A stretch of 64,000 nucleotides of DNA from IMG/VR virus record IMGVR_UViG_3300009703_000014, positions 2,236-66,235 of that record; one strand, written 5' to 3'. Positions 1 through 64,000 of this stretch are shown one piece after another. The notes under the pieces were generated by a model. The model was not told the DNA's origin. It ran no database searches and saw only the letters and a list, made by a program, of their open reading frames with translations. A program made the position numbers and the translations under genes. The DNA is from a virus. How positions within the stretch are numbered: position 1 is the first letter of the stretch; every line of letters begins with the position of its first letter.

Positions 1-1
1 T

Positions 2-1858
2 ATAGCTTCTTTAATTACTCTTTTAATGACTGCTTTAAGAGGCGTTGAGCTTATTATATTATATTATGCAGCTACACATCTTTCTTTGATGCTGCATTAC
101 CGTAAAAAACTTGGGGGCCTCTTAATAAATGAGCTCTCCCTTTTATTAGATTTTATAGACGCTGTTAATAATGTCCTTGGAAATGATAATGCTTCTTGAA
201 CTGAAATAAGTGCGGCTTCTGAATATGTAAGGGCCGCGGAACTTCGAGTTGGTTTTGAGGTAGGGCGATATAATACCTCTAAAAGTATTAGTTTGAATAA
301 CATAAATAGAAGCATTGACTACATTGATTCTGCTAAAAATGCCTTATCTGGTGGGATTATGGAAGGTATAAAAAATGAGCTAAACAGCCTCCATGTTGAG
401 TCTGGGTTAGGGCCTTTAAATGATTATGTTTATGTAGATACTTGGCAAGGAATGTCTATCCCAAACTTCTCTGGATTCCAGTCTTACTTTAAAGACTTAA
501 AGGCTATAATAGCTGAAAAGTATGTGAGCAGTTTGCCGCCAGACGACCCTAATTATGAAGCAGACTCCTTAGCTAAAAAGCAGGCGCTGTTTGACTTTAT
601 TATGAAATTAATGCCCATGTTACCCAAGATCTTACAAGCACTTTTAATGACTAACATTGTAGAGCATGCCAGTGATACACTAATTGAAAAGCTCCCTATA
701 TTTATCGCTCTTAATAAAAAACAGCGTAAAAAGCTTAATAAAATGTTATCCCCACCAAACGCCGCAGAAGAAATAATGGATAGCTTAGAACCGGCACCAC
801 AACCTATATTTTTTACTGACCCTAAGACAAAAGACCTAACATATCAAACTGCGTTAACGGGTGTTAAGATAGCGGAAGCTGCTATCTTAATGTTTCCATC
901 TTACTGGAATTTTTTAAACCAAACAAGCTTTTTAGCTGGGACTTTTTTAAGACCAGCGCTTGATAAATTGAAGAGCATTAGACAGGATATGGGTGAGTGA
1001 GTGAGTGGTGAAAATCCAGGAGCTGACTCTATTTGAAAAGTTCAAGGTAAAAAAATAGCATGGACTACTAAGCTTTCTGCCATTAAAGGCCATCTACAAG
1101 TATTAGCGGGTAATGACTCTCTTAGCCAGTCCTTGGGAATAAATTCGACACAAGTTGCCGAAGAGGCTGACGATGCTTTAGAGAAACTTGACATATTAAG
1201 AGAAGCCATCACAAGTAGGCACGTACATGCTGATAAGTCCCCCAGAACAATCCCGGGAGATACTGCTTTTAATATAGCACAAAAATATTTGATAATGCTT
1301 AGCAGTGGAAGTGTTTTTTCTTTGTTTGGTAAGAATACACATGTGGTGGGCGGTATTCAAGGAGCAAGAATAGCCCTAAAAGCTCAAATGCAAGAAGACC
1401 AAGACCTTATAAATATATGCACTTCTTTTACAAAAGAAGTGGAAGAAATGACCACTTTTCCAGCAATTAAAAAAGCATTTGATGATATGCTAAAATCCCT
1501 AGAGGGGTCTGTAGCTGGAGGTTTGCTAAGCGACCTACAAAATGGAGACTTATCTAATTTAGTATCTCAACTTCAAAATGTGGCAGCCCTAAGTGAGATG
1601 GCTAACTTGCTATTTTGTTTAGGAGAGTACACAACGGGAATTTTTGCAGACCCACAAGCCCTTGCTTTAGGAACTTTTATGGGCGTGGACCTTCAAGATA
1701 AAAAAGAATTAGCGCAATTTAAAAGCTGATGGGCTTCAAAAGAAGCAACAATAGATAACTTAAAGGACCAGCAAGCCGTCTTAGCAGATACTACTCAAAT
1801 GGTAGAGTCTGCTATAGAAACTGCCTCTGGTTTAATGTCGTCAATGGAGACTGTATAA
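2..1858 (+). CDS. Hypothetical virion/tail-region protein, 5' end outside window (>618 aa with TGA=Trp)
   Basis: One frame from base 2 to TAA 1856-1858 joins ORF-track pieces 293-1000 and 1133-1729 through four TGA codons; followed by a GGAGG RBS for the next gene. Confidence 0.75.
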
Positions 1859-1870
1859 GGAGGCTTTATT

Positions 1871-2308
1871 ATGAGTTTAATAGATATACAATTAGTAGAT
1901 TTTTTAGAAGATAGCTCTTCTATTAGATTTCATTACCCTTTAGGAGGAAATGTTTCTGAAGGGACTAATAACTTGATTCAGATGTTAATAAAGCGTATAT
2001 TGACTATAAGGGGAAGCAATGAGCTTGAGCCTACCGTAGGAAGTAATTTTTATGGATTGTTTGGTACTATCAATTACCAGGAGGCGGAATCTATAAAAGA
2101 GAATTTTCCTCTTTTATTATCGAGCTTAGTAGAAAATATAAAACAGGAACAAACAGAGGCAGAACAGGAGAACTCCAGATTAGAGCCTTCTGAAAAGCTT
2201 AAGGACCTTACAATGCAGTCTGTCGTATATGATGACCTTTTAAGTGGATGAATCATACAATTAAAAGTAGAGACAGAAGCAAATCAATTTTTTGTAGTAA
2301 CTATTTAG
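1871..2308 (+). CDS. gp25-like baseplate wedge protein (145 aa, 1 TGA=Trp)
   Basis: LIQMLIKRILTIRGSNELEPTVGS resembles gp25-like proteins. Readthrough gives LLSGWIIQLKVETEANQFFVVTI and stops at TAG 10 nt before the baseplate J-like gene. Confidence 0.75.
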
Positions 2309-2318
2309 AGAGTATAAT

Positions 2319-5300
2319 ATGGCCACAAATATAAAAAATTTCATTATAGAACAGTTAAAAAGCGCAAACCCTGCTATGGACACTCGCCCTGGAAGTGTTC
2401 TGCGTGACTTACTTGTTAATCCCCTAGCGCTCGTTTTAGAGGGATACCAGCAAGATCATAAAAGAATGTTGGAGAGGCAGACTGTATCAAATATCGGCAG
2501 CTTATCTGAGGATGAGCTCGATGCCGTAGCTTCAAATTTCTTAATATCTAGAAATAAAGGGACTAAATCTACAGGCTATGTTCGCCTTTACTTCTCTTCT
2601 CCAAAAGCTTTTACTATACCTAAAGGAGCGCGGTTTAAAACTGCGGACGGTATACTATTTGAAACAACTTATGCTTTTACAGTATCCCGATTACAGATGG
2701 AGCAGAATACACTAGATTATCCTAACTATGATACAGGCCAAGTGCCTGTGCAATCTGTTCTTGAGGGTGCAAATACAAACATCCCTGCTAATAGTTCTTT
2801 TACCTCAACAGGGAGTTTGCCCTCCTCTCCTATAAAAATAAATAATACCGGTGCTTTCTACGGCGGGATTGAGAAAGAAACAAACGATAAGTTATATAAT
2901 AGGTTAGTAGATGCAGTAAATAATAAATCTTTAGCAGCCCCTACTGCCATTAAAAGCGGGATTAAGGACTTAATTTCAAGTGTGGTTGATGTGGACGTAA
3001 TAGGAGCCGGGCACCCTTTAATGGTTAGGGATTTAACAAATTTAGCGGAAACTGTGGCTAATTATAAATCACACGATTTTACCTATACTTACTCTGGGCT
3101 ACATAGCGGTGATTATGATAAAAAACATATGGCCCTAACTGGCCACTTTATTGACATAGATCCTACTGCCGATGTATCTTACCCAGAGGTTTCAGGGTGA
3201 AGTAAGGAGTTTTCTAATGACATGTATCAGGGGTTATATAATAAAACAGACCTGAGTTACGCAGAAGATTCGTCTAAAATTATTGTGCGGGAGTACTTTG
3301 AGGATTTACTGGATAATGAAGCCCCCCAGCAAGACCTGGCGTACTTAGCTACAAGCGGTGGGTGACAGTTTCATGACGGAGTTAATGGGAATAACCAGAT
3401 GTTCTACTTAGATGAGATTTCAGTATCTAATAATAAATTGCGGCTTGGAAAAACCCTGGATCCAACGAGTGTGGACGCCACCTTACAAATACCTTTAGCC
3501 ATGCTGTCAGGTATATATGATTTAGCAGGATCAGCTATCCAAGGAACTACGGAGGAGGCGATTAACCAGCTAGAGGATTTAATACAACCCAGCAACTTTA
3601 ATAATACGAGTCCAATCTTCCACAAACAAATTGACCAACATCTTGGAGTTAAACTTCAATGCGAAATATCTACAACTGATGGAACTGAAAACGGGGAAAT
3701 GTGTTATATAACGTTTTTAAGAAACTCTGAAAAATATTTGCCTCATGATGGGTATGGGTTGGGTTGGAGAAAGCAGCCGTCTTTCCTAATTAGGATAAAT
3801 AACAATACACATACTTCAGAGGATATTGCCCAATTTGTTGAGGAGTATGGAGTGACGGAGGAAGTAGCTTTAGGGTTGGTAGGGCAACTTTCTAATAGCG
3901 TAAATAAAAAATATTGGAAGTATAATATATACTTGGTAGATAATGACATTTTACAAGAAGAGGTTTGAATAGGACACGACATGCTTTGGGATCAAACTAG
4001 CGGACGTAACCAGTTTTTGCAAGCAGCTAAAACTTGAATAGAGCCTAACGAAACCTATAATGTTAAAATGAAATTATTTCCGCAGCTAGCATTCCAATGC
4101 TGGATTTGGAATAATGGGGTAACTTTTGATGATACCACACATCAGGTCTTAGACCGAGGCCAAACCTACCCTCCATATGTTCCAGTTTCTGGTGATGTTA
4201 AAACATACACAAGTGGATTAGAAAGTCTCGATGCAAATAGAAGTCATTTTGGTATAGCCGTAGCGCAGACTAGAAACTATATATGATCTTTTGATGATTT
4301 AGTTATTAATTCCTTTGTTGAAACCTTTCCCATGCATTTATTTAGATTTAAAGTGGACAGTACATATTTTAATCCAGGGAAGGACGCCACTTTTAGCTAT
4401 CATGGTGTAGGCTATGATCCTTTAGAGTATGCTATCGATAATAACACGGGCAATAGTAAGGTTAAGGTTGGAGTATATAACGAGGCTATGGGTGCTTGGC
4501 AAGACTTAGGATCGCATGAGTCTACGATCGATAGTGATCGCGCTACACAAAAAATTCAAAAGACTATTAGTCCTTTAGGTAATTATTTAGATTCTGAGGG
4601 GTTTGTTAACTTTGCTGCTACTCCTGCAAATTCTGGGCCAGGCTTTGAAGATAATGTGGAACACTCTTTACGTACCTACCATTGTGAAATAAATAATACA
4701 GCTATGGGAGGCATACATAGGGGCAATGCCGTAGATATCTATGTGCACGACCCTCAAAACACAGCCGTTGGAAGTGCCGTAATGACAATGGATAGCAGTG
4801 TTTTAAATGTATGGACTATGCCAGGCGTGTCAAGTTATATACAAGAAATATTGGAAGTAAGAGAATTTACATCCCAACTTTCTTTAGATAAGTCTACTTG
4901 GTCTCTGTCTTACTTAAGCGATGGAAATACTTACGGAGCGATGTCTCAGCCACAAATCACTTTTGATTTAGATAACATGTCGGGCACTATTATTGAAGTA
5001 GTTTATAGACATCTCACTTCTGGAACCTCTATTGCATCTTACTTAAGTAACCCTGATACTCGATACCCAGCAGCAGACCAAATGGTTAAAGTAATGCCCC
5101 CAGCTCGAATTAAAATTAATGGTTTAAAGTACGCAGGCGGTATAGATGAAGTAAATATGCGACAAGCTATAGCTACTTATTTTAATACTTTAGAAGATAC
5201 CTCTTTTGATAAGTCTGATCTAGTAAATCTTTTGTATGCTAATGGGGCTTCTTTTGTAGATTTAGATATGCTTATTTTTATATATCAGTACAATACAGAA

Positions 5301-5411
5301 GGAGTTCAGCAAATTATACCAATGACTGCACAGACTTACAAGATACCAATAACTACAATAGCAAGGTTTTTTTGTAGTGAGGGAGACTTACTAGGAGTAG
5401 AGCGTGTTTAA
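2319..5411 (+). CDS. Baseplate J-like wedge protein (1030 aa, 5 TGA=Trp)
   Basis: N-terminus DTRPGSVLRDLLVNP...LDAVASNF.ISRNKG.KSTGYV...IPKGARFKTADG is BpJ-like. ORF pieces 2319, 3399, 4068 and 4332 share one frame separated only by TGA. Confidence 0.85.
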
Positions 5412-7248
5412 TCCTAAAACTACAGCAAACTTTGACGCGCTCTGAGACAAGCTAGGTACGTTTTATACTCTTGTAGAGCCAGAAAGTAAAAAAATTATTC
5501 AAGATTATTGGGAGGCCTTATTTAACGGTTTGGAGGGCCTGCATTATGATTTAGCACAAGCACATTTAGTACCCTACTTAGAGCATTCAAGAGGTTACTT
5601 GGAAGATGCTTTTCAAGACCGAACTGTAATATTTGAAGGGTCTGAAAAAAATTGTGAATCAACTTACTATATGTCTCCTATAGGATCCGGATATTCAACA
5701 TCACCTGTTATAAGTGGAGCGTCCTACGAATATAAGGTTTCTTCTGTTTATAACTATGGATCCTCCATTGCCAGTCCTTCTTTTTTTGTAGGAAGCGCAG
5801 ATACTATAAGTGGCCTTACTTCAAACCCAATACAGTTGGAGTGGCCTAGTGTTTCGGGAGTAAGTCACTACAACATTTATGGGCGTTCTCCTGGCTTAAA
5901 ACCTGCTTTATTACATACTACTTCCGCCACTTCGTGAGTTGATAGTGGTATTGTCAGCCAGCCGCCCGAAGCTGATTATAAAGAAGAACACCCTATTTGG
6001 CCAGTTAAGGAGCATGCGGCAGTTAAAAACTTTATATATACGTTGACAGACACTGAACAATACTTGACTGTTCCTGTATTAAGTGGAATAAATACAGAAC
6101 AAACCTTACTGGAAAATGTGGACTACGAAGTGAATGCAACTACTAGATTAAAGTTTTTAAACCCAATACATAAAACCTTTTTAAAAGTATGGGAAGGAAG
6201 GGAAGACGCATCACATACATCCTACCAAACTGGCTCTTCTACTAAGTTTATTATACAAGGACAGCAGGCACCTGATTTACAATTAGTTAGGGGTATAAAA
6301 TATACCTTTGATTGTAGGGAGCTTTCTGAGACATTCACCATATATAGTGGTGTAGCAGATCCAATTAACACCGTCCTAGCTGATTCATCAGACAACTTAT
6401 TCAGCTTTATTCCAGATAATACTACGCCATCTACAATTTACTATGGGAGTACGAGTTTAAGCGGGATGGGTGATTCTATCACAGTTGTTGATTCGTTGAC
6501 AGATACTATACACATCGATGACTCACAAGTTTTGCTCTATAATGGGGCAGATTTTTTAATTCCCAGAGCTTATAAAATTTTACCTACTATCACAAATATA
6601 TACTTAAAAGGTTTAGGGGCAAAAGATCCTAAAGAGGTAATAAACTCAGAAATGTATCCTCCTTTTTTAAGTGGGTGATCCACAGAAGAAATATCTTATG
6701 AAGACAGACGTAAACTTTATGGGGACCACTTAAAGAATTGGTGCTATGCAATGTCAGCCATATCAAACCAGCCCCCTGCTCTGCATAACCTAGAAAACCT
6801 ATACTCACTAACAAAAGGATTTCCTTTTAGCTATCATCCTTGTATCGTAGAATCCCTAACCGTGAGTGGCGGCCTCTCGTATTTAAATACCTTGGGAGAT
6901 GAGGGATTTGCAGATATCTGCTACGCAATAGATAGCCAAATGTCTCTAAATTACGGCGTAGGGGACCATATTGACAAATTTTCTATATTAGTGTCTGGAA
7001 TTAATTTTTATGATAATGAAAAAAGCCCAGAAACTGTTAGTAGTATACTGGGTAGGGAGGGGGAAACATACGAGTTTGATGTGTATCCTAAGTGGATTAC
7101 AGCTACTACTTTAGAGCTGCATCCGTACCCTTCTGACTCTTCACACTTTATACGACCTAACACCCTGAGCAGCTCACTAGTTGATGAAGCTTTGTCTAAC
7201 GTGACTACAGAAGCGTCTGTATATATACCACCTGCGGAGGATATATAA
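5404..7248 (+). CDS. Baseplate/tail-associated structural protein (614 aa, 3 TGA=Trp)
   Basis: GTG start after GGAG; pieces 5530, 6043 and 6751 joined in frame by TGA; TAA overlaps the next ATG. Confidence 0.75.
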
Positions 7249-8162
7249 TGGCTGCCCCTATTTTACACATGCAGCAAAATAAGGAATATACAATAAACCA
7301 GTACCTCACGGATCATTTACTAATAATCGGGTCGGATGGGCTTGGGGGATCTGAAGACTTTACAAATGAGTTAGAGACAGGCCTTACTCATTATTATAAA
7401 ACTACGGAAGGGGTAAAACATTTAGGCCTTACTAATTGATCGGCTGATGACTTATGCTTCTATACTGGAGCTTCTAAAACAGCAGAGTCAATTAAAGTAT
7501 ATAGGTATAAAACTACTTTCACGCCGACAGAAGCTCATGGCGCAACTGTTTTTTATAAGTGCATTTTACACCCCAATGAGGGAGGGCAAATCAATATACT
7601 AGAGGGTCCGGGCGATGTAATAAATAGCGAAGAAATCCATTATTTATTAGGCATTCAACAAACAAATAGAACTTATGGAATTCCGCATAGCAGTGAAATA
7701 GCAGAAAACTTTTTAGCAAATAACATACCTGCCGGACTTTCCCCTAAACTTTTTAATTTTGCACCTCAAGTATCAGCACAGGTAGGCGATTCTCGGTGGT
7801 ATTCTCCTGCTACAGGAGATAATGAAATTTTACTTTCTGGCTTGATTGTTGACCCAGAAAACGATATATTAACATATAAGTGGTCACAAATTTTTCCAAC
7901 AGAGGGAGCTTTAACTGGCTTAGAGTTGATGGGGGAGTTTGCGGATGATACCGCATTAGAAACCACTTTTACAATCCAGTCAGGAGAAACTCCTCCGGTA
8001 GACACAGCTTACACTTTTAAGCTTACAGTGAGTGATTCGAATAATAGTGTGTCAGACACAATCGACGTTCTAGTATCTGGATTAGATACCTTTGACTTAT
8101 TCTCAGATACCGGGTTTGGTTTCTCAGATATAAACTTAACATTTGACTCTCTAGATAACTAG
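7248..8162 (+). CDS. Structural protein with C-terminal PKD/Ig-like domain (304 aa, 1 TGA=Trp)
   Basis: Continuous frame through TGA 7437; IVDPENDILTYKWSQ...YTFKLTVSD is typical of PKD/REJ-like modules. Confidence 0.7.
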
Positions 8163-8177
8163 AGTAGGAGACTATAT

Positions 8178-10202
8178 ATGCCTAGTACATATACAACTTT
8201 ATCTGGAACAAATACTCCATCTGAAATGGTTACAGCATGGAATAATAACTTCCCTCTTATAGCGCAAGATATATCAAGTCTTAAAGTTTTAACTTCAGCC
8301 GTCAGTGGAACTAGTGTAGGAACTACTAGTAGCCAAACACTTACTCAAAAAACGATGGTATCTGACGATATAGGCGCAACAGGAAACTTATTTACTTTAT
8401 CACGTCTTGACTTAAGCAGCACTCAGGAGTTTATACGGGTACAGACTCGATGAGTAGACCCCACCAACAGTAGTAGTTCTTTAACAGGCCTTATTTCTGA
8501 TATTATACCTGGAAGTGATGGTTACAGTACAATAGATGCTGGCGGTAAGGGGATATATAATCTCGTGATAAGTGGTGGAAATGGAATTAAAGCTACAGTA
8601 TCAGAGCAAGAGCTGCATTTCAATATGGATGATAACATGGTTTTAAACGCATCGGGACAAAGTTTTTTATTTGGGGCTTCAGCAATAAAAAGTGGGTTTG
8701 ATTTTGATGTTTCAGGAAGCGCTTTATATAGAGGAAGTCTAGTAATTTCAGATGACTCCACACCCGACAATCCTTTAGATAGCGCAACTTTAGATATAGG
8801 AGAGCTTGGTAAAGCACAAATTAACTTACGGTCTGGTAAAAATTCAACAGCTGACCATAGTATAATTAAATATTACAATAATGCTGCACATAAATGGACT
8901 CTAGGCAAGAACAACTCAGATGCCTTCTATTTAAAAAACGCCGATATAACCAATAATATATTTGAAGTAAATCACACAACAGGTAATATAGGCTTTTTTG
9001 GGCAACCTGATACTGCCAGTGCTTTTAAAATTACTGGAGCATCCAAGATCGTCGGGAACTTAGATGTAAGTGCGGATATTACTACTGGAACGTTTAAAGG
9101 CATTTTACATACTGACACAGTAACTACTGTCTCTATTACAGATGCTAATGTAACTTTAAATAAGTTGGCCGCCAACTCTGTAAGTAGTGCTAAGATTGTG
9201 GATGGCAATGTAACCACTGTAAAAATAGCGGACGACGCAGTAAATGCGTCAAAACTTAACAATGACATTGCGGGTGATGGAATTACTATAACAAACGGAG
9301 TTCTTACTCCTACTGTGGATAATAGCTCTATTGAAGTATCTAGTGGAAATTTACAAGTTAAGAGCGGGGGTATATTAGCAGCACACATAAATAGTCAGGC
9401 AGTAACTAAGGCAGAAATACATGCAAATATAGCTGGGGCCGGCCTAACAGGGGGTAATAACAGTGGTTTAAGTGTTGTCACAGATAATAGTAGTTTAGAG
9501 GTATCGGGAAATACAGTTGTAATTAAAGATCTTGGAGTACAAACTGGTCACCTTGCAAACGATGCCGTAACTAATAGCAAGATAGCAAATAATGCGGTCG
9601 ATACTGAGCACATAACTACTAATGCCGTGGGCACTAGCGAGATTAAAGACGGTGCCGTAACTAATAGCAAGATAGCAAATAATGCGATAACAGGCGCTAA
9701 GATTGGAGGAAGTGCTGTTGGAGGTAGTGAACTTAGTGGTACTTTGTCCGGACCTCATAATTTTACGGGTAGTATTAGTTTTGCTAATGATTTAACTGTG
9801 GGCGGTGATACTCTATCTCCTAACGGCCAAGTACCTGTAGGTAGCGTTGTAGCCTGAGTAGGGGGCTGGCACGGAGTAAGCGGGTCTTTAGGCACAGCAG
9901 TGGGAGTACCTACAGGCTCTTGGAAGGAATGCAATGGGGGGACAGTAACTGACTCAGAAAGTTCCATGAATGGTAGTACTGTTCCTAATCTAAATGGAAC
10001 AGGTGACACTAGCAGAATCTTTTTAAGAGGGACTAGCAGTAGTGTGGGCAGCACTGGAGGAAATACAACGCATGCGCACAGTTTAAGTGGATCTAGCAAA
10101 GGAGATGGAAATGGCAGCCCTCGCTGGGGGAAAACAACTAGTAGCGATGCTGATCATATACCTCCATATTTTCAAGTAAAATATATAATTAGGATCAAAT
10201 AG
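8178..10202 (+). CDS. Tail fibre with 10-aa AVTxxKIA repeats and C-terminal tail-collar domain (674 aa, 2 TGA=Trp)
   Basis: Collar motif VPVGSVVA[TGA=W]VGGW...WKECNG and C-terminal HIPPYFQVKYIIRIK; DAVTNSKIANNA repeats. Confidence 0.85.
9563..9686 (+). repeat. 34-nt exact direct repeat, 90-nt period, inside tail fibre
   Basis: TGCCGTAACTAATAGCAAGATAGCAAATAATGCG at 9563-9596 and 9653-9686, encoding AVTNSKIANNA. Confidence 0.9.
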
Positions 10203-10212
10203 GGGATAAACA

Positions 10213-13200
10213 ATGAAAAGAATTAAGGTTCCATCGGGTAGTATACAAAAGTTAGAAACAGTTTTTGACGAACTTCAAACAAATGTCCAAGAAAATTTAG
10301 TAGGACACACAAACCTGTGATTAGAGTCTGGAGGTATTGACTTAAAAGTCATGAACTCTGTGATAGACAGCGCTTCCTCTGCTTTTAAAGTAGATCTTGC
10401 TACCACAGCTGAACACCCTACTAGGTTAACTATCAATAAGGGTACAGCTATTTTTCCCAATGGGGAGGTATCCACAATAAGCTCTAGCTATGACTTTGAG
10501 CCTACTTCTTTACAACCGGATTCTTACTACCTTATAGTGTGTAAACAGATAGAATTAGGAGCGTCTCCAATTCCTTCACAGACAGCTTTCTTGTTTGATA
10601 CCTCAGGTAACACGCCCTACTCCACAAAAAATACAAAATTCACTAATAGTTTTGAAATCGCTACTTACTTAATAACAGATACCACTTATTCAGAACTCCC
10701 TATAGATGATAGAAGAATAAATGTGGCTATTGTAAAAACAGGGACTGTTGGACAAAGCTATCAATGAGCGACAGGGTGGGCAGGAACTGATGGCGAAGCT
10801 TCTGTAGAAGGGGTTATTGATTTAAGAGCCCACAACACTAGAAGAATAAATGAAAATATACTAGATGACTCTAAAATACTATTTAAGGATAGAGATTCTA
10901 TAGGTGCTAATAAAATTCAAGGGGGCATAGAAGCCTCTGGAGCCATTATAGGTGGCACACTACAGTCCAACGGCAGTCTTTCTGTTTCTGGGGTTTCTAC
11001 CCTTGAAGGGGCTTTGAATGTAATAGAAGACTCAACTGACCTATCAGTTACTTTTTCTGCACATGGGACAAATTATTTAAAACTAGCAAATTTAACATCT
11101 CCTAGAAGCTGCATTATAGCCACCGATTCTAATCCTTTTGCTGTGGCAATCAGCGGCCAATTATTGAGCGACGCTTCTTTTAATATAAGTGCAGCTGGTA
11201 AGACAGCTTTAGGGCCTGCAGCGGGCGCATCAAACGCTAGCCAAACTTTAGAAATTATAGACCAAGGACAGGATATAAATAGCGGTGTGAGGCTGTCTGC
11301 TTTAAGTTTAACAAATGCAAATGCCAAGAATACAGTTTTCGATATATATGCAGTAAACAACGATTCCGGAAGCGGGGCAGGTAAGCTAGTTATAGCTCCT
11401 ATAGAGGAAGACCGCTTTACAGACTTTCAAAGCACGTCTGGGGTGTCCGTACTGCAAATTAATCCAACAAACAACCAGATAATAGTAGGTACCAATAATA
11501 GCAATATAGGAACATCCTCGGCTTTATATGTTAAAGGTAATACATACATAAGTGGGTCAATCGTATCTTTAGGCGCAAATTCCGTTTTTAGTAATAGTGA
11601 GTTTAATAGAAATGGAGCCGGGGATAACGCAATAACTATTAAAGGAAGCAGCTCTTTCGAACCTTATGCGACAGGAGAGGCAACAACTTTAAGTGTGGCT
11701 GCTGGGGTTCCAGTAAGCTTAGGCGATTCTTTAAACGTATCTAGTACATTGGATGTTACATCAGATAGTACATTTAGTGATATTTATATAAGTGGTGGCG
11801 TAAAAACATCACTAAATATTGATGGAGATCTATCTTCTACGGGACACACCACATCATCAGGTAATACTAATGTTTTAGGTGCATTAACCGTAAGTGGTAA
11901 TACTACTTTAGGGGCTTCCGCTAGTAATTCTATATCCTTAATAGGCACAATAGATACTCTGAGCGCAAACCAAATTAGTGTAGCAGAGTACCTATATGCC
12001 CAAAATTCAGAAACACATTTAGGGGTTATAAAATGGAAAGGAGGCGCTAACGACACTACCAGAGTAGCAGGCGTATCGGCGGACGGTAGTATGACAATAG
12101 GGGATAATCAAAATAACACGATGCCTTCTGATAGTTTACGTGTCCATGATGAGAGCCACTCTATTCTTAGATTAACTAGCCCTTATGGGTCTTCTTTTAT
12201 TTTTGGGGATGGTAGTTCTTCAGAAAATTTTAAATTAACCACTGCACCCGACTACTCCTATTTAAATATAGGAGCTAATATAAGTGGGACTGGTATACAG
12301 ATTAATGCAAATAATGCAATTACTATGGAAAATGCTACAGTTGCCTCATTAGCAGTCACAGATTCGTTAGATATCCAAACATTGCTTACCGTACAAACTT
12401 TAAATGCGTCGGCAGCTTCTATAGGATCAGTAAATATAGATGGAAATTCTTTAGAAGTATTGGGGACTTTAACTGCTACGGACTCTGCGGCATTTATTGA
12501 TGATTTACATGTTAGTGGTATTTCAACAGATGATGATGGTTCAAACTTAATTATTAGGGGTACATCTTCTGAAGAATTTAGAGTAGGTGTAGGTGGCTCG
12601 GTAGCTGCAGGTAAACTGGTTAAGCTAGTTGAAGATGGTTTTACGACACCGTCCTTTTTTAGAATATATGATTTTGGGCCCTCTCCAGATAAGAGCTCTA
12701 ACATGGCTTACATTTCATTTAAGTGGAACTTTGATAATTTAAATATAGCTACAAATTTTGATGATGGAAATGGGCCAGACTTAAAAAAGGTACAAATTAA
12801 TGGATCCTATGATGCTTTAGAAGACACCCTTATTTTTAGTGGATTATCCCAGGCAGCCGTTGCTGGAAAAAGTCTAAGGTTTTCTAGCGGAAATCAGTAT
12901 GCTATTGACACTTATACTTCCGCTACAATCAGCGGCACGCCAGTCCATTATCTTACTTTAAATGAAGATATAGATACAAGCGCTGACGGTCCAAGCTCTA
13001 GTTCACCCCCTCGAATTATTGATACAAATTGTAGGGGCTATAAAATTAAAATAACAAAAACAGACAACGATGGTAATGCTACGCCAGAAAGGAATACTTA
13101 TGACTTAGACAGTGACTATATCTACCACCCTACTTTTATAACCTCTTTACAGACAGGCGGTAAATACAGGTTTGAGTTAAAACCCTATAATAATGATACA

Positions 13201-13890
13201 GACGGTAATTGGGCAGCCATGAGTGCCTCTTCTTATGATCCGGATCATGATGGTAATGGAGCTCAGACTCCTATTGCTTATGGATTTCCTTTTGTAGCAG
13301 ATTTACCCGCTTTAGGGGACCCAGGTACCTTAACCTTAGAAGGAACGGCCTTTGGCTTTAATATTAATATTGCTGGGTGGGAATCAGCTACAGACACAGA
13401 TCAAACTGCTCATGAATGGGAAGTTATCTACGGTACAAGTTCTGGCATTAACTTTGCAGACTTTACAAATACCACACATATTACTACAGCTAACAGACTA
13501 ATACCTATCAATGCTAATGTGCCTTCAAGATTCTATGTAAGCGCTAGACCCTTACAAAATAAAAATGTAGTTGGAACACCTATATCTGCTAACGTTATCG
13601 CTGGGGGAGGAGGTATCCCTCCTACAGATTCCTTATTAGCGGGACCTACGGATTTTAGCGTTATAGTGCACAGCGGTGTAATTACACAGTGCTACTCAGG
13701 CATGAATGCATATGATATTGAAACACAAGAAGTAGAGACAGGGGGTGCTAGTTTAATATTTAGTAATGGAACCCTTACTGGTAAAACAATTAGTTTCCCG
13801 TCGCTGGTAGGTGGATCTGACTTTCAAATCCTTAATAATTACTTGACAGAAGATAACGACCCGATTGGAACACAAAACCCCGCATCATAG
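10213..13890 (+). CDS. Large tail/tail-fibre protein (1225 aa, 2 TGA=Trp)
   Basis: Pieces 10351 and 11014 joined via TGA from ATG 10213; Ser/Gly/Thr-rich beta-type composition with FN3-like C-terminal segments. Confidence 0.75.
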
Positions 13891-13901
13891 GAGAATAGGC
13901 A

Positions 13902-14366
13902 ATGCCAACTACTAATACAATTTTATTAGATACAGACTTAGATTCATTTGTGTCCACCTCTGCAGGGGGTGGCGCTATTTCAGGTGCCGTAGCAGATTTA
14001 TGGACTATAGGCAGTAGTGAAGAAGCTCGTCTTATACAAAAAATAGAAAACTTACCCATAGACTACATAATTACTTCTTTTATAGTAACATGCTCCGCGC
14101 TTTCGGGGGGAACTGGTTTCATCAGAATTTATCAAAAAGATAGAGAGTCTGAAGCGGCTTATTTAGAAATTCCTGCTGCACAAACAAATGGTTATTCAGT
14201 TAACCCTAACTTAATTATTTCAGAGGCGCAAGGTGAGCGTACTATAATTATTGATGCATATGATCCCAGCGATTCCGCCCATAATACTGTGCAAATTACT
14301 GGAAAGACTTATATTATAGCAAAACCTTATATAGCCGGAACAGCTAATACAGCTACTAGCTCGTAA
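13902..14366 (+). CDS. Hypothetical structural protein (154 aa)
   Basis: ORF track; GGAG RBS; tight packing in the tail cluster. Confidence 0.7.
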   Translation: MPTTNTILLDTDLDSFVSTSAGGGAISGAVADLWTIGSSEEARLIQKIENLPIDYIITSFIVTCSALSGGTGFIRIYQKDRESEAAYLEIPAAQTNGYSVNPNLIISEAQGERTIIIDAYDPSDSAHNTVQITGKTYIIAKPYIAGTANTATSS

Positions 14367-14374
14367 ATTAATGT

Positions 14375-17300
14375 ATGGCAACTTATGAAAGTAGATTAAA
14401 TGTAAATGTTACAGGTAAGCCTATTTCAGGGGTACTGGGTGTTATTTATGATGCGGGCGAAAATAGAGTAGATGCGGACACCACTAATAAGTTAGGAGAG
14501 TACTCTTTTAAAAATTTAAATACAGGGCCTCATACTATAAAGTGGTTTGGACGAGGCTACACTGAAGCAGATTATATGACAGTTCATATAATCGATGAGT
14601 TAGACGCTAACGAGCTTCAAGACCTTACTTACACTACTACTCCCACATTATCCATAAGCGAAACGAGTGATGATAATTATACTAATTCAGCTGGAGAGCA
14701 AACAAGTGTAGCAGAACTTACTCTTTCTAATCTTATCCCTTCAACAGGTAATCTCCGTCAAATTGTAGTGGAATGAAAGCGGTCTGATAAAAATAGATTT
14801 GATAATTCTACCACTTTAATATATGACACATCACTTCCAAATATAAGCTCAACAGGCGCTGTAGGCACTTACGATTTATCGGTTATTATGTATAATACCG
14901 ACAGTTCTAGTTATGATTTTAAAATTAAGTTTTTAAGTGATGTATCTCAACCAGCTAAAATAAATGGGAATGTTATAGAGATTACAGGCACGGCCTCTTT
15001 TAACGGTGTTCCAGACTTACAAGAAATGATAAGTGTTTCAGGTTTAGCAGCATCTAATGTTTCTGCTATGCATGGTAATAATAGTATGGGGAGCGAATTA
15101 ATTAATAATGATGCCCAGGGAATACTAAACACAAACACAACTCCTTGATCAGAATTAAGTGCCCTAGGATCAGAACTTGTCCCTTCAAACAGTCCTTTTG
15201 TTGCATGAGGATCCGATAATTGGGATACTCTTAGCGAATCCAATGGAACCCATACTTTTAAAAGTAATGGTTCCGGATACTCATTAGCTGGAATAGATTT
15301 AAATTTTGGAAGTACTTTATCAGCAGAAAATAAACTTTTTAAGGTCTCTTTTACTATAAATGTTATATCTTTGGATACTGGCAATATTAGAGTGTACTTG
15401 GGATCAAGTAGCGGCGGATATACGGAAACATCCAGTACTAAATGGTTCGGTATCTCTGACATAGGAACTCCTGCTACTTACAGTGTATATATGAGTAAGG
15501 ATTATTATCAGGGATTTGATCACGGCCTTTTAGAAATTTGTACCGCGACAGATACAACTACCGCTATTGGGGAATGAACCCTTAGTAATGTTTCTGTTAA
15601 GGAGGTGCCTTTAGGGGTCTATGGAAGTGACTTAATAACTAACGGCCATTTTAACACAAATACTGCGGGGTGGAATAGCTATGATAGTGGAACAGTTTCC
15701 CATGAAACCTCAACTACTTTTGTAGGATCAGGAGCTTTGCGTTGTACCAACGACGGCACTAATCGTTGAATGGGAATGCAGGTAAGTGAAATGTCTCTAG
15801 CTGCGGGAAAAATTTATAAACTGTCTGCAAAAGTATGAATACCAAATACTTTTACTCCTAATGTACATATACGTTTTATAGATGGAGGGACTTTGGCAAA
15901 TGCATCGGATTCTTTCCTATATGCTAATTCTAACGTTACAGACGAATGACAAACTACAGAAACATACATTAAAACTGGAAGCGATACAAGCGGTAAATTT
16001 TATATATATGCGGCAACAAATCAGCCAGCAAACGGAGACTATATTATAGTAGATAATGTCTCTTTTAAAGAAGTTATACAAACTAACTTAGGCGCTAACA
16101 TGATTAGTAACTCGTATTTTAACACTCCAACATTGGGTAGTGAATTAATTACTAATGGAGGCTTTACTGCTTGGACTGGTGATGACCCTGATGGTTGGGA
16201 TGTCTCTACTGAATATACAGCCACAAAAATCACGCAGAATGGAAATGCTTGCAGGCTTTTATCAGACCCTAATGACCCAGCTTCGAGTACAGGTTTTATT
16301 GATATAGGGCAAGATATTTTAACAGCAGGGAAAACTTATAAAGTTTCAATAAATGTAACTGAAAATAATAGTGCTGCTGGGATGGACATAAGAATCCAAG
16401 ATGATAATGTTACCTCTTCTTTCATTATTGCTGGTATTTCTACTGTAGGTGTGCATACAGCATATTTTACATCTGCTAATGGAGGTGATTTTAGGATAAT
16501 AAGAGATACTTCTTCTCCTGATGGAATCGATATGACATTTACAGATGTTTCAGTTAAAGAAGTATTATCAGGTTCTATACTTGGTTGGTCAGGGAAAGAA
16601 GCCACATTAAGCTACGAAACCGTCGCCCCAATACAAGCACCGGGGAGCCTTAAATCTACAACACTTTCCAGCGGAAACTATGCATCTGGTGGCCCTTATC
16701 AAGATATAGGAATGACAACTCTTACCGCTTATAAGGTTAGTGGAAAGATGCGTTTGGTGTCCGGTTCAAGTAATGGAAAAGTTATGGTATTTTCAAGTCT
16801 ATCTAATGGTACAAGTCAAAGTCTTGTATATAGCGATGAAGTCAACACTTTAACTGTCAATGGGTCTTCTGTGTATTTTTCCTTTATTTTTTATAACTAT
16901 AACGGTAATCCTAGTATACAGTTTGCATGCGACGTCGCAGACGGCGTATTTTTGTTAGACGATATTTGAGTAGCAGAAGTTTTAGACAATCCTTTAGTAT
17001 CGATAGGCAGTAACAATTCTTTTAATTTTACAAATAATGGATATTGGAATAGTTTGAGATACTTCATAAGTGGCACTGGAAATAAAAATTATAGAATTAG
17101 CTTAAAAGTGTCTGATTATAGTTCCGGAACTTTAAAGTTATATCAAGACACAAATCCAGATACTTTAATACCTTCTGCTAATATAACAGCAGATGGTGAC
17201 TATAGTTTTTCATATTCGACTGTGGACTCTAATTTTTTAATACAGTTATCTACTGGGGATTTCATAGGAACTGTTTCTAACATATCGGTCAGAGAAGATT

Positions 17301-17668
17301 TAACTACCGATAATCCCTCTTATGTTAATACCAGTAGTCTAAATTTAGTTTGGGATTCTATAAACTCCTTTTCATCCTATCCACAAGATGTGGTAGATGC
17401 TACAGGAGTGACTCATACTTTAACCGAAGAGCAGGCTAATAGAGCGGGAACATATAATATTTACATGTTTATTGCTTCCGAGCAAGATAATCCTTCAAGT
17501 GAGTTTCCTGGAATATCTAGTTCAGAGGGCACATGACATAAAGTAGGAGAAACTTCAGACACTAATTATGAAGTTAATTGTCCTATTAATTCTGCTGTAG
17601 GTTTTTGGGTAGGATTTATGGATGATAGCAGACAAACATCTGTTACAACTACAGAGGCAGTATACTAA
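14375..17668 (+). CDS. Tail/adhesin protein with tandem CBM4/9-like (galactose-binding fold) modules (1097 aa, about 9 TGA=Trp)
   Basis: Repeated GS(D/E)LITNGxF...W module starts and (D/T)(N/D)VS(V/F)KEV module ends; the frame is continuous only with TGA read. Confidence 0.8.
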
Positions 17669-18369
17669 TGGGTTATATTGGACTATTTAATATACAGCCA
17701 GATCCTGAAGTAGGTTCTTTTGGATCTGGAAATATTTATACATCACTTACTGAAATAAACAGTTTGTCATATGCCGACAGTATACATAAAATTATTGAAC
17801 AGGCTCAAAAAGAAGGTAATTTTGTTGCTCCTATTGTGGTAGATAATTTAAACATTGTTGAAGACCAAACTTTTCAAGGCGCAGAGGGAGTCTGTATAGA
17901 GGCCAAAGTTTGAGGAGACTCTTTAGCACAAAATTCAAGTACGGAAGTAGCTGTTGCTGACATTACAGGTACTTTAAAATATAATGTATTTACTAAAGAC
18001 GTATACCTTACTTCTGTCGGCATGAATTGATTAGATTACCTAGTACCTGGGAAGTCTGCCTTAACAATAGGGGGGCTGAGCGGCTCTTTCCCTGTCACAG
18101 AAGTTTTAAGTTCTAATGTGGCGATAGTTACCAAAGGGTCTAATTTGGCTCTTAATTTAGGTGTATATGAAACAGCCAGTTTTTCTGCAAATATGGTTTT
18201 TACTACTAATGAGTTTATAGGAGACTACCTATTAGATTCAGCAGGGACTTTATTTGAAATAACCGCAAATACTTTGAATACTTTAACTTTAAGTAATAGC
18301 TCTGGAGCATCCATAGCTTTAGGACCTTGATTAATTATAGATGATAATAATGTTATACAAGGAGTTTAA
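17668..18369 (+). CDS. Hypothetical tail protein (233 aa, 3 TGA=Trp)
   Basis: TAATG overlap with the previous gene; in-frame join of pieces 17668 and 18118. Confidence 0.7.
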
Positions 18370-18371
18370 AG

Positions 18372-19460
18372 GTGTCTGCTATTTTAAATTATAAGGACTC
18401 CACTACTGGTGAGTTATATAAACCTTTAAACAATAATTACATTTCTAAAGGAGTTGATAAGTACGAGGTTAAAAAAAGGACTCTTCCTCATGTCGTAACT
18501 AAAAAAAGAATTGAAGGTGATTTAGATGGGTCGGATGGTAGACGTCATAAGATAGTTTGGCAAGAGTACAAAGGACTTACTAACTGAAGTGGGCAATCTC
18601 AAACTGGTAACAAAATAATATATAGTCATAAGGCTCCCGGCACCTATTTAGATTTGGAAATTACTTCTTTTGTGGATGACCATATAGTCAAGGAATATAA
18701 GGCGTATGATAGGTATGGGATGCGGCACATACAGGGCGAAAGCTTTACACTTTTAGGTGACTATAACTACCACAGACAAGGAAATTTCTTTTATCATAGG
18801 TCACCCGCTTTTCAAGGAAATGCTTACAGCTTTTATATAGAAAATCCTATATTAAAAATTAAGGACGCTGCTGGCGTAGTAACAACTCATTTGATAGACT
18901 ATACTTTAGAAGGGACAGGAAATAAAACATTATTAACTTTGGATTTTAGATCAGTAGGAAGTTATGTTAAAACTGCCTTTGATAATAATTGTCAATGGGT
19001 GTCTGTGATGCATATTATCCGATCAGCCATTTCTTTAAATGAGCATGATTACACTACTGGGGATGTTTTAGATGATCAAAGGTCTACAGGGACCGATGAT
19101 CGTTTAAATGAGCTGCCCTCCACAAACTATTATTATGCGACTAAAGGCAGGTTCTTACCTTTACTTGTATACCAGTTTATTTGAGAGTTTACTCCCTCAA
19201 AGTATGGGGCAGACTTAAGTACAGTACAAGGGAGACATAAAATAAATGGAATTTGGACAGCCTGATACGATCTAAGTGATTTTTATACAAATAAAGACTT
19301 GATAAATGCTGTGAAAGATAGTTATATTAAATCTACAGTATATAAAATGATGCCTATAATTCCTGGTATATTTAACGGGACAGAGGTTCAAATTAGGTAC
19401 GATGATGATAAAGGTACAAGGCATACATCAAATATAAGTACTAATATAGGACAGCTTTAA
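18372..19460 (+). CDS. Hypothetical tail protein (362 aa, 3 TGA=Trp)
   Basis: GTG start after GGAG; joins pieces 18372 and 18654; TAA overlaps the next ATG. Confidence 0.7.
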
Positions 19461-20137
19461 TGTCAATAATACTGCAGTACTTTAAAAAACGTAAATCTCC
19501 AAGCGGGGGATGAGTAGACTTAACAGCGGTTCAAAATAGTTTAGGCCCCTATGATTTTAAGTTTAGGGTGAGCAGTGGAAGTGGTGCATACGTTAACCCT
19601 TCTTTCAGCACAGTTTGGGCTACTTTATCGAGCGTTGGGGGGGAGCCTGTTTACTATGGAAGTTTTTATACAAACGCAGAGTGTACGCAATCTCTTTCAG
19701 GAGGTACATATAACCCTGTATGGGCAAAAGTAGTGGTTCCTATAAACTTTAGTGAGGGTTTTGAGGTAAATACTATATCGTTTCATTATACTTTTTTTAG
19801 TACAAATGAATCAAGTAGTCAAGTTTTTAGCTGTGATATAACGCCCCCAATACATACAACAGGCGTTTTAACAGTGTCTTCTGTTAGCGGTGGGTCAATT
19901 CCCGATGGGACTTGAACTGTTAAAAACGATCCTATAATATCTGCTATGCTGCAAGATGCTACTACCTCCCCTAAGGGAGTGTCTATGATTGTATGTAGAG
20001 GAGAAAATGATATATTACCTGACGAAGACGAGGTGACTAATGACGGAGGAGCTTTTATTGAAGCTTATTACCTATTTGGGGAAAATTATGGGTGTACATG
20101 AAATTATGATGACGACGGATCTTTACCGTCTGGATAA
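19460..20137 (+). CDS. Hypothetical tail protein (225 aa, 3 TGA=Trp)
   Basis: TAATG-coupled start; continuous frame to TAA 20135. Confidence 0.7.
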
Positions 20138-20155
20138 AACAATGGAGAATAAATA

Positions 20156-22006
20156 ATGGCAACATTACCAGAAGGAACAAATATAATTAAAGTAAAGGCA
20201 GTAGACGCCGTAGGTAACTGAACTACAGTAGATGGTGTAAAATCACATACAATAAAAGTAGACACCGTAGCACCTGCAGCTACTAATGCTGCAGGAACTA
20301 CATTTAATGCTTGAAGTAATGCCGACCCGGGAGATTCAACAGCAGTAATAGGCTATAACGCTCCACAATGTGAAATAGGTGGAAAAGTCGTTGCTCCTGG
20401 AAGTGGAAGCTGGCTTAGCAGCGCAAACGATGGTGACCTGTCTTTTAGCATATGAACAGTAGACTCTAATTTAAGTGGGACAGCTCCTAAAACCGACTCC
20501 TCTGGGTTAAAAGCTGTTGCTTCTTCTGCGGCGAGTCCTGCTACTGTAACTTTACATAATAGTTCAGGGGCCGAAATCAAAGTAACTAGATTAACAACTC
20601 CTGCGAAAAACGGCGGCGAATGAGGACAATTATCTAGTACGAATATAGGTGATCTGGAAAGCGACGTACCAGAATGCTCTGCAGCTTCTCCAAATTATAT
20701 AGTAGTAAAGGGTGTGAAAGATAAGGCAGGTAATGTGTCCGGCGATTCTCCGCAGTTTCCAGTTTTACGAGATACCTCCGCCCAAGTATACGGAACTCCA
20801 AACTATCAAGTTAGCAACGACAGCACTAACTGATCAGCACCCTCAGGTTTATGAATTAATACTAATGATTTTGAAATTGCATGGAATGTTCAAGACCAGT
20901 ACTCTGGACCTGAAAAAATTGATATAAGTTTTTGGTTCAATGCTACTAAAGAAGGGGAAGCAACGAACGCGAACGTTGTTGGGCTTAATGTGGGAGGCAC
21001 CGCAGTCCAAACTATTACAGCAAGCACAAATACCAATGGTTTGGCCAATACTACAGCCATTCCTGATTCTCTAGACATTAGTAATGCTGGCATATCGCAG
21101 CTTTCTTTTAAGTATGCTTTAGAGGATGTTGCGGGTAACAGATCAACGTATTCTCAAAACATAGTTTTAAAGAAAGACACTGCAGCGCCAACCGTAACAA
21201 GTTTGTCTAATAATTTTTTATGAGTGCATTACTATACTGATATAAATGCTGATCCAGGCTCTTGATGGTCTAATGATGACACTCCTACAGTCAGTTTTAT
21301 TCTAGAAGACCCGTCTTCTGGAGTAGTTCCAGAAGACATTAAATACGCATACTGTCCCGATGTGGGCAACTCTCCAGCATTTTTGGGAAATAATGGGGTC
21401 GAAATATCGCCTACTAAAAATGGATTTAATGGGAAGGTAGTACTATACAGCCTCTCAGGAATAAGTGGGGGCTCAGATATAGATACTTCAGGGGCTGTGC
21501 CTTCAGTGTATAAAGAGGGTACTCCTGACTCTGGTAACTATGATACTCTTGTATCTGGCAGTACTCCTGTTCAAAGGGTAAAGGTTGAATTTACAACTCC
21601 CGCGTATACAACCGCGTCTGGCCATAGTGCCTCTGATAACTTATGAGCTAATTTATGAATAGGATGGAGGGACGCTGCCGGTAATGCAGATTATCGTTGG
21701 GGGTGGATTGATATTGATTCTGCTGCAGATGTGCCTAGTATTGCAGCTTTTACGGACTCAGGGCAGGGCACAAGCATTAATGATGGCGATTGAACACAGG
21801 ATACTACTCCTTACTTTGTACTAGGGGCTGAAAGCACTCCTGCTACAGCAATTTCAGGATTTTCGATTTACACAGAAGACCCCAACTCTACAGCAGGTTT
21901 AGTTCCAGATGAGGACATTGAAATTTATGCTACTAATAATTCAGGAAGCTGGGATGTGGCGACTGCTTCAGGCATCTACAACGACGAAAATAATGATGCT
22001 GTGTAA
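20156..22006 (+). CDS. Ig-like repeat (Big-type) virion protein (616 aa, about 11 TGA=Trp)
   Basis: Repeated D(A/K/V)(A/V)GN...(V/K)DT(V/A)AP Ig-linker motifs; GGAG RBS; almost invisible in the standard-code ORF track. Confidence 0.8.
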
Positions 22007-22440
22007 TGGCTCAATTTCAAAATGGAATAAATACGCTAAAAGTTCGCATAGTAGATATATTTGGTAATGTGTCTAGGATGTATGGGAGCCTTGATCTTTT
22101 TGTAGACTCAGGCAATCCCGCAATTATGGGTTTTAATGCCACTTTTTTAAAAGAGAACTCTGCCCAAGTTAAGGTAGGGTTTTCTGCTATAAGTGATGCT
22201 TTTTCTGGACCATCTACTATTTGAAAAATTGAATTAAAAACTTTAGAGGATACTTTATTGTCTACTACAAGCATATTAACAGAGATAAAAGAAACTGTCT
22301 TAAATGTGAATGCAGCATATCCTCTTATTAAAGTAGTTGGAAGCTTCTTTGATGTTGCAGGCAACACCACAAGTATTGAGCGTATAATATCTAAATCTTC
22401 TTCTGTCCATTCAGGGCAGCAAGGTATCTCAGGCTTATAA
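22006..22440 (+). CDS. Ig-like virion protein (144 aa, 1 TGA=Trp)
   Basis: DIFGN...VDSGNP and DVAGN motifs; TAATG coupling at both ends. Confidence 0.7.
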
Positions 22441-24284
22441 TGTCAATCTCCACAAACAGAATAATTTTTGATCACACTGTAGCAGGTAAAAAGTATGTGG
22501 TGAAAATCAAGCCCATTAGATCAGATGGGAGGAATACCTCATATACTGATTATGTCAAAGTAGTAAGCGGCGATATATCTCCTTTAAGTACTTTGACTTC
22601 CTTATCGTCCTCTTTTACAGGAGCAGAAACCGAGAATGCAGTCTCTGCCTCAATCAATAACTTTAATTACCCTTTAGAATATCTCAACACTCACTGACGT
22701 TTACAAAAAACCTCTGATAAAGTACAAATTAATTCCTTTTTAACGACTGCTGATATAGGTGTCGGAGACGCTGCTATACCTTATACGTCTTTAAGCGGAG
22801 TAAGCCAAGCAAGCTCCCAAGTACGAGCAATGGATTATATTTGAATGGATGACGAGTTGATTCAAATAACTTCTGTAGATGCATCACAGTGAGAAGTCAC
22901 TAGAGGAGCTTTAAATACTGCAGCTTCTACCCATTTGGCTGATTCAGCTATTTATAAAGAGGTTCCACCCCATGCCTACAGTGTGCCGACTACAGTCAGC
23001 GATACCCTGACCGAAAGCTTTCAAACTACACCACAAGACACTTCTTTTATATATGCAAGATGGCAAAATAAATTTGGGTATTTATCGGAGTGGGAGTTAA
23101 TACATAAAGGGACCGCCCCCAAATCAAACGCACAAAATTTAGCAGAGTCCTCATTAAACGAGTTTTCGACTCAAGTAGGAAATAACCTATTACAAAATTG
23201 GTCCTTTGAAAACGTAAAAGGAACAGGGGTTGACGCAAAGTCTTGGGATATAACACCTCCTACATATTCTAATGTATCTACCTTAAAGTCTTTTACATAC
23301 TCTGGTTTAGGGCTGTCGTATGATTACTACTTGGGAGACCGTTTAGGGGCTTTTTCTGCCGGGATTACGGTTGGAGCTTCTGGAGAGTGGGGCGCCTTTA
23401 CTCCGCATGAAAGTACCTTATCTACTTCTGTAGTGTTGCATCCTAATGTTACAAAATACAGCTTGCATTTTAGATCTGCTTATGGAATACTTCCTACAGA
23501 TTTAAGCGCAGCCTATATAGGTAACCTGCCGCCTTTAAATAAAGCCCCTATTATAAAAGCATTGCTTTATGAATATACGGACATAGATGGCACTACACCG
23601 AACGGCACTATAGTACAGTCCTCGGATGCTTTTAAGCTAGCTAATATAAAAGGTAAGAGTTTCTCTGCCTCTTTTAGTAACTTTGATTCTTCTACTAAAT
23701 CTTTTAGAATAGGATTCAGGCTGAGCGTATACAATAAAATCCCTATAACATTTACAGGTTCTATTCAGAATGGAGGGACTATAGGGGCCTCTGTAGGGAA
23801 TATATGGGCATATTTAGATGCAGCAAGTTTGTGTACAGGCGAACTACGAGCAGGGTTAGGACCTTTTATATTAACAGAAGATCACCAAAGTGCCGCGGAT
23901 ATAGCTGAAAAATATATATGTAGAGGAAATGCAGAAGAGGGAGATATAGTTTGCTTTGATGAGCCTATTAATGGAAATCCCTCTGTTAGAGTAGCAAACA
24001 AGGAGGCCGCTGATGGCAGGCCTTTGATGTGTGTGTCAGAAAACTACTTTTTTAGTCTACAGGATGAAATGAGCAAGGCCCCTGAAAACTTTAACACTAT
24101 AAATATAGGTTTAACAGGCAGGGTGCTCTGTAAAGTGCAAGGCCCCATACAGGTGAATGACCCCATAACTTTATTAGACAAGGGCATAGGAACTAAAGCT
24201 AATAAGGGCGACTACGTTTTAGGATACGCTATAACAAACCATTTAGAAGAGACAGCTGGAGCAGTATACCTACTAGTAAAATAA
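22440..24284 (+). CDS. Tail fibre/spike with C-terminal intramolecular-chaperone-like domain (614 aa, 3 TGA=Trp)
   Basis: I[W]MDDELIQIT...[W]EVTRGALNTAASTH motif; C-terminal ADIAEKY...GDIV...LTGRVLCKV.GPI..ND...GYA pattern. Confidence 0.75.
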
Positions 24285-24285
24285 T

Positions 24286-25335
24286 ATGCCTACAAAAAAT
24301 GTAAAACAAACTATATCTATAGTCCCTATAATTAAAGCGGATAAATTATCTGAACTTTCATGGGAAGGGTCAGATGAGTCTCTTTTATGGAGAATGCTTG
24401 ACCCACTTATAACGAGTGTAAACTTGCTCGAATCGGATGTAAGTAACTTTCAAGGAGCTATAGATAAGCTAGAAGACTATACCTACATTAGTGGTTTAGA
24501 CGCTGACTACCTATCAAAAACCAATACTATACTTTATACCCCTACATTAGATTATCACCCTGCAACAAAAAAATATGTTGACGATTCTTCTGGGGGCAGT
24601 GGGTCCTATACACTTCCTACAGCCAGTTCTTCTGTATTAGGGGGCATTAAGATAGGTGCAAATTTAAGCATAGACGGTTCAAGTGTTTTATCTTCCACAG
24701 ATACTAATACAACATACTCAATACAAGACGGGGAGCTTTCTCAGAATAATTTAACTACTGCGTTAAAAGGTAATTATGATACTGCTTATACACACTCCCA
24801 AGCCTCTCATGCTCCATCTACCGCAGAAGCAAATGTACAATCAGATTGGAACTCTGCTAGTGGCGATTCACTAATACTTAATAAGCCGACGTTGCAAAAA
24901 GGATGGCACGGACATACGGATAGAGTTAAATTGCTGGTTACGGATTTTTTACCGTCTGATGCGTCTTCTACTTACAATTTAGGTGTGTACGACTACAGCT
25001 TAGCCCTCAATGCCTTAAAAGGAATGTCGACTTCCTTAGACTTCTATGGTTATAAGGAGATTCCAAGCGGGTATAAAGCTACAAGTCTTACTTTGTATGT
25101 CTATCATAAGTTTGCTTCAGACTCCACAGCAATTACTGTGTATGAGGGGTTCATAGACTCTAGTACTGCAGTATCAAAGGGAACCGCTAACGCTACTGGA
25201 AGTCTCGCTAATTTTACATTTACATTAGATTTTGTAGATTTTAATTCGACTGATACTAATCAAATAATGATACATATAGATCCTGCCTCAACATTTAGGT
25301 TATATGGTGGCTACATATCAATATCAGAGATTTAA
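24286..25335 (+). CDS. Tail/head fibre protein (349 aa)
   Basis: YHPATKKYVD and YTLPTASSSVLGGIKIG fibre motifs. Confidence 0.75.
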   Translation: MPTKNVKQTISIVPIIKADKLSELSWEGSDESLLWRMLDPLITSVNLLESDVSNFQGAIDKLEDYTYISGLDADYLSKTNTILYTPTLDYHPATKKYVDDSSGGSGSYTLPTASSSVLGGIKIGANLSIDGSSVLSSTDTNTTYSIQDGELSQNNLTTALKGNYDTAYTHSQASHAPSTAEANVQSDWNSASGDSLILNKPTLQKGWHGHTDRVKLLVTDFLPSDASSTYNLGVYDYSLALNALKGMSTSLDFYGYKEIPSGYKATSLTLYVYHKFASDSTAITVYEGFIDSSTAVSKGTANATGSLANFTFTLDFVDFNSTDTNQIMIHIDPASTFRLYGGYISISEI

Positions 25336-25733
25336 TGTTTAGGCTGGCAATATTATTGTTATTATTTTTAAGTTGTGAAAATACCATAACAAATACTGTC
25401 TACGAACCTATACATTTAGAAGAAATATTTGAAACTAATGAAACTATACAATGAAATATTGATATGCAATATGGGTATTTTATTAAATCTTACTCAGAGA
25501 TAACACAGAGGGTAGACGGAGTATATGATTCTATTTGGTACCATACAAAATACTTTTTAGAAGACTCTTTACTATCAGAAGACTCTGTATTATATAGACA
25601 TGGGTGGGGTAAGTTTTGGGAAGTAACAGAGTTTCAAGAAGTCGGATCTAAAGGATTCGCAATAGGGGAATCAGATTTTTATCCAATGGTTTTCTCTTTA
25701 GATGTATACTCATGGATATCAATAGGAGAATAA
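25335..25733 (+). CDS. Putative lipoprotein (132 aa, 1 TGA=Trp)
   Basis: MFRLAILLLLFLSC lipobox-type signal, in frame with the 25464 piece through TGA. Confidence 0.65.
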
Positions 25734-25734
25734 T

Positions 25735-26160
25735 ATGGCAACTTTAAATACGGGTCTCGGCACATCTGAGATAACAGAAACCAGTCTAAGAAACTTAATG
25801 GATCACTTGTATGTTAGCGAAGGGGATAGCCTACACGCAGATGGGTATGAACTTAATGAGAACGGAGAGCCGACGGACATTCAATCTGTAAATATTATGA
25901 AAGTTGCGGAGAATATGCGCAGTCAGATAGAAGCTCTTCGAACTGAGGTTGAATTACTACATGCTTTTATTGTAGATGCCTTTGGAGTAGACAGCACTAG
26001 TGCCACCTCTCAAGGAGCTACAGGAGCTACAGGTCCGACGGGAGCTACAGGAGCAGCAGGAAACTCCCATTTAAGCAGCTGGTCTCTTACGGATGCGGGA
26101 CGGGGATCCCTCACTATAAGCGACGGGACAACTAGTTGAACTATTACTGGCGGGCGTTAA
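25735..26160 (+). CDS. Short collagen-like repeat protein (141 aa, 1 TGA=Trp)
   Basis: GATGATGPTGATGAAG G-X-Y run. Confidence 0.7.
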
Positions 26161-26236
26161 AATAAGTTTGATTTTTAGTTTGAAAATACTTATATTTAAG
26201 TATAAAGGCTTTTAACATATAACCGATAAAATAATA

Positions 26237-26443
26237 ATGGCAAAAAAAGAAAATACTTTAGAGACTAAATTAGAGAAGCTTACCTTAGAAAATAAGGGGC
26301 GTGTTGCTCAAGTAGAGCAGTGGAACACTAATATAGTACAATTAAAAGAGGAAATAAATAAAGCAAAAGAGGCACATGATTATACTAGGGGGCAGATAGA
26401 GCTCCTAACTCAGATGATTAGTGAGGCTGGTGACAATCAATAA
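26237..26443 (+). CDS. Small coiled-coil protein (68 aa)
   Basis: ORF track; heptad-rich; follows an AT-rich intergenic gap. Confidence 0.65.
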   Translation: MAKKENTLETKLEKLTLENKGRVAQVEQWNTNIVQLKEEINKAKEAHDYTRGQIELLTQMISEAGDNQ

Positions 26444-26711
26444 TTTAAAGTATATTTTTAAAAAGTTACTATACTTTTTAAATTATGCTTTAGTAGTGTA
26501 TATATTTTCTAAATTTACAAACGCTGATTCAGCTGAAATAAAAAAAATAAGAGCAAAAATTAAACAGCTTAGTGTAGAAAAAAAGCGTTTAGAAAGTAAT
26601 CTACACACCTTAAAAAGTAAAAAGGAGTTAAAGAGCATTGAAAAAGAAATTGAAAGAATGGTTCCTAAAGAAAAGATTGCTCTTTTCTCTGATTTGCTTA
26701 GTAAGCTTTAA
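26421..26711 (+). CDS. Membrane-anchored coiled-coil protein, possible spanin/lysis accessory (96 aa)
   Basis: N-terminal hydrophobic helix followed by coiled coil; lies upstream of the endolysin. Function is inference. Confidence 0.5.
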   Translation: MRLVTINNLKYIFKKLLYFLNYALVVYIFSKFTNADSAEIKKIRAKIKQLSVEKKRLESNLHTLKSKKELKSIEKEIERMVPKEKIALFSDLLSKL

Positions 26712-26997
26712 TGTGGCGCAGGAATGGGCAGATGACTCTACTATTGTATTTACAAAGGTAGAGTTTGATGCTCTTTTAGTAAAAATGCAGGACTGTGTGT
26801 CTACAAAATACTATTGGGAATCCCTGTCTCTACAGCAAGACTCTTTAATAAATTTGCAAGACTCCCTTATAGCTCAGTATGAATATAAGGATAACTTAGT
26901 GGCACCTTTTTATAAACAAAAGTGGTTCCATAATTTAATGTTTACTTTAACAGGAATGGTAATAAAAGACAAAATAGAGGAAGCAATTAATGACTAG
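26638..26997 (+). CDS. Exported/membrane protein, possible lysis accessory (119 aa)
   Basis: Signal-like N-terminus and hydrophobic C-terminal segment; overlaps the previous gene. Confidence 0.5.
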   Translation: MKKKLKEWFLKKRLLFSLICLVSFNVAQEWADDSTIVFTKVEFDALLVKMQDCVSTKYYWESLSLQQDSLINLQDSLIAQYEYKDNLVAPFYKQKWFHNLMFTLTGMVIKDKIEEAIND

Positions 26998-27256
26998 ATT
27001 TTCTGTAAATATTGACCCAATATCCAATACTACAAATCTTTCTGTGCAGGTAAATGATCATAAATTAAAAAAAACACATATACTGGATAAGGCGGCTAGT
27101 TCTTTAACTTCTGCAAAAGCATATGCAGACCAGTTTATAATAGGGGTGAGGCGTCAGATGGGTGACGAGCAGTCTTCAAAACTGTCCCCCTCCGTTTCCA
27201 AACCGGAGTGCGTGGGTTCGATTCCTACCACCCCTGCAAACAAGGTAAATATATAA
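26990..27256 (+). CDS. Hypothetical protein (88 aa); 3' third overlaps the tRNA(UCA)
   Basis: ORF track; GAGG RBS; its TAA overlaps the endolysin ATG. Confidence 0.5.
   Translation: MTRFSVNIDPISNTTNLSVQVNDHKLKKTHILDKAASSLTSAKAYADQFIIGVRRQMGDEQSSKLSPSVSKPECVGSIPTTPANKVNI
27142..27236 (+). tRNA. tRNA-Trp(UCA), opal-decoding, with atypical 26-nt variable region
   Basis: Acceptor AGGGGTG/CACCCCT plus G73 (A1-U72, G73, as in bacterial tRNA-Trp); D stem CGTC/GACG; anticodon arm GCAGT-CT[TCA]AA-ACTGT; T arm GTGGG-TTCGATT-CCTAC. Confidence 0.88.
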
Positions 27257-27858
27257 TGATAAAAATATTAAAAATTATAATGGATTTAATACGGGTTTTT
27301 TTTAAAGGGAAGCCTCTTGTATCTCATACCCCCCTTAAGATACAAGATATTTCTAAAGAGCTTTCTTGACACCCAACACGTACTTGAAGTAAGCGCGCCT
27401 TATCAAGTATTAAAAAGATTGTAGTACATCAAAGCCTTACTTCGTATAAAAACTCTTCGCTTTCAGCTATAAATAGCTACCACATTAAGCCCGGAAAGCA
27501 AAACCATATAAGCCCTAATGGGGCTCCTCATATTTGCTATCACTTTGGAATAGACGGTGACGGCAACACATTTCAATTAAATAATTTAAGTAGTACAGTG
27601 TGGCATTGTAAGGGACAAAATACAGCCGGCATAGGTATCTTAATATTGGGGGACTTTGACGGCCCCTCTTACACTGGGAAAGACGTAGAGCCTACAGAAG
27701 CCCAACTTAAAAGCCTTGGAGCCCTTATTAATAATTTGCTTTCAAGGGAAAATTTAGCTATATCTAAACAAGACACTTACGGGCATGCTGATTTTGGTAA
27801 GGACAATTGTCCAGGTACTGTCGTAAGCAACTTTATAGACAAATTTAAAAACACTTAG
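27256..27858 (+). CDS. Endolysin, N-acetylmuramoyl-L-alanine amidase (Amidase_2/T7-lysozyme type) (200 aa, 2 TGA=Trp)
   Basis: IVVHQS...YHFGIDGDG...WHCKGQN..GIGILILGDF...GHADFGKDNCPG zinc-amidase motifs; TGA at 27367 and 27385. Confidence 0.88.
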
Positions 27859-27869
27859 AGGATAATAAA

Positions 27870-28928
27870 ATGAATAAAATAGCATCTATGAATCTTGATG
27901 TAGTAGACTTTATCTTAAATGATGTAGAAAAACTGGCATCCGTAGTAAATGGTTTAACAGACAGCACAAAAACAGCACATATTCCCAGCTTTGAAGAGCA
28001 GCAGGATATGCCAGACAGAAATTTTGCTTTAATCTTATTAAGCAATCAGGCAGCCGACTTACATAAATTTGCTATGAACTCGGCTGATTTAGTAGAACTT
28101 AACTTAGCTTTCTTGTCTAATAATGTAGAGTCTCTTCCAGACGAAGTTATTAAGATTGCTGGGGCTAATTTAACTAAAGCCGCAAACGATTATAATGTGA
28201 GTATACCAGCAAACTTAGAAGAATTTTCTTCTAATGTATATGTCGATAACAGGCTTTTAACTACAGACATTAACGAGCTAAATTATGTAGTTAAGTGTGC
28301 GCAAGAGGGTGACGTAAATTTTGCTTGGGAAGGTGAGAAAAAGTATCCTTTAACCGATGCATCCACTGTTAAAACTGCGTCCGCTTACTTTGCGAAACAC
28401 CATCAAGCGATGGATATGGATAAAAAATTAGAATTTGTATTAAATACAGAACGTGCTGCTAAAAACTTTGGGGTAGATATAGACAATACTGCTATAGATA
28501 AATATGCTAGCTTGGATAGAAGCAGGTTTAACCCCATACTTCATGACCATATTAAAGTAAGGCAGTCTTATATTAAAGATGACGAAGATATAGCTATCTA
28601 CGACGACCTATATAATAAAATCGACGCCGCATCGCCTACTAAGGTAGCACAAGCTTTGAATATCATAGATAAGGAATTTGATTTGGAGCGTATGTACGGA
28701 AAGGGGATAGAGGATCCTTTAATGGCCTGTTTAGGATCTGTTAAAAGAGCTGGATTAAATATTGAAGGATCTATGATAACGCAAGATGATTTAAATGGCC
28801 TCGATAGCGGAGACTTAACAGTTATAGTTGGAAATGACGCGGTTAAAGCGCTTAAAGGGGATGAAGGGGTGCATGTATTAAATTCATTACCAACTCCTGT
28901 TAAACGTGAGGTTTTAGAACTTTTATAA
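27870..28928 (+). CDS. Hypothetical protein, possibly virion-internal (352 aa)
   Basis: ORF track; GAGG RBS; several KxAS motifs. Confidence 0.7.
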   Translation: MNKIASMNLDVVDFILNDVEKLASVVNGLTDSTKTAHIPSFEEQQDMPDRNFALILLSNQAADLHKFAMNSADLVELNLAFLSNNVESLPDEVIKIAGANLTKAANDYNVSIPANLEEFSSNVYVDNRLLTTDINELNYVVKCAQEGDVNFAWEGEKKYPLTDASTVKTASAYFAKHHQAMDMDKKLEFVLNTERAAKNFGVDIDNTAIDKYASLDRSRFNPILHDHIKVRQSYIKDDEDIAIYDDLYNKIDAASPTKVAQALNIIDKEFDLERMYGKGIEDPLMACLGSVKRAGLNIEGSMITQDDLNGLDSGDLTVIVGNDAVKALKGDEGVHVLNSLPTPVKREVLELL

Positions 28929-29470
28929 TGCGTTTCTTTTTAGCAAGTTTTTTATGCTCTATGCTTTTAGGGCAAACTTTAAATATAGAAACATATAACC
29001 ACACAGTAAAGGAAGGAGAGTCATTATCCAGTATTAGTGAGGGGTATGGAGTTAGTTGGGCATCTATTTATCACCTAAATGCCCACTTAATAGGAGTGGA
29101 TGCTGACCAAATAAAAGAGGGCCATACTTTAAATATTCCTTTAAATAGCTATTATACGGCGGAAGGGTACCATTTTGAGTTAAGAGCTTTTTTATGTTTA
29201 TTTGCGCTATTTATATTTCTTTGGAATATAAAACCTGTGTATAAACACGGAAGCGTTCATACCAAAACTATTATAGATAGACAAAGTAACAGCGCGCCTG
29301 CTAAGTCACGTGAAAACGAAAGTACACATGAGGTGGCCATTGAAGCGGGTTTAGGTAATACGTCTTGAAAAGCTATTGAAGCTAAGGACATTCAGTTACC
29401 TTCAGAGTCTGTGAAGTCTGGTTTAGACCAAGCAGCTTTAAAAGAAAAATTAAAAAAAATCAGGAAATAA
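28928..29470 (+). CDS. LysM-domain exported/membrane protein (180 aa, 1 TGA=Trp)
   Basis: HTVKEGESLSSISEGYGVSWASIYHLN...IKEGHTLNIP is a LysM motif; signal peptide and a TM helix. Confidence 0.8.
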
Positions 29471-29473
29471 CTT

Positions 29474-30460
29474 ATGAAAGGTTTAGATTGTGGTACAGGT
29501 AATTTTGTATGTGCGTCAGAGAAGGGAATTAATCTACAAAGGAACTCTTTTTTGACAATTGATAAAAGCACAACAACCACAAAGCAATTAAAATTATTGA
29601 GGGTTCCTTATGTAGAATTAGGGGATCAATTACACATAGTAGGTAAAAAGGCATTTGAGTATGCTCAAGTGTTTGGCAATGCAGAGCTTAAAAGACCTAT
29701 GTCTAAAGGGCTTTTAAATCCCACAGAGCAACACGCATTTCCTGTACTTAAAGTAATTATGCAAGAGTTGTTAGGCACTCCTAGTCAAGAAAATGAAGGG
29801 GTTGTTTATTGTGTCCCTGGGAAGCCTATAGACCAAGAAAGGGAAGTAGAATACCACCAAGACATCCTAAAAGATATTATTGAAAGTCTAGGTTTTAAAG
29901 CTAGAGCAATTAATGAAGCAGTCTCATTAGGTTTAGCGGGGTTAGCCGATGACGGGTTAACAGGGATTACGATTTCTATGGGAGCCGGCATGTGTAATAT
30001 TGCTATTATGTATGCGGGTATGTCTGCCTTACAGTTTAGTGTTGCCAAAGGCGGGGACTGGATTGATGAGAATGTAAGTAGGGATTGTGGTATATCTACC
30101 GCAAAAGCACAATACATCAAAGAAAGTGGAGATTATACCATAGACCCGGCATCACCTGTAGGTAGGTCTAGAGAACAGCAGGCTGTAAAAACTTATTATG
30201 AAGTACTGATTAGATACTTAATGGCTAATATAGCTAAACAGTTTGAATCAGAAGATATGCCTAATTTTCCAAACGAAGTGCCTATTGTTATAGGGGGCGG
30301 AACTTCTATGGTAAACGGGTTTATTGAGGTATTTAAAGAGCAATTTCAACAAAAACAATTTCCTCTAGAAATAAGTGATATACGACACGTAGAGGAGCCC
30401 TTAACGGCGGTATCTCGAGGATGTTTAGTGGATGCCCAACTTGAGGAGGAGGAGGGCTAA
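29474..30460 (+). CDS. Actin-like ATPase (ParM/MreB/FtsA superfamily) (328 aa)
   Basis: Phosphate-1 GLDCGTGN, connect AINEAV, phosphate-2 ISMGAGMCN and adenosine IGGGTS motifs. Confidence 0.85.
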   Translation: MKGLDCGTGNFVCASEKGINLQRNSFLTIDKSTTTTKQLKLLRVPYVELGDQLHIVGKKAFEYAQVFGNAELKRPMSKGLLNPTEQHAFPVLKVIMQELLGTPSQENEGVVYCVPGKPIDQEREVEYHQDILKDIIESLGFKARAINEAVSLGLAGLADDGLTGITISMGAGMCNIAIMYAGMSALQFSVAKGGDWIDENVSRDCGISTAKAQYIKESGDYTIDPASPVGRSREQQAVKTYYEVLIRYLMANIAKQFESEDMPNFPNEVPIVIGGGTSMVNGFIEVFKEQFQQKQFPLEISDIRHVEEPLTAVSRGCLVDAQLEEEEG

Positions 30461-30820
30461 ATGAGCGCTAAAGCAACTTTTGTATTTGAAAAACTAGCAG
30501 GCAGTAAAAAAAAGAACTTTATGAGTGAAGGTAAGAAGGATATTATTTCAGGGCTGGCTGCAGGAGCTGTCACTACTGGAGCTACTTTTCCTTTAGATAC
30601 TATGACTACCGCAGCTCAGTCAGGATATGCCGCTGATCTAAAAAAGAGTTTAGGCAAAACCTTAACTTTTAAAACCGTACTTAAAAACCCTAAGTTAATC
30701 CCTCACCTTTATAAAGGTATTCAGTATAAATGGTCAAAAACTATTCCAGGCACTGCTATATCTTTAGCAACCTATGCCGGTACTAGGCGATTCTTAGATA
30801 AGAAATTTCCTAAGCAGTAA
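30461..30820 (+). CDS. Single mitochondrial-carrier (Solcar)-like repeat membrane protein (119 aa)
   Basis: IISGLAAGAVTTGATFPLDTMTTAAQ and LYKGIQYKWSKTIPGTAISLATY match the odd- and even-helix patterns of SLC25 repeats. Confidence 0.65.
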   Translation: MSAKATFVFEKLAGSKKKNFMSEGKKDIISGLAAGAVTTGATFPLDTMTTAAQSGYAADLKKSLGKTLTFKTVLKNPKLIPHLYKGIQYKWSKTIPGTAISLATYAGTRRFLDKKFPKQ

Positions 30821-31305
30821 TGGATATTACAGACTTATTACAGAATGAAGATGTGGTGGAGCCGGAAACGCTTCACATGCTTTTTCCAAATTTAACTCAA
30901 ATGGAAAAGCAAAAGGTACTTGCTATTAAAGTAATACATAATAATAGATGTGCCTTTGAAGACATGGATGTATTTGAAAATATAGTCTTTGTTTTAAATG
31001 GAATAGACCCCAATGTTACTATCATGGAGGGTTCTACCCCTGAATTTATTTGGAAAGCTTTAGATACCATCAGACAAATCCACCCCAAAATTGAGTTTGC
31101 TGAAGAAGTCAAAGAATATATAAAAAGTATATTTTTGGACCAAGGGTACAAAGTGTTTCCACCTAAATCAGGCATAGATAGCCCCCTTTTAGAGCAAGTG
31201 GAGGATCGTGCATTACACGGTCCTTTTCCTTTAGAAGAAGATGATATAGGAATACAAGCCTTAAGATATTTAAAAACAATGGAATATATTAAAACAGGGG
31301 AATAA
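30820..31305 (+). CDS. Hypothetical protein (161 aa)
   Basis: ORF track; TAATG-coupled. Confidence 0.7.
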   Translation: MDITDLLQNEDVVEPETLHMLFPNLTQMEKQKVLAIKVIHNNRCAFEDMDVFENIVFVLNGIDPNVTIMEGSTPEFIWKALDTIRQIHPKIEFAEEVKEYIKSIFLDQGYKVFPPKSGIDSPLLEQVEDRALHGPFPLEEDDIGIQALRYLKTMEYIKTGE

Positions 31306-31307
31306 AA

Positions 31308-33182
31308 ATGCCAGTAAAGCATATTACAGAAGCAGAGTCCACTAGGGCACGTAGCACAAACTACCCGAACCCTTTTTTCGATTTAGCTAATAATTACATA
31401 CCTAAAAATATAAAAACTTTATTTAAATTTTGTAGAAGTTTCTTTTACACTAACGGATTTTTACGGAATGTAATTACGAAACTTACTGAGTATCCTATTA
31501 CGGACTTACTCTATTCAACAACTATAGACGAAGCTACACGAGATTTATACGATCAGGCCTTACACCGTAAACTAAAAATCAAGAGCCTTTTAATTGAAAT
31601 CGGGCTGGACTATTATACTTACGGTAACGCTTTTGTATCTACCCATATAAAAAGTAAACGATTCATTAAGTATCCTGATGGTCAAATGATCCCTATCGAC
31701 CAGGCCACTATTAAAGTAAAAAACTTTGAATTTTATGCATCTAAACAAGGTGTAAGTGATGTAAAAGTTGAGGTTGTAGACGAGCCTATTAAGTCCATTG
31801 ATAATTTTAAATTACTGAGATGGGCTCCAGAAAATATAGATATAGACTATAGCCCCATAACAGGCGACTCAATATATTACTATACTATTCCTTCTAAGAT
31901 AAAGGCGGGGATAGCTGCCGGAAATATAGCCATTTTGCGAGATATACCTCTAGTTTTCTTAGACTCTCTACGACAAAAAAAGCGTATTATACTCGATGAA
32001 AACAACTTGTTTCATTTTAAGCGTCCTACGCTTGCTGAAGACGACATGGGATGGGGAAAACCTTTAATTCTTCCAGCTTTAAAAGATATTTATTATTTAC
32101 AAACACTAAAGCGTGGAAATGAGGCCATTTCAAATGAGCACATAATTCCTAAAAAAGCGATCTACCCTGCTAATACCACAACGCTAGACCCATATACCCA
32201 AATGAATCTCGGTAAGTGAAAAGGTCAGATGGAACAGCAAATTAAAAAATGGAGACAAGACCCTAACCACATAGGAGTTTTTCCAATCCCTATTGGATAT
32301 CAAGAGTTAGGTGGAAACGGCAGAGCTTTGCTATTAACGCCAGAAATGAAATTTATTGAGGAGTCTATTATTAACAGTATGGGTGTTCCTTTAGAATTTA
32401 TTAAGGGAGGGGCTTCTTGGACGGGTTCTAGCATTTCTTTGAGAATTGTAGAAAATCATTTTTTAACATATAGGGAGTTTTTAACAGAATTTTTAAATCA
32501 TTTTGTAGTACATAAATTAGTACATTTATTAAACTACCCTAAAGTAGACGTACGTTTTAGTAAATTTAAAATGTCGGACGATGCCCAAGCTAAACAGCTA
32601 GCTATTAATTTAAACGCATCTGGCAAGATTTCAGACTCAAAATTACTAGACGAGTTTGGGTATAATTATGAGGAGGAGGCCACTGCTATCAAGCGTACGC
32701 GTTTAGACATGATGAATGATGCTATTTTGCAGTCTGAGAAAGACGCCGAAGCGCAAGGCAAGTCTCAAATAATTTTAAGTAAATACCAAACAAGAGCTCA
32801 AAAAGCGGGAGAAGATGAAGCTTTTAGATTAAAAGCAGAGATCTTTGAAAAAGAGCTTATGCAAGAAAATCAAGGAATACCTGAAGACCCCATTAAGCTT
32901 ATAGAAAAATATGCTTATGAGATACATGGGCTGGATCCTGTTAATCAGCAGAAAAAAATGGCTCAATTAATTAAAAAAGCTCCAATTACATACGGCCTTG
33001 TTTTGGAGAGATTGCAGCTTATACAAATGGAAGCAAACCAGGTTATGGCAGCTTCAGCAAGCATGGAAGAGCCTTCTTTAGACACAGCTCCTAACGAGAA
33101 AGGAGTAGGAAATAGAGAGGGAGATAAAGTTAAGTTGCGTGAAAAAGAAAAAACAAAAGGCCAAACAAGAGGTAGTGTTTAA
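31308..33182 (+). CDS. Portal protein (624 aa, 1 TGA=Trp)
   Basis: Portal-like blocks (LIEIGLDYYTYGNAF, LFHFKRP...WGKPLILP, IINSMGVP). The two ORF pieces join as MNLGK[W]KGQMEQQ. Confidence 0.8.
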
Positions 33183-33352
33183 TGGAAAAATATGGGACTT
33201 ATAAAATTTATAAGAATATCGATAGTGGGGAAATCTTAAGACTTTTAGTGGACTCTGCTGAATTTACTAAAGTAGCTTCAGACGAGAGTGCTTGGATTGA
33301 GTTGGAGGAAGAAGAGGCTTCTGACTCTGAAGACCTTTTATCCGCTAAGTAA
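33182..33352 (+). CDS. Small acidic protein (56 aa)
   Basis: TAATG-coupled ORF read by hand (below ORF-track cutoff). Confidence 0.6.
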   Translation: MEKYGTYKIYKNIDSGEILRLLVDSAEFTKVASDESAWIELEEEEASDSEDLLSAK

Positions 33353-33537
33353 TGGATTACTTAGACGAGGGAGTAGTTAAGGTAAAAAAGTTTCACCTAG
33401 ATGACGACAGCTCTAAAGCAGGTTATGAGGCAGTATTAAATGATATTAACTGTACAGTTATTCGGGATGAATTTACTTATGATAAAGCAGGTAGAGCGAT
33501 TATAACTATTTGATATAGAGATGAAAATGAAATGTAA
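33352..33537 (+). CDS. Small protein (61 aa, 1 TGA=Trp)
   Basis: TAATG-coupled; TGA at 33511, TAA at 33535 just before the terminator. Confidence 0.6.
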
Positions 33538-33566
33538 AAAAGGGAGCTAAATTTAGCTCCCTTTTT
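33536..33566. terminator. Bidirectional intrinsic terminator between convergent blocks
   Basis: AAAAAAGGGAGCTAAATTTAGCTCCCTTTTT perfect hairpin with A and T tails. Confidence 0.85.
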
Positions 33567-33570
33567 AGTT

Positions 33571-34875
33571 TTATGATAAGGCTTCCTTAAAAATTTTCTT
33601 TAATAGCGTTTTCTTGTCATCCCACCTAAAAAGCTTGTCTATCCGCGCAATACACTTCGTATCTATGGTTATTTTTTTGTTATTTTTTTTCCATTTTTTA
33701 TATTCAATTTCTAAGGCGTCCGTCATTGCGCCCATATCTGCTACGGGCCTTAAGTGCCCATTATCCATCGCTTGGTTAATCACTGTTGTGTTAGGAATTA
33801 AGTGTCCTGTATCACCCAGCATCTCTGGAATTGCGCTATTAAAAGGTGCAATGCTAGGGGTACCTGTGGAAGCTGCCTCTAAAAGACTTAGCCCACATCC
33901 CTCACCTAATGCACTAGATATGTTTACATTAGCTGCATTATATAGCTGGTTAATAACAGAATCAGGCACCTCTCCAGCATAAATATTTCGAGCATTTATA
34001 CCTAAAATAGTGTTTACATCAGAGTCAGCAAACCCGGCATTTAATAAGTGGTTTTGTAGTAGGTTAGCTTTAGAAGGGCCCATTGACATCTCTTTAGGCA
34101 TACAATGTAAGTAGAGAAACACGTCATCTTTAACTGTCCCTTTTGCTTTTAAATCTCTGGATCTAGTTAAATCGCACCACTCTCTATCTGCTGGCATTTT
34201 AAATCCCTGTTCATTTTCTTTATAGCCTTTAGCAAACATACTAAAAGCTCTAGCTGTGCCAGGAATAAACTTTCTAGGTTGGAATCTATTTATGTTACAA
34301 ACTACAAACTTATCTTCCCAACCAAACTGTTTACGAAGACTTTTTATTTCCTCTTTAGGTAGCGGATAAAAAGTCTTTTTGTCTACACCATGATAAAGCT
34401 TCCACAGTTTTTTATCTGGAAGTTTAAAATTCTTAATTTGTTTTGTAACTTCAATAGCCCAGTCACTGTACTCTATTATAGCATCAGAATAAGTAAAAAC
34501 GTCTCCCCAAGCAAAAGAAACAGGAGCCCCATCAATAGGAAAATACGATACAATTTTAGCGTTAGGAGCCCAGTCTGTTTTTATTTTTTTAATAACTTCT
34601 GAAACATGGAAAATGTCTTGGAAAAGAAATATAAGTTCAGGCTTTTCTTTTTTTATAATCCGCTCCATTTTTTTATATCCCAGCATATCATCCTTAGATA
34701 TGGGGTATACAAAATATTTTGAAGTATCATACCGGGTCTCCCCATGGTAGTTAATGCCTAAGACACTAACATCATAATCCTCATGCATATCCTCCAGTAA
34801 ATTTTTTGCAACATTTCCAAAGCCAGTAGGGACTAAAAAATCACACCAGCAAAACAGTTTTTTCTTATTACTCAT
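33571..34875 (-). CDS. Glycosyltransferase, GT-B/GT4 family (434 aa)
   Basis: TGFGNVA, NINRFQPRK, EGCGLSLLEAASTGTP motifs; 9 Trp, all TGG. Confidence 0.88.
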   Translation of the reverse strand: MSNKKKLFCWCDFLVPTGFGNVAKNLLEDMHEDYDVSVLGINYHGETRYDTSKYFVYPISKDDMLGYKKMERIIKKEKPELIFLFQDIFHVSEVIKKIKTDWAPNAKIVSYFPIDGAPVSFAWGDVFTYSDAIIEYSDWAIEVTKQIKNFKLPDKKLWKLYHGVDKKTFYPLPKEEIKSLRKQFGWEDKFVVCNINRFQPRKFIPGTARAFSMFAKGYKENEQGFKMPADREWCDLTRSRDLKAKGTVKDDVFLYLHCMPKEMSMGPSKANLLQNHLLNAGFADSDVNTILGINARNIYAGEVPDSVINQLYNAANVNISSALGEGCGLSLLEAASTGTPSIAPFNSAIPEMLGDTGHLIPNTTVINQAMDNGHLRPVADMGAMTDALEIEYKKWKKNNKKITIDTKCIARIDKLFRWDDKKTLLKKIFKEALS

Positions 34876-35539
34876 TTATTTTTTTTATGGTTTTTTTTAT
34901 ATGTTTTTGTAAATTAAAATTTTTAGGCACTGAGGCACTTTTAATAAGGTTAGGCGCTGCCCATAAAGGCTGTAAGTTTGTATAATGAAAAGCAACCTTT
35001 TGGTGCTCTTCTTTATCTAAGGAGAATGCACTACAAGGGATAATGTGATCTACGTGCCAATCCCCATAATTTTTCCAGGACATGCCTGCTTCAAATTGCT
35101 TTTCTAGATATTCTTTTAGATAGGAAACTGAGCAACCTAACAAATAAACAGTTTTAGCCTCCTTTGTTTTCCCGTCAGCCTTTAAAGCTGTAGTAAGGCG
35201 GGAGCGCATTGTATTTTTTAATTTAAAAATGGGGTCTGAGGCCATTCTTTTATTATACCAAGTATTTCGCTTAGCTCTATATAAATCGCCTTTAATAGGG
35301 TCTCTTCTAATATCTTTATAACGCTTTCTATCCTTAGCCCTTATAACTTCTCGGTTAACCTCTCTATACTCCGCAGCTTTTAGAAGGGCCCTAGCTTTAT
35401 TTTCTTCATAATACTTAGCTAAGTACGACTTTAGACAAGGGGCACATGCGGATTTGTGTCCATCTAATGCGTTTTTATTTTTTGAAAAGTCTGCTAAGCG
35501 AAGTATTTTATGGCACCTGGTACATTGTTTTGTGTTCAT
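34868..35539 (-). CDS. HNH endonuclease with N-terminal zinc finger (223 aa)
   Basis: CxxC...CxxC N-terminus; WHVDHIIPC...HYTNLQPLWA..N HNH core. Confidence 0.85.
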   Translation of the reverse strand: MNTKQCTRCHKILRLADFSKNKNALDGHKSACAPCLKSYLAKYYEENKARALLKAAEYREVNREVIRAKDRKRYKDIRRDPIKGDLYRAKRNTWYNKRMASDPIFKLKNTMRSRLTTALKADGKTKEAKTVYLLGCSVSYLKEYLEKQFEAGMSWKNYGDWHVDHIIPCSAFSLDKEEHQKVAFHYTNLQPLWAAPNLIKSASVPKNFNLQKHIKKTIKKINE

Positions 35540-35611
35540 ACTTTAATATAACCATAATTTGGCGGCATTTCAAGGGTCTAAAAAATTCTTAATGTAAAAA
35601 AATAAGGACTT

Positions 35612-35635
35612 TAAAGCGCCCAAATGGGCGCTTTA
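35612..35635. terminator. Hairpin terminator downstream of the large structured element
   Basis: TAAAGCGCCCAAATGGGCGCTTTA perfect inverted repeat. Confidence 0.7.
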
Positions 35636-35664
35636 TTGTTTATAAATATGTGGCTAATTCGCAC

Positions 35665-36600
35665 AATTAAGAGTATTTTGTGTTGCACTTCGAGGGAAGG
35701 GAGGGGTCTCGTCGTGGCCTGGATTCAGAACCTTCTCGTTGTCGCTGTTGCAGCGGGCGTCCTGAGGCCTAGGAGAACCGGGTGATCGCGTCATCCTTTT
35801 GGAGGGGCGTCCTGTCTGGCATGCATCCAGAGCTGAGCTGTAGCTGGGGTGTCACCTGAGTCTCATCGGTTGTTGTCCGTTGGATCTTAGGGGCGGGCCA
35901 TGCCCAGTATGTTGGCGGCGCTCTGATCATGAGCTTGTATTTCGTGACCGTTCGGGGACCCTTGGGCTCCACCTGGGGTGAATCGCGTCAACATGTTCCC
36001 GTGTGGTTCATGTGTCATGGCTGGCGTAACCTTAGGCCCTGGAACCGGAGGACGCCTCCGTTGTTGCTCGCGAGATTCCTGACGATAAAAGTGGCTCCGT
36101 TCATATCACGGTGTTTCGGCATGACGTTTTCCGAGCCCGATCCGGGCTCTTGTGCTGATAGTGATATGTGGTGACCTTTAGTCAGGAAGACTGTGAGTGA
36201 CTCTAGTGGCGTCCTTTGTGGTCAGGACCGGTTGCGGTCGTTATGACACTACTCTTTGGTATTAATTCTTTAGAAACGGTACGTCTCTGGGTTTGCAAAA
36301 TCTGCGAACCGTTTAGCCATCTACCAACGTATATTGTTATCTATACAATAAATTCCCTACTCTAGCCTATGAGGCTCTTGGGGATTTATGTCCACTTACT
36401 AGGGGAATGAATAAAAGTCCTGCAGAATCAGTAAATTTCGGCTCGGGGGGCACCTTCATTCGGAAGGTGCTCAAAATGAGAGCATAGAACTTTACTGTAG
36501 TGCGTGGAGGTTTATTCATTCTCGAAGAAGTTTGTTGTCTTGTTCTTTGGTAACACACTTACAAAGTCGTATCGACTTTGAATCCTTATTTTATAAGGAA
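35665..36600 (-). ncRNA. Large structured non-coding element (candidate RT template RNA): AT-richer 5' domain plus about 590-nt GC-rich closed domain
   Basis: About 1.07-kb gene-free gap. Nested helices TCCTGAC/GTCAGGA, CATATCAC/GTGATATG, GAGCCCG/CGGGCTC, GAATGAATAAA/TTTATTCATTC; closing stem AAGAGTA+GTGT / ACAC+TACTCTT. Confidence 0.55.
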
Positions 36601-36618
36601 AGGGTCTATAGATATTAT

Positions 36619-36858
36619 TTAGAAAGTTTTCTCTTCTTGTAGTGAAAATTTTCTAAATAACGAGATTGCTTTTTTTAATTCTCTAAGACTTCGTCTTGTA
36701 CGCTTCGCAGCCGTTTTAGTCCCAATAATCGTAAACCGTAAGTTTTGATTTTTTGCTTCTAAGAACAGCTCCTCCATGTACGTGAAAACTTCTTGCCCTG
36801 AGCTAAATTGCTTTTCTCGATTTGTTTTGGTAGTATCCTTCTTTATATTATGTTCCAT
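36619..36858 (-). CDS. Small basic protein, Hc1/histone-H1-like type (79 aa)
   Basis: F...GTKTAAKRTRRSLRELKK..RK pattern resembling Hc1-like proteins. Confidence 0.55.
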   Translation of the reverse strand: MEHNIKKDTTKTNREKQFSSGQEVFTYMEELFLEAKNQNLRFTIIGTKTAAKRTRRSLRELKKAISLFRKFSLQEEKTF

Positions 36859-37568
36859 TGTTTACCTTTAGTAACTGTACTTCTCCAACACTTGTTGCAT
36901 GTCGAGCAGGATTTTTCGTGAGGTATCAGGCCGCTATCACAGGGACAGCTTTCTTTATATACTCTCGATTTTTCCATTTCTTTGTGTTTTTTTGATATGT
37001 TGAAGAAAATTGTGAAGTCTAAGCCTTTCTTTTTCCAGGATCCAAAGCTATCTGCTGTCCCTGTGTAGGCAAGGCCTATTTTGTCTAAGCCTTTTTGATT
37101 TTTAATATTTTTATAGTTGGCCATATTTTGGTCATCAAAGCTCAGTATTATTTTTGTTAGGTTTCTTAGGTTTTTTAAACGGTTAATATAAGGGAGCATG
37201 TGGGTCTGCGTTATATTTTTTGATATAATATAAAATTTAAAGTCAAGTAATTTTAGAAACTCTAGATGATGCTCTTTAAAATCACCGCTCCCATAAATTC
37301 TTACTGGGAGTTTGTCTAAGCGATGGTATGCTTTAGCTTTACTTCTTCTATATTTGCGATACTCTTTATTCAGAGCACTAGCAAACATTTTTGGGTTGTC
37401 AGTTGCCATAGTTTCATTACGTTCTATCTTAGGCTTATATGCCTTATATAATTTTTCCAAGTTGCCTACATAACAGTAGGCGCATATTTGGTCGCAGGTT
37501 GTAAACCTGTCAAAGTCTAAGGATAAAATCGTTTTTGAATTAGTGGTAAATATAGGAGGCGCTGACAT
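36843..37568 (-). CDS. Radical-SAM-like / Gp88-like Fe-S protein (241 aa)
   Basis: CDQICAYCY (CxxxCxxC), VRIYGSGDF, C-terminal CPCD...CSTCNKCW. Confidence 0.7.
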   Translation of the reverse strand: MSAPPIFTTNSKTILSLDFDRFTTCDQICAYCYVGNLEKLYKAYKPKIERNETMATDNPKMFASALNKEYRKYRRSKAKAYHRLDKLPVRIYGSGDFKEHHLEFLKLLDFKFYIISKNITQTHMLPYINRLKNLRNLTKIILSFDDQNMANYKNIKNQKGLDKIGLAYTGTADSFGSWKKKGLDFTIFFNISKKHKEMEKSRVYKESCPCDSGLIPHEKSCSTCNKCWRSTVTKGKQWNII

Positions 37569-37577
37569 AATAACACT

Positions 37578-37787
37578 CTACGTCCTTTTAGCAGGCCTAG
37601 CATCATACTTCTTATCCACCCCTTCCATATAATGCTCAAAGGTGATAGGCGATATGCTTGCAAGGCTTGAATTGCGTATTTTCTTGCTTATTGTGAGTGC
37701 GTCCATAATGTCTTCCGCTCGTACATACATCGTACGTCCACTACTTCTTTTTTTTCCAGTTTCCAGCACTATTTTGAAATGCTGCAT
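37578..37787 (-). CDS. Hypothetical protein (69 aa)
   Basis: ORF track; co-oriented. Confidence 0.6.
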   Translation of the reverse strand: MQHFKIVLETGKKRSSGRTMYVRAEDIMDALTISKKIRNSSLASISPITFEHYMEGVDKKYDARPAKRT

Positions 37788-37799
37788 AAAAGTCTCCGG

Positions 37800-37922
37800 T
37801 TATTTAGTTTTGCTAGGTTTTGGTGTAGTCATTGATTCAAGTTCTTCAGTTGCCATGATTTGGGCTATCTGTGATATAGCTATTATGGCGATTAAGCCTA
37901 TGAGTTTTCCTAGCTGTTCCAT
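37800..37922 (-). CDS. Small hydrophobic peptide (40 aa)
   Basis: MEQLGKLIGLIAIIAISQIAQ...; fills the gap between neighbouring genes. Confidence 0.45.
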   Translation of the reverse strand: MEQLGKLIGLIAIIAISQIAQIMATEELESMTTPKPSKTK

Positions 37923-37927
37923 GAAGT

Positions 37928-38425
37928 CTATGGTTGGTTTAATTTAATTTCTGTGTTGCAGTACATAAACAAAAATCGTTTACATTCGTTTAACAGAACT
38001 TTAATTTGTTTTTTTAGTCCACCAGGCGAGGTGGTTCCTAATTTTCGTGTTATTGTAACTTCTTTTTTTGTCCATGAGTATTCAAAATTTATCTTTTTTG
38101 ATATCATTTGCTTCTCAAAAGAGGCGGGGAAAGTTTGTTTTAGTTGTAGGTTTGGCCTGCCGTTAGACATGTCAAGCAACAACTGCATAAACCCCGTTTT
38201 TAATGTATCTTTTTTATTTAGTAAGAGAGTCAGATTATTTACGTCACTAAATTCAGTGAATATAAATAGAGCTCCTTCTGTCTCAACCCAGCCGAAAGGC
38301 AGGTAGCAAGACGTTTCTTTTAGCCTATCAAACTTTTTACTTAGCAGAACTAAGTTTTTAGCGTCATTTTGCCAAGCTGTGTCAAAAACTGGTTTCCTCT
38401 TACTGGGTGTAAGCTTTTTATCCAT
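37928..38425 (-). CDS. Hypothetical protein overlapping the RT 3' end (up to 165 aa)
   Basis: ORF track; 76-nt overlap with RT, start uncertain. Confidence 0.6.
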   Translation of the reverse strand: MDKKLTPSKRKPVFDTAWQNDAKNLVLLSKKFDRLKETSCYLPFGWVETEGALFIFTEFSDVNNLTLLLNKKDTLKTGFMQLLLDMSNGRPNLQLKQTFPASFEKQMISKKINFEYSWTKKEVTITRKLGTTSPGGLKKQIKVLLNECKRFLFMYCNTEIKLNQP

Positions 38426-39252
38426 TCGCAGTATCCTCTCATTTGCTGATATTCTTCTAGAGAAATTGTTTTTTGATCTCTATTGATGTTGTGTAATTTT
38501 GCTCTGAAGTTACGCCACTTCCATTTTGGAACGCTTAACTTCTTATTTACAACCACCCCTGTAATGCTCATGCGTTGGTTGGGTTTTCGTATCCGCGTCT
38601 TCTTAGGATTTACTTTCAGGTCTGCCATTTCTATAAATTCTGTGATAGGTTTTATATGTGTCCCCATTTTTTCACTTTTATCCGAGTGGCTAAAGGTGAG
38701 GTCATCAGCATATCTCGTGTAGAGAAGCCCATGGATTTCGCTGTATGTGCTTAAATTGTGATCTAGAGCTATACAGTATAAGTTTGCCAATGCCGGTGAT
38801 GTGGGGGATCCTTGTGGAAGCTGTCCCTTATAAGTAACCAATTTTACAAAAACTTTCAAATCCTCTCTTGTAAAAGTAAAAGAGGGCTCTATTTTCTTAT
38901 ACCTATTAAATAGGGAAAACCCCAATTTATAAACGTTTGCCGTTTTAATAGAATTGAAGAAGTTCGATAGGTCCATGCAGAGTAAAGCGTCTCGCCCTAA
39001 GTGCCTTAATGCTCCGTCTGCAACGCCAATGCCCGACACAAAACCTACAGCTGCGTCATGAGCACTGAAGTTATATAAAAAGGAATATAAAATTCTACTT
39101 TGTATCTCCTTTAATTCGTCTAGGGGGGCGTCTAGCCAACGCTTCTTTCCACTTTTTTTGCTGATGGGGTACGATAAGTAGTTTTTCCCTTGGTCGGAAA
39201 TTATGCCCATAGCCTCTTGTTTGCTTGTCTGTATGCATTCATAAAAATCCAT
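38350..39252 (-). CDS. Retron-type reverse transcriptase (300 aa)
   Basis: ISKKSGKKR..AP...LK.IQ, HDAAVGF, GALRH (NAxxH-like region X), DLSNFF, LPQGSPTSP, YTRYADDLTFS, ITGVVVN (VTG-like region Y); AGGAG RBS. Confidence 0.92.
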   Translation of the reverse strand: MDFYECIQTSKQEAMGIISDQGKNYLSYPISKKSGKKRWLDAPLDELKEIQSRILYSFLYNFSAHDAAVGFVSGIGVADGALRHLGRDALLCMDLSNFFNSIKTANVYKLGFSLFNRYKKIEPSFTFTREDLKVFVKLVTYKGQLPQGSPTSPALANLYCIALDHNLSTYSEIHGLLYTRYADDLTFSHSDKSEKMGTHIKPITEFIEMADLKVNPKKTRIRKPNQRMSITGVVVNKKLSVPKWKWRNFRAKLHNINRDQKTISLEEYQQMRGYCEWIKSLHPVRGNQFLTQLGKMTLKT

Positions 39253-39269
39253 AAAAACTCCTTTTTTTT

Positions 39270-39550
39270 AATTACAATCATACTACTAGGCCAGCTTCTC
39301 GGAAGGCGTCCGCTTCCGAGAGTTGCCGTGTTGTTGTTTCGTGTTGTCCCACACGAAGTATTTAGTATTATCTTAAGAAAAGCGAAGCGCCTTTCGTAGA
39401 CTTTGTTTTTATAACGTAGTCGTATTAGTCTATAACTGTACTAAACAGTAATCTTTTAATATGATTGATTACGGTTATTTTAGGTACTATGCCAGACGAA
39501 TCGTTCTGGGTACCGTATTATATAATACAGTGCGTACTACAGTTAGTTTT
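39270..39550 (-). ncRNA. Structured ncRNA upstream of RT (msr-msd-like)
   Basis: Hairpins TCTCGGAAG/CTTCCGAGA, TTCGTGT/ACACGAA, GAAAGGCG/CGCTTTTC, GGTAC-CCAGA/TCTGG-GTACC; inverted repeat CAATCATA (39275-39282) / TATGATTG (39460-39467). Confidence 0.65.
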
Positions 39551-39554
39551 TTTG

Positions 39555-41090
39555 TTACACTACTGAAAAAATAATTTCAGCTACTTTGTCAGCGGAAGAC
39601 TGTCTTATATCGTCTAACTTGCTAATCTTGTCCGAAAACTCGTTAATGGCGCAATCAGTATTATAATCCACATCAACCAGAACAGAGTGTACTATTACAT
39701 TTTTTTGCTTCTTCCAGGAAATGAAATCATATAACCAACTTTTCCTGACTGCGGAGTTTCCATCCGTAATAAACACAATGTCCGCTTTTTTAAATTCTTT
39801 GTGGTCGTTTATTGTGTCTTTGGCGAGATCTAGCGGTGGCTCGAATTGGGTACCGCCGCTTGCGAAAAACTCCGCCATGTCTAAAACCTCTGATACATTA
39901 TAGGCATCAGATTTTAGAAAGTTGTTGGTGTGAAGCATGTGCTTGGGTGAGGCATCGAAGTGAATAACGTGCAAGCTTCTGTTTTCAGCTCTAGCTATTT
40001 CTAGCAAACCCATGGCTACTCCTTTAGCCCATATTTCAGGCTCTCCGTGCATACTTCCACTACTATCAATACACACTACAATGGGACCTTTTGCCTTTTT
40101 TTCCTTACCAGCATACTTATATTGTAATAAGTTACTTTCCACATAATTCTTTTTGAACGATGTTTTTAGCAGAGGGTGCGACAGCTTTGACATCTCAGTC
40201 GGAATCAGCTTTCCTATGTCCTTCCCAAGTTCTATATCATAAATGCTATTTACACCTTTTGATATTTTGTTCTTGAAAGTACTAAGGGCTAAAGACTTAT
40301 AGCGGCCCATTAAAGCAGCTATTTCCTTTAACTTTTTGGAAGTATTCAGGGTTTCCAATAATTTTAGTTTTTCTTGATACCCGCTTTTTTGATAGTTAGG
40401 GTCCTGCTCTAGCCCCCAGTTAGCTATCATCTCTGAAGTTTCCTGGGTTTTGGAAATTGCCTTATCTAGCATCCTGTTTATCTGTCGTTTTTCTTTCTTC
40501 TCTACGACATTTAAAGTGTTTAGAGTATCCTCGAGGTGTTTTTGAGCGTCCTCTAAACTTATCTGTTCTTGGGATTTTCCTTCCCCAGTCCCGTTGTTCT
40601 CCTTTTCTGCATCACCTCCTGCAGCTTGTTCCTTGTCGGCAGCATTCTCTGCGGCACTCTCTAGGTTTTTAAGCGCTTCATCGAACTTGTCCTTAAGGTC
40701 TTTAACCAAATCCTTAACCTGTTCCCCAACTACTTCGGTACCCACGGCAGCATTTAGCTTGTCAAGCCTAGTCATTCCTCTTAGTTCCTTATATTGAGGG
40801 CTGTCCATAACGGCATCCATCACCTGGCTATTTAAACTATATTCGTAAGCTATATCTTTGTCGTCGAATTTTTCGGGACTATACTTATATAAGCTATCGA
40901 AAACGTCTTGGTGGAGATGCTCGAACTGTGGGTACATATCTGTGCCGGACATGTAAGTGGCGGCTATTTTTGGATTTTTTAGTAGAAGCTCTTTGAAAGC
41001 GTGTATGTCGAAATTGTCATACTTCACGCTATACTTCTCGGATTTTATTCGTTTTAGAATACTTTTTGCTTTTTCTGACAATGTTTTCAT
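39555..41090 (-). CDS. vWA-domain protein, ViaA/CoxE-like (511 aa)
   Basis: MIDAS IDSSGSM, GGTQFEPPL, IVFITDG. Confidence 0.88.
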   Translation of the reverse strand: MKTLSEKAKSILKRIKSEKYSVKYDNFDIHAFKELLLKNPKIAATYMSGTDMYPQFEHLHQDVFDSLYKYSPEKFDDKDIAYEYSLNSQVMDAVMDSPQYKELRGMTRLDKLNAAVGTEVVGEQVKDLVKDLKDKFDEALKNLESAAENAADKEQAAGGDAEKENNGTGEGKSQEQISLEDAQKHLEDTLNTLNVVEKKEKRQINRMLDKAISKTQETSEMIANWGLEQDPNYQKSGYQEKLKLLETLNTSKKLKEIAALMGRYKSLALSTFKNKISKGVNSIYDIELGKDIGKLIPTEMSKLSHPLLKTSFKKNYVESNLLQYKYAGKEKKAKGPIVVCIDSSGSMHGEPEIWAKGVAMGLLEIARAENRSLHVIHFDASPKHMLHTNNFLKSDAYNVSEVLDMAEFFASGGTQFEPPLDLAKDTINDHKEFKKADIVFITDGNSAVRKSWLYDFISWKKQKNVIVHSVLVDVDYNTDCAINEFSDKISKLDDIRQSSADKVAEIIFSVV

Positions 41091-41099
41091 ATTACTCCT

Positions 41100-42233
41100 T
41101 TAAGTAAAGCTCACGCCGCAAGCTTCGTTATATACTTCTGTAAGATACTGGTCTATTTTTGATTCTAAAGCTCTTACTTCTTTAGTATCTCGACCCTTTT
41201 CTTTTATGCTCAAATAATAAGAATTCATCTTTTTCTTCGCATCTTTTAATTTTACAGCTACCTCTACACCTTTTTTAAGGCGGTTAGCATCGTTATTTTC
41301 TATACTCATTACAGAGTCATATAAATCTTGAGCGTCGTCGAATAATTCCATAATTTTATTCTTTTCAGGATTTATCAGATCTAGTATAGCTGAGTAAACA
41401 TACTTAGCTTCGTCAGGATCTGACCACATTACGTGCTGTAAAATGTCTAAGTCACCTTCTAAGACGGTATCTCTTTTTTGGTAGTAAGCTTCTGCTTTCA
41501 ATAAGTTGATACAGCCCTTATAAGATCTATCTGAAACTTTGATACCTTTGTCATTTAGACTAGTCTTTAGGTTAGCAATTATTTCTATTATGTCTTTAGA
41601 AACTGTCACTTTTTTCACAGCTTTTCTTATAGAGAGGATGTCCTCTAAGCTGATCAATGGAGCATTTTTTATGGGCTCACTTTGCATCATTTTAACGAAG
41701 TTAGAAGACTCTTTGATTGGTTTAACCATGTACTTTAAGGTAAATCTGTCTAACATCGCTTCCAAGCCATCCCCTTCTTCGGGTAACTCATTAGAAGCCC
41801 CCACGAGGGTTAATAAGGGTATATTCACTGGTTTGCCGTCGTTAAAGAAAATCCGTTCATTCAGAATGGTTAGCAGGAAGTTTAAGACCCCTGAATTGCC
41901 TTTCCAAGTTTCGTCAATAAAGGCTATATCGGCCTCCGGTAACTTACCTGTGGTATTTCTTAAAAACTTGTCTGACTCTAAACCCTTTAGAGAGTATGGG
42001 CCTGCCAATTCCTCTGGCGTTGAGTATGCCGTTAAAAGCCAGCTGAAGTAGTTGCTTTTATCTATCAATTTTGCCCAGCTATTCACTAAGAGGGACTTTC
42101 CTACCCCTGGAGGGCCTAAGTATAATATATTGTTACCTGAAATAACTCCGAGAGTTAATCCATGTATCTCATCTGCCCTCTCTACGAAGTAGCTATTGAG
42201 TGTTTTTTCTATTTTTTGAAGTTTATCATGCAT
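41100..42233 (-). CDS. MoxR/RavA-type AAA+ ATPase (377 aa)
   Basis: GPPGVGKS Walker A, FIDETWK Walker B, GASNELP, LDRF; adjacent to vWA partner. Confidence 0.88.
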   Translation of the reverse strand: MHDKLQKIEKTLNSYFVERADEIHGLTLGVISGNNILYLGPPGVGKSLLVNSWAKLIDKSNYFSWLLTAYSTPEELAGPYSLKGLESDKFLRNTTGKLPEADIAFIDETWKGNSGVLNFLLTILNERIFFNDGKPVNIPLLTLVGASNELPEEGDGLEAMLDRFTLKYMVKPIKESSNFVKMMQSEPIKNAPLISLEDILSIRKAVKKVTVSKDIIEIIANLKTSLNDKGIKVSDRSYKGCINLLKAEAYYQKRDTVLEGDLDILQHVMWSDPDEAKYVYSAILDLINPEKNKIMELFDDAQDLYDSVMSIENNDANRLKKGVEVAVKLKDAKKKMNSYYLSIKEKGRDTKEVRALESKIDQYLTEVYNEACGVSFT

Positions 42234-42595
42234 TATGCTGTTTCCTGTTTAAATAAATTTAGTTGTCGTTTTTTTTGTTCAATCTCTTCTCGCTCTACAA
42301 TAAAGGCTTTTGCCCCTTCTCGCTCCGTCACATTTAAAAGTTTTTGGATATCTTTTATGCTGTCGAAACTTCTTGGTTTTATGATAGCTTCATAAGAAGA
42401 GAGCTCAAGATCCGCTGGTATTACTTCGCAGTGTATATGAATGAGCAAACCTAGCCCATTTAAGCAAAGGCTTAACTTAACTGCTTCTAACGCAGATGAG
42501 TTTATAAAACAGTAAAAGTTAGTCTTTTGTGTCTTCAGTAGAGCTTTGTACCTTCTCTGTAGTAGGCTTTGCATCTGTTGTGCGAACGTCTCCAT
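42233..42595 (-). CDS. Hypothetical protein (up to 120 aa)
   Basis: ORF track; TAATG coupling to the AAA gene; start uncertain. Confidence 0.55.
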   Translation of the reverse strand: METFAQQMQSLLQRRYKALLKTQKTNFYCFINSSALEAVKLSLCLNGLGLLIHIHCEVIPADLELSSYEAIIKPRSFDSIKDIQKLLNVTEREGAKAFIVEREEIEQKKRQLNLFKQETA

Positions 42596-42710
42596 CCTTG
42601 TCCTCGCTTTCTTCTCCGGGAACTAGCGCGTCCAGAGCTAAATCTGTTATGTTGTCTATTAAACGTTTAATGTGTATTTTTAAATCTTTGTTATTCATAC
42701 ATTTCTCCAC
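42519..42710 (-). CDS. Small hypothetical protein (63 aa)
   Basis: ORF track. Confidence 0.45.
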   Translation of the reverse strand: MEKCMNNKDLKIHIKRLIDNITDLALDALVPGEESEDKDGDVRTTDAKPTTEKVQSSTEDTKD

Positions 42711-42947
42711 TATTTTAAGTTAAGAAAAAGAGACTAAGCCCTTTTTCTATAGTATACTAACTATGATTTAGGTAAATCATATATTTCCGTATTTGATATC
42801 TCTACATCTTCTGTAGAGGTTATGTCTTCCATATTCATAATTGTTTTGACTTCCCTTATATTTAGGGTTATATTTAAATATTCTAAAATATTTTAATTTG
42901 AGGTAAATTATAAGCCTCATTGTTCTTATACCAAAAAAACACCAATT

Positions 42948-45900
42948 ATGGAAAATCTATTAAACCACGAATTACAAAATAAGCGTATTCAAAAATCTAT
43001 TATAAAGTCTATAAACAGTTATTTTCCTGTAGAGGCCGGCAACAAGCGCTTAGACATCAGTGACTTATCAATAAAAGATTCTTTAGACAGTAATGACTTT
43101 CCAGCACAAAAAGAAAGTAAATTAAGCAGACAAAGCTGGCAAGTTCCGATTTACGCTTCCCTTACTTTAACAGATCTTTTAACACAAAAAGTTATTAGTA
43201 AAAAAACGAATATAAAGATAGGGGACGTCCCTAAGCTAACAAACAGATTTACTACCATTGTTGATGGAAATGAATATCAAACAGTAAATCAGCTTAGACG
43301 TAAACCTGGGGTTTATTCAAGAATTAAAAAGAATGGGGAACTTGAAAGCGAGTTTAATCTCGCTAAGGGTGTGAACTTTAAAATGCAGCTTGATCCAGTT
43401 AAAGAAGTTTTTTATATTGTGCTGGCCAACAGACGTTATAGACTGTGAACTTTATTACAAACACTAGGAATGTCTGATGCGGATATGGAGCGTTTTTGGG
43501 GAAGCGAACTTTTGCTTAAAAATAAAAAAGGCGCCCTAAACACAGAAGAATCAGAGATGACTGCTATTTATAGTAAGCTTTATAGAAAGCCTGCTAAAGA
43601 TTATGATTCTGTGGTGAAGGGGCTACGTAATTACTTTACAGAAGAAGGTACTAAATTAGATGAAGGCACCACTAAACTTACCCTGGGAAAGTCCTTTAAA
43701 GCTGTTACAGGGGAAACCTTAATTGCAGCCTCAAATAAGTTACTAAATATTCATAAAGGCAAGGAGGCTGCAGACGATCGGGATAGTTTAGTATATAAGA
43801 ATATGCATACGGTGGATGATCTTGTGATTGACCATTTTCATAGAAATGCCGAAGTCATAGTAGAAAAAATTAAAAGATCTATGGGGCTTAGAGACACAGT
43901 TCGCGCTGTAATTCCTGCAAGCACCTTTACTAAGCCTGTAAAAGATTTCTTTACTTCAGGTGACCTGTCAGCAACACCTGCCCAAACGAATCCAGCAGTT
44001 ATTGTGTCTGACTGGAGAAAAACGTCTCCTATGGGAACAGGGGGAATACAAAGCAGGCACGCCATTACTATGGAAACTCGAGACGTGCAGCCTACGCATC
44101 TAAGCTTTTTAGACCCACTAGCTACTCCTGAATCAGGCAGAGTAGGCGTAACGGTAGGGTTATCTTCTGAGGTACAAAAACAAAATGGGGAAATGAAAAC
44201 TCCTGTTGTTAATCCAAAAACTAACAAGATGGTATTTGTTACTCCTTTAGAGTTTTTTGAAGCAAGGGTAGGATTCCCTGACCAGTATTCTTATAAAAAT
44301 TCTAAGGTGGTACCTAGATATAAAATAGTGAATGCCCAATATAAAGGGAAGCTGGTTAGGATAAAAGCCTCCCAAGTCGATTACTATATAAGATCACCCA
44401 AGTCTATGTTTTCTTTTGCATCAAATATGGTGCCTTTTATGCAGACAGTTCAGGGAAACAGGGCATCTACGGCCGGTCGAATGATAGGACAAGCCTTGGG
44501 CTTGGATAATAAGGAAGCCCCCCTCGTGCAAACTTTAAGAGACTCCGGCGCCGGTACAGGAAAAGAAACTTATGAAAAACTAATAGGTAATTTTTTAAAC
44601 CCAATACTCGGGAAAGATTCTAAGGGAAAGACGCAAAAAGGGATAGTTGAAAAGATTACAAAAGACTATATTTATATTAAAACGTCTGACGGGCGGCAAG
44701 TAAAGCGGGGCCTATATAACAATTTTCCCCTAAATCAGGATGGCTTTTTACACTCCAACCCTTTAGTTAAAGTAGGTGACTCTATAAAGTCAGACACAAT
44801 ATTAGCAGACAATAATTATGCAGACAAGGACACCTTAGCTCTGGGTAAAAACCTTTCAGTGGCCTACATGGCTTACAAAGGTTTTAATTTTGAGGACGGT
44901 GCCGTTATAACAGAAAGTGCTGCTAAAAAGCTATCGCATACAATGTTACACAGACTGAATGTTTTTTATAGCCCAAAAACATCTTTATTTGACGTAAGTA
45001 AATTTCAAGCATGGTTTCCGGATGACATAACAAATAGTAGTATTTTGGATGCCACCGGCGTTGTTAAAAAAGGGGCCACCGTCAATCCGGGCGACACTGT
45101 CGTTGCTTTTTTAATAGAAAAAGAAATGGATGACCGAGAAAAAGCTTTAAAAAAATTAGATAAGTTTACATTTACCCCTTACACAAAAAAAACGTTGGTA
45201 TGGGAAGAAGACGAGCCAGGAATTGTTAGCGAGGTTAGGAGGGTTGGCAGAAATATTGACGTATACATCAAAAGTACCCATCCTTTTACAGAAGGTGATA
45301 AGCTATCAGGGCGGTATGGCAATAAATACATCGTAACTAAAATTATTGACGATGCGGATTCGCCTCATAGAGAAAACGGGGAGCCTGTTGAAATACTATT
45401 AAATCCTCATGGTGTTCCCGCACGAATGAATGTGGGACAAATTTTAGAAACAGCTGCGGCTAAAATAGCTAAAAAAACAGGGAAACCTTACATTGTTAAT
45501 AACTTTGAAAACCCTGACGCAGACATGGTCACTAATATGAGCAAGGAGTTAAAGAAGCATGGGTTAAAAACTACTGAGATACTGACCGACGGAAAAACGG
45601 GTCAATCTTTTGAAACCCCTATATATACAGGTGGGCAGTACTTTATGAAACTGCGCCATATTGTTAAGAAAAAGGAAGGAAAACACGCGTTCGGTACTTA
45701 TGATATTGATGAGCAGCCTACAGGAAAGGGGTCCCAAAGAATTGGAGTATTAGACACATACTCTTACCTAGCACACGGTGCAAAAGCAAACTTAAGAGAA
45801 ATGACTTCTATAAAAAGTAGGCAGAATGAGGAGTATTGACGTAATTTACAGTTAGGGTTACCTCCTGTAAAACCTCAACGAAACTTTATATTTAATAAAA

Positions 45901-48900
45901 TTACTTCTTATCTTAATGCTGCGGGGATTAATACTGTAAAGAAGGGAAATGAGTTAAGAGTGATGCCTCTAACAGATAAGGACGTAAGGAATATGTCTAA
46001 TGGGGACTTAAAAGATCCGGGAGCCATGCTTATTGGAAAAAACCTAGGTTCTAGAAAAGGCGGTCTTTTTGATCCAGAAATTACTGGAGGCATTAAAGGG
46101 ACCCAATGATCGCATATCAAGCTCACTGCACGTATACCTAATCCTATGTATGAAGACGCAATTATGAAAGCTTTAGAGCTTACACAAAATAAGTTTGAAG
46201 CTATTATGAAAGGTAAAGAAACTCTTGGTAATAAAACAGGCCCAGCCGCAATTGTAAACGCTTTAAGCAATTTAAATGTTAAGGAAGAAATTAAAAAGGC
46301 TAAAAAAGCATTAAAGAGTGCTCCAGAAACAACCGTTAATAAGTTAAATAAGCGATTACGTAATTTGGTGGCATTAAAAGATTTAAAAATAGGTGCTAAG
46401 GAGGCATACACAATGCAGAATGTTCCTGTACTCCCTCCTTCTTTTAGACCTGTGTACCCCCTTCCTAGCGGAGATCTCATGGTCAGTGATCTAAACAAAC
46501 ATTATAGGGATATTGGGTTAATTAATTCCTCTTTAAAAAAGGTGTGGTCTTCATTAGAGGATGAAGACAGGCTATCCTCTACGAACGACTTATACACTTC
46601 CGTTAAAGCAATGCAAGGCTTTATAGATCCAGTAACCTATGGTAAGGAAAAATATCAGGGGATATTAAAAGAGCTGGGCAAAACTAAAACTGGCCTACTT
46701 TTTGAAAAGGGGTGGTCTAAACGACAAGACTTAAGCGCCAGAAGCACTATTACGGTTGCACCTAGTTTAGGGCTGGATGAGGTAGGACTCCCTAAAAAAA
46801 TGGCTTTCACAGTTTATAAGCCTTTTATTGTCAGGAGTTTAAAGGAAAGCGGCTTTAAAGCTAGAGAGGCTTTAAAACATGTAGAGGACCAAACAGACAT
46901 TGCTTTGAATGCTCTACAAGGTGTATTGAAAAAAAGACCTTTGCTATTAAATAGAGCTCCGTCTTTGCATAAGCACTCTGTGCAAGCTTTTGACCCTACT
47001 CTTAGTTCTGGAAAATCAATACAGCTTAATCCCCTAATTGTGGGTGGATTTAATGCAGACTTTGATGGTGATACAATGTCAATTAATGTGCCAGTAGGTA
47101 AAGAGGCTGTAGAAGAGGCGAAAGGAATGCTGCCTAGTAAAATACTTTTTAAAGCTGGCGATAGCTCTCTAATACCACAGATAGCTCATGAATATTTATT
47201 TGGTCTTTTTATGCTATCTGAAATTAATGGAAAGAGTGACTTGAGTTTTAACTCAATAAGCTCTGCTAAGAAAGCAGGCATTCCATGGACTACAGAATTT
47301 AAATTAAAAGGAGATACAGTAACTTTAGGGCAATATTATATTAACGCTGAACTACCTGCGGCTTTAAAAGACTATACCCGAAAATTAGATAAGAAGGCTG
47401 TAAAGAAGCTTTTAACAGTTTTAGCTAAAGACCACCCTTCTTATTTTACAGAGGTTATTAATAGCTGAAAAACTTTAGGAGCACACTATGCCTATTTAAG
47501 AGGCAACACTATCTCATTAGATGACTTTGCTATAGATAGGTCTTATAAAAATAGAATTTTAAATAAAGTGATGCCTATTATTGATAAGATGAAGGGAAGG
47601 TCAAAAATCGAAGCTTTAAATAAAATGACAGTCTCTGTACAAAAAGCACAGGATAAAGCCATGAAGGGTAGAAATAATAATATATATGATATGCTTAGAT
47701 CGGGGTCTTTTACAAAACCTGATTCTGTGAGGCAAATTTTGTCCTTTCCAGGCGTAGTCTCGGACGTAAAAGGGCAGCCTATTGAGCACCCCATACTTAA
47801 ATCATATGGGGAAGGACTAGACACTGCTTCATACTTTAATTCAATGTACGGTGTGCGTAAAGGCCAGGTAGATAGGTCTGTTAATACTCAAGAGTCTGGT
47901 GCCTTAAATAAAGCCCTTCTAAATGTTACACGACGTTTGTTGGTTACAGAGGAAGACTGTGGTACTTTAAAAGGCTTAATATTCGGGGTTACTAATAAGA
48001 ATATATATGACCGTTTTTTATTAAAAACGGTGGCTGGTGTAGGGAGACGAAATGAAATTGTTGGGGGAGAGCTTATTATAAGGGCTAAAAAGAAGAAAAT
48101 CAAAGAATTGGAAGTAAGAAGCCCTTTGACCTGTGAAGCAGATCAAGGTGTATGTCAAAGCTGTTATGGGCTGCTGCCTAACGGAAGTCCAGCACCAGTC
48201 GGAACAAATGTAGGGGTTTTAGAATCCCAAGCCATTACTGAAAGAGCTACGCAACTTACAATGCAAACTTTCCACTCAGGCGGAACTGCCTTAGGAGGTG
48301 GTGGTATTGTTGCAGGGTTTCCTCGGTTAGAGCAGATTTTAAAAGTGCCTGAAAAGCTCGGAGGAAAAGCTACTTTATCGGATGTAAAGGGTAAAGTTAA
48401 GAAAATCAAGAAGAATTTGACAGGAGGATATGAGGTATTTATAGAGGGGTATGGTGCTAAGAATGATAAGAGTTTTGTAGTTCCCGCTGGACGCCAAATT
48501 ATACTTAAAGTAGGTGATTCGGTAGATAGGGGAGATCCTATATCAAGCGGCGTTATTAAACCGCAAGAGCTCGGAGCACTAAAAACACATTTAGATGCTC
48601 AAAAGTATATGGTGCGTGAAGCTTCCTCTGTATACTCCGGAGACTTTTATGATAAAACGTTTGAAACTGTTATAAGAGGCATTAGTGATAATGCCGAGGT
48701 TACAGACGCTCCCGAGGGCTCAAATGTACTACGGGGAGATAAAATGCCTGCTAGCTCTTTGAGAAAATTAAATAAAGAAAGGCGAAAGCTAAAATTACCT
48801 AAAATTAAATTTAAAGAGTATTTTAAATCTATAGATACTTTAAATACAGATGCTAGAGATTGGCTGACTAGAATTACAAGTAACAGGGTGAAGGCCGGGC

Positions 48901-49022
48901 TCATTACAGCAGCCTCTCAAGGACAATACTCTAACTTTAAGGGAAAAGACCCTATTCCCGCATACTTATATGGGGACGACTTTGGTAAAAAATCCGACCC
49001 GTCTAAGGGACACTTTTATTAA
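42948..49022 (+). CDS. Multisubunit-type RNA polymerase, fused beta-beta' polypeptide (2024 aa, 4 TGA=Trp)
   Basis: beta motifs (TPESGRVG, GNRASTAGRM, GYNFED-like GFNFEDG, GDKLSGRYGNK, NPHGVPARMNVGQ) and beta' motifs (GGLFDPEITGG, NRAPSLH, catalytic NADFDGD, TQLTMQTFH) in one frame; TGA at 43446, 45837, 46107, 47466. Confidence 0.9.
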
Positions 49023-49034
49023 CCACCTCTTAAT

Positions 49035-49712
49035 ATGTTTAATGACATAGATGTTGATGCTTATAGCGAGCAATTTAGCAAAGAAGGTTTTGTTTCAATA
49101 CCAGACATTTTAAATAAAGATACTAGTATTAGGCTTTTAAGAAGTTTTTCAGAGATACCGTGAAATAGTAAATTTATTAGTTTGTTTGGCGAAGACCATG
49201 TGCCCTCTACCATGGTAGAACGCATACCTGAAGGGTGTATTATAGAAAAAGCTGAAAAAGATTTTTCTTTCTACTTTGATTTTTTTGAGCCTGAAAAAGG
49301 ATTAGGGCTATACGAGGTTACGGATATTTTAAATAACTTTAAACAGAGCGATTTTATGTTAAAAACTGTACAGCAAATTACAGGAGATACCCACCTTAAA
49401 AACTGCTATGCTGCTTTAACACGCTACACACCCAACAGCTTCTTAAAAATACACGACGATAACTTTAGTGGGGATTATGGAGAACGTAAACTGGCCTTCG
49501 TTTTACACCTTACACCAGAATGACGGGCCGACTGGGGCGGATTTACTTTATTTGTAGATAAAGACGATTACTGTAAAATTAATAGGACCGTGGTACCTTC
49601 TTTTAATACTTTGCACTTATTCAAAGTGGATCAAAATAGCACTCACTGTGTTACTCCCGTAGCCCCCTTTGCTAAAAATAGATATAGCCTATCAGGCTTT
49701 TTACATGTTTAA
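49035..49712 (+). CDS. 2OG-Fe(II) oxygenase, prolyl-hydroxylase type (225 aa, 2 TGA=Trp)
   Basis: HDD...RKLAFVLHLTPE[W]RADWGG...HCVTPV...RYSLSGF; the TGA falls on the conserved WxxxWGG motif. Confidence 0.85.
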
Positions 49713-49715
49713 CAT

Positions 49716-50249
49716 ATGCCTTACTTTGTAAGAACAGAACAACTAGCCATTTGCTGGCGTCAACACGAGTTTAATGTTGAAGCCTTAGATGGACGCATAG
49801 AGAAAGTGGGAGATGACTTGCCTTGTTATGTAGTCGCCCACCATCCTAACAAAAACTGATCTTATAATGTAGGCATAATAAAAAGAACCACCCCTATATT
49901 AGGATATAATGAAGTAGAGAAGCTAGGCAGAAAAAAAGAAGGACATCCTTCTTTATATTATGAACTAGTTCCTGCTGAGCATTATGAAGCTTATATAGAG
50001 AAGGGTGGTTTTTCTAATGAGCTTAACGTAGAGCAGGCGACTGTTCCTAAAGCGACAGTCATTAAAAGCAGCCCAAAACCTGTTAAAATGGAATTACCTA
50101 AGCTCCCGGAGCCGGCATCACCAACAGAGGGTGCTGAGCTTCCTACTAAAACAACCCCCTTACTTCCTGAAGAGTGGACTGACTCTCCTAAGCTCGTAGA
50201 CGGGTCACAAAAACCTATATATACGTACAGAGCCCCTTCCAGAAAGTAA
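49716..50249 (+). CDS. Hypothetical protein with Pro-rich C-terminus (177 aa, 1 TGA=Trp)
   Basis: Fills the gap exactly between oxygenase and PhoH when TGA 49857 is read. Confidence 0.65.
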
Positions 50250-50268
50250 GAAGTACCGGAGGAATATA

Positions 50269-51012
50269 ATGCCCAAAAGCGTGGAATATCTAAATGATTG
50301 CTCACAGCCCTGTAATAATGTAAGACAAGTGATATCACAGATGCGTCGTTGTAAGTGAGACATTACCTTTAAAACTCCTAACCAAGAAAAGTTTTACGAT
50401 GCTATGCAAGATCACGATGTATCTTTTTGTGTAGGACCAGCAGGTACAGGAAAATCCTATATATCAGTACATTTCGCATTAAAACAGCTTGTTAATAAAA
50501 AAAATGGTATAGACGGCATAATACTGTGTAGGCCTATGACTTATCTGGATAATGAATCTATAGGGTTTTTACCTGGAAATGTTGAAGAAAAAATAGATCC
50601 TTTTATGTGGTCCTACTGAGGGATTATTGAAAAAATCCTAGGAAAAGCTAGAATGGAGGCTTTAGTCAATACTGACTTAATTAAAGTAGTCCCTGTAGCT
50701 TTTTTAAGGGGTCTAACTTTAGACAACAAAATTATTTTATATGATGAGGCCCAAAACTCAACCGCTACTGCTATGAAGTCTTTGCTTACTAGACTAGGAG
50801 AAAGTTCCAAGATGGTCATCATGGGGGACTTGGATCAAACAGACAGAAAAAGTGCCAATGGTCTAGAAGATGCCATTAAAAGGCTATGGGATTTAAAAGA
50901 GGTAGGATATGCAGGATTCACTAAACAGGATATTGTACGAAATGGCCTTATTAAAAAGATCTTGAAAGAATATGAAAGGGAGCCCTGCTTACAGGGTATT
51001 CCTAAATTTTAA
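50269..51012 (+). CDS. phoH: PhoH-family ATPase (247 aa, 2 TGA=Trp)
   Basis: GPAGTGKS, GFLPGNVEEK, LRGLTLDN, DEAQN, TRLGESSK, GDLDQTD; alternative start at 50341. Confidence 0.9.
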
Positions 51013-51015
51013 CGT

Positions 51016-51051
51016 AAAAAAAGGGAGGGGGTATAGCCCCCTCCTAATTTA
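51016..51051. terminator. Terminator between convergent phoH and minus-strand block
   Basis: A7-GGGAGGGGG-TATA-GCCCCCTCC hairpin. Confidence 0.7.
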
Positions 51052-51882
51052 TTTAATAGCTAACACATAGTCGGCTAATGTCTCTGCTTCGATTTGAGGC
51101 GGAGATTCCTGTGGTGCTTTATCACTGCCCCAACAAGACATAAAGCCCGAGGGGTGATGGAACCACTCAGGAAGTAACTCTTTTAAGTGCTTACCCAGGT
51201 CTACCTTCGACCCAGGACGTGTCCTTACTCCTAAAGTATTGATTGATGTCCTTTCGAAAATCAAAAATTTTGCTCCTCTATGGTAGAGGACACCGCTAGT
51301 GAACGGCTCTTTTGCATTCTTTATGTAAGCAATATGGGGGGCAAACCAGTGCGCTCTATCCGCGTCTTTTATTGCCCTTTCTCTTGATAATTCCTTTTCT
51401 AATAGACCTTCTATAATTATAGCCCAATGCTCAAGTATTTTAAAGTCGTCTTTTTTAAATTTAAACTTTAAGGCGCTAAATGCTTGAAGTATAGTAGGAA
51501 AGTCAGAAGGAATTTTATATCCAGCATCCTTATAAAAAGAGCTCCAGTTCCCTACAGCTTCTAAAGAGTCTAAAAAGTCTGCTAAAGGCTGAAAAGCTTT
51601 ATAATATACTCCCTTATCAATCATATTCTCTAAGATGAGTGTGAAAGCTGATCCTAGCTTATTCTCATTATTTATGAGCAAATCTTTACCTTTTATTCCA
51701 TGACCTCCTGCAAAAATATCGATTGCCAGGTCTCCGGGCTTTAGCCCGTCTGGTCCAGGCTCCCATGAGGAGGGGACTAACTTTATGTTCTCTAAACTTA
51801 TTTCTTTATTATGCAGCATCATTAGCGCTATGGATGATGCATTATCGAGATCCACATTTACATGTGTATAAACTGTTTTCAT
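51049..51882 (-). CDS. Hypothetical protein, possibly DHH/MYG1-like hydrolase (277 aa)
   Basis: N-terminal THVNVDLD and C-terminal WFHHPSGF motifs. Confidence 0.5.
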   Translation of the reverse strand: MKTVYTHVNVDLDNASSIALMMLHNKEISLENIKLVPSSWEPGPDGLKPGDLAIDIFAGGHGIKGKDLLINNENKLGSAFTLILENMIDKGVYYKAFQPLADFLDSLEAVGNWSSFYKDAGYKIPSDFPTILQAFSALKFKFKKDDFKILEHWAIIIEGLLEKELSRERAIKDADRAHWFAPHIAYIKNAKEPFTSGVLYHRGAKFLIFERTSINTLGVRTRPGSKVDLGKHLKELLPEWFHHPSGFMSCWGSDKAPQESPPQIEAETLADYVLAIK

Positions 51883-52149
51883 TTATTTCTTCCTTCTAAG
51901 TATGCTTGAGGCTATGGGGGTCATACGCATCACGTGCCTATCAAACTTTAGTATAAACTTCGAGACTACATCATCCCTTTGTTTGTCTGTGAGTGGTGTA
52001 TCTTTTAAACTTGCATAAAGGATGTTTTTTATTTTTGATTCAAAAGCTCCTATCTCTGCATCAAAAAAGCTGTCATCAGGTATTAACTTTACTTTAGCAT
52101 CTTCTAACAACTTTTTTGCCACTTTTAGCTGTTCGTCTAAGGTACCCAT
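51883..52149 (-). CDS. Hypothetical protein (88 aa)
   Basis: ORF track; abutting neighbours. Confidence 0.65.
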   Translation of the reverse strand: MGTLDEQLKVAKKLLEDAKVKLIPDDSFFDAEIGAFESKIKNILYASLKDTPLTDKQRDDVVSKFILKFDRHVMRMTPIASSILRRKK

Positions 52150-52740
52150 TTATACTACAGACCTATGAAAGAAGAGGGAGTCTTTTCTATCTTTCCAGCT
52201 GCTTTTAACAGCTTTCCAAGACATTGCATGAGCAAATTTCCATCCTTCCTTTCCTAACTTTTCTAGAATGCCAAACTCAAAAGATTTGTCTAGTACAACC
52301 TCTTTCCATTCCCATTTACACTTCTGAAGTTCCTCTTTTAAAAAGTCTTTTACCTCTTTAGAGGACCCTTTAGTTCCATTCAAAATGCGCACTTCCTTGA
52401 TGGTGGGCACTTCCACAGGCACCTCAATAATCTTATCTGAATATACTGTTCTGGTAGGCATCTTAGCTTGTCCTGCTTGAGTAGCATCAATAATTACAGC
52501 TCTAGTCTCTGTACGAGCATACTTTTTACTGTTAGCTTTTTTGCGGGTTTTTCTAAGAAGTTTTTTTTGATTCTTTTTTTGTTCTTCGTCTTTTTCCATA
52601 AGTTTTAGATATCCGGCTGCTTTGGAAATACGAGTTTTAGTAGGCGTTTTTGCCAAGATGTCCTCTAAACTCATACCCTTCTTTTTCTGATCAACAGTCA
52701 TTCCGGCGTCTATCTCCTCTCTTGATCTACGTACTCTCAT
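52150..52740 (-). CDS. Basic hypothetical protein with DUF4177-like C-terminus (196 aa)
   Basis: KWEWKEV...LEKLGKEGW pattern. Confidence 0.6.
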   Translation of the reverse strand: MRVRRSREEIDAGMTVDQKKKGMSLEDILAKTPTKTRISKAAGYLKLMEKDEEQKKNQKKLLRKTRKKANSKKYARTETRAVIIDATQAGQAKMPTRTVYSDKIIEVPVEVPTIKEVRILNGTKGSSKEVKDFLKEELQKCKWEWKEVVLDKSFEFGILEKLGKEGWKFAHAMSWKAVKSSWKDRKDSLFFHRSVV

Positions 52741-52749
52741 AGTACCTCC

Positions 52750-52935
52750 TTACTTACTTCCTTGTATTTTTAAAATATGTGAAAATATATCGCTAATCGG
52801 CAAATCCGGGGCCATTGTTTGTTTTAAATCATCGCTTGCGTCTAGAAGATTTTTCATCGCTTTGTCCGTTTCTTTAATTGCTTCTTCTACTTCCTTAAGC
52901 ATCTTCTTCAGATTTTTGTCCTCTAATAAGTGCAT
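52750..52935 (-). CDS. Small coiled-coil protein (61 aa)
   Basis: ORF track. Confidence 0.5.
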   Translation of the reverse strand: MHLLEDKNLKKMLKEVEEAIKETDKAMKNLLDASDDLKQTMAPDLPISDIFSHILKIQGSK

Positions 52936-53188
52936 GTATTTCCTCCAGTTCTTTTGCTAAGTGTGCGTCTGCATGCGCTAGCCTATCTATTTCTAACAGG
53001 CTTTTTTCAGCGTTCTTGCATGTTGTTATTATTTCATGTAAAAGACCAAAAACATCTCTAACATCGGCGGTCGGGTTCTTGCTCATATAAGATGTCATTG
53101 CCGTGCCATAGTCTTTGATAAAGGCGTAGTATGGATGGTTTTCCACACTATCTCCTAAAAATCCTTTTGAAAAATCGTCTATATTCAT
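52895..53188 (-). CDS. Hypothetical protein (97 aa)
   Basis: ORF track. Confidence 0.6.
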   Translation of the reverse strand: MNIDDFSKGFLGDSVENHPYYAFIKDYGTAMTSYMSKNPTADVRDVFGLLHEIITTCKNAEKSLLEIDRLAHADAHLAKELEEIHALIRGQKSEEDA

Positions 53189-53190
53189 TG

Positions 53191-53799
53191 TTACTCCAAA
53201 ATGCTATCTACAATGCCGTGCTCTACTGCTTGCTCGGCTTCTAGATATAAGTTTACTCTTGCATTACTTTCCCAGTATTCAGCTGTTTTTGTGCAGCACT
53301 TCTCTAATAAGTCATACATTTTAATTTGTAATTTTTTAATGTGAGCCGCTTCCGTTACAATATCCCTACTTGTCCCCGATAATAGGGTAGAAAGCTCATG
53401 TACCATTATTATGGAGTTTCGGGTGATTGCTCTTGTGCCTGTTCCTGCAGCTAATATAAAGGCAGCTGCTGACATTATAGGGCCCCTGCCTAGGGTATTG
53501 ATTTTTACGGGTGCTGCTTGAAGTACGTCTATCGCCGCAAACATTCCGTAAACGTCACCGCCGTAAGAAGTGACCTCTAAAGTAATAGGATCGTCTTCCC
53601 TCTTAGGGTCTAGTGTCCTAATAACGTTGATACGGGATTTTATAAATCCCGCCGTATATATGTCAATTTCGTCTTCTAGATAAATGATCCTATTATCTAG
53701 ATCGACCGCGTAATCTATCTGTGCCAGTGCGTTTGTAGGGGATGCTTTGTTAGAACCAAGTAAGCTTCCCAAATCTCGTGTATTTTGTGTATCGGGCAT
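53191..53799 (-). CDS. clpP: ClpP-family protease subunit (202 aa)
   Basis: RIIYLEDEI, TSYGGDV, catalytic Ser in IMSAAAFILAAG, His in IMVHE. Confidence 0.85.
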   Translation of the reverse strand: MPDTQNTRDLGSLLGSNKASPTNALAQIDYAVDLDNRIIYLEDEIDIYTAGFIKSRINVIRTLDPKREDDPITLEVTSYGGDVYGMFAAIDVLQAAPVKINTLGRGPIMSAAAFILAAGTGTRAITRNSIIMVHELSTLLSGTSRDIVTEAAHIKKLQIKMYDLLEKCCTKTAEYWESNARVNLYLEAEQAVEHGIVDSILE

Positions 53800-53813
53800 A
53801 TCCTGCTCCTTTT

Positions 53814-54194
53814 CTAAGTTATTTTATTTAAGATTGTTTCTGTGTTCTTTAATATTTTCTGTAAAGCTTTTAAATTATGCGCCATCACTTCATAAGTAAT
53901 CATACTTAAGGGGTCTTCGTCTACAGTAAATAAGTCTACTAGAGAGTATCGGTTCCCTTTAGAGTCATCTATTACCATGAGAGCGCCTTCACCGTCTTTT
54001 AAAGGTTTAATTCCCCGAGATTCAATAAACTTATGTAATTTATGTAAATCTTTATCCGTACTGGGCGTAGAATAAGAATATAAGGTTTGTGAGGATGCCG
54101 GCGTTGACGGATCCCAGGCTAGTGTCGCAGTGCTTGTTGTTACATTGTATTCTAAGCTTGAGGTGTCTGTGTGTACTTTATCTGAGTTTTTCAT
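53814..54194 (-). CDS. Hypothetical protein (126 aa)
   Basis: ORF track. Confidence 0.6.
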   Translation of the reverse strand: MKNSDKVHTDTSSLEYNVTTSTATLAWDPSTPASSQTLYSYSTPSTDKDLHKLHKFIESRGIKPLKDGEGALMVIDDSKGNRYSLVDLFTVDEDPLSMITYEVMAHNLKALQKILKNTETILNKIT

Positions 54195-54483
54195 TTAAAA
54201 AAAGTGGTTTTGGTTTTTTATGCTTCTTTTCTAAAGATAGTATATAAAGGTCCCAGTCTTTAACTGGATCAGCGGGGTTAGTTTGAACATGCTGATGGGC
54301 CTTTCGTCTAGGTTTAATTAATTTTGTATTATAAAAAAAGTGCCTAGAAAGCCGTTTATTGCTCACAATCTTAGTAACATTGCTGGCTTTTTTAATTGCT
54401 TTTTCTTTACTTACTTTATATGCATTTTCTTCGTTTCTTGTCAAAAGTACAGAAAACGCTATAACTATTAAGAGTGGTTTCAT
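54178..54483 (-). CDS. Hypothetical protein (101 aa)
   Basis: ORF track; hydrophobic N-terminus. Confidence 0.55.
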   Translation of the reverse strand: MKPLLIVIAFSVLLTRNEENAYKVSKEKAIKKASNVTKIVSNKRLSRHFFYNTKLIKPRRKAHQHVQTNPADPVKDWDLYILSLEKKHKKPKPLFLNEKLR

Positions 54484-54512
54484 GCTACCCTTTCCTTTAA
54501 TATAAGTTTAAA

Positions 54513-54713
54513 TTACTCTGAGGGCAAGTCTTCAAACTCGCCCTCTTCTATAAGCTCTAGAACTACTACAGAATTTTTGCCCCTCACTATGAGAGGTTCA
54601 GGCCTATTGGAGGCAGTCCACACTTTTTTTAAGTGTGCTGTATCTAAAGTAGGCGTATCTGGATATTCTTTCAGGACTTTATATGCCTTATCTTGGAATT
54701 TGAAAATACGCAT
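54513..54713 (-). CDS. Hypothetical protein (66 aa)
   Basis: ORF track. Confidence 0.55.
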   Translation of the reverse strand: MRIFKFQDKAYKVLKEYPDTPTLDTAHLKKVWTASNRPEPLIVRGKNSVVVLELIEEGEFEDLPSE

Positions 54714-55158
54714 TTTTCCACCTCCCTGCCATATATAACATAAGCTCTGTAGAAGGCTTTTTACTTGATCTTTTACTTAACACTCTTAAATACTTTAAAG
54801 TCCAAATCCTGTCTAAAAAAGTTTTCTTACTGAATCTGGTATTGAAGTATTTTAAGTCGCTTTCCATGCAGTCTACCACCTCCACTTTATACCCGCAATC
54901 TCCTGCCTTTTGTATAGAGTCTTCGTATAACAAAGGGTCTTCGTTTGGGGCGTCTACAATAATTAAGGGGGTGCTTCTGTCTATCTCTTTACTTACTCTT
55001 TTATAAAACGTTGAATATGCGCTAAGCAGTCTTGTTTTATTCTTTGGGTAAGTGAAAGTCATAATTTTCGCACTGGTAGACCCCTGTTCAACCAGCCCTT
55101 CTGCTACTGTTGTTTTTCCGGTTCCCGGAAGCCCTTTTAAAATTATAAATTTAGCCAT
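54688..55158 (-). CDS. P-loop kinase, AAA_33/PNK-like (156 aa)
   Basis: IILKGLPGTGKTT, IIVDAPN. Confidence 0.75.
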   Translation of the reverse strand: MAKFIILKGLPGTGKTTVAEGLVEQGSTSAKIMTFTYPKNKTRLLSAYSTFYKRVSKEIDRSTPLIIVDAPNEDPLLYEDSIQKAGDCGYKVEVVDCMESDLKYFNTRFSKKTFLDRIWTLKYLRVLSKRSSKKPSTELMLYMAGRWKNAYFQIPR

Positions 55159-55202
55159 GTTAACTCCTATTTTATGTTAAGTATTTAGTTTCTATTACTT
55201 CT

Positions 55203-55212
55203 TTCTTATACC
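55203..55212 (-). promoter_or_regulatory. GGTATAAGAA promoter-like motif (one of 7 copies)
   Basis: Exact TTCTTATACC on + at 42923, 55203, 56347, 59639, 61460, 61874, 63744; six are intergenic and upstream of minus-strand units. Confidence 0.65.
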
Positions 55213-55224
55213 TATTTTGAAGGT

Positions 55225-55252
55225 AAAAAAAAGGGAGCAAGGCTCCCTTTTT
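55225..55252. terminator. Intrinsic terminator
   Basis: A8-GGGAGC-AAG-GCTCCC-T5. Confidence 0.8.
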
Positions 55253-55267
55253 AAATTACTACCAAAA

Positions 55268-55684
55268 TTAAAAGACGCGGAGATTGCCGCCTCTGAAACC
55301 TCTGTTGTTGCCGGGGGTCCATCCTGATCGCGGCCCCGTTGCGAAGTATCCCTTAGTGGAATAATATTTCCAAGGATGTGACTTAACCGTCCCTGTTTTC
55401 CCGACTGTCGATACTACTAACTTTTTCGACGTGAGTATATTCATCACTCGTTTTTGGTTTACTTTGGTTAACTTTCCCAAGCCTGTTTGTGAAAGTAGTA
55501 CACATACCCACTTTCCTCTAACGATAACTTCGATCGCGCGCAGAGCTTTGTAATTGTTAAAATGTTCTTTGATTTGTCCTGCCAATAAGGCAAGACTAGC
55601 GGCTGTTTCAGCACTGCCCTTTGTGCCATTTGTAATAGCATTTGGGCGTATGAAAGTCGCTTTTCCTATAGTCAACGTTTTCAT
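55268..55684 (-). CDS. Basic hypothetical protein (138 aa)
   Basis: ORF track; its ATG overlaps the upstream gene's TGA (ATGA). Confidence 0.65.
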   Translation of the reverse strand: MKTLTIGKATFIRPNAITNGTKGSAETAASLALLAGQIKEHFNNYKALRAIEVIVRGKWVCVLLSQTGLGKLTKVNQKRVMNILTSKKLVVSTVGKTGTVKSHPWKYYSTKGYFATGPRSGWTPGNNRGFRGGNLRVF

Positions 55685-55896
55685 TGTTTTTGTTTTCCTA
55701 TTTTATACTGTTTTCCCGATAATAAGCTTACAAGTAGGCCTATGCCAGCGGCTTGAAAAAATGACACCCGAGTAAAGCTGCTAACATCAGGTATTACAAA
55801 ATTCCAAAGCCACATAATTAGGAGTGACCTAATTAAGAAGGCGCCTAAAAAGATGCCTATCGGTAGTAGAGTTTTTACTGCTTTTATTGTTTTCAT
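55681..55896 (-). CDS. Small membrane protein (71 aa), ends on TGA
   Basis: Two hydrophobic helices; ATGA overlaps at both ends. Confidence 0.65.
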   Translation of the reverse strand: MKTIKAVKTLLPIGIFLGAFLIRSLLIMWLWNFVIPDVSSFTRVSFFQAAGIGLLVSLLSGKQYKIGKQKQ

Positions 55897-56141
55897 ATTT
55901 TCTTTTTCTTTGTTAATCTCAATCCCAAGTCATCTAAATAACCTGCTTTCTCCATTATCTCTGGAAGAAGTTTTTTTAAAAATTCCCAGCGCTCAGTGTG
56001 CTCGTTTAACTCTTGAACTATCTGATTAATACGGGGAATTATAATGTCCGCCTTCTTCTCGCTTGATCTTATTTTCTTTATCATTTTTTCTCTTTTCTTC
56101 CCTCCGTAAATAGTCACCGACACCTGTGGCAGTCGGGGCAT
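55893..56141 (-). CDS. Hypothetical protein (82 aa), ends on TGA
   Basis: ORF track; ATGA overlap with the next gene. Confidence 0.55.
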   Translation of the reverse strand: MPRLPQVSVTIYGGKKREKMIKKIRSSEKKADIIIPRINQIVQELNEHTERWEFLKKLLPEIMEKAGYLDDLGLRLTKKKKI

Positions 56142-56307
56142 TAGAGGTTTCTACTACCTTGGGGTAGTATTTAAGTTTCTCGTTTTTCTTCACACAGCGA
56201 GAGATAAACAATGCCTCCTCTTTTGAAGGGTAAATCCCTTTCAAAACACAACATGTGCCGTATTGGCTTTGTTCGTAATTGATTACTGCGTAGTTTATTT
56301 TACTCAT
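56026..56307 (-). CDS. Hypothetical protein (93 aa)
   Basis: ORF track; overlaps previous ORF, boundaries uncertain. Confidence 0.45.
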   Translation of the reverse strand: MSKINYAVINYEQSQYGTCCVLKGIYPSKEEALFISRCVKKNEKLKYYPKVVETSNAPTATGVGDYLRREEKRKNDKENKIKREEGGHYNSPY

Positions 56308-56349
56308 AAGAGTCCTTTATTTATTTTAAAAAAATATCCATCAGTATTC

Positions 56350-56760
56350 TTATACCATAAAAATATATTTTTTGGCTTTCTGTACGGCAAAGCTAAACCC
56401 TATGGTACGCTGCATGGTTATATGTTGGGTGAGTCCTATGTTTTCTAATATAGTCGAGGTGGGTAAATCTTTTAATTCTAAGGGAGTTAATGTCTTTAAA
56501 TAGAGGTGGAGTACATATAGCATTCCTTTTACAAACTGAGATTCCGAATCTATGTGTGTGTGTACTTTGTTGTTTTGTATGAAGGTGTGTAGGTAAGACA
56601 CAGAGGCACACCCTTGGATTAGGGTGTGCTCGTCTCTGTGTTCGGGGGGATATACTGGGGCCGCCTTGGACAGCTCCAATAAGTATAAAAGTTTATGTTT
56701 GCCTTGTAAACTGGCTAACATTTTAATGTGTTCATTTAGTGTGTCTTTGTTTTTCATCAT
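56350..56760 (-). CDS. sufE: SufE-family Fe-S metabolism protein (136 aa)
   Basis: LIQGCAS, DSESQFVKGML, LTQHITMQRTIGF match the SufE pattern. Confidence 0.75.
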   Translation of the reverse strand: MMKNKDTLNEHIKMLASLQGKHKLLYLLELSKAAPVYPPEHRDEHTLIQGCASVSYLHTFIQNNKVHTHIDSESQFVKGMLYVLHLYLKTLTPLELKDLPTSTILENIGLTQHITMQRTIGFSFAVQKAKKYIFMV

Positions 56761-56764
56761 ATTG

Positions 56765-56852
56765 CTGGAGCAGAAGGAATCGAACCCCCATGGACTTGTT
56801 AAATCCGCTACCTAAACAGGGTAGTGCGTCTGCCAAATTCCGCCATACTCCA
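56765..56852 (-). tRNA. Atypical tRNA-Asn(GUU) with long variable arm
   Basis: Acceptor TGGAGTA/TGCTCCA plus G73; Leu-like D arm GCGGAATTTGGCAGACGC; anticodon arm CTACC-CT[GTT]TA-GGTAG; variable stem GGATTT/AAGTCC; T loop TTCGATT. Confidence 0.7.
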
Positions 56853-56865
56853 ATTTAATCCTATT

Positions 56866-57897
56866 CTAATGTGTTTCTAACCATTCTTTTTCTTCTTTCA
56901 TACCTTGAACTGACCAACCATCCCAATATCTTTCGTGAGATAACTCTGTATTTAAATATTCAAGTCTTTTTTCGGCTTGTTTTCTTGACGCTGGTTTTTC
57001 TTTATTCATTCTATTTCCTATCCATTTTTCTAAATCCATAGTAGGCTTCCAATCAAAACATTCCATCATCTGGCTACTATCGAGTAATGTTTCTTTGGGT
57101 TCTACTCTTGGTGGGATATTTGTTGTTTCACCGCCTATCCATTCTGCTATCTGATTAACAGAATAATTTTTACCATACCCTACATTTAATGTTGCACCTA
57201 TAAGTGGGCTCTCATAAAAAGCAACTTGTATATTAGCCTCAACTATATCACCAACATAAATAAAATCTCTTCGTTGTTCTCCATTCCCAACAATAGTTAA
57301 CTTTTCACCTTTAGCTTTTTGCTGTTCAAATATTCCCATCACATTACAATAAGCACCTTCTGTCGGTTGACCCTCACCATACGCATTTGAATATCTTAAA
57401 CATACAGTTGACAAATCATATAAATCTGAATACATTTTACAATATTGTTCATTCATCAATTTATTTAATGCATATGGACTCATTGGGTCAGTCTTCATAC
57501 TCTCGTGAGTTGGTATTTTAGCTTCTCCATATACCGCTGATGAAGATGTCAAAACAACTCTCTTAACCTTATGTTCTCTACAAAACTCTAACAAATGAAT
57601 TGTTGTATTTACATTCATATTATGTGAATGTAATGGTTGCTCTATTGATGGTTCAACTCTTGGAAATGCGGCTAAATGAAAAACTATTTCTGGTATCTTA
57701 TTCATTTTTTCTAAGCGTCTTCCCCAAAATTCCATATCTTGTACATCTGCACTTATATAAGTACACCCATCTTGCTCATTACCTCTTCTACCGCTACTAT
57801 AGTTATCAATAGAAACTACCTTGTGACCATCTTTCAATAATCGTGTAACTATATGTGTTCCTATAAAACCTGCACCACCAGTAACTAAACATCGCAT
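56866..57897 (-). CDS. NAD-dependent sugar epimerase/dehydratase (extended SDR) (343 aa)
   Basis: VTGGAGFIG, FHLAA, SSSAVYG, YALNK (YxxxK), LRYSNAYG, RDFIYVGD. Confidence 0.9.
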   Translation of the reverse strand: MRCLVTGGAGFIGTHIVTRLLKDGHKVVSIDNYSSGRRGNEQDGCTYISADVQDMEFWGRRLEKMNKIPEIVFHLAAFPRVEPSIEQPLHSHNMNVNTTIHLLEFCREHKVKRVVLTSSSAVYGEAKIPTHESMKTDPMSPYALNKLMNEQYCKMYSDLYDLSTVCLRYSNAYGEGQPTEGAYCNVMGIFEQQKAKGEKLTIVGNGEQRRDFIYVGDIVEANIQVAFYESPLIGATLNVGYGKNYSVNQIAEWIGGETTNIPPRVEPKETLLDSSQMMECFDWKPTMDLEKWIGNRMNKEKPASRKQAEKRLEYLNTELSHERYWDGWSVQGMKEEKEWLETH

Positions 57898-57898
57898 T

Positions 57899-58801
57899 TT
57901 AAGGTAATAATCCTTGTAATTTCATAGCTCTTACCATTCTAGTTACGCCAATACCTCCACCAAATCTATCAAACATATTTAAGGATAGATACTCTTCCAA
58001 TTCATCTTCAACTCTTTTTCTACCAAAGTGATTGAACAATAAATTGGCATATTCACCATCTGAAATTGTGTGGAACTGATGCCGCATTTCTGAAACATTT
58101 GAACTTCTTTCAGCACTTCCAATTGTTTCCATTCCGTGCATTATAACGTCTACCTTATGAAACAGGTCAGGGTCAACGCTGCTTTGTTTCATATTCCAGA
58201 ACGGATGTGTTCTTTGTGGAAAATGCGTTAAGAAGGTACAGTCTGTATAGTCACTACAAAGTTTTTCTTCCTCATCTACATCTAGTTCAGAAACAGCATA
58301 CTTAGTAGCCGCATCGTTGTATTTAATATTTGAAAAATCGAGACTTTCCCCGAAACCTAGGTGGGTTAGTAACTCCTCTTCAAGCTTGATCATATCAGTC
58401 ATATCTCCATGAGATTCAAACTCAAACATGGGGAAGATCTTGTCATGTCTACCCGGGATTGGGTTAGGCTCATTTCTATATGAGGTTGTTATGCAAAACA
58501 CTCCTTCTACTTCTGGGTTTTCTAAAAGCTCTCGTTCTAGCCACATTTGCCCTGTCTGTGGCAGTGGCCAATTCGTTCCGCCAAAAATATATTGTGAAAT
58601 TGTTGCTGGGTCCTCGCAAGCTGCTAGTATTGACTGTCGTGATTGGGCTGGAACTTCGACAAATCCTTTTGCTTCTTGAAAAAAGAAGCGCATCTTTTTT
58701 ACTACTTCATTATATTCATACATATTTTTCAAAGTATTTATTTTCTCCTTGTGTACCCATAAGGGGTAGTCATTGTTATAGTGCTGCCCTCGTAAGGACA
58801 A
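57899..58801 (-). CDS. Truncated AsnRS/AspRS paralogue (archaeal-type asparagine synthetase-like) (up to 300 aa)
   Basis: Class II motif 2 SYRNEPNPIPGRHDKIFPMFEFE and motif 3 RFGGGIGVTRM; no anticodon-binding domain; start may be later. Confidence 0.75.
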   Translation of the reverse strand: MSLRGQHYNNDYPLWVHKEKINTLKNMYEYNEVVKKMRFFFQEAKGFVEVPAQSRQSILAACEDPATISQYIFGGTNWPLPQTGQMWLERELLENPEVEGVFCITTSYRNEPNPIPGRHDKIFPMFEFESHGDMTDMIKLEEELLTHLGFGESLDFSNIKYNDAATKYAVSELDVDEEEKLCSDYTDCTFLTHFPQRTHPFWNMKQSSVDPDLFHKVDVIMHGMETIGSAERSSNVSEMRHQFHTISDGEYANLLFNHFGRKRVEDELEEYLSLNMFDRFGGGIGVTRMVRAMKLQGLLP

Positions 58802-59121
58802 GCTATAGTCGGTATTGTATCAGTTGCAACTTTTGTTTTACTTCTTAGTTGCTGTGGCTTTTTACCGTCAAGCCGTATATATATTCTAATTTTACTGTCA
58901 TCTTCTATATCCGGTTATTGTTTCTAGTACCCATGTTAATGCCCTTAAAAGGGATATGCCTGCGTACAAGCATCAGAGGTATAAAGTTGATATTAAGCGG
59001 GCCAATAAGCGTTTAATCAATGCTATTGGTGTGTTCTTCTTCTGCATATATTTTACTAAAAAATTTTTCATTTAAAAAAAGTGGTTTATTGTTTGTAAGT
59101 TTTCTGTTAAATACAGACCAG

Positions 59122-59194
59122 TGACCCGAGAGCGGCTCGAACGCTCGACCCACTGCTTAAAAGGCCGTTGCTCTACCTGCTGAGCTATCGGGTC
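59122..59194 (-). tRNA. tRNA-Lys(UUU)
   Basis: GACCCGA/TCGGGTC acceptor, GCTC/GAGC D stem, CT[TTT]AA loop, TTCGAGC T loop. Confidence 0.9.
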
Positions 59195-59198
59195 AATA

Positions 59199-59272
59199 TG
59201 GTAGCGGGGCCGGGAATTGCACCCGGGACTCAGGCTTATGAGGCCTACGTTTTACTACTTCACTACCCCGCA
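59199..59272 (-). tRNA. tRNA-Met(CAU) (initiator-like 1:72 mismatch; Ile2 not excluded)
   Basis: TGCGGGG/CCCCGCT acceptor plus encoded ACCA; TAGGC-CT[CAT]AA-GCCTG anticodon arm. Confidence 0.85.
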
Positions 59273-59276
59273 TTTA

Positions 59277-59610
59277 TTGTGGAGACGGCGAGAGTCGAAC
59301 TCGCGTCTTGAAAAACTCTATATAAAAGTCATTCACAAGCTTATCCAGTTGCTCTTCTTCTGGCAAGTCAGCTTAACTGTTCTTATTTAATGTGTCGTAG
59401 TTATAGCAACCAACATCTGATTTACTGTTTTCTCAGGGTCTTTCCGATATGATGTCGCTACCTCTTATCGGAGTAGGAGGGCGACAGGCTGCATATTACT
59501 ACGCTGCCATTGCGTAACTGTTGCCAATTGAAATTGACGTTTGTTTTAACGTGTATACTCACGGCTTGCACTTCTATACGATATTTCCCAATCGAAACCA
59601 AAACGTCCCC
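59277..59610 (-). ncRNA. ssrA: tmRNA, tag peptide (A)GNSYAMAA
   Basis: 5' GGGGACG pairs with 3' CGTCTCC (G3.U70); T arm GCGAG-TTCGACT-CTCGC; tag ORF GGC AAC AGT TAC GCA ATG GCA GCG TAG TAA at 59525-59496. Confidence 0.9.
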
Positions 59611-59768
59611 ATTTAAAAATATAGTTTGCTGCGCTTTTTTCTTATACCTTTTTTGTGAGGGTTTTCACAAAGTATGCCTAGTAAATAAAAAAATTTTGCG
59701 TTAACAATAAAAAAAGTATATACTTAAATATAAGCATTTTAAACTTAAAAAGCCAGGGAGGTATCACA

Positions 59769-60134
59769 ATGTTTAAAAAAATATTTATTAGTTTATTGTT
59801 AGTTTGTTTTGGCGGGGCCGAAGCGGGGGAATGCGCCGAGCAGCCTATTAATGTTTGATTTAAAGTATCTAATGATATAAACGCAGCAAACTATGGCGAG
59901 GCAGTAGCCCTGGACATGCGGGAGGGCGCAAGTTTTTTAAACGGTGACTGGTTTTGTATAGCAGTTAAAGACCTAAATACCGGGGAAGATGTTATAGTGT
60001 CTTTTCCTATAGCAGGGTATTGGGCTGCCCCCTCACCTAAAAGCCTTACAGACTTGGAGAAGGAAATGATGACTTTAGAAGAATATCTACGAAGAACTTA
60101 CAACAAGTCTACTGAATTAAAGCGAGCTAAGTAA
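59769..60134 (+). CDS. Secreted hypothetical protein (121 aa, 1 TGA=Trp)
   Basis: Signal peptide MFKKIFISLLLVCFGGAEA is in frame with the 59916 piece only through TGA 59856. Confidence 0.7.
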
Positions 60135-60165
60135 TGTGAAGTTTTTATAGGCAAAGGGAGGCCAT

Positions 60166-60330
60166 ATGTATTTCGATAAAGAAAAAGAACTAGCCATACA
60201 ATACGTACTAAAATTAAACTTATGTTTGGGTGTATATAATGTGGCTATACTTTTTCTATTTTTTGAAGACATATTTGCTTTTATTATAGGAATGCTAAAT
60301 ATAGGTGTTTGGCTATTTTTTAGAAAGTAA
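60166..60330 (+). CDS. Small membrane protein (54 aa)
   Basis: GGGAGG RBS; two hydrophobic segments. Confidence 0.55.
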   Translation: MYFDKEKELAIQYVLKLNLCLGVYNVAILFLFFEDIFAFIIGMLNIGVWLFFRK

Positions 60331-60406
60331 ATTTTTAATGTAAAAAAAGGGGCGAACCAGAAAGTAGTCTTGGACCCCGCCCCTCTAAGAAATTAGATTG
60401 CTCTAA

Positions 60407-60640
60407 TTACTTTGAGTTCCTGCTATATAATCCCACTAAAATTAATAGTGAAATTACGCCAGCGAACCCAGATGTTCCAAACCCAGTAACAATCGATGTT
60501 AAATTAGTAACAACGCTTGTACCGAATACTGGAGATCCGAAAAGAATCTCTGCTAAAACACCTAGAGCCATAAGGCCAGCAAATAGCTGTGTTAGTCCAA
60601 GAACCCATTCGTTAATGGTGCCAAAAATATTTTTTGTCAT
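60407..60640 (-). CDS. Small Gly-rich membrane protein (77 aa)
   Basis: Two to three hydrophobic helices; GGAG RBS. Confidence 0.7.
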   Translation of the reverse strand: MTKNIFGTINEWVLGLTQLFAGLMALGVLAEILFGSPVFGTSVVTNLTSIVTGFGTSGFAGVISLLILVGLYSRNSK

Positions 60641-60655
60641 CTTAACTCCTGTTTT

Positions 60656-61408
60656 TTATTTAAATGAGTAGCTTACTCTAATGCGAATGTCGTCTCCCGA
60701 TAACTCGCTCGTAATGAAAGCAATTTTTGATATCGAATATCCAACCCCGTACAGAATATCTTCCTCGGAGGTGTATCCAATAGTAGCAAAAGCTCCCTTT
60801 GCAGCTCCAGGATTAATAACTGAGCGAACCCAGTACTCTCCTGAAGTCTCTTCGCTTAAGTCATACTCAAGAGAAGTCGTAAACCCTTTTCCTTTAATAG
60901 TTGCATCTATTAGTTTTGAGGACTCACTACTTGTAGAAAAGCCCGCAAGAATATCCATTCCAAAACGGTTTGTTGTATTAGAAGCTCTAACAGCCCAGTA
61001 GTCTTCACTACCGACTGTAGCTTTTATATCAACAATATAAGCACTAGCTGAAATGCCTACACCGTTTATAGTGCCATGCTCTCGTGGAGCATTTAAAAAC
61101 ACATTAGATCCTGGCCTATGCAAAGTCCAAGCATTGCCATATGCTTCTGGCTGGATACCAAGGGTGAACGTTATATTGAGTGGCGCATTATAAGTGTACC
61201 ACGCTTCCTCTATGTTTATATTACCACTGTCTAAATTTGTGGTAATATTCCAGTTTTTCTCATCAGTTGATAAGGTAACTCGAGTATACATAGAAGAAAA
61301 TGTATCATCACCGCCACTAGTGCTAATATCTGTGGATGTCTCCCCTGATACCGACACTTGCGTGAATGAGAAAGATACAATTGTAAATAAATATAATAAT
61401 TGTTTCAT
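60656..61408 (-). CDS. Putative outer-membrane beta-barrel/porin (250 aa)
   Basis: Signal peptide, alternating amphipathic strands, C-terminal IRVSYSFK. Confidence 0.6.
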   Translation of the reverse strand: MKQLLYLFTIVSFSFTQVSVSGETSTDISTSGGDDTFSSMYTRVTLSTDEKNWNITTNLDSGNINIEEAWYTYNAPLNITFTLGIQPEAYGNAWTLHRPGSNVFLNAPREHGTINGVGISASAYIVDIKATVGSEDYWAVRASNTTNRFGMDILAGFSTSSESSKLIDATIKGKGFTTSLEYDLSEETSGEYWVRSVINPGAAKGAFATIGYTSEEDILYGVGYSISKIAFITSELSGDDIRIRVSYSFK

Positions 61409-61514
61409 ATATTATAATTCCTCGGTTTATTTGTTATGCTAAACCATAGCTTAGCTTTTTTCTTATACCGTAAATATTGTATAAATGGGGATATTTACCT
61501 ATTTTTAAGATAAA

Positions 61515-61862
61515 AAAAGGGCGCGCTCATGAAGAAAAAACCCAGCGTTAGCGAGTTTAAGAAAGGAGAACCATGAGAACGCGCCTATAGAGCACCTTAA
61601 GGCGTGCTCAGACCAAATCGTTGTAAAAAAATGTATGAGGTTTCCCCTGTCGGGCTGCTACTCATACAAGGAGCGGTTTCCCGCCTTTTTTTTCTAATGA
61701 GTTGTTTGCTGTAAGCAGTAAGTTTTGATTCGCCGTGCCATGCCACCCCATGCGCTGGAGATATCGGCATAGCACGTCCCTGCCGGGATCCGTGTTCTTT
61801 TTCCTTATTTGTAAGAGAGAGTGATTGCTGAATGAAACAAATCAAAAATAGACTAAGCGTCC
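61515..61862 (-). ncRNA. Candidate structured ncRNA with its own promoter motif and terminator
   Basis: Hairpins ATAGACTA/TAGTCTAT, GCGG-GAAA-CCGC, TGTATGAG/CTCATACA, GAGCAC/GTGCTC; GGTATAAGAA at 61874; hairpin plus T7 at 61515. Confidence 0.45.
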
Positions 61863-61894
61863 CTAGTCTATTTTTCTTATACCTTATTATATTA

Positions 61895-62291
61895 AAAAAA
61901 GGGGATGCGGGATTGTAGCTATGCGCCGACCTGGCATCCCCACATCCCTGTCGGCCTGTCCGCTGTATTGCGGCAATTATAAAAGTGGTAGGTTAGAAAG
62001 GATTTGCCGTCAGCATTTCAACAATTAGCATCTTATGCTTTGGCAGCTGGAGAAGTCTAGGCTGGTACCTTGCTTTTGACTTCATGGCGAACCGTTTGAG
62101 TTCCTTTCTCATTTGCACGATACAGGCATAGTGCCATTTTATTTTAAGCTTTATTTTAAACTCATCGTACCTACCAGATATAAATCTTAGTAAAACGTCT
62201 GTACTGCCGCGCCCGCAATGGGCAAGTGGAGCTGATTTTTAATATTAAATGTTATACCCCACACGGACTTAGTCGCCAATGTGGGGTATAA
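61895..62291 (-). ncRNA. Candidate structured ncRNA/terminator region downstream of the DUF2828-like gene
   Basis: 12-bp stem TTATACCCCACA/TGTGGGGTATAA; GGTAGG/CCTACC long-range pair; 3' GGGGATGC/GCATCCCC hairpin plus T tract; no credible ORF. Confidence 0.35.
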
Positions 62292-62299
62292 AGTCGAAT

Positions 62300-63685
62300 C
62301 TACGGAACCATGACTTGGTACTTAGCAATCGCAGATTGCATAATTTTCCAAGGATCAAGGTCTTTGGTAAGATCTGCTTTTGCCGCTGTTAAGTTCTCGA
62401 GAACGTGCTGCATAACTGCCGGAGAAAACCCCGAGATTAATGCTACATTTTCAAGACTTGTTACAGGCTGTCCAGCATATCCATTGATGTTCCAGTAGAT
62501 CACTGCAGGCCTGTCAAAGCCAGAATCTACCCATTTCTGGAGGGAGTCTTCGACGACCGTCAGGTCCCCATCGTTCATCTCCGTACACTCATCGAACTGC
62601 ATGTCCGATAAAATCATCAATGCAGTAGGCATTTGATCCTTTCCTATACCAAACATTTTCGCATGCTCCAGGATCTCGTCCAGTCCGCGTGCAATGTTTG
62701 TGCTAAAACCCCAGTCATCGTTATCAATGCGGCGTAAAGCGTCCGCTATTGAGCAGCCTTTCCAAGACTTTAACCTTGGGTTTTCACTAAAGGTCAGGTA
62801 ACGCCTATGCATGTCTCCCGCCAGCTTGTCTGAACAGTACATACCAAGAGATACAGCAACATCCATACAGCTTATAGACCCAGAGGCCGTACAACACATT
62901 GAACCTGACACATCAATCATTGGAAGAATCCGTTCATCTGATTTGATGTAATCTGGAAGTGACTTCCAGAAAGCTTCGATGATAGAATCATCAACCCGCG
63001 CACCAAGAAGTCGTCGCGCTTCGTGAGGAAACGCAGTCGCGGCTGGAATGCCGTTCTTCTCGATATGCAAAAGATACCGATCCTTATCGTTCCGTATGAA
63101 ACTGTTAATGTACCTAACAGAAGCAAGCGAAGGAACCGTGCCGAAATCAATATCCTTCCAGGACTTCGAACACATAAGTGCCTCGACTGTGTCGGAATAA
63201 GCTACCACAAGTTTACGGTACTGCTTAGATGTTAAGTCTAAATGATCTCTAAGTTTAGAGTCTTTACGGCTCATCCATTTTGCGCACAGCGGGTTACTGA
63301 TATTTGCGCCCATTATACTTAAGGCTTGTGCCTCAAGTGAGGTATCATAGAAAGATACCAGATCATCCCATCTACCATACTCTGGAATTAAGTGCATGTT
63401 AGCTACCATCCAAGGACGGACAGCCGTGTTTGATGCTCCTTCATGAAGTATCTCTCTCATTAAAGAGCGGTTTCCCGCACCGCCGCGAGGATCGCGGCTC
63501 CAGAATAATAGCTTAAACGCCAACTCCGGGTCTTCTCTGAAAGCAGAGAACCAATCATTAACGGAACTGTGCTCGTCCGTATAATACTTCGCACCCTGAA
63601 TGGATCCACCCTTGGAGAAAAACTCTAGGGGTGCTTTTAGTTCTGAGCCCATTCTACCCAGATTATGATTAAGTGTTAAAGTCAT
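62300..63685 (-). CDS. DUF2828/TROVE-like vWA protein (461 aa)
   Basis: RDPRGGAGNR, YGRWDD, AKWMSRK, VPSLAS, MIDVSGSM, WGFSTN, ILSDMQFD, SGFSP. Confidence 0.85.
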   Translation of the reverse strand: MTLTLNHNLGRMGSELKAPLEFFSKGGSIQGAKYYTDEHSSVNDWFSAFREDPELAFKLLFWSRDPRGGAGNRSLMREILHEGASNTAVRPWMVANMHLIPEYGRWDDLVSFYDTSLEAQALSIMGANISNPLCAKWMSRKDSKLRDHLDLTSKQYRKLVVAYSDTVEALMCSKSWKDIDFGTVPSLASVRYINSFIRNDKDRYLLHIEKNGIPAATAFPHEARRLLGARVDDSIIEAFWKSLPDYIKSDERILPMIDVSGSMCCTASGSISCMDVAVSLGMYCSDKLAGDMHRRYLTFSENPRLKSWKGCSIADALRRIDNDDWGFSTNIARGLDEILEHAKMFGIGKDQMPTALMILSDMQFDECTEMNDGDLTVVEDSLQKWVDSGFDRPAVIYWNINGYAGQPVTSLENVALISGFSPAVMQHVLENLTAAKADLTKDLDPWKIMQSAIAKYQVMVP

Positions 63686-63773
63686 TTCTAACTCCTTTTC
63701 TTTTTATTTTAAAAAATTTTATTTACTTTATACCTGTATAATATTCTTATACCATTTTTAAGGTAAAAAAGAA

Positions 63774-63980
63774 CTATGTTCTTTTCCCCTTTCTTTTTTC
63801 TAGATTTTTTACAATGCGCCCTAATTTGCTATAGAGCACGAACCCACACACGGAAACTCCCATAATATTCCTAGAAAACAATAGTTTTCTAAATATATAG
63901 AGTGAAGGTTCCTTGCCTCTAAAATAGACAAAGGGTTGGATCCACTTACCAAACATCCGGATATCTACCCGGTACCACAA
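63774..63980 (-). CDS. Hypothetical protein (68 aa)
   Basis: ORF track. Confidence 0.45.
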   Translation of the reverse strand: MWYRVDIRMFGKWIQPFVYFRGKEPSLYIFRKLLFSRNIMGVSVCGFVLYSKLGRIVKNLEKRKGKRT

Positions 63981-64000
63981 TTGTGTGTTTTCTACAAACA

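Follow-up and report, generated by a model that had tools for sequence, protein, structure and literature searches.

TGA is read as tryptophan (Trp) genome-wide in Mycoplasma and Spiroplasma, where RF2 has been lost. Within phages, block-wise dual codes were reportedly noted in the crAss-like group by Yutin et al. in 2021. The genomes of crAss-like phages were described as alternating between blocks with reassigned opal or amber codons and blocks in the standard code (Mgcod preprint, 10.1101/2022.06.29.495998). For the TGA-recoded gut phages Agate, Jade, and Sapphire, a switch of code between early and late genes was proposed (Borges et al., 10.1101/2021.08.26.457843; Nat Microbiol 2022). Phages AP1 and HF2 encode TrpRS:tRNA-Trp(UCA) pairs, with a G73 discriminator in AP1 (Seki et al. 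2025, PMC12636597), and 13 phage tRNA(UCA) molecules all inserted Trp in an E. coli extract (PMC12636597). For only 35% of TGA-recoded phages has a suppressor tRNA been detected.

The stretch analyzed here (the window, 64,000 nucleotides) is part of IMG/VR virus record IMGVR_UViG_3300009703_000014, which derives from a subsurface and not a gut metagenome. The contig is about 35% complete, the whole phage genome probably measuring roughly 200 kb, and a complete recoded relative of 210 kb (G001) was used as genome-wide comparison. Four recoded genomes (the window, G001/L006, L020, and L021) were set beside four syntenic standard-code loci (L004, L007, L009, and L010), and the comparison shows that recoding arose within a clade that otherwise keeps to the standard code. 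Among GenBank phages, megablast with 24 kb gave no match, and the RNA polymerase (RNAP) has only distant relatives there (~30% identity). The baseplate wedge found no match in IMG/VR, and the two proteins richest in TGA (616 and 1097 aa) are orphans, their homologue searches being empty. A host search through the epimerase revealed no close relative among genomes; the 3' end of the tmRNA matches many phyla, and its full-length comparison gave no host. The features of the window are as follows:

2..33182, plus strand: recoded structural/lysis block with baseplate, tail fibres, endolysin, head genes, and portal (PHROG matches; 57 sense TGA)
27142..27237, plus strand: suppressor tRNA, anticodon UCA (ARAGORN)
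27256..27858, plus strand: endolysin (amidase; PHROG 1493)
33571..42595, minus strand: block free of sense TGA, with glycosyltransferase, endonuclease VII, GP88, RT-like polymerase, and ATPase (0 TGA, 31 TGG)
42923..42932, minus strand: exact copy of GGTATAAGAA, one of eight in the window
42948..51012, plus strand: second recoded block, with fused beta-beta' RNAP, OGFOD1/Tpa1-like 2OG oxygenase, a 177-aa ORF, and PhoH (9 TGA)
51049..58801, minus strand: block free of sense TGA, with ClpP-like protease, SufE, sugar epimerase, and others (includes ORF 55681-55896)
59121..59610, minus strand: tRNA-Lys, tRNA-Met, and phage tmRNA (tmRNA at 59277-59610), preceded by GGTATAAGAA at 59639-59648
59769..60134, plus strand: isolated and doubtful 121-aa ORF containing 1 TGA, which sets the end coordinate of the original prediction
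60656..63685, minus strand: genes free of sense TGA, running on past the window to the contig end

The first gene of the structural/lysis block begins outside the window, 300 bases upstream, and genes within this block meet at 1-base TAATG junctions, never at ATGA. The endolysin likely starts at the ATG at 27256; its two early TGA are codons 54 and 60 of a longer ORF starting at 27208, and both stand opposite TGG or TGA in relatives. No homologue was found for ORF 59769-60134.

Distribution and meaning of in-frame TGA

Under table 4, 33 plus-strand ORFs contain 67 in-frame TGA and 101 TGG and end at TAA (27) or TAG (6), never at TGA, whereas 25 minus-strand ORFs of at least 80 aa contain no TGA and 80 TGG (Fisher test, p = 2e-14). 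The structural/lysis block holds 57 of the 67, the RNAP block 9 (four of them in the fused polymerase of 2024 aa), and the doubtful ORF one. When table 4 is applied to the plus strand only, greedy tiling yields a coding density of 0.93 with 85 ORFs, up from 0.83 with 112; the minus strand gains nothing from that table. The original prediction had thus counted well by hand (roughly 65-70 plus-strand TGA; about 25 minus-strand genes with about 80 Trp codons, all TGG), and its claim that reading TGA as Trp restores the plus-strand genes was borne out. Strand composition cannot account for the partition, because Lys, Glu, and Gln codons end in A equally often on both strands (0.61-0.69); the TGA share among Trp codons, 0.41, lies under this range. 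The most conserved head genes have almost no Trp codons, and most TGA are found in fast-evolving tail genes. For the base that follows a sense TGA, the window has no clear bias (p = 0.48), and in G001 the bias is weak (p = 0.013); neither result provides evidence on RF2 competition.

Homologues support Trp as the meaning of these codons. A standard-code relative of 59% identity carries TGG at all four TGA positions of the RNAP, and 36 of 48 pairwise TGA alignments to standard-code IMG/VR relatives fall on TGG, the remainder mostly on Tyr or Leu. Against G001, 16 of 25 window TGA align on TGG or TGA, which does not differ from the window's own TGG (26 of 43 on Trp codons; p = 0.80), while other residues fall on Trp codons of G001 at 0.25% (contrast with TGA, p = 2e-33). 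Recoded relatives also swap TGA and TGG at identical columns. Particular sites named in the original prediction agree: the RNAP residues W964 and W1054, predicted from GTQ[W]SHI and NEEY[W]R, are TGG in four of four aligned relatives and also in G001, and oxygenase W163 aligns with W of human OGFOD1 and yeast Tpa1. For the predicted "collar" site (tail fibre aa 560) no homologue spanning it was found, and in PhoH and the amidase the TGA sites lie in parts unconserved in, or unaligned with, distant PDB homologues.

The original prediction had divided the codes by strand. Strand and TGA class do coincide in this 35%-complete fragment, and Trp-encoding TGA in minus-strand genes elsewhere, which would have told against the division, did not appear in G001, where 51 minus-strand ORFs of at least 200 aa contain no internal TGA and 214 TGG. 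However, a G001 plus-strand block at 154-165 kb has no TGA and 36 TGG, against 122 TGA and 195 TGG in the remaining long plus-strand ORFs (p = 1e-7). What separates the two kinds of gene is therefore module or transcription class, not strand.

Nine minus-strand genes end at TGA, seven of them outside the window toward the contig end. Such stops occur only at start-codon overlaps (eight ATGA and one ATGACTGA); none is free-standing, and readthrough would mostly add just 3-11 codons. No ATGA stop-start overlap occurs in the plus class. The two overlaps predicted at 55681 and 55893 are both real and flank the 71-aa minus-strand ORF 55681-55896, which shares ATGA with its neighbours at both ends. 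It is thereby supported that the minus-strand genes were written for a translation state in which TGA is a stop. The predicted standard code of this strand holds insofar as TGA stops exist, but they exist only at overlaps, and the genes are more aptly called TGA-poor and readable in both states than wholly "standard code".

The 10-mer GGTATAAGAA, judged by its positions, looks like a promoter. Its other window copies start at 38894, 55203, 56347, 59639, 61460, 61874, and 63744, and each of the eight has minus-strand orientation. A minus-strand start or RNA gene follows six of them at a distance of 29-59 bases, the distance being greater for those at 38894 and 42923. Neither the 9 copies of the whole contig nor the 20 of G001 include one on the plus strand, a restriction that may be counted as support for the minus-strand modules forming a separate transcription class. 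K-mer counts brought out no promoter motif for the plus strand.

The suppressor tRNA(UCA) and its variable arm

A tRNA(UCA) occupies the syntenic place in four of four recoded genomes and is absent from all four standard-code loci, and the sister phages without it lack sense TGA altogether. It is thus a real and conserved gene that co-occurs with recoding. Its cloverleaf shows covariation at 10 of 28 pairs among four homologues. The acceptor stem has 7 bp, with A1-U72, G2-C71, G3-C70, and discriminator G73; G73, A1-U72, and G3-C70 are constant in the four homologues, pair 2-71 is G-C except in one homologue, which has G-U, and pairs 4-7 covary. G73, A1-U72, and G2-C71/G3-C70 constitute the identity set of bacterial tRNA-Trp (PMC9976931), and the same elements occur in G001's own tRNA-Trp(CCA). 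The CCA anticodon and the short class I variable loop of a tRNA-Trp are lacking, and so is C34, a major TrpRS determinant (PMC9976931). The anticodon arm is nearly identical to that of the G001 tRNA-Ser(UGA), whose acceptor (G1-C72, G2-C71, A3-U70) is unlike that of tRNA(UCA). The best Rfam match is the tRNA-Sec model (RF01852), at 42.2 bits under its 47-bit cut-off; a bacterial tRNA-Sec, which would combine an 8-bp acceptor with a 5-bp T stem, was rejected on this score and on the 7-bp acceptor, to which a U(-1)-G73 pair could at most be added as an option. From codon positions only, we infer that tRNA(UCA) is charged with Trp. An HDV-like (theta) ribozyme was sought beside the tRNA and not found.

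The long variable arm (~26 nt) consists of a 5-bp stem and the loop UUUCCAAAC, which copies the anticodon loop of tRNA-Trp (N-U-CCA-A-A). This pattern is solid across viral tRNAs: UCCAA occurs within the variable region of 60 unique viral tRNA(UCA), with G73 in 59 and A1-U72 in 48 of them, and 55 of 57 unique variable regions present UCCAA in the loop of a hairpin of at least 4 bp, on 53 different stems. No paper describing a tRNA(UCA) with such an arm was found in the literature. As a tentative reading, somewhat doubtful as it stands, the arm might display an anticodon-loop copy by which host TrpRS, which needs C34 and C35, would still recognise a UCA tRNA, and the code switch of this lineage, as well as that of many other TGA-recoded phages, may rest on this design. 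If true, this variable-arm decoy would make a phage TrpRS needless; the architecture offers a testable idea for how host TrpRS accepts an opal suppressor, and may explain the 35% detection rate of suppressor tRNAs.

Genes for RF1, RF2, and TrpRS, which the original prediction had proposed to seek in the rest of the genome, were not found in the contig, nor were RF1, an anti-RF2 factor, or TrpRS found in the complete G001. Apart from tRNA(UCA), the lineage has no recognisable code-change gene, and, having no phage TrpRS, it would therefore rely on the host enzyme. The OGFOD1/Tpa1-like oxygenase was considered as a readthrough helper acting through ribosome modification and rejected, its own gene needing TGA suppression and G001 having no homologue.

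Two proposed translation states and competing explanations

Proceeding from these observations, it is likely that the window belongs to a lytic phage of about 200 kb with two successive translation states. Early in infection of what would be a standard-code host, the host machinery would read TGA as a stop through RF2, and the modules without sense TGA, in this fragment all on the minus strand and sharing the promoter-like 10-mer, would be expressible. Later tRNA(UCA), encoded within the structural/lysis block, would be made, be charged with tryptophan, presumably by host TrpRS, and rival RF2, so that the 66-67 TGA at Trp positions would no longer block translation of the virion, lysis, and RNA-polymerase genes. 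A regulatory benefit, for example the withholding of lysis and virion proteins, may follow. Against this reading, no RF1, anti-RF2 factor, or TrpRS by which suppression might beat RF2 was found here or in G001. The ClpP-like "head maturation protease" sits in a block without sense TGA, which counts against a late/early split.

Broken plus-strand genes, whether pseudogenes or assembly or sequencing errors, have nothing in their favour apart from the stops themselves and are refuted for practical purposes: every stop within the frames is a TGA, with TAA and TAG absent, homology is continuous across TGA (the RNAP falls in a single 2027-column alignment), and the pattern recurs in three independent assemblies. 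A residue other than Trp at TGA, be it Gly (code 25), Ser (from the class-II tRNA body), or selenocysteine, could be read from the long variable arm and G73, as in tRNA-Ser and tRNA-Sec, and from the Ser-like anticodon arm and best-scoring tRNA-Sec model. Yet the acceptor stem is of Trp type and not Ser type, and 20 of the 25 TGA columns in the G001 alignments hold Trp or an aromatic residue, none holds Ser, and a single one holds Gly, within an alignment of 22% identity. A code 25 phage of Gracilibacteria or Absconditabacteria would have Gly there, and the original prediction would likewise have failed had the columns been mainly Gly or random. For selenocysteine, the 7-bp acceptor and sub-cut-off score weigh against it, and 67 such codons without SECIS are implausible; this whole set of residues is extremely improbable.

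A phage uniformly in code 4, with a host reading TGA as Trp and minus-strand genes devoid of TGA by chance, would accord with TGA stops that are not strictly required, given the short readthrough. It would place sense TGA in all classes and leave no TGA stops, but none of the 80 minus-strand Trp codons is TGA where about 0.65 x 80 are expected from the shared A-over-G bias, the 51 long G001 minus-strand ORFs agree, and the ATGA overlaps, eight in number, all belong to the minus class. The phage moreover has its own tRNA(UCA), and sisters without that tRNA show no sense TGA, making this explanation very unlikely. Strand-specific TGG-to-TGA mutation, with suppression throughout infection and no temporal switch, agrees with the perfect coincidence of class and strand in the fragment, with TGA being commonest in fast-evolving tail genes, and with a TGA share below the A-ending share, as ongoing drift predicts. 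It is nonetheless unlikely, as the third-position A-over-G bias is equal on both strands, the G001 plus-strand block is free of TGA, and minus-strand genes stop at TGA. Under the preferred reading of two translation states, much of the pattern could still have arisen by neutral drift from TGG to TGA under available suppression and not by designed regulation, because TGA lies mostly in fast-evolving tail genes and the conserved head genes are nearly without Trp codons.

Comparison with known recoding systems

The case is one of late-gene stop-codon recoding of the Borges et al. and Mgcod kind in a new, non-gut lineage, and the early/late precedent invoked by the original prediction matches the pattern. 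As in the Borges phages, TGA codons for Trp cluster in the structural and lysis genes, whose full length is recovered by sense reading (57 + 9 TGA), and these codons align to one amino acid (16/25 in G001, 36/48 in standard-code relatives), while other modules are compatible with the standard code (25 window and 51 G001 ORFs, nine TGA stops). Also alike are the phage-encoded suppressor tRNA(UCA) for the recoded stop (4/4 recoded, 0/4 standard-code), the close relation of recoded and standard-code members, and the dispersal of recoded modules over the genome in large phages. Unlike them, this lineage is subsurface, has no GenBank megablast match, and carries a fused beta-beta' RNAP, and the Jade-type RF1/TrpRS "code change operon" is absent even from the complete G001.

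The crAss-like phages share the split into reassigned and standard-code blocks, but the window phage has baseplate-wedge genes and a multisubunit-type fused beta-beta' polymerase, from which the crAss-like virion polymerase differs. With Mycoplasma and Spiroplasma code 4 it has in common a tRNA with anticodon UCA that reads UGA as Trp; it differs in keeping TGA as a stop in a whole gene class and in owning the tRNA. The AP1 and HF2 tRNA(UCA) likewise serve Trp at UGA, with G73 in AP1 as here, but are paired with a phage TrpRS, which this lineage lacks.

Standard gene callers fragment about half of the contig's coding capacity, and its database proteins are therefore probably broken. TGA-to-Trp recoding of late genes is extended from gut phages to large subsurface phages with a fused beta-beta' RNA polymerase, and recoded and non-recoded sister genomes provide a natural contrast in which the difference is one tRNA.

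Gene content and the distribution of TGA codons

The virus record is linear, 73,364 bp long (bases 2236-66235 forming the window, with 38% GC) and about 35% complete by the CheckV estimate. The tested stretch was present in full in one subsurface metagenome run, which may be its source, and 7% of its sampled words occurred in a second run; no nucleotide-level match to the tested contig DNA was found among GenBank phages. Its genes include:

plus strand: structural and lysis block (baseplate wedge, tail fibres, amidase endolysin, head genes, portal)
42948-49022, plus strand: fused beta-beta' RNA polymerase, 2024 aa, with four sense TGA
49035-49712, plus strand: 2OG-Fe(II) oxygenase, closest solved relatives OGFOD1 and Tpa1
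plus strand, order of the second block: RNA polymerase, OGFOD1/Tpa1-like 2OG oxygenase, 177-aa ORF, PhoH
minus strand, in the window: glycosyltransferase, endonuclease VII, GP88-family protein, RT-like polymerase, ATPase, ClpP-like protease, SufE, sugar epimerase, three tRNAs, tmRNA
minus strand, beyond the window: UvdE, phosphoesterase, PNKP-type phosphatase, thioesterase

The RT-like "polymerase" (300 aa; 38350-39252, minus strand; PHROG 2825/1423) is kept in all relatives, and a GC-rich non-coding region lies near it at 35.6-36.8 kb.

ORF sets were obtained by simple tiling, not with a trained gene finder. In the 33 plus-strand ORFs read with table 4 there were 67 in-frame TGA and 101 TGG codons and no stops at TGA, versus 0 TGA and 80 TGG in the 25 minus-strand ORFs of at least 80 aa (p = 2e-14), as the original prediction had described. 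When coding density was compared by table with greedy tiling, the gain was likewise confined to the plus strand: from 83% (112 ORFs, table 11) it rose to 93% (85 ORFs) with table 4 on the plus strand alone, and applying table 4 to the minus strand left it unchanged. Base composition was rejected as the cause of the partition, because both strands prefer A over G to the same extent at the third position of Lys, Glu, and Gln codons (61-69%); with free use of TGA, this preference would make about 50 of the 80 minus-strand Trp codons TGA, and none was observed.

Sense TGA also occurs in G001, a complete relative phage of 210,208 bp that is syntenic with the window and itself recoded, where a plus-strand ORF of 2588 aa holds 32 TGA and the terminase eight. 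Minus-strand sense TGA was not found elsewhere: the 51 minus-strand ORFs of at least 200 aa in G001 had 214 TGG and no internal TGA (four TGA lay within their last 15 codons), and the contig beyond the window added minus-strand TGA stops without any sense TGA. The minus-strand TGA-Trp use that the original prediction had named as a refuting outcome did not turn up in either. The proposed strand-partitioned code thus holds in the window, where the minus strand has no sense TGA, but fails as a rule, since a G001 plus-strand block at 154-165 kb (nine ORFs, including two sulfotransferase-like proteins and an endonuclease) contains 0 TGA and 36 TGG, versus counts of 122 and 195 for the remaining long ORFs on that strand (p = 1e-7). 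This TGA-free block argues that the partition follows module and not strand.

Two plus-strand genes at the start of the contig are also without TGA. One of them, a 240-aa ORF upstream of the window without Trp codons (positions 1215-1937 of the contig, L002), heads the recoded structural block and gave a weak match to sigma-70 region 3 (24.8 bits, cut-off 25.3); it may encode a late sigma factor that could be made before the proposed code switch.

TGA as tryptophan and as stop

Window proteins were aligned with those of L001, a standard-code relative, and of fifteen IMG/VR loci found through their portal protein. The L001 polymerase (59% identity) has 15 TGG and no TGA, and carries TGG at all four positions where the window polymerase has TGA, in agreement with the conserved Trp sites predicted there. 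Across the whole set, seven of the nine alignable TGA positions were Trp columns; by pairs, 36 of 48 were TGG, the rest being mainly Tyr or Leu in more distant sequences. In the oxygenase, the TGA-encoded W163, also predicted to be conserved, has a Trp counterpart both in OGFOD1 of human and in Tpa1 of yeast.

Comparison with G001, where 25 of the 67 window TGA positions could be aligned, gave 16 Trp codons (14 TGG, two TGA), four Tyr/Phe codons, and five others that fall within low-identity stretches. The Trp fraction in G001 was similar for window TGA (64%) and window TGG (26/43; p = 0.80), versus 0.25% at all other residues (p = 2e-33), and TGA and TGG were found to swap at equivalent sites between the window and its recoded relatives in both directions. 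Gly appeared once and Ser never at the aligned TGA columns, and both code 25 (TGA = Gly) and a serine reading were therefore rejected. By these alignments, TGA in the recoded genes is best read as tryptophan.

Nine minus-strand genes in the whole contig end at TGA, eight in ATGA start-stop overlaps, including the two named in the original prediction (55681 and 55893, flanking a 71-aa ORF at 55681-55896), and one in a ATGACTGA overlap. No free-standing TGA stops were found, minus strand included; on the plus strand no gene has a TGA start-stop overlap, the tight junctions being TAATG. If these stops were read through, eight of the nine genes would be extended by 3-11 codons and the ninth by 87. 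On these sequence grounds, the minus-strand class is most aptly regarded as readable in either state, with TGA as stop or as Trp. The RNA polymerase, with its four sense TGA, could be made solely when TGA is read as Trp, which suggests a late, possibly virion-packaged enzyme; its relatives among GenBank phages, at about 30% identity, include those of Vibrio phages D181, D148, and D69.

A suppressor tRNA(UCA) with a long variable arm

ARAGORN detected a candidate suppressor tRNA, flanked on one side by two small, conserved ORFs without TGA and on the other by the endolysin:

27142-27237, plus strand: suppressor tRNA, 96 nt, anticodon UCA

Its best Rfam model is tRNA-Sec (42.2 bits, under the 47-bit cut-off). 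Homologues occupy the syntenic place in G001 (locus L006) and in the metagenome contigs L020 and L021, in all of which the structural block is recoded and opposite-strand genes are TGA-free; none was found in the syntenic standard-code relatives L004, L007, L009, and L010. Compensatory changes affect 10 of 28 base pairs, including three within the long variable arm. G73, A1-U72, and G3-C70 are identical in the four homologues; at pair 2-71, L020 has G-U and the other three have G-C, and pairs 4-7 covary. G73, A1-U72, G2-C71, and G3-C70 are bacterial Trp identity elements (PMC9976931), which are also present in the G001 tRNA-Trp(CCA) and not in its tRNA-Ser genes. Thirteen of 13 tested phage tRNA(UCA) inserted Trp in E. 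coli extract (Seki et al., PMC12636597). In G001, 25 canonical tRNA genes, including tRNA-Trp(CCA), lie on the minus strand at about 98-108 kb, and the tRNA(UCA), located in the late block, is the only one on the plus strand.

A search for RF1, RF2, and TrpRS genes, suggested with the original prediction, found none in the contig or the complete G001, nor any class-Ib synthetase gene. The idea that the tRNA "gates" the lysin did not hold across recoded relatives, since the two early TGA of the endolysin (27256-27858) vary among them: L020 has TGA at both sites, L021 at one, and G001 has TGG at both. Stop-codon readthrough is influenced by OGFOD1 and Tpa1, which hydroxylate prolyl residues of ribosomal proteins; the 2OG oxygenase has no homologue in G001, and is thus probably outside the core recoding machinery.

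The core of the tRNA-Trp anticodon loop, UCCAAA, recurs in the loop of the variable arm, and this hexamer is invariant across the four homologues on a covarying stem; the 7-mer UUCCAAA is the anticodon loop of the G001 tRNA-Trp(CCA). In an IMG/VR scan, 66 contigs combined the anticodon loop with UCCAAA and a T-loop, spaced as in class-II tRNAs. When UCCAAA was dropped from the pattern as a control, the matches, pooled with the first-scan loci, gave at least 100 unique long-arm tRNA(UCA)-like sequences. Among the matches listed, 60 of 100 unique sequences carried UCCAA, a rough share because both scans follow the same scan order; of these, 48 had A1-U72, 59 G73, and 57 a perfect 7-bp acceptor stem, and the other 40 look like genuine tRNA-Sec. 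UCCAA lay in the loop of a hairpin of at least 4 bp in 55 of 57 unique variable regions, with 53 different stems, and shuffled flanks reached 4 bp in about one quarter of trials. The commonest loops were GUCCAAA (17) and CUCCAAA (16), the latter being identical to the loop that bears the anticodon in E. coli tRNA-Trp. Median coding density of the flanks rose from 0.765 to 0.881 under table 4 (TAG-sense control, 0.802). The family is widespread and viral, with about 60 unique sequences among the IMG/VR matches listed (loci L153-L275). We hypothesize that the long variable arm serves TrpRS recognition. No description of such an anticodon-loop copy was found in the literature searched, which is not proof of novelty.

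An 89-nt tRNA-Asn(GUU) (56764-56852, minus strand) is a second tRNA of class-II shape; its variable arm is long and its position 37 is a pyrimidine, whereas the Asn isotype normally belongs to class I.

The minus-strand class and known recoded phages

The 10-mer GGTATAAGAA has nine exact copies in the contig and 20 in G001, every one of which is on the minus strand. This section concerns:

38894, 42923, 55203, 56347, 59639, 61460, 61874, 63744, minus strand: the eight window copies of GGTATAAGAA
59277-59610, minus strand: phage tmRNA (Rfam, 108 bits; not detected by ARAGORN)

For six of the eight window copies, a minus-strand start codon or, once, the tmRNA follows 29-59 bases downstream. This strand bias and placement fit a separate promoter class, and the motif is likely a promoter of the TGA-free genes. 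The tmRNA, also encoded in G001, directly follows a GGTATAAGAA motif and precedes tRNA-Met and tRNA-Lys; its tag, read by eye, ends in YAMAA followed by UAG UAA. One might speculate that it relieves ribosomes reading through host UGA stops late in infection.

Several features of the contig, known here from its sequence, are common to recoded phages described by Borges et al. (10.1101/2021.08.26.457843), in which TGA-recoded phages use the alternative code in structural and lysis genes, often not in replication genes, encode suppressor tRNAs, have close standard-code relatives and, in large phages, show multi-module recoding. The code switching that the original prediction took as reported corresponds to the mid-infection switch proposed by these authors as a hypothesis. 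Phage genomes in blocks of different codes, opal reassignment included, were described in the Mgcod preprint, so this type of recoding was already known. The new elements are the habitat, the lineage, the lack of RF and TrpRS helper genes in a complete relative and, perhaps, the design of the tRNA.

Follow-up and report, generated by a model that had tools for sequence, protein, structure and literature searches.

The window, i.e. the whole stretch of 64,000 nucleotides analysed here, belongs to a 73-kb virus record (IMGVR_UViG_3300009703_000014) which was obtained from a subsurface metagenome sample and which CheckV estimates to be about 35% complete. ARAGORN reports a single tRNA at 27142-27237 on the + strand, with the anticodon tca and the label SeC; the record contains no other UCA tRNA. 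[quoted passage not shown] The parts of the tRNA, these genes and the residues that homologues of two of them carry at the TGA codons are listed in Table 1.

Table 1. [quoted passage not shown]
Feature	Position	Strand	Basis, or residues in homologues
tRNA(UCA) gene, including the discriminator G	27142..27236	+	ARAGORN, RNAfold, direct read
Acceptor stem, 5' strand AGGGGUG, paired with CACCCCU (27229-27235), 7 bp	27142..27148	+	RNAfold, direct read
D arm, 5-bp stem (27152-27156/27163-27167), loop GAUGGG	27152..27167	+	RNAfold
Anticodon arm, 5-bp stem, loop CUUCAAA, UCA at 27176-27178	27169..27185	+	ARAGORN, RNAfold, direct read
Variable region, 26 nt: spacer CCCC, extra arm, spacer UGC	27186..27211	+	RNAfold, direct read
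Extra arm, 5-bp stem CUCCG/CGGAG (27190-27194/27204-27208), loop 27195-27203	27190..27208	+	RNAfold, direct read
T arm: GUGGG, UUCGAUU, CCUAC, with a G51.U63 pair	27212..27228	+	RNAfold, family alignment
Endolysin (Amidase_2), TGA at codons 38 and 44 (27367, 27385)	27256..27858	+	
Baseplate wedge gene, 5 in-frame TGA	2319..5411	+	
Fused beta-beta' RNA polymerase, 2024 aa, 4 in-frame TGA	42948..49022	+	
Polymerase TGA 167			Y 61, W 37
Polymerase TGA 964			W 102/120
Polymerase TGA 1054			W 96/120
Polymerase TGA 1507			W 46, F 36, L 20
Baseplate TGA 294			W 42/47
Baseplate TGA 349			W 33/47
Baseplate TGA 550			W 36/52
Baseplate TGA 573			W 51/51
Baseplate TGA 656			W 51/51

The minimum free energy structure calculated by RNAfold for the 95-nt tRNA is a five-helix cloverleaf with a 7/5 body. 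The elements of a canonical elongator tRNA are all present, namely the four helices, an anticodon loop of 7 nt, a T loop that reads UUCGAUU and the GG of the D loop, and a single nucleotide, A27168, links the anticodon arm to the D stem in the manner of canonical position 26. The D arm is preceded by an unusual 3-nt connector formed by A8, G9 and G10. No CCA is encoded at the 3' end, where the bases following the discriminator G27236 (G73) are CAA. Taken alone, the fold of this tRNA is not statistically special (z = -1.14). Pairing in the acceptor, anticodon and T helices amounts to 96-100% across 34 relatives, with compensatory changes, and the G51.U63 pair of the T stem is present in 33 of these 34 family members and likewise in the tRNA-Trp of Mollicutes. 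Bacterial tRNA-Trp is identified by its anticodon nucleotides together with G73 and the first acceptor pairs (PMC9976931). The full bacterial Trp acceptor set can be read directly in the window tRNA (G73, A1-U72, G2-C71, G3-C70, G4-C69 and G5-C68); the identity bases C34, C35 and A36 are missing from the anticodon position, which is occupied by UCA, and a CCA triplet is found in the extra arm only.

The earlier note on this DNA had described an extra CCA-bearing arm in the variable region of a tRNA with a UCA anticodon and a Trp-type acceptor, and this architecture is borne out by ARAGORN, by RNAfold and by direct reading. The UUCCAAA sequence that it gave for the extra loop is likewise correct, although the loop is not of 7 nt in this copy: it measures 9 nt (UUUCCAAAC, with CCA at 27198-27200), the 7-nt core (27196-27202) being closed by a U27195.C27203 mismatch. 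A mismatch at this closing position is common to 8 other family members, and a true 7-nt extra loop is present in 25 of the 34 viral and genome relatives. In the family as a whole the variable region spans 23-27 nt, with a 5' spacer of 4-5 nt and a 3' spacer of 3-4 nt, and in its dimensions the Trp-type extra arm matches an anticodon arm, with a stem of mostly 5 bp, a 7-nt loop, U33 and a purine at position 37. The tRNA-Asn of the window also has a long arm, the loop of which is UAACA and holds no GUU, and is of a different design.

Rfam does not report the window tRNA at its gathering thresholds; with E-value thresholds the best match is tRNA-Sec (RF01852), at 42.2 bits against a gathering score of 47. 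Family members submitted to Rfam are in some cases reported as ordinary tRNA and in others missed at default thresholds. With tRNA-Sec, and with the Sec-like allo-tRNAs and selC* tRNA-Cys (PMC5389517), the window tRNA shares the UCA anticodon, the long arm, G73 and a length of about 95 nt. It differs from them in its 7/5 body, which is not 8/5, 9/4 or 8/4, in its Trp acceptor and in the location of TGA codons at Trp positions. The class II tRNAs (Ser, Leu and bacterial Tyr) similarly bear a long helical variable arm, which is tolerated by EF-Tu and the ribosome and used by the synthetase. In tRNA-Ser it is the size of this arm that matters and not its sequence (PMC9976931), whereas in the family of the window tRNA the loop is invariant and copies an anticodon loop, and the spacers are longer (4-5 and 3-4 nt).

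When TGA is read as a sense codon, the open reading frames of the + strand merge into long genes, among them those for the baseplate wedge, tail-fibre and portal proteins, the fused beta-beta' RNA polymerase and the Amidase_2 endolysin, with about 70 in-frame TGA codons in the window; the minus-strand blocks are intact under the standard code. The residues corresponding to nine of these codons were read from 120 polymerase and 52 baseplate homologues, each column being covered by 103-120 polymerase or 47-52 baseplate sequences. Trp is the first or second commonest residue in all nine columns and the majority residue in seven, and the columns of TGG codons give a similar pattern. A standard-code baseplate homologue, for which translation with table 11 was confirmed, has Trp at four of the five TGA sites, and Trp also occupies all four sites in a polymerase homologue for which the longest contig listed is that of this table-11 gene. 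Since the nine columns are Trp or aromatic, and Ser, Cys or Gly was found in none of them, TGA stands for Trp in the late genes of this phage. The endolysin would be a direct client of the suppressor tRNA, and the baseplate wedge gene is an example of the recoded late genes that would depend on it. Many of the loci with two-armed tRNAs described below gain 0.2-0.6 in ORF coverage when TGA, and not TAG, is taken as sense. A search of sequencing runs for this DNA returned only two runs, both of them DNA runs of subsurface metagenomes, and none of RNA.

We refer here to a tRNA as two-armed when it has a stop anticodon on the arm joined to the D stem and, in the variable position, a hairpin with a 7-nt loop of the form N-U-(cognate sense anticodon)-A-N; the window copy has both, its UUCCAAA being closed by the U.C mismatch. 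The first strict anticodon-arm pattern had a single match, L001, which is a Sec-like 8/5 tRNA of a 532-kb contig and is unrelated. Relatives were collected by pattern scans that put no constraint on the variable region. In the first IMG/VR pattern the UCA anticodon loop, the T loop and the CCCCUG 3' end were fixed, with 5-35 free bases between, and the scan yielded 30 loci, 23 with a long-armed tRNA (about 93-100 nt), five with a short-armed one and two without a tRNA. A hairpin loop with U-CCA-A is present in the variable region of all 23 long-armed tRNAs. One of these 23 was missed by ARAGORN. A second scan, in which the acceptor was unconstrained, gave 54 distinct long-armed UCA tRNAs. Among these, 34 have an N-U-CCA-A-N loop, a 7/5 body and G73, and 19 are Sec-like, having G1, an 8/5 branch and a variable loop of 4-5 nt in which the motif is absent; the remaining one, L098, came from the scan of bacterial genomes and is the sole long-armed Trp-type UCA tRNA that lacks U-CCA-A. 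The first pattern, applied to JGI metagenomes, retrieved 101 distinct Trp-type UCA tRNAs (55 short and 46 long), and the UCCA loop is found in 46 of the 46 long ones.

Pooling these sets gave 73 distinct two-armed tRNA bodies, in which 53 different 5-nt stem pairs occur; the samples of origin include gut, rumen and subsurface. While U33, C34, C35 and A36 of the extra loop are the defining criteria of this set, A37 is found in 71 of its 73 members and A38 in 64, and position 32 is free. The acceptor has G73 in every member and A1-U72 in 66. The commonest extra loops are CUCCAAA and GUCCAAA, the former being the exact anticodon loop of the ordinary tRNA-Trp(CCA) encoded in the same loci and in Mollicutes. 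When 34 members are aligned, each of the five pairs of the extra stem is seen to have changed on both sides, and the covariation score of the whole structure is 0.489 compared with 0.148 in shuffles, none of the 500 shuffles reaching so high a value. Conservation and covariation of the CCA loop in related UCA tRNAs had been put forward in the earlier note as a check of its reading, and loops that vary freely among homologues as part of the refuting case. The check, once run, gave the figures above, and U-CCA-A turned out to be kept in all long-armed Trp-type UCA tRNAs except L098. It is this comparative evidence of 73 bodies with 53 covarying stems, and not the fold of a single sequence, which argues that the U-CCA-A extra arm is no product of chance. 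Purifying selection acts on the extra loop, and the stems turn over.

The same behaviour can be followed in the subfamily of the window tRNA. The protein encoded at 27870-28928, when used as a query, retrieved no related loci in viral contigs, and the relatives of the window tRNA were found by the metagenome DNA scan. They are five metagenome tRNAs (L373, L381, L425, L465 and L469) that share with it A8, the 3-nt connector, the 5-bp D stem, the acceptor and the T arm. The extra stem of this subfamily is wholly unlike that of the window, pairing CUGCUAGU with GCUAGUA, and despite this replacement the extra loop is still GUCCAAA, CUCCAAA or UUCCAAA. In L469 the closing pair of the extra loop is also mismatched, and the D arm of L381 shows a compensatory change from U-A to G-C. 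The order of tRNA and then endolysin is kept in L381 and L465, and the L381 locus goes on with a DUF6582 protein and an actin-like protein.

A BLAST search of GenBank phages with a typical family member matched only the part that runs from the extra arm to the 3' end, and no full-length relative of the two-armed tRNA was found in these phages by this search. The matched part is collinear with an ordinary tRNA-Trp(CCA), in the order anticodon arm, variable loop, T arm and acceptor. This collinearity from the extra arm to the 3' end supports the view that the CCA arm is the retained original anticodon arm, and that the UCA arm was added 5' of it.

A parallel design is found among amber suppressors. 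The scan for long-armed CUA tRNAs gave 45 distinct sequences, whose acceptors are of the Gln type (U1-A72/G73); 33 of them have U-YUG-A, corresponding to Gln, in the extra loop, and most of the remaining ones have CUG or UUG with another flanking base. These two-armed amber tRNAs(CUA) of phages with TAG reassigned to Gln follow the same principle, a stop anticodon for decoding and a sense anticodon on the extra arm, although their arms differ from those of the Trp type in having stems of 2-5 bp, a 5' spacer of 1 nt and a 3' spacer of 5-7 nt, and the synthetase concerned is another one. CCA was found in the extra loop of none of the 45 long CUA tRNAs, YUG in none of the 54 long UCA tRNAs, and either motif (U-CCA-A or U-YUG-A) in none of 112 long-armed Ser, Leu and Tyr tRNAs from the same loci. 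Since CCA accompanies UCA and YUG accompanies CUA, without crossover and without either motif in the Ser, Leu and Tyr tRNAs, the triplet of the extra arm tracks the amino acid of the reassigned stop codon.

Short-armed tRNAs with the same anticodon provide a further comparison. Among about 100 matches from Mycoplasmatota and CPR, tRNA-Trp(UCA) has only short variable loops. These tRNAs of code-4 bacteria resemble that of the window in the UCA anticodon, the A1-U72/GGGG/G73 acceptor and the G51.U63 pair of the T stem, whereas their variable loop is of 4-5 nt and never an extra arm, and their TrpRS has co-evolved with the code. The few long-armed bacterial matches come from assemblies of gut or rumen Firmicutes and Bacteroidota, in which several of the matching stretches are themselves recoded at TGA. 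TrpRS (PF00579) was found in none of 32 two-armed phage records, nine of them at least 90% complete, compared with two of eight short-armed records. Both positives belong to one lineage, being a complete 237-kb phage with a short-armed UCA tRNA, which encodes trpS (TIGR00233, 317 bits), and a fragment of the same lineage. The anticorrelation between TrpRS and the two-armed tRNA, with one TrpRS-bearing lineage, is suggestive at best. No TrpRS was found in the phage of the window, in a record that is only about 35% complete. The extra arm is not indispensable, because a short-armed tRNA with UCA works in Mollicutes and because G013, a complete phage genome, has a short-armed UCA tRNA and no TrpRS.

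The code of the phage, the Trp-type acceptor and the conservation and specificity of the arm are observed features, and on these we base a mechanism. We consider it probable, though by no means certain, that the retained CCA arm is an identity element for the host TrpRS while the UCA arm decodes; TrpRS binding, the benefit for charging and the geometry are here what we infer. A recognition decoy for TrpRS was one of the options offered in the earlier note, and in this sense it is the best fit to the comparative data, with its mechanistic part still inferential. The tRNA would be an opal suppressor of a large phage, derived from a bacterial tRNA-Trp(CCA) whose original CCA stem-loop was displaced to the variable-arm position, and a second stem-loop (UCA), located 5' of the CCA arm and joined to the D stem by one nucleotide, would do the decoding. 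The host TrpRS would require the CCA anticodon along with G73 and the A1-U72/G-C acceptor stem. All the acceptor elements are present in the tRNA itself, and the CCA triplet would be presented by the flexible extra arm, which, held on spacers of 4-5 nt and 3-4 nt, could swing alongside the true anticodon arm. An unadapted host TrpRS would thus charge the tRNA efficiently with Trp despite the UCA decoding anticodon and, as EF-Tu and the ribosome would tolerate the long variable arm, the charged tRNA would insert Trp at UGA. The tRNA may also gate lysis and late-protein synthesis, because its gene lies 20 nt upstream of an endolysin with two early TGA codons. The U.C mismatch that closes the extra loop in the window copy, and the dispensability of the arm noted above, count against this mechanism.

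Recognition of an anticodon-like arm by a synthetase has precedents. The E. coli thrS operator is a synthetase-bound mimic of an anticodon arm located outside a tRNA. Other mimics of this kind are the HIV-1 tRNA-like element with LysRS (PMC5113203) and an mRNA element in the case of yeast HisRS (PMC6542539). These share with the window tRNA a stem-loop that copies the cognate anticodon loop and is recognised away from the canonical position. They differ in that they regulate or recruit, whereas the arm of the window tRNA would be part of a functional tRNA and would promote the charging of that same molecule. With respect to the geometry, TrpRS and TyrRS bind tRNA on the side of the variable arm, and GlnRS on the opposite side. 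One simple docking model may not fit both the Trp and the Gln types, because the Gln arms are short and GlnRS binds on the other side; each type may have its own physical solution, or an alternative conformer may be involved. Among class I synthetases, TrpRS and TyrRS are exceptions in that they do not approach from the minor-groove side (PMC7373986).

One such conformer would be that of an arm-swapping adaptor, in which the CCA arm is placed under the D stem during charging by TrpRS and the UCA arm takes over for EF-Tu and the ribosome. The CCA arm could stack in this manner because the molecule is still a native tRNA-Trp from this arm to the 3' end, the 3-4-nt spacer corresponding to a normal variable loop, and we regard this arrangement as a rather unlikely but serious candidate. 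If true, a natural tRNA would adopt two alternative L-shapes, of which one would serve identity and the other decoding, and phages would have in it a general means of giving stop codons a new meaning without encoding a synthetase, the Gln/CUA tRNAs being a second instance.

A similarly small probability is given to a selected arm that is read by something other than TrpRS, such as an enzyme that modifies anticodon loops, an anticodon nuclease of the host for which it would be a decoy or sponge, a T-box-like regulatory RNA sensing tRNA-Trp, or a phage factor. Conservation and covariation point to selection and leave the reader unnamed, the Trp and Gln types differ in arm length, and the docking geometry is unproven, all of which would be compatible with such a reader. 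However, the triplet tracks the reassigned amino acid, as is predicted for synthetase identity, and no such arm is seen where the code and TrpRS evolved together or where the phage supplies the enzyme. Neither a nuclease nor a modification enzyme with specificity for the Trp as well as the Gln anticodon is known to us.

Both arms might instead work on the ribosome, the UCA arm reading UGA and the CCA arm reading UGG. Although the collinearity with native tRNA-Trp from the CCA arm onwards, a 3-4-nt spacer equal to a normal variable loop and the flexibility that the length of both spacers allows would all suit such a decoder, it is improbable: UGG can be read through wobble by the UCA anticodon alone, a normal tRNA-Trp(CCA) is encoded by many of these phages as well, the UCA arm is joined to the D stem by the single nucleotide that is canonical there, and the Gln-type arms are too short for anticodon stems. 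No better chance is given to an extra arm that is an insert, removed or cleaved during maturation to leave an ordinary short-armed tRNA-Trp(UCA), a possibility which the earlier note also raised. Phage tRNAs can bear odd processing elements, e.g. 3' theta ribozymes (PMC10879173), and direct support for excision is absent; a 19-nt hairpin in the variable position corresponds to no known bacterial intron site or type, and a spacer would have no reason to keep U-CCA-A invariant.

Less credible still is a neutral relic, left without present function when the anticodon arm was duplicated within the tRNA. The duplication relic suggested in the earlier note is supported as an origin, the retained CCA arm being collinear with tRNA-Trp(CCA), and fails as a full account. 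The loop is unchanged on 53 stems in 73 sequences from gut, rumen, subsurface and other sources, the subfamily of the window has changed all stem positions and kept the loop, and neutrality is ruled out because stems turn over around a frozen loop.

The least credible reading is a tRNA-Sec, or a suppressor that SerRS would recognise by its long arm and G73 and charge with Ser, the latter also raised in the earlier note. The SeC label of ARAGORN, tRNA-Sec as the best Rfam family at 42.2 bits, the long arm, G73 and G2-C71 speak for it. Against it, the branch is a 12-bp 7/5 and not a 13-bp 8/5, with A8 facing C87 and unable to pair, and the Rfam score is under the gathering threshold. Moreover, the columns of the nine tested TGA codons, of about 70 in the window, are Trp or aromatic ones without Ser or Cys, and the genuine Sec-like tRNAs of viral contigs stand apart, having G1, an 8/5 branch and a variable loop of 4-5 nt that contains no CCA. 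The tRNA-Sec identity was rejected on the 7/5 branch and the codon usage.

To return to the arm as an identity element for host TrpRS, the gene belongs to a known class, that of phage opal suppressors, with a new structural feature, the second arm. The known opal suppressor tRNAs(UCA) of phages (10.1101/2021.08.26.457843; PMC7886860) are similar in the UCA anticodon, in the use of TGA as Trp in late, structural and lysis genes and in having a lysis gene as neighbour. These papers report the presence of the suppressor and not its architecture, to which the window tRNA adds the conserved CCA arm. A literature search, which was not exhaustive, found no published description of such an arm. The large conserved family and the parallel Gln-type arm of amber suppressors go beyond what the earlier note had described. 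In the phages with recoded TGA, suppressor tRNAs have been detected in 35% of cases, and their charging by host synthetases is stated to be an open question (bioRxiv 10.1101/2021.08.26.457843). The SeC labels that ARAGORN gives to the genes of this family and the tRNAs missed by Rfam may contribute to this low reported detection. A conserved arm with the cognate anticodon offers a concrete and testable answer to how hosts with the standard code charge suppressors, and such a design would be a natural blueprint for efficient suppressor tRNAs with synthetases that read the anticodon. If this is true, it would represent a new principle of tRNA identity, in which the anticodon identity element is carried on another arm and identity is uncoupled from decoding.

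Long-armed tRNAs that carry a second anticodon-like loop are also found among amber suppressors. In the phage CUA tRNAs of viral contigs (loci L248-L357), whose acceptors are of the Gln type (U1-A72/G73), the variable hairpin displays a Gln anticodon loop (C/U-U-CUG/UUG-A-A/G). The core U-YUG-A is present in the extra loop of 33 of the 45 distinct long-armed CUA tRNAs, and in most of the remainder CUG or UUG is flanked by a different base.

Among the long-armed Trp-type UCA tRNAs the sole exception is that of a Desulfobacteraceae MAG contig (region L098:1466-1525), in which the UCA anticodon sits on a Trp-type acceptor and the loop of the long variable hairpin reads U-CUA-A in place of CCA. 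A distinct class is formed by genuine Sec-like tRNAs with G1, an 8/5 branch, UCA and a variable loop of 4-5 nt. These occur mostly on higher-GC viral contigs, and one of the contigs that carry them is 532 kb long. They may be selC genes that belong to a prophage or to the host, or Sec tRNAs of phages. A full trpS is encoded by a phage lineage whose tRNA(UCA) is plain and short-armed; the gene lies ~2.5 kb from the tRNA and adjoins a Lon protease fragment. The loop of the window tRNA-Asn(GUU) variable arm is UAACA, and a second GUU is absent from it. The neighbouring synthetase core weakly resembles AsnRS, AspRS or LysRS and has no anticodon-binding domain.

Features of the window and of related loci
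Feature	Location	Strand	Remarks
88-codon ORF (code 11)	window 26990-27256	+	crosses whole suppressor tRNA gene
Endolysin (Amidase_2)	window 27256-27858		start 20 nt 3' of suppressor tRNA
Volactin-family actin-like protein	window 29474-30460	+	265 bits
Reverse transcriptase gene	window 38350-39252	-	
MoxR-type AAA+/VWA pair	window 39555-42233	-	
Fused beta-beta' RNA polymerase	window 42948-49022	+	single 2024-aa protein
tRNA-Asn(GUU)	window 56764-56852	-	89 nt; long variable arm
Class II synthetase core	window 57899-58801	-	300 aa; adjoins tRNA-Asn(GUU)
Phage tmRNA, immediately adjoining tRNA-Met and tRNA-Lys	window 59277-59610, 59121-59272	-, -	Rfam, 108 bits (tmRNA)
ROOL RNA	L029:275-798		Rfam RF03087, 233 bits
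trpS lineage with short-armed tRNA(UCA)	L358:1402-2487 (G004); G002:C1:232444-233241		phage records
CUA tRNAs with Gln-type extra loop	L274, L293, L257		examples; viral contigs
Sec-like tRNAs	L001:8121-8214; L141, L161, L175, L189, L198, L246 and others		viral contigs

The fused RNA polymerase gene contains four in-frame TGA codons and has more than 100 full-length homologues in large phage contigs, some of them with inteins. A tmRNA also occurs in several related tRNA arrays (L016, L017, L019, L031), where it is close to the two-armed tRNA, and in a 131-kb phage the ROOL RNA follows the two-armed tRNA 12 nt downstream.

Codons 38 and 44 of the endolysin gene beside the suppressor tRNA are TGA. 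Two metagenome relatives (L381:3455-3958; L465:836-1081) keep the arrangement of tRNA followed by endolysin, and in the first of them a DUF6582 protein and an actin-like protein continue the gene order. The final ~38 codons of the ORF that spans the tRNA gene are probably a chance extension, and thus a spurious CDS could mask the tRNA in an annotation pipeline.

Follow-up and report, generated by a model that had tools for sequence, protein, structure and literature searches.

Mitochondrial carriers of the SLC25 family are the main metabolite gateway of mitochondria, and the family is regarded as a eukaryotic invention that arose by triplication of a two-helix unit. Outside eukaryotic nuclei, carrier-family genes are known from Legionella (LncP) and from mimivirus (VMC1). 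Part-size transporters that oligomerise into a full fold are exemplified by the dimers of SemiSWEET, as compared with SWEET, and in phage T4 a capsid targeting sequence is carried by the internal proteins IPI-III and by Alt. On the question of ancestry, the bacterial proteins CysZ and YihY have been put forward as relatives of the ADP/ATP carrier (bioRxiv 10.64898/2026.03.31.715626), and a 2026 preprint reports no trace of prokaryotic ancestry for SLC25. In the literature, we found no description of a natural one-repeat form of SLC25, in phages or in prokaryotes. Here, we analyse a gene for such a form in a 64,000-nucleotide stretch of viral DNA (the window; positions 2,236 to 66,235 of the IMG/VR record IMGVR_UViG_3300009703_000014), and compare its product and genomic setting with these systems.

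A stand-alone carrier repeat encoded by large phages

The single Mito_carr (Solcar) repeat gene occupies positions 30461–30820 on the + strand of the window. As read from the sequence, it is a 119-aa ORF with an ATG start and a TAA stop, and its product, P0001, contains all the peptide stretches quoted in a preliminary description of this DNA, which had proposed a lone Solcar repeat. The ATG directly follows the stop codon of the upstream gene (TAA-ATG), and the TAA shares bases with the start codon of the gene downstream (TAATG). The use of the first ATG is supported by a Shine-Dalgarno-like, GGAGG-rich run, likewise read from the sequence, at 30443–30456 (+), inside the end of the upstream gene. 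In the + strand late genes of this phage, TGA is recoded to tryptophan: the portal gene is a single 624-aa ORF only when TGA is read as Trp at residue 304, the RNA polymerase gene becomes one ORF of 2024 aa, and a tRNA with the anticodon UCA lies at 27142–27237. Since the P0001 ORF contains no TGA, this recoding leaves P0001 unchanged. The locus was absent from the RNA runs searched.

P0001 matches the Pfam profile Mito_carr (PF00153) with 41.2 bits (E 1.4e-10), well above the gathering cut-off of 22.3 bits. The match runs from residue 26 to residue 115, corresponding to profile positions 7–95, and covers 89 of the 96 profile positions, so that the Solcar assignment of the preliminary description is borne out by the HMM search. 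The same Pfam search over 14 control prokaryote genomes returned no match. When a profile built from 22 family members was compared with the PDB, it matched UCP2 (4.3e-21), the bovine ADP/ATP carrier (1e-20), UCP1 (2e-20), and yeast AAC2/3, aligning to each of the three repeats in these solved carriers. An exhaustive phmmer search with P0001 over 1.84 billion representatives gave 111 matches at E <= 1e-3, about 22 of which are short one-repeat proteins; the others are mostly around 300 aa long with three matched stretches, and the long ones that were looked up are eukaryotic carriers from Palpitomonas, Balamuthia (SLC25A16-like), and Tieghemostelium. The canonical architecture of three tandem repeats is absent from the phage protein, which has 119 aa, one repeat, and abutting genes on both flanks. 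Judged by these profiles, P0001 is a genuine stand-alone single repeat of the SLC25/Solcar fold and thus a new architectural variant of a well-known carrier family in an unexpected host, a phage. It is the sequence profiles that carry the case for homology, with structure (see below) weakly supportive and partly circular.

The one-repeat relatives, for which the preliminary description had suggested a search in related phages, were indeed found, on several phage contigs. They form at least 20 sequence clusters of proteins of 105–175 aa; three short relatives, P0005, P0011, and P0067, are longer by virtue of unrelated low-complexity extensions. Within the family, P44 and Q53 are invariant and G31, D46, Y84, and G86 nearly so, and identity between members falls to about 27%. 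Every short member whose encoding contig was looked up sits on phage-like DNA, and so far the family has been found only in uncultured large phages. GenBank phages contained no match to P0001 or to its distant relative P0110, 185,579 species genomes contained no homologue with the close-family pattern, and a nucleotide search gave no match. In a set of 5.8 billion proteins searched with a profile from alignment A1, three-repeat carriers dominated, with no further short members among the matches listed. A fragment of a eukaryotic gene, or contamination, can be ruled out, because in more than 10 independent contigs the ORF is directly flanked by phage genes on either side. Among multi-repeat proteins, P0036, a two-repeat match, alone scored high with the family profile. 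It was considered as a phage intermediate and rejected, since its gene proved to be an intron-split one for a eukaryotic carrier.

Packing motifs, gate residues and predicted assembly

In the AF2 model, the carrier body begins with the odd-numbered carrier helix (residues 23–53; 30527–30619, +), which contains G31xxxG35, P44-L-D46, and the Gln brace residue Q53. It is followed by a matrix-side loop with two short helices (residues 54–86, predicted helices 56–64 and 70–83; 30620–30718, +), ending in Y84-K85-G86, and by the even-numbered carrier helix (residues 87–115; 30719–30805, +) with K90, K93, P96, and the stretch Y105-A-G-T-R109. Residues at the motif positions were counted in one alignment of 22 family members and 96 eukaryote-type repeats, with denominators of 20–22 for the phage family depending on the position.

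The structural motifs of the carrier repeat, namely the odd-helix GxxxG, the Gln brace, [YWF][KR]G, the even-helix proline, and the Tyr brace, are all present in P0001, and the counts indicate that they are maintained across the family. G31 of the GxxxG motif is found in 21/22 phage proteins (93/96 eukaryote-type repeats) and G35 in 18/22 family members. The kink proline P44 is present in 22/22 (93/96), the matrix-gate acid D46 in 21/22 (D or E in 89/96), and the Gln brace Q53 in 22/22, compared with 63/96 of the eukaryote-type repeats. Y84 and G86 of the [YWF][KR]G motif, which the eukaryote-type repeats keep, are retained in 20/22 and 21/22 family members, respectively, P96 of the even helix in 19/20 (88/96), and the Tyr brace residue Y105 in 16/20 (86/96).

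The two salt-bridge motifs present a different picture. On the matrix side, the signature Px[DE]xx[KR]x[KR] is reduced to PLDTMTTA, which keeps the proline and the aspartate and lacks both basic positions; on the cytoplasmic side, [YF][DE]xx[KR] is reduced to YAGTR, which lacks the acid. The preliminary description had read PLDTMT and YAGTR as degraded forms of these motifs, each having lost one charge, and the alignment confirms both the placement of the two stretches and the losses. A basic residue (K/R) at the T49 position, the base of the matrix gate, occurs in 1/22 phage proteins, whereas 85/96 eukaryote-type repeats have one, and an acidic residue (D/E) at the A106 position, the acid of the cytoplasmic gate, occurs in 0/20, against 87/96. 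The base of the cytoplasmic motif is retained in 16/20 family members. The glycine of the [DE]G motif in the matrix helix, found in 92/96 eukaryote-type repeats, is also absent from the phage family. Because the missing gate partners are missing family-wide, their absence is a family trait and not decay in one gene. As far as the aligned sequences go, the family as a whole keeps the packing and brace motifs and lacks one of the two partners in each salt-bridge gate.

Two basic residues of the even helix distinguish the family further. The residue at K90 is basic in 21/21 phage proteins, compared with 9/96 eukaryote-type repeats, and that at K93 in 19/20, compared with about half. From our reading of the bovine carrier alignment, K93 aligns with the even-helix substrate contact point of the ADP/ATP carrier. 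P0001 as a whole is very basic, with 21 K+R and 6 D+E, and its two helices are weakly hydrophobic (Kyte-Doolittle 19-residue maxima of 1.14 and 0.45); the combination of weak hydrophobicity and strong basicity means that membrane insertion in a bacterium is not assured.

We used structure prediction on P0001 both as a monomer and in three copies. The three-copy prediction (ESMFold2, alignment A1) has an ipSAE of 0.74 (0.72–0.76), against 0.00 for the best of 3 controls; the ipSAE mark against which this is set is reached by 20/30 solved pairs and 1/23 single chains and applies roughly, since an own alignment and three copies are used here, and the score itself may reflect the model's memory of solved carriers. 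In the predicted head-to-tail ring, residues 22–56 of one copy pack against residues 85–116 of the next, with contacts that involve G31 and G35 on the GxxxG face and G97, S101, and T104/Y105 on the small-residue face of the even helix. A contact between an odd and an even helix is the arrangement seen between neighbouring repeats of the carrier barrel in published structures of the ADP/ATP carrier. The homotrimer put forward in the preliminary description thus agrees with a confident prediction in which the odd helix of each copy lies on the even helix of the next, and P0001 probably works as a trimer.

The monomer models are less distinctive. AF2 with the 22-sequence alignment gives a plain hairpin with a pLDDT of 77, for which the Foldseek (PDB) and VIA-align wide lists contain generic helical hairpins only and no carrier. 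With 116 sequences, the pLDDT rises to 85 and the helices 23–53, 56–64, 70–83, and 87–115 appear; as this alignment includes eukaryote-type repeats, the carrier matches of the resulting model are partly circular. In the PDB, the ADP/ATP carrier 6gci ranks first for this model (E 0.63, TM by query 0.52). Its top 12 matches among the Swiss-Prot entries of the AFDB are without exception SLC25 proteins, in alignments that cover a single repeat each (E 0.14–1), with a TM by query of 0.50–0.62 for 11 of them and 0.38 for one. The VIA-align wide list for the same model holds generic two-helix membrane subunits and no carriers, and the Atlas's own model of P0001 has a TM of 0.61 to a Mito_carr cluster. 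Since a two-helix hairpin is too simple for monomer fold searches, the weak carrier matches do not amount to a refutation.

Late operon and N-terminal tag

The host record, a virus contig in IMG/VR, measures 73,364 b, comes from a subsurface metagenome, and is 35% complete by CheckV, which implies a full genome of about 210 kb. Among its gene products are Baseplate_J, tail-fibre-like proteins, an amidase endolysin, and a portal, and further genes specify a multisubunit-type RNA polymerase, a reverse transcriptase, and a MoxR/VWA pair. The late operon is a TGA-recoded + strand block between 27208 and 33182 in which neighbouring genes abut or overlap. Its first gene (27208–27858, +) encodes an endolysin of the Amidase_2 type (PHROG endolysin, 3.9e-23), and Amidase_2 holds the same place in the loci of relatives. 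It is followed by the gene for a 352-aa DUF6582 protein (27870–28928, +; PF20223, 1e-08), probably related to head morphogenesis, by that for a 180-aa LysM protein with one TGA read as Trp (28928–29470, +; PF01476 LysM, 1.9e-09), and by that for an actin-like ATPase of the Volactin family (29474–30460, +; PF25216, 264.6 bits, full length), which directly precedes the carrier gene. Downstream lie p161 (30820–31305, +), encoding a 161-aa acidic protein without a Pfam, PHROG, or Atlas match, and the gene for the 624-aa portal with W304 from TGA (31308–33182, +; PHROG portal, 3.3e-11). At 31% identity, the portal matches both its annotated counterpart in Salmonella phage Arash and an unannotated ORF at the corresponding place in Vibrio phage D69. 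In the Atlas clusters, DUF6582 is found alongside DUF2213 and the prohead protease S78, and on this basis we read the operon as a head module that opens with lysis genes.

This setting recurs in the relatives. The constant neighbours of the carrier gene are DUF6582 upstream and p161-portal downstream, p161 being present downstream of the carrier, or of the tag slot described below, in all loci of the lineage and in G002 and G003. The loci L002, L004, and L011–L014 also contain the LysM and actin-like genes, the latter upstream of the carrier; L024 and L016/L017 have neither. The carrier is the fastest-changing gene of the module, with 32–67% identity against 57–75% for the portal and 60–65% for the actin-like protein. 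G002 and G003, two near-complete IMG/VR genomes of 205 and 210 kb, encode a distant family member of the P0110 type together with homologous actin-like, p161, and portal genes.

The N-terminus of P0001, conserved in most family members, consists of an amphipathic tag, K4–A13 (KATFVFEKLA; 30470–30499, +), followed by a lysine-rich linker. The tag has the consensus KAxxVFxKLA and is part of a predicted helix spanning residues 3–14. Neither the tag nor the head-module context had figured in the preliminary description. In the host 73-kb record, no ORF other than P0001 carries the tag. In the 205–210-kb relatives, it heads or lies inside about a dozen unrelated proteins. A position matrix derived from the family tags finds 14 copies in G002 and 0 in the reversed-sequence control; 13 of the copies are clustered between 172,982 and 182,082, on the one-repeat protein, an SNF2-type helicase, and several uncharacterised proteins, with three internal copies in a 578-aa Ala/Gly/Lys-rich protein. 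The one-repeat gene of G002 sits among helicase and uncharacterised genes, away from the p161/portal slot. The 14th copy heads a 90-aa basic protein encoded at 73,732, in the slot actin-like / X / p161 / portal, and G003 has the same arrangement, with a tagged ORF right after the actin-like gene. A tagged 90-aa protein in the carrier slot indicates that what the slot conserves is the tag and not the carrier body. By count, no cleavage residue is conserved after the tag, E being found in about 60% of copies. From its sequence and distribution, the tag looks like an address or docking peptide that is read by something encoded in the head module.

Function, origin and relation to known systems

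As a plausible working model, three copies of P0001 would join head to tail in a six-helix bundle with C3 symmetry, imitating the pseudo-threefold barrel of the carriers. In such a bundle, neither gate would close by canonical salt bridges, and for this reason the assembly probably does not exchange substrates by alternating access. It is more likely to be a static membrane module or a pore that is lined with lysines and favours anions: K90 and K93 from three chains would place six lysines facing the predicted cavity, which suggests an anion-favouring pore or binding site. The tag, present on many unrelated proteins and in the slot before p161 and the portal, makes it probable that P0001 is addressed to a head-associated partner, which could be a prohead, portal, or actin-like protein. 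P0001 might then be produced for the virion, or be delivered along with it, instead of acting as a general metabolic transporter. The weak hydrophobicity of its helices suits a protein that is soluble before it enters a membrane, and the same trait leaves insertion in doubt. Taking this trait together with the strong positive charge, the tag, and the head-module context, we consider a head- or virion-linked membrane role to be at least as likely as that of a free-standing metabolite carrier or resident transporter. Taken jointly, the reading of P0001 as a single-repeat carrier fold that forms a C3 trimer, acts as a pore or static module, is addressed to the head, and is linked to the virion seems to us evenly poised between right and wrong.

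Other functions have to be weighed against this model. P0001 could be an auxiliary metabolite transporter, acting late in infection as a homotrimer in the host inner membrane and moving a small anionic solute (phosphate, nucleotide, or dicarboxylate) through a threefold-symmetric site that works in an SLC25-like manner. Its homology to a transporter family, the conserved basic K93 at the position aligned with a substrate contact point, the additional K90, and the predicted trimer all agree with such a role; however, the family-wide incompleteness of both gates removes the canonical basis of alternating access, the gene belongs to a late operon of head and lysis genes and not to a group of metabolic genes, and it diverges faster than the rest of the module, and we regard this function as quite unlikely. 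We hold a similarly low opinion of P0001 as a membrane adaptor of the Volactin-family protein, whose tag would bind the filament, in the way of the ParR tail or a WH2 helix, and whose carrier helices would anchor it to the membrane. The immediate upstream position of the actin-like gene, abutting or overlapping the carrier gene in the window and in L002, L004, and L011–L014, is what such an adaptor would lead one to expect, as are the tagged ORF that starts right after the actin-like gene in G002 and G003 and the presence of an actin-like protein in both near-complete carrier-bearing genomes. Yet in L024 and L016/L017 the DUF6582 gene immediately precedes the carrier gene and no actin-like gene intervenes, the huge phages LR745208 and LR756511 have an actin-like gene and no carrier, nor a tag within 4 kb on each side of the actin gene, and the tagged proteins of G002 include an SNF2 helicase and many others.

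A holin- or pinholin-like lysis protein, which would build up late and permeabilise or depolarise the inner membrane as a small two-helix membrane protein, is in our estimate very unlikely. Small holins are typically of similar size, with two helices, charged ends, and GxxxG-type packing, all of which P0001 matches, and it shares its operon with the endolysin and the LysM protein, with no obvious multi-helix holin among the small ORFs before the endolysin. Against this, three genes separate P0001 from the endolysin, its constant neighbours are p161 and the portal, the carrier of G002 lies among helicase and uncharacterised genes, and the hydrophobicity of its helices (see above) is below that of typical holin helices. 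Among these readings, we prefer the head-addressed, virion-linked trimer.

The origin of the family was approached with a tree of 226 repeats over 97 columns, in which the one-repeat proteins lie apart from the R1, R2, and R3 groups of the three-repeat carriers. After removal of long branches and near-duplicates, 21 one-repeat proteins make up one side of a branch with an SH-aLRT of 92, and the phage group is nested in no carrier subfamily. The phage repeat is about 14–30% identical to any eukaryote-type repeat, no higher than the repeats are to one another. The family HMM scores best on repeat 3 in 41/70 carriers, with all three repeats scoring similarly.

A single capture, in which the ancestor of the phage clade took up a three-repeat carrier from a eukaryote or an MCF-bearing bacterium and trimmed it to one repeat, has in our view a somewhat better than even chance of being correct. 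Most placeable carrier contigs belong to one phage clade, with homologous portal, p161, and, where present, actin-like genes (the contigs of P0105 and P0010/P0011 being unplaced), and this narrow distribution, together with the empty searches of the 185,579 species genomes and of GenBank phages, favours such an event; the preference for repeat 3 points the same way, while the grouping outside R1, R2, and R3 and an identity to eukaryote-type repeats that does not exceed the identity among those repeats speak against it. Descent from the one-repeat ancestor of SLC25 before its triplication, or from a sister of that ancestor, surviving in the prokaryotic virosphere, is doubtful though worth serious attention, as the position outside all three repeat groups leaves room for an older origin. 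The separate clade, its deep internal divergence, and the retention of the structural motifs but not of the gates would all suit a relic; however, the distribution is narrow, the 97 alignment columns give no resolution of deep branches, and fast evolution after capture would produce the same picture. A bolder combination, which we rate as unlikely, starts from homotrimeric one-repeat units, whether pre-triplication survivors or products of an independent reversion, that would be loaded into the capsid by means of the tag, inserted into the host membrane at infection, and act there as a gate-less, lysine-lined pore, e.g., for nucleotides or ions serving the late-encoded single-chain RNA polymerase of the phage.

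For the carrier field, these phage one-repeat proteins offer a natural test of how mitochondrial carriers arose. As single repeats that have the packing and brace motifs and lack both gates, they make the one-repeat homotrimer hypothesis directly testable, show which motifs matter for assembly rather than for gating, and provide a data point on whether the carrier unit circulated in the prokaryotic virosphere. For phage biology, they link a membrane fold of eukaryote type with an operon of the head module and with a previously undescribed N-terminal address tag.

Compared with known systems, P0001 is closest to SLC25 itself (PF00153; bovine ADP/ATP carrier 1okc, UCP1, UCP2), with which it has in common the homologous unit of about 100 aa and, within it, the GxxxG motif, the Pro kink, the Asp, the Gln brace, the matrix-side helix, [Y][K]G, the even-helix Pro, and the Tyr brace. 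SLC25 proteins have three such repeats per chain, whereas P0001 has one; the phage family has neither the basic residue of the matrix network nor the acidic one of the cytoplasmic network, its matrix helix is without [DE]G, and it has an extra conserved lysine (K90), an N-terminal tag, and a gene carried by a phage of bacteria. LncP and VMC1 are full three-repeat carriers with canonical signatures, in contrast to the single repeat of this tailed phage. The proposal that a stand-alone repeat rebuilds a pseudo-symmetric transporter fold by homo-oligomerisation resembles the case of SemiSWEET, although the fold is another one and the SemiSWEET dimer is replaced by a predicted trimer. The capsid targeting sequence of T4 is similar to the tag in being a short amphipathic N-terminal peptide on unrelated proteins near head genes, as seen in the phage relatives, but differs in that the phage tag is followed by no conserved protease cleavage residue and occurs on one ORF in the window. 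CysZ and YihY, like the phage family, bear on a prokaryotic ancestry of SLC25; their link to the carriers is a structural similarity with circular permutation, whereas the phage family is connected to the carrier repeat by a direct match of sequence profiles.

N-terminal tag common to unrelated proteins

The one-repeat carrier begins with a conserved amphipathic peptide (window 30470-30499) whose consensus, M(K)DKAxx[VI]FxK[LIY]A, is common to about 12 unrelated proteins encoded by relatives of the phage (contig loci L018 and L019, and the 205-kb genome G002). In G002 (IMGVR_UViG_3300025602_000002), we find 14 copies of this tag, located at 172,982-182,082 and at 73,732, while the reversed control yields none. 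Besides the one-repeat carrier, the bearers include an SNF2-type helicase and unknown proteins, and a single copy is carried by the small ORF immediately 3' of the actin-like gene. The tag also occurs internally, in three copies, within P0115, a 578-aa Ala/Gly/Ser/Lys-rich protein (L018 10354-12090).

P0115 contains hydrophobic stretches of glycine-zipper-like character, and in the 205-211-kb phages a gene of this type comes immediately after that of the carrier. In the family members P0011 and P0067, the carrier repeat is fused to Gly/Lys-rich tails resembling P0115. Two further tagged proteins of L018 (13166-13888 and 17760-18413) have a stretch in common that, inspected by eye, gives the impression of a glycine loop of the kinase type with VAK after it; no kinase domain is detected in either by Pfam.

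TGA recoding

The late plus-strand genes (window 19460-33182 and 42948-49022) require TGA to be read as Trp. Portal residue W304 is encoded by TGA, and once TGA is read as Trp, the RNA polymerase becomes a single beta-beta' ORF of 2024 aa. ARAGORN places a tRNA with anticodon UCA at window 27142-27237. In L018, at least one tagged gene likewise requires this reading.

Genomic surroundings of the carrier

In the lysis region 5' of the operon (window 26237-27858), the endolysin gene is accompanied by a coiled-coil ORF of 68 aa, one of 96 aa whose N-terminus has a single hydrophobic helix, and one of 119 aa whose beginning is signal-like; none of these is obviously a multi-helix holin. On the minus strand (window 38350-42233), neighbouring genes encode a reverse transcriptase (RVT_1), a VWA protein and an AAA ATPase of the MoxR type, a trio also present downstream of the portal region in three relatives (L011, L012 and L024).

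A 175-aa one-repeat family member, P0105 (L022/L023), belongs to a different phage type represented by 48-62-kb contigs. Its neighbourhood includes a gene for ribosomal protein S21 as well as a short, possibly split ORF that resembles a terminase.

The actin-like gene (window 29474-30460), housed in the phage head-module operon, is a member of the Volactin family, with a full-length match to PF25216 (264.6 bits). Its homologues are found in the uncultured phages LR745208 and LR756511 (485 kb and 595 kb, respectively), as well as in G002 and the 210-kb genome G003.

What the first reader, a model, noticed from the sequence alone, without database searches (positions are those of the whole stretch)
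30461..30820. Stand-alone single mitochondrial-carrier (SLC25/Solcar) repeat in a bacteriophage
Seen: I-I-S-G-L-A-A-G-A-V-T-T-G-A-T-F-P-L-D-T-M-T-T-A-A-Q, a short linker helix, then L-Y-K-G...K-T-I-P-G-T-A-I-S-L-A-T-Y...R-R-F-L. This mirrors the carrier repeat (GxxxG odd helix, Px[DE]xx[KR] signature, [YF]xG, P in even helix, [YF][DE]xx[KR]). Established: these carriers are essentially eukaryotic three-repeat proteins thought to derive from a one-repeat ancestor. Here there is one repeat, and each salt-bridge motif has lost one charge (PLDTMT; YAGTR). Inference: a homotrimeric, possibly ungated carrier or channel; either a relic of the ancestral unit or a eukaryote-derived capture.
Basis: partly seen in the sequence, partly recalled or inferred. 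Interest (0 to 1): 0.85.

Follow-up and report, generated by a model that had tools for sequence, protein, structure and literature searches.

The report
Single-repeat mitochondrial-carrier homologue in marine phages
A marine tailed phage carries a 119-residue gene that is a true homologue of just one of the three repeats of mitochondrial solute carriers, and it belongs to a conserved phage family predicted to form a three-subunit version of the carrier barrel, which makes the long-supposed one-repeat stage of this "eukaryote-only" transporter family testable in the laboratory.

Summary
ORF 30461-30820 (+) encodes 119 aa that match Pfam Mito_carr (PF00153) at E 1.4e-10, 41.2 bits against a cut-off of 22.3, over 89 of the model's 96 positions. 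The record is viral (portal, baseplate, endolysin). The protein belongs to a monophyletic family of about 25 clusters of one-repeat proteins on uncultured, mostly marine, phage contigs. The family is under purifying selection. P44, D46, Q53, G86, K90, P96 and K/R93 are invariant. A three-copy prediction passed: ipSAE 0.75, best control 0.00. Its contacts fit a C3 six-helix ring closed on the matrix-equivalent side. This could reflect memory of solved carriers.

Function is unknown. I favour a homotrimeric carrier-like membrane device made late in infection. Rival readings include a virion-packaged ejection protein, because the N-terminal 12-residue peptide recurs on unrelated proteins in related phages. 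Relic versus capture is unresolved. I found no published description.

The parts
30461..30820 (+). Gene for the 119-aa single-repeat mitochondrial-carrier homologue (P0001); ATG start, TAA stop, no in-frame TGA
   Evidence: ORF and Pfam PF00153 at E 1.4e-10, 41.2 bits; direct hits to canonical carriers; purifying selection.
30443..30456 (+). Purine-rich GAGGAGGAGGAGGG run, 5-18 nt before the ATG; Shine-Dalgarno-like, and also the last codons of the upstream actin-like gene
   Evidence: Read directly from the sequence. A ribosome-binding role is inferred.
30461..30502 (+). N-terminal peptide, residues 1-14 (MSAKATFVFEKLAG), an amphipathic helix. Family motif M-[SDN]-K-A-x-x-[VIA]-F-x-K-[LY]-[AG], shared with non-homologous proteins in related phages
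   Evidence: helix at residues 3-14; conserved in the family; same peptide on an SNF2-like helicase, a DUF5662 protein, a Gly-zipper-like protein and others; conservation begins at the ATG and shows synonymous changes, so it acts at the peptide level.
30539..30619 (+). Odd-numbered helix, residues 27-53: G31xxxG35, P44-L-D46-T47 kink and signature, Q53 'brace'. Position 49 is T where canonical carriers have K/R
   Evidence: P44, D46, Q53 and G31 present in 19/19 family members. K/R at position 49 in 0/19 family members against 95/104 canonical repeats; aligned motif for motif with PLDTAKVRLQ of UCP1.
30620..30706 (+). Lysine-rich loop, residues 54-82, equivalent to the matrix loop and helix. 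Poorly conserved; 11 to 52 residues long across the family
   Evidence: alignment A3; loop lengths; short helices at 70-75 and 77-83, pLDDT about 58-69.
30707..30805 (+). Even-numbered helix, residues 83-115: L-Y84-K-G86, invariant K90 and K93, P96, then Y105-A106-G-T-R109, where canonical carriers have [FY][DE]xx[KR]
   Evidence: G86, K90 and P96 in 19/19; K/R93 in 19/19; acid at position 106 in 0/19 family members against 77/104 canonical repeats. K93 aligns with the arginine in the three even helices of UCP1.
29474..30460 (+). Actin-like ATPase of the Volactin family (328 aa). Same frame as the carrier gene and separated from it only by TAA. Conserved upstream neighbour in this lineage
   Evidence: PF25216 at E 1.9e-78; adjacency in L002, L003, L005, L006, L013, L014 and L015.
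30820..31305 (+). Conserved 161-aa acidic all-alpha protein of unknown function. Its start overlaps the carrier's stop codon by one base (TAATG)
   Evidence: AF2 pLDDT 85.9; the only match is an uncharacterised protein of an uncultured Caudovirales phage.
31308..33182 (+). Portal protein (624 aa), with the in-frame TGA at 32217-32219 read as Trp
   Evidence: phrog_16240 on both halves.. W at this position in 8 of 8 relatives; 31% identity to the portals of Vibrio phage D69 and Salmonella phage Arash.
27256..29470 (+). Upstream genes of the same late block: Amidase_2 endolysin (listed ORF 27208-27858; likely ATG at 27256), DUF6582 protein (27870-28928) and a LysM protein with a hydrophobic segment (28928-29470, one TGA)
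   Evidence: The same gene order occurs in L013 and L014.
27142..27237 (+). 96-nt tRNA with anticodon UCA, the presumed decoder of the in-frame TGA codons of the late genes in this block
   Evidence: ARAGORN. Rfam tRNA-Sec at 42.2 bits, below the gathering score of 47, E 3.7e-07. (recoding).

Best explanation
ORF 30461-30820 encodes a genuine homologue of ONE repeat of the mitochondrial carrier (SLC25 / Mito_carr) fold: an odd helix with the GxxxG and P-x-D...Q signature, a variable loop, and an even helix with [YF][KR]G...P...Y. It belongs to a monophyletic, selectively constrained family of one-repeat proteins carried by several lineages of uncultured, mostly marine, tailed phages. I propose that three copies assemble around a three-fold axis into the six-helix barrel that canonical carriers build from three fused repeats. 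The two canonical salt-bridge gates are not simply broken but re-wired. The matrix-gate K/R and the cytoplasmic-gate acid are absent from every member, while D46, Q53, K90 and K/R93 are invariant. In the model D46 sits beside K90 of the neighbouring copy. The three K93 residues fall at the level of the arginine triplet of UCP1 and the contact-point arginine of the ADP/ATP carrier, which would give a symmetric, positively charged central site suited to a small or symmetric anion. The gene lies in the TGA-recoded, structural/late block, between an actin-like gene and the portal, and is missing from that site in a close relative. I therefore read it as an accessory, late-made membrane device that changes solute or ion permeability of the host cytoplasmic membrane. 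What is shown: homology, single-repeat architecture, phage context, family-wide motif pattern, purifying selection. What is predicted but not shown: the C3 trimer. What is inferred: membrane insertion in a bacterium, anionic substrate, timing, benefit to the phage.
For: Homology: Pfam PF00153 at E 1.4e-10, 41.2 bits against a cut-off of 22.3. Direct phmmer hits to three-repeat carriers in 1.84 billion proteins. Family profile against solved carriers at 2.7e-16 to 7.5e-12, and against named eukaryotic carriers down to about 1e-28. Family: about 25 short clusters plus fused forms. Monophyletic with SH-aLRT 97, with one long-branch intruder. Constraint: pN well below pS in all pairs; dN/dS 0.09 in the unsaturated pair. 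Motifs: with the counts given under parts. Helix hydropathy is in the canonical range: odd helix 1.02 against 1.10, even helix 0.14 against 0.35. Trimer: three copies with the family alignment scored ipSAE 0.75, 0.75 and 0.76, with the best of 3 controls at 0.00. The pass mark was reached by 20 of 30 proteins solved as pairs of one chain and by 1 of 23 proteins solved as single chains. These counts hold only roughly, because my own alignment was used and the calibration had two copies, not three. The runs agree in at least 94% of contacts and the partner pLDDT is at least 77. The interface is the odd helix (19-56) of one copy against the even helix (85-118) of the next. Residues 47-54 of all copies meet at the axis (50:50, 54:54, 50:53), and contacts 46:89 and 49:90 are present. 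Late, accessory status: all 66 in-frame TGA codons are in + strand genes, including the neighbouring endolysin, LysM and portal genes. The carrier is absent from the syntenic site of L018.
Against: No experiment exists, and the trimer pass may be recall of solved carriers, whose three repeats pack the same way; the tool itself warns of this. Other stoichiometries were not tested, because only one job was allowed. The monomer model is only moderately confident (pLDDT 68.4) and structure searches with it return only generic helical hairpins. Both tails and the loop are lysine-rich, so the positive-inside rule gives no clear topology in a bacterial inner membrane. The helices are too polar for a standard TM predictor: the maximum 19-residue Kyte-Doolittle value is 1.14. 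The matrix loop and helix, integral to canonical carriers, shrinks to 11 residues in some members. The shared N-terminal tag points to a targeting step that this explanation does not account for. No substrate can be named.
Confidence: 0.5

Rival explanations
1. It is a virion-packaged ejection protein. The conserved N-terminal 12-residue peptide would be a capsid-targeting tag, as in the T4 internal proteins. The weakly hydrophobic hairpin would travel in the head, be ejected with the DNA, and only then insert into the new host's membrane, possibly still as a trimer. There it could help DNA entry, exclude other phages or alter membrane energetics at the very start of infection.
For: The same N-terminal peptide heads non-homologous proteins in related phages. 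In L017 these are an SNF2/helicase-like 466-aa protein and a protein of at least 106 aa. In the 204-kb relative G001:C1 they are a DUF5662 protein, a Gly-zipper-like 205-aa protein and a 104-aa protein. Conservation starts at the ATG, spans about 12 codons and includes synonymous changes, while the upstream DNA differs, so it is a peptide signal. [quoted passage not shown] The gene lies in the late structural block two genes before the portal. Its helices are polar enough to stay soluble.
Against: There is no virion proteomics and no recognisable protease cleavage motif: the residue after F is E, N, M, Q or T. Part of the family has a different N-terminus (MLxKLGF...) or none (P0105, P0067). 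Within the 73-kb record of the window only the carrier bears the tag. The tag could equally target proteins to the membrane or to another compartment.
Confidence: 0.2
2. It is a lysis-timing or membrane-depolarising protein, holin- or pinholin-like. A small late membrane oligomer would collapse the proton-motive force to trigger the nearby endolysin.
For: It is small and late, with two helices and a charged C-terminus. It lies three genes downstream of the Amidase_2 endolysin (27256-27858) and close to spanin-like overlapping ORFs (26421-26997). Both canonical gates lack one charge, as would be expected for a leak. UCP-type carriers are proton leaks (established knowledge).
Against: There is no PHROG holin match. 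Its hydrophobicity is far below that of holin TM domains: maximum KD19 is 1.14 and the even helix is about -0.15. Better holin-like two-TM ORFs exist elsewhere, at 60407-60640(-) and 55666-55896(-). In other lineages the gene is not near lysis genes. The modelled trimer is closed at the axis. The gene is missing from its site in a relative that keeps the lysis genes.
Confidence: 0.1
3. It is a membrane adaptor for the phage's actin-like (Volactin-family) filament, analogous to the small partner genes that follow ParM-type actins. It would tether or nucleate filaments at the membrane.
For: The actin-like gene is immediately upstream in every Group-A locus. The stop and start codons abut or overlap, across family members that are only 32-41% identical. 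The N-terminal amphipathic helix followed by a basic run resembles actin-binding peptides; this is a recollection, not a test.
Against: Other lineages carry the carrier without an adjacent actin gene (L009, L010, L011, L012, L017). A close relative keeps the actin-like gene but has no carrier at that site (L018). The N-terminal peptide also occurs on proteins unrelated to actin.
Confidence: 0.08
4. It is not a carrier-like oligomer at all. It would be a soluble or peripheral helical hairpin that keeps carrier motifs through common descent but has some other, unknown role.
For: The monomer model is a plain hairpin with pLDDT 68 and only generic matches. The hydrophobicity is very low. The loop is not conserved.
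Against: The residues conserved in the family are exactly those that make the barrel in carriers: GxxxG, the Pro kink, the Gln brace, [YF][KR]G, the even-helix Pro and the Tyr brace. Canonical carrier helices are equally polar. The trimer prediction passed against its controls.
Confidence: 0.07

Closest known systems
Canonical mitochondrial carriers (SLC25 / MCF), e.g. bovine ADP/ATP carrier (1okc) and UCP1 (8g8w)
   Same: They are homologous at the repeat level. They share GxxxG, P-x-D, the Gln brace, [YF][KR]G, the even-helix Pro and the Tyr brace. Helix hydropathy is the same. K93 aligns with the cavity arginines of UCP1. The predicted trimer contacts reproduce the odd/even helix ring.
   Different: There is one repeat of 119 aa, not three fused repeats of about 300 aa. 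It is encoded by a phage of a peptidoglycan-bearing host, not by a eukaryotic nucleus. The matrix-gate K/R and the cytoplasmic-gate acid are absent family-wide. K90 is invariant here but variable in carriers. The matrix helix is dispensable. There is an extra N-terminal tag. A homotrimer would be perfectly symmetric, whereas canonical binding sites are asymmetric (established knowledge).
Carriers encoded outside eukaryotic nuclei: Legionella LncP and Mimivirus VMC1 (from my own knowledge; not retrieved here)
   Same: These are Mito_carr homologues carried by a bacterium or by a virus.
   Different: As I recall them, both are full three-repeat carriers, clearly taken from eukaryotes, that act in or on a eukaryotic host. 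The present family has one repeat, no identifiable donor, and sits in phages with LysM and amidase lysis genes.
CysZ / YihY, proposed bacterial relatives of the ADP/ATP carrier (bioRxiv 10.64898/2026.03.31.715626)
   Same: Both bear on the same open question, a prokaryotic-world relative of the SLC25 fold. That preprint states that no prokaryotic homologue was known and restates the repeat-triplication hypothesis.
   Different: According to the preprint, the CysZ link rests on structural similarity with a circular permutation plus one motif. The phage family is detectable by plain sequence search above Pfam's curated threshold and is literally a single repeat.
SemiSWEET versus SWEET (an analogy from my own knowledge)
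   Same: A half- or third-size prokaryotic-world unit would oligomerise into the fold that eukaryotes make as one fused chain.
   Different: It is an unrelated fold. SemiSWEET oligomers are solved and their transport has been shown; here both are only predicted.
T4 internal proteins with a capsid-targeting sequence (PMC3012670)
   Same: In both cases unrelated proteins in one phage share only a short conserved N-terminal peptide.
   Different: There is no sequence identity to the T4 tag, and neither cleavage nor packaging has been shown here.

Membership tests
Mito_carr repeat (Pfam PF00153), domain-level homology | Sequence match to the curated repeat model above its gathering score | tested here: met
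   41.2 bits against 22.3, E 1.4e-10, profile positions 7-95 of 96. corroborate.
Mito_carr repeat (Pfam PF00153), domain-level homology | Helix-packing and kink residues: GxxxG on the odd helix, Pro kink, Gln brace, [YWF][KR]G, Pro in the even helix, Tyr/Phe brace | tested here: met
   G31 19/19, G35 16/19, P44 19/19, Q53 19/19, Y84 17/19, G86 19/19, P96 19/19, Y/F105 18/19.
SLC25 / mitochondrial carrier family (whole-protein sense) | Tripartite structure: three tandem repeats of about 100 residues giving six TM helices in one chain | tested here: not met
   119 aa with one repeat and stops on both sides. The family is 105-150 aa, and the fused forms add non-carrier sequence.
SLC25 / mitochondrial carrier family (whole-protein sense) | Matrix salt-bridge signature P-x-[DE]-x-x-[KR] | tested here: not met
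   P and D are present but the K/R is absent: 0/19 family members against 95/104 canonical repeats. The window protein has PLDTMT.
SLC25 / mitochondrial carrier family (whole-protein sense) | Cytoplasmic salt-bridge motif [FY][DE]xx[KR] | tested here: not met
   Y and K/R are present but the acid is absent: 0/19 against 77/104. The window protein has YAGTR.
SLC25 / mitochondrial carrier family (whole-protein sense) | Six-helix barrel with three-fold (pseudo)symmetry | tested here: inconclusive
   the three-copy prediction scored 0.75 against a best control of 0.00, with ring-like contacts. It is a prediction that may draw on solved carriers, no coordinates were available to superpose, and other stoichiometries were not tried.
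SLC25 / mitochondrial carrier family (whole-protein sense) | Nuclear-encoded eukaryotic protein of the mitochondrial inner membrane | tested here: not met
   The record is viral, with phage structural and lysis genes. No copy was found by a pattern scan of 185,579 prokaryotic species genomes.
SLC25 / mitochondrial carrier family (whole-protein sense) | Alternating-access solute transport | not testable with these tools
   This needs proteoliposome or whole-cell transport assays.
Phage holins (class II / pinholin) | Small protein with two or more strongly hydrophobic TM domains, encoded beside the endolysin | tested here: not met
   Maximum KD19 is 1.14, and no segment reaches the 1.6 threshold. 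There is no PHROG lysis hit. It lies three genes from the endolysin here and is unlinked to lysis genes in other lineages.
Capsid-targeted internal / ejection proteins (T4-type) | Short N-terminal tag shared by otherwise unrelated proteins of the same phage | tested here: inconclusive
   The tag is shared in related phages, but within this 73-kb record only this protein carries it. Packaging and cleavage are not testable here.

The most novel reading that the evidence does not exclude
The phage family descends from the pre-triplication, one-repeat stage of the carrier fold. If so, the 'eukaryote-only' SLC25 family arose from a 2-TM homotrimeric protein of the prokaryotic and viral world, and these phages preserve a working example. 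A weaker but still novel version is that it is a secondary reduction which nevertheless works as a homotrimeric carrier in a bacterial membrane, showing that one repeat is sufficient.
Probability: 0.12. Interest if true: 0.97.

Novelty: new variant of a known kind. Interest (0 to 1): 0.8.

Why it matters
Mitochondrial carriers are held to be a eukaryotic invention built by triplication of a two-helix unit, yet no free-standing unit has been described. A 2026 preprint still calls the family's origin an enigma for lack of prokaryotic homologues. This family is such a unit: it is naturally occurring, conserved, and encoded by phages of bacteria. Whether it is a relic or a reduction, it allows direct tests. 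Can one repeat trimerise into a working barrel? What do the salt-bridge gates contribute? Can gating be re-wired, for instance through D46 and K90? What does a perfectly symmetric binding site carry? It also adds a new kind of membrane protein to phage biology, possibly a delivered one.

Tried and rejected
These steps led nowhere or gave only negative results.

- PHROGs has no family for the protein.
- A single-sequence phmmer search against PDB sequences found nothing; the family profile was needed.
- No match was found in 50,697 deposited phage genomes by tblastn. IMG/VR gave one locus. A pattern scan of GTDB species genomes with the family alignment gave none.
- Alignment A1 was too diverse for the locus finder.
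- Structure searches with the monomer model returned only generic helical hairpins: Foldseek on PDB had a best E of 0.95, and VIA wide had a best Z of 7.0 (ATP-synthase c subunits, Esx proteins, designed bundles). A single hairpin modelled at pLDDT 68 is not discriminating, so this counts neither for nor against the carrier fold.
- Repeat of origin: the family HMM scored best on repeat 3 in 20 canonical carriers, on repeat 1 in 12 and on repeat 2 in 9. That set was chosen by similarity to the query, so there is no clear answer.
- The tree of 19 family members and 104 canonical repeats (98 columns) gave family monophyly but no supported sister. The one canonical repeat inside the clade (P0032 repeat 1) is a long branch with canonical motifs in its other repeats.
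- 'Always next to the portal' is rejected. In L017 the downstream 578-aa protein is not a portal.
- 'Always next to the actin-like gene' is rejected.
- The conserved 161-aa neighbour folded confidently but matched no known function.
- No template/variable repeat pair was found near the reverse transcriptase.
- Relatives could not be drawn for a virus record, and the ENA and JGI records behind most loci are not held for whole-record searches.
- Only the three-copy assembly was predicted. Dimers, tetramers and the actin-carrier pair were not tried, because the cap is one job.
- P0188, P0214 and P0244 (about 160 aa, labelled 'SLC25 phosphate transporter') are fragments of eukaryotic carriers, not members of this family.
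Full report
1. WHAT IS THERE

A GAGGAGGAGGAGGG run precedes the start. The upstream gene is in the same frame and ends with TAA immediately before the ATG. The downstream gene starts on the last base of the stop codon (TAATG). All the quoted residues are present.

2. IS IT MORE THAN CHANCE?

Yes.
- Pfam Mito_carr (PF00153) matches at E 1.4e-10, 41.2 bits against a gathering score of 22.3, covering profile positions 7-95 of 96.
- An exhaustive phmmer search of 1.84 billion cluster representatives returned 111 hits at E <= 1e-3. About two dozen are short one-repeat proteins. The rest are canonical carriers, usually matched on all three of their repeats, from E 1e-8.
- A profile of the short family matches solved carriers: UCP1 (8g8w) at 2.7e-16, bovine ADP/ATP carrier (1okc) at 2.5e-15, UCP2 at 1.4e-14 and the yeast GTP/GDP carrier at 4.5e-12. 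It matches named eukaryotic carriers down to about 1e-28.
- The alignment to UCP1 is motif for motif: the family consensus PLDT..T.aQ lies on PLDTAKVRLQ, and lYkG...K..K..P lies on LYSGLPAGLQRQ.

3. WHAT KIND OF GENOME

- The tools state that the window is a virus record: one contig of 73,364 bp.
- It carries a portal, baseplate J/wedge, tail-fibre proteins, an Amidase_2 endolysin, a LysM protein, a fused beta-beta' RNA polymerase, a MoxR-VWA pair and a reverse transcriptase.
- The portal is 31% identical to those of 180-190 kb Vibrio and Salmonella phages.
- A 204-kb relative with overlapping ends exists. The 73-kb record is therefore probably a fragment of a jumbo myovirus.
- GC content is even across the region, 0.34-0.39.

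4. GENETIC CODE

- All 66 in-frame TGA codons lie in 29 + strand genes. None lie in 23 - strand genes. None of the 52 genes ends in TGA.
- TGA positions align with Trp in relatives in 16 of 19 cases. The other three are the same in-frame stop in three relatives.
- A 96-nt tRNA with anticodon UCA lies at 27142-27237. It resembles tRNA-Sec at 42.2 bits, below the gathering score of 47.
- The carrier gene has no TGA, so its reading is the same under either code. Its immediate operon mates (endolysin, LysM protein, portal) do have TGA, which places it in the recoded, presumably late, block.

5. THE FAMILY

Members are 105-150 aa. There are a few fused forms:
- P0005 and P0233 (284-291 aa) have a low-complexity insertion after the N-terminal peptide.
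- P0011 and P0067 have C-terminal extensions.

Sources are Tara Oceans and other, mostly marine, metagenomes. Some clusters recur on 22-25 contigs and one is indexed in 80 blocks.

The gene contexts fall into four groups.
- Group A: the window, L002, L003, L005, L006, L013, L014, L015 and L016. The order is Amidase_2, DUF6582, LysM-type, Volactin-family actin, carrier, a gene of about 160 aa, then portal. It is conserved down to 32% identity between carriers.
- Group B: L009, L010 and L012. These are other phages with S21 and a GpA-type terminase and no adjacent actin gene.
- Group C: L017, with contigs of up to 0.2-1 Mb. There is no adjacent actin gene, and the downstream 578-aa protein is not a portal.
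- Group D: L011.

No member was found in deposited phage genomes or, by pattern scan, in prokaryotic species genomes.

The gene is under purifying selection. The L005/L002 pair shows 8 synonymous and 3 non-synonymous differences (dN/dS about 0.09). In the saturated pairs pN is 0.21-0.36 against pS 0.65-0.74.

6. MOTIF ANATOMY

These counts compare 19 family members with 104 canonical repeats aligned to one HMM.

Kept as in carriers:
- G31 19/19
- G35 16/19
- P44 19/19
- D46 19/19
- Q53 19/19
- Y84 17/19
- G86 19/19
- P96 19/19
- Y/F105 18/19
- K/R109 16/19

Lost in every family member:
- The matrix-network K/R at position 49: 0/19 against 95/104.
- The cytoplasmic-network acid at position 106: 0/19 against 77/104. 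The family has G or A there.

Gained or fixed:
- K90: 19/19 in the family, variable in carriers.
- K/R93: 19/19 in the family against 45/104.
- T47: 17/19.

Mean hydropathy of the two helices is within the canonical range: 1.02 against 1.10 for the odd helix, and 0.14 against 0.35 for the even helix. Standard TM thresholds are not reached. The loop between Q53 and L83 varies from 11 to 52 residues, so the matrix helix of canonical carriers is dispensable here.

7. OLIGOMER

The monomer model is a helical hairpin of moderate confidence: pLDDT 68.4, with helices at 3-14, 23-64, 70-83 and 87-115. It finds only generic hairpins in structure searches.

The three-copy prediction with the family alignment passed.
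- ipSAE was 0.75, 0.75 and 0.76. The best of 3 controls was 0.00.
- There were 183-185 contacts, the runs agree in at least 94% of contacts, and the partner pLDDT is at least 77.
- The pass mark was reached by 20 of 30 proteins solved as pairs of one chain and by 1 of 23 solved as single chains. These counts hold only roughly, because my own alignment and three copies were used.

The contacts have the geometry of a carrier barrel:
- The odd helix (19-56) of one copy packs on the even helix (85-118) of the next, around a closed ring.
- Residues 47-54 of all three copies touch on the axis (50:50, 54:54, 50:53, 47:53). This corresponds to a closed matrix-side gate.
- D46 lies next to residue 89 and T49 next to K90 of the neighbour.

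Solved carriers have this packing within one chain, so the pass may be recall. It supports the trimer but does not show it.

8. HOW IT MOST LIKELY WORKS

Shown:
- It is a homologue of one carrier repeat.
- It is phage-encoded and conserved.
- It has a distinctive, fixed motif pattern.

Predicted:
- A C3 homotrimer re-creates the six-helix barrel.

Inferred:
- (a) The invariant D46 pairs with the invariant K90 of the next subunit, replacing the canonical D...K network.
- (b) The three K93 residues align with the arginine of each even helix of UCP1. I know these as the nucleotide- and anion-binding triplet, and as contact point I (R79) of the ADP/ATP carrier. They would line a symmetric, cationic central site suited to a small or symmetric anion.
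- (c) The protein is made late.
- (d) It is accessory. In the 204-kb relative (L018, G001:C1), the actin-like gene, the 159-aa gene and the portal are in place, but 213 nt without a carrier ORF lie where the gene should be. Only a weak, divergent carrier-like ORF lies elsewhere on that contig: family profile E 1e-5, Pfam E 0.054, and Pro44 replaced by Ala.

I therefore favour an accessory, late-made, homotrimeric carrier-like device in the host cytoplasmic membrane (confidence 0.5).

Topology is an open problem. The N-tail, the loop and the C-tail are all lysine-rich.

9. AN UNEXPECTED CLUE

The family's N-terminal peptide, M-[SDN]-K-A-x-x-[VIA]-F-x-K-[LY]-[AG], also heads unrelated proteins in related phages.
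- In L017: the carrier, an SNF2/helicase-like 466-aa protein and a protein of at least 106 aa.
- In G001:C1: a DUF5662 protein, a Gly-zipper-like 205-aa protein and a 104-aa protein.

The DNA upstream of these genes is unrelated. Conservation begins at the ATG, lasts about 12 codons and includes synonymous differences. It is therefore a peptide-level signal.

The T4 internal proteins are a documented precedent: diverse proteins sharing only a capsid-targeting sequence (PMC3012670). This raises a serious rival (0.2). The protein may be loaded into heads and delivered to the next host's membrane.

Other rivals are a holin-like depolariser (0.1), an adaptor for the actin-like filament (0.08) and a non-barrel hairpin (0.07). 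Evidence for and against each is given in the Rival explanations section.

10. ORIGIN

The family is one clade: SH-aLRT 97, with one long-branch canonical repeat drawn in. It has no supported sister and no consistent affinity to repeat 1, 2 or 3. The best identity to canonical repeats is about 30%, similar to the deepest divergences inside the family.

A recent capture from a specific eukaryotic subfamily is therefore unlikely. An old capture followed by spread among phages and a pre-eukaryotic relic both remain open. I lean toward old capture or reduction, because fast-evolving phage genes would not easily keep Pfam-level similarity for about 2 billion years. This is opinion, not a result.

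11. COMPARISON AND MEMBERSHIP

At the domain level it is a member of the Mito_carr repeat family. [quoted passage not shown]
- the tripartite architecture;
- both complete salt-bridge signatures;
- a eukaryotic, mitochondrial setting.

It may well work like a carrier.

12. NOVELTY

Seven full-text searches and two targeted readings found no description of phage-encoded or single-repeat carriers. A 2026 preprint states that no prokaryotic homologue of SLC25 was known and proposes CysZ on structural grounds. The ESM Atlas holds small Mito_carr clusters of 85-125 aa, one of them partly labelled Uroviricota, so database entries exist without interpretation. The library searched is incomplete, so prior mention elsewhere cannot be excluded.

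13. VERDICT

It is a new variant of a known kind: a one-repeat, phage-borne carrier family with re-wired gates. Interest is high, at 0.8.

Noticed in passing
window 1-33182 and 42948-51012 (+ strand genes); tRNA at 27142-27237: TGA is recoded in a strand- and block-specific way. There are 66 in-frame TGA codons in 29 + strand genes, none in 23 - strand genes, and no gene ends in TGA. TGA aligns with Trp in relatives (16 of 19 cases). The only candidate decoder is a 96-nt tRNA(UCA) with a long extra arm that scores as tRNA-Sec-like, below Rfam's threshold (42.2 bits against 47). Which amino acid it carries is unexplained. Relatives L006, L013, L014 and G001:C1 share at least one such in-frame stop.
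   Followed up: partly
L017:7001-7345, 10893-12293, 14026-14346; G001:C1 38967-39446(-), 159877-160494(-), 164465-164779(-); window 30461-30502: A 12-residue N-terminal peptide, M-[SDN]-K-A-x-x-[VIA]-F-x-K-[LY]-[AG], is shared by non-homologous phage proteins: the carrier, an SNF2-like helicase, a DUF5662 protein, a Gly-zipper-like protein and unknowns. It is conserved at the peptide level and not in the upstream DNA. It may be a targeting or packaging tag. A second N-terminal variant (MLxKLGF..) exists in other family members.
   Followed up: partly
window 29474-30460 (+): A phage-encoded actin-like ATPase matches the Pfam Volactin family (named after a Haloferax cell-shape actin) at E 1.9e-78. 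It is conserved just upstream of the carrier and close to the portal in this phage lineage. Its role in the phage is unknown.
   Followed up: partly
L018 (DAOQAF010000001.1, 204,271 bp; G001:C1): A related, TGA-recoded phage-like contig with a 50-bp terminal overlap (probably a complete genome of about 204 kb) is binned in a 'Bacteroidales bacterium' MAG. This is the only host hint, and a weak one. It lacks the carrier at the syntenic site but has a divergent carrier-like 189-aa ORF with a different, DUF3008-like N-terminus at about 161.5 kb.
   Followed up: partly
window 42948-49022 (+): A single 2024-aa ORF (with 4 TGA read as Trp) fuses the beta-like (Rpb2 domains 3 and 6) and beta'-like (Rpb1 domains 1, 2 and 5) parts of a multisubunit RNA polymerase.
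   Followed up: no
window 38350-39252 (-), 39555-42233 (-): A reverse transcriptase (RVT_1, phrog_2825) lies next to a MoxR-type AAA+ ATPase and a VWA protein. No template/variable repeat pair was found within 35400-39700, so a diversity-generating retroelement is not evident.
   Followed up: partly
window 62300-63685 (-), tRNAs at 56764-59272 (-): A TROVE/Ro-like RNA-binding protein (DUF2828 and DUF7788, phrog_850) lies in the block without TGA, near three tRNA genes (Asn, Lys, Met).
   Followed up: no
window 26421-26997 (+): Two overlapping ORFs just before the tRNA and endolysin look like a spanin pair. One has an N-terminal hydrophobic segment followed by a coiled-coil-like K/E-rich sequence. 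The other has a signal-like N-terminus with a Cys. This is judged by eye only.
   Followed up: no
window 30820-31305 (+): The conserved 161-aa acidic protein between the carrier and the portal folds confidently (pLDDT 85.9) into an all-alpha domain. The only match is an uncharacterised protein of an uncultured Caudovirales phage (E 6e-06).
   Followed up: yes
L006:6460-7335 (P0233, 291 aa); P0011; P0067: Fused variants of the carrier repeat exist. One has a Ser/Thr/Lys/Gly-rich insertion of about 170 residues between the N-terminal peptide and the repeat. Two have C-terminal extensions of about 150 residues and no family match.
   Followed up: no
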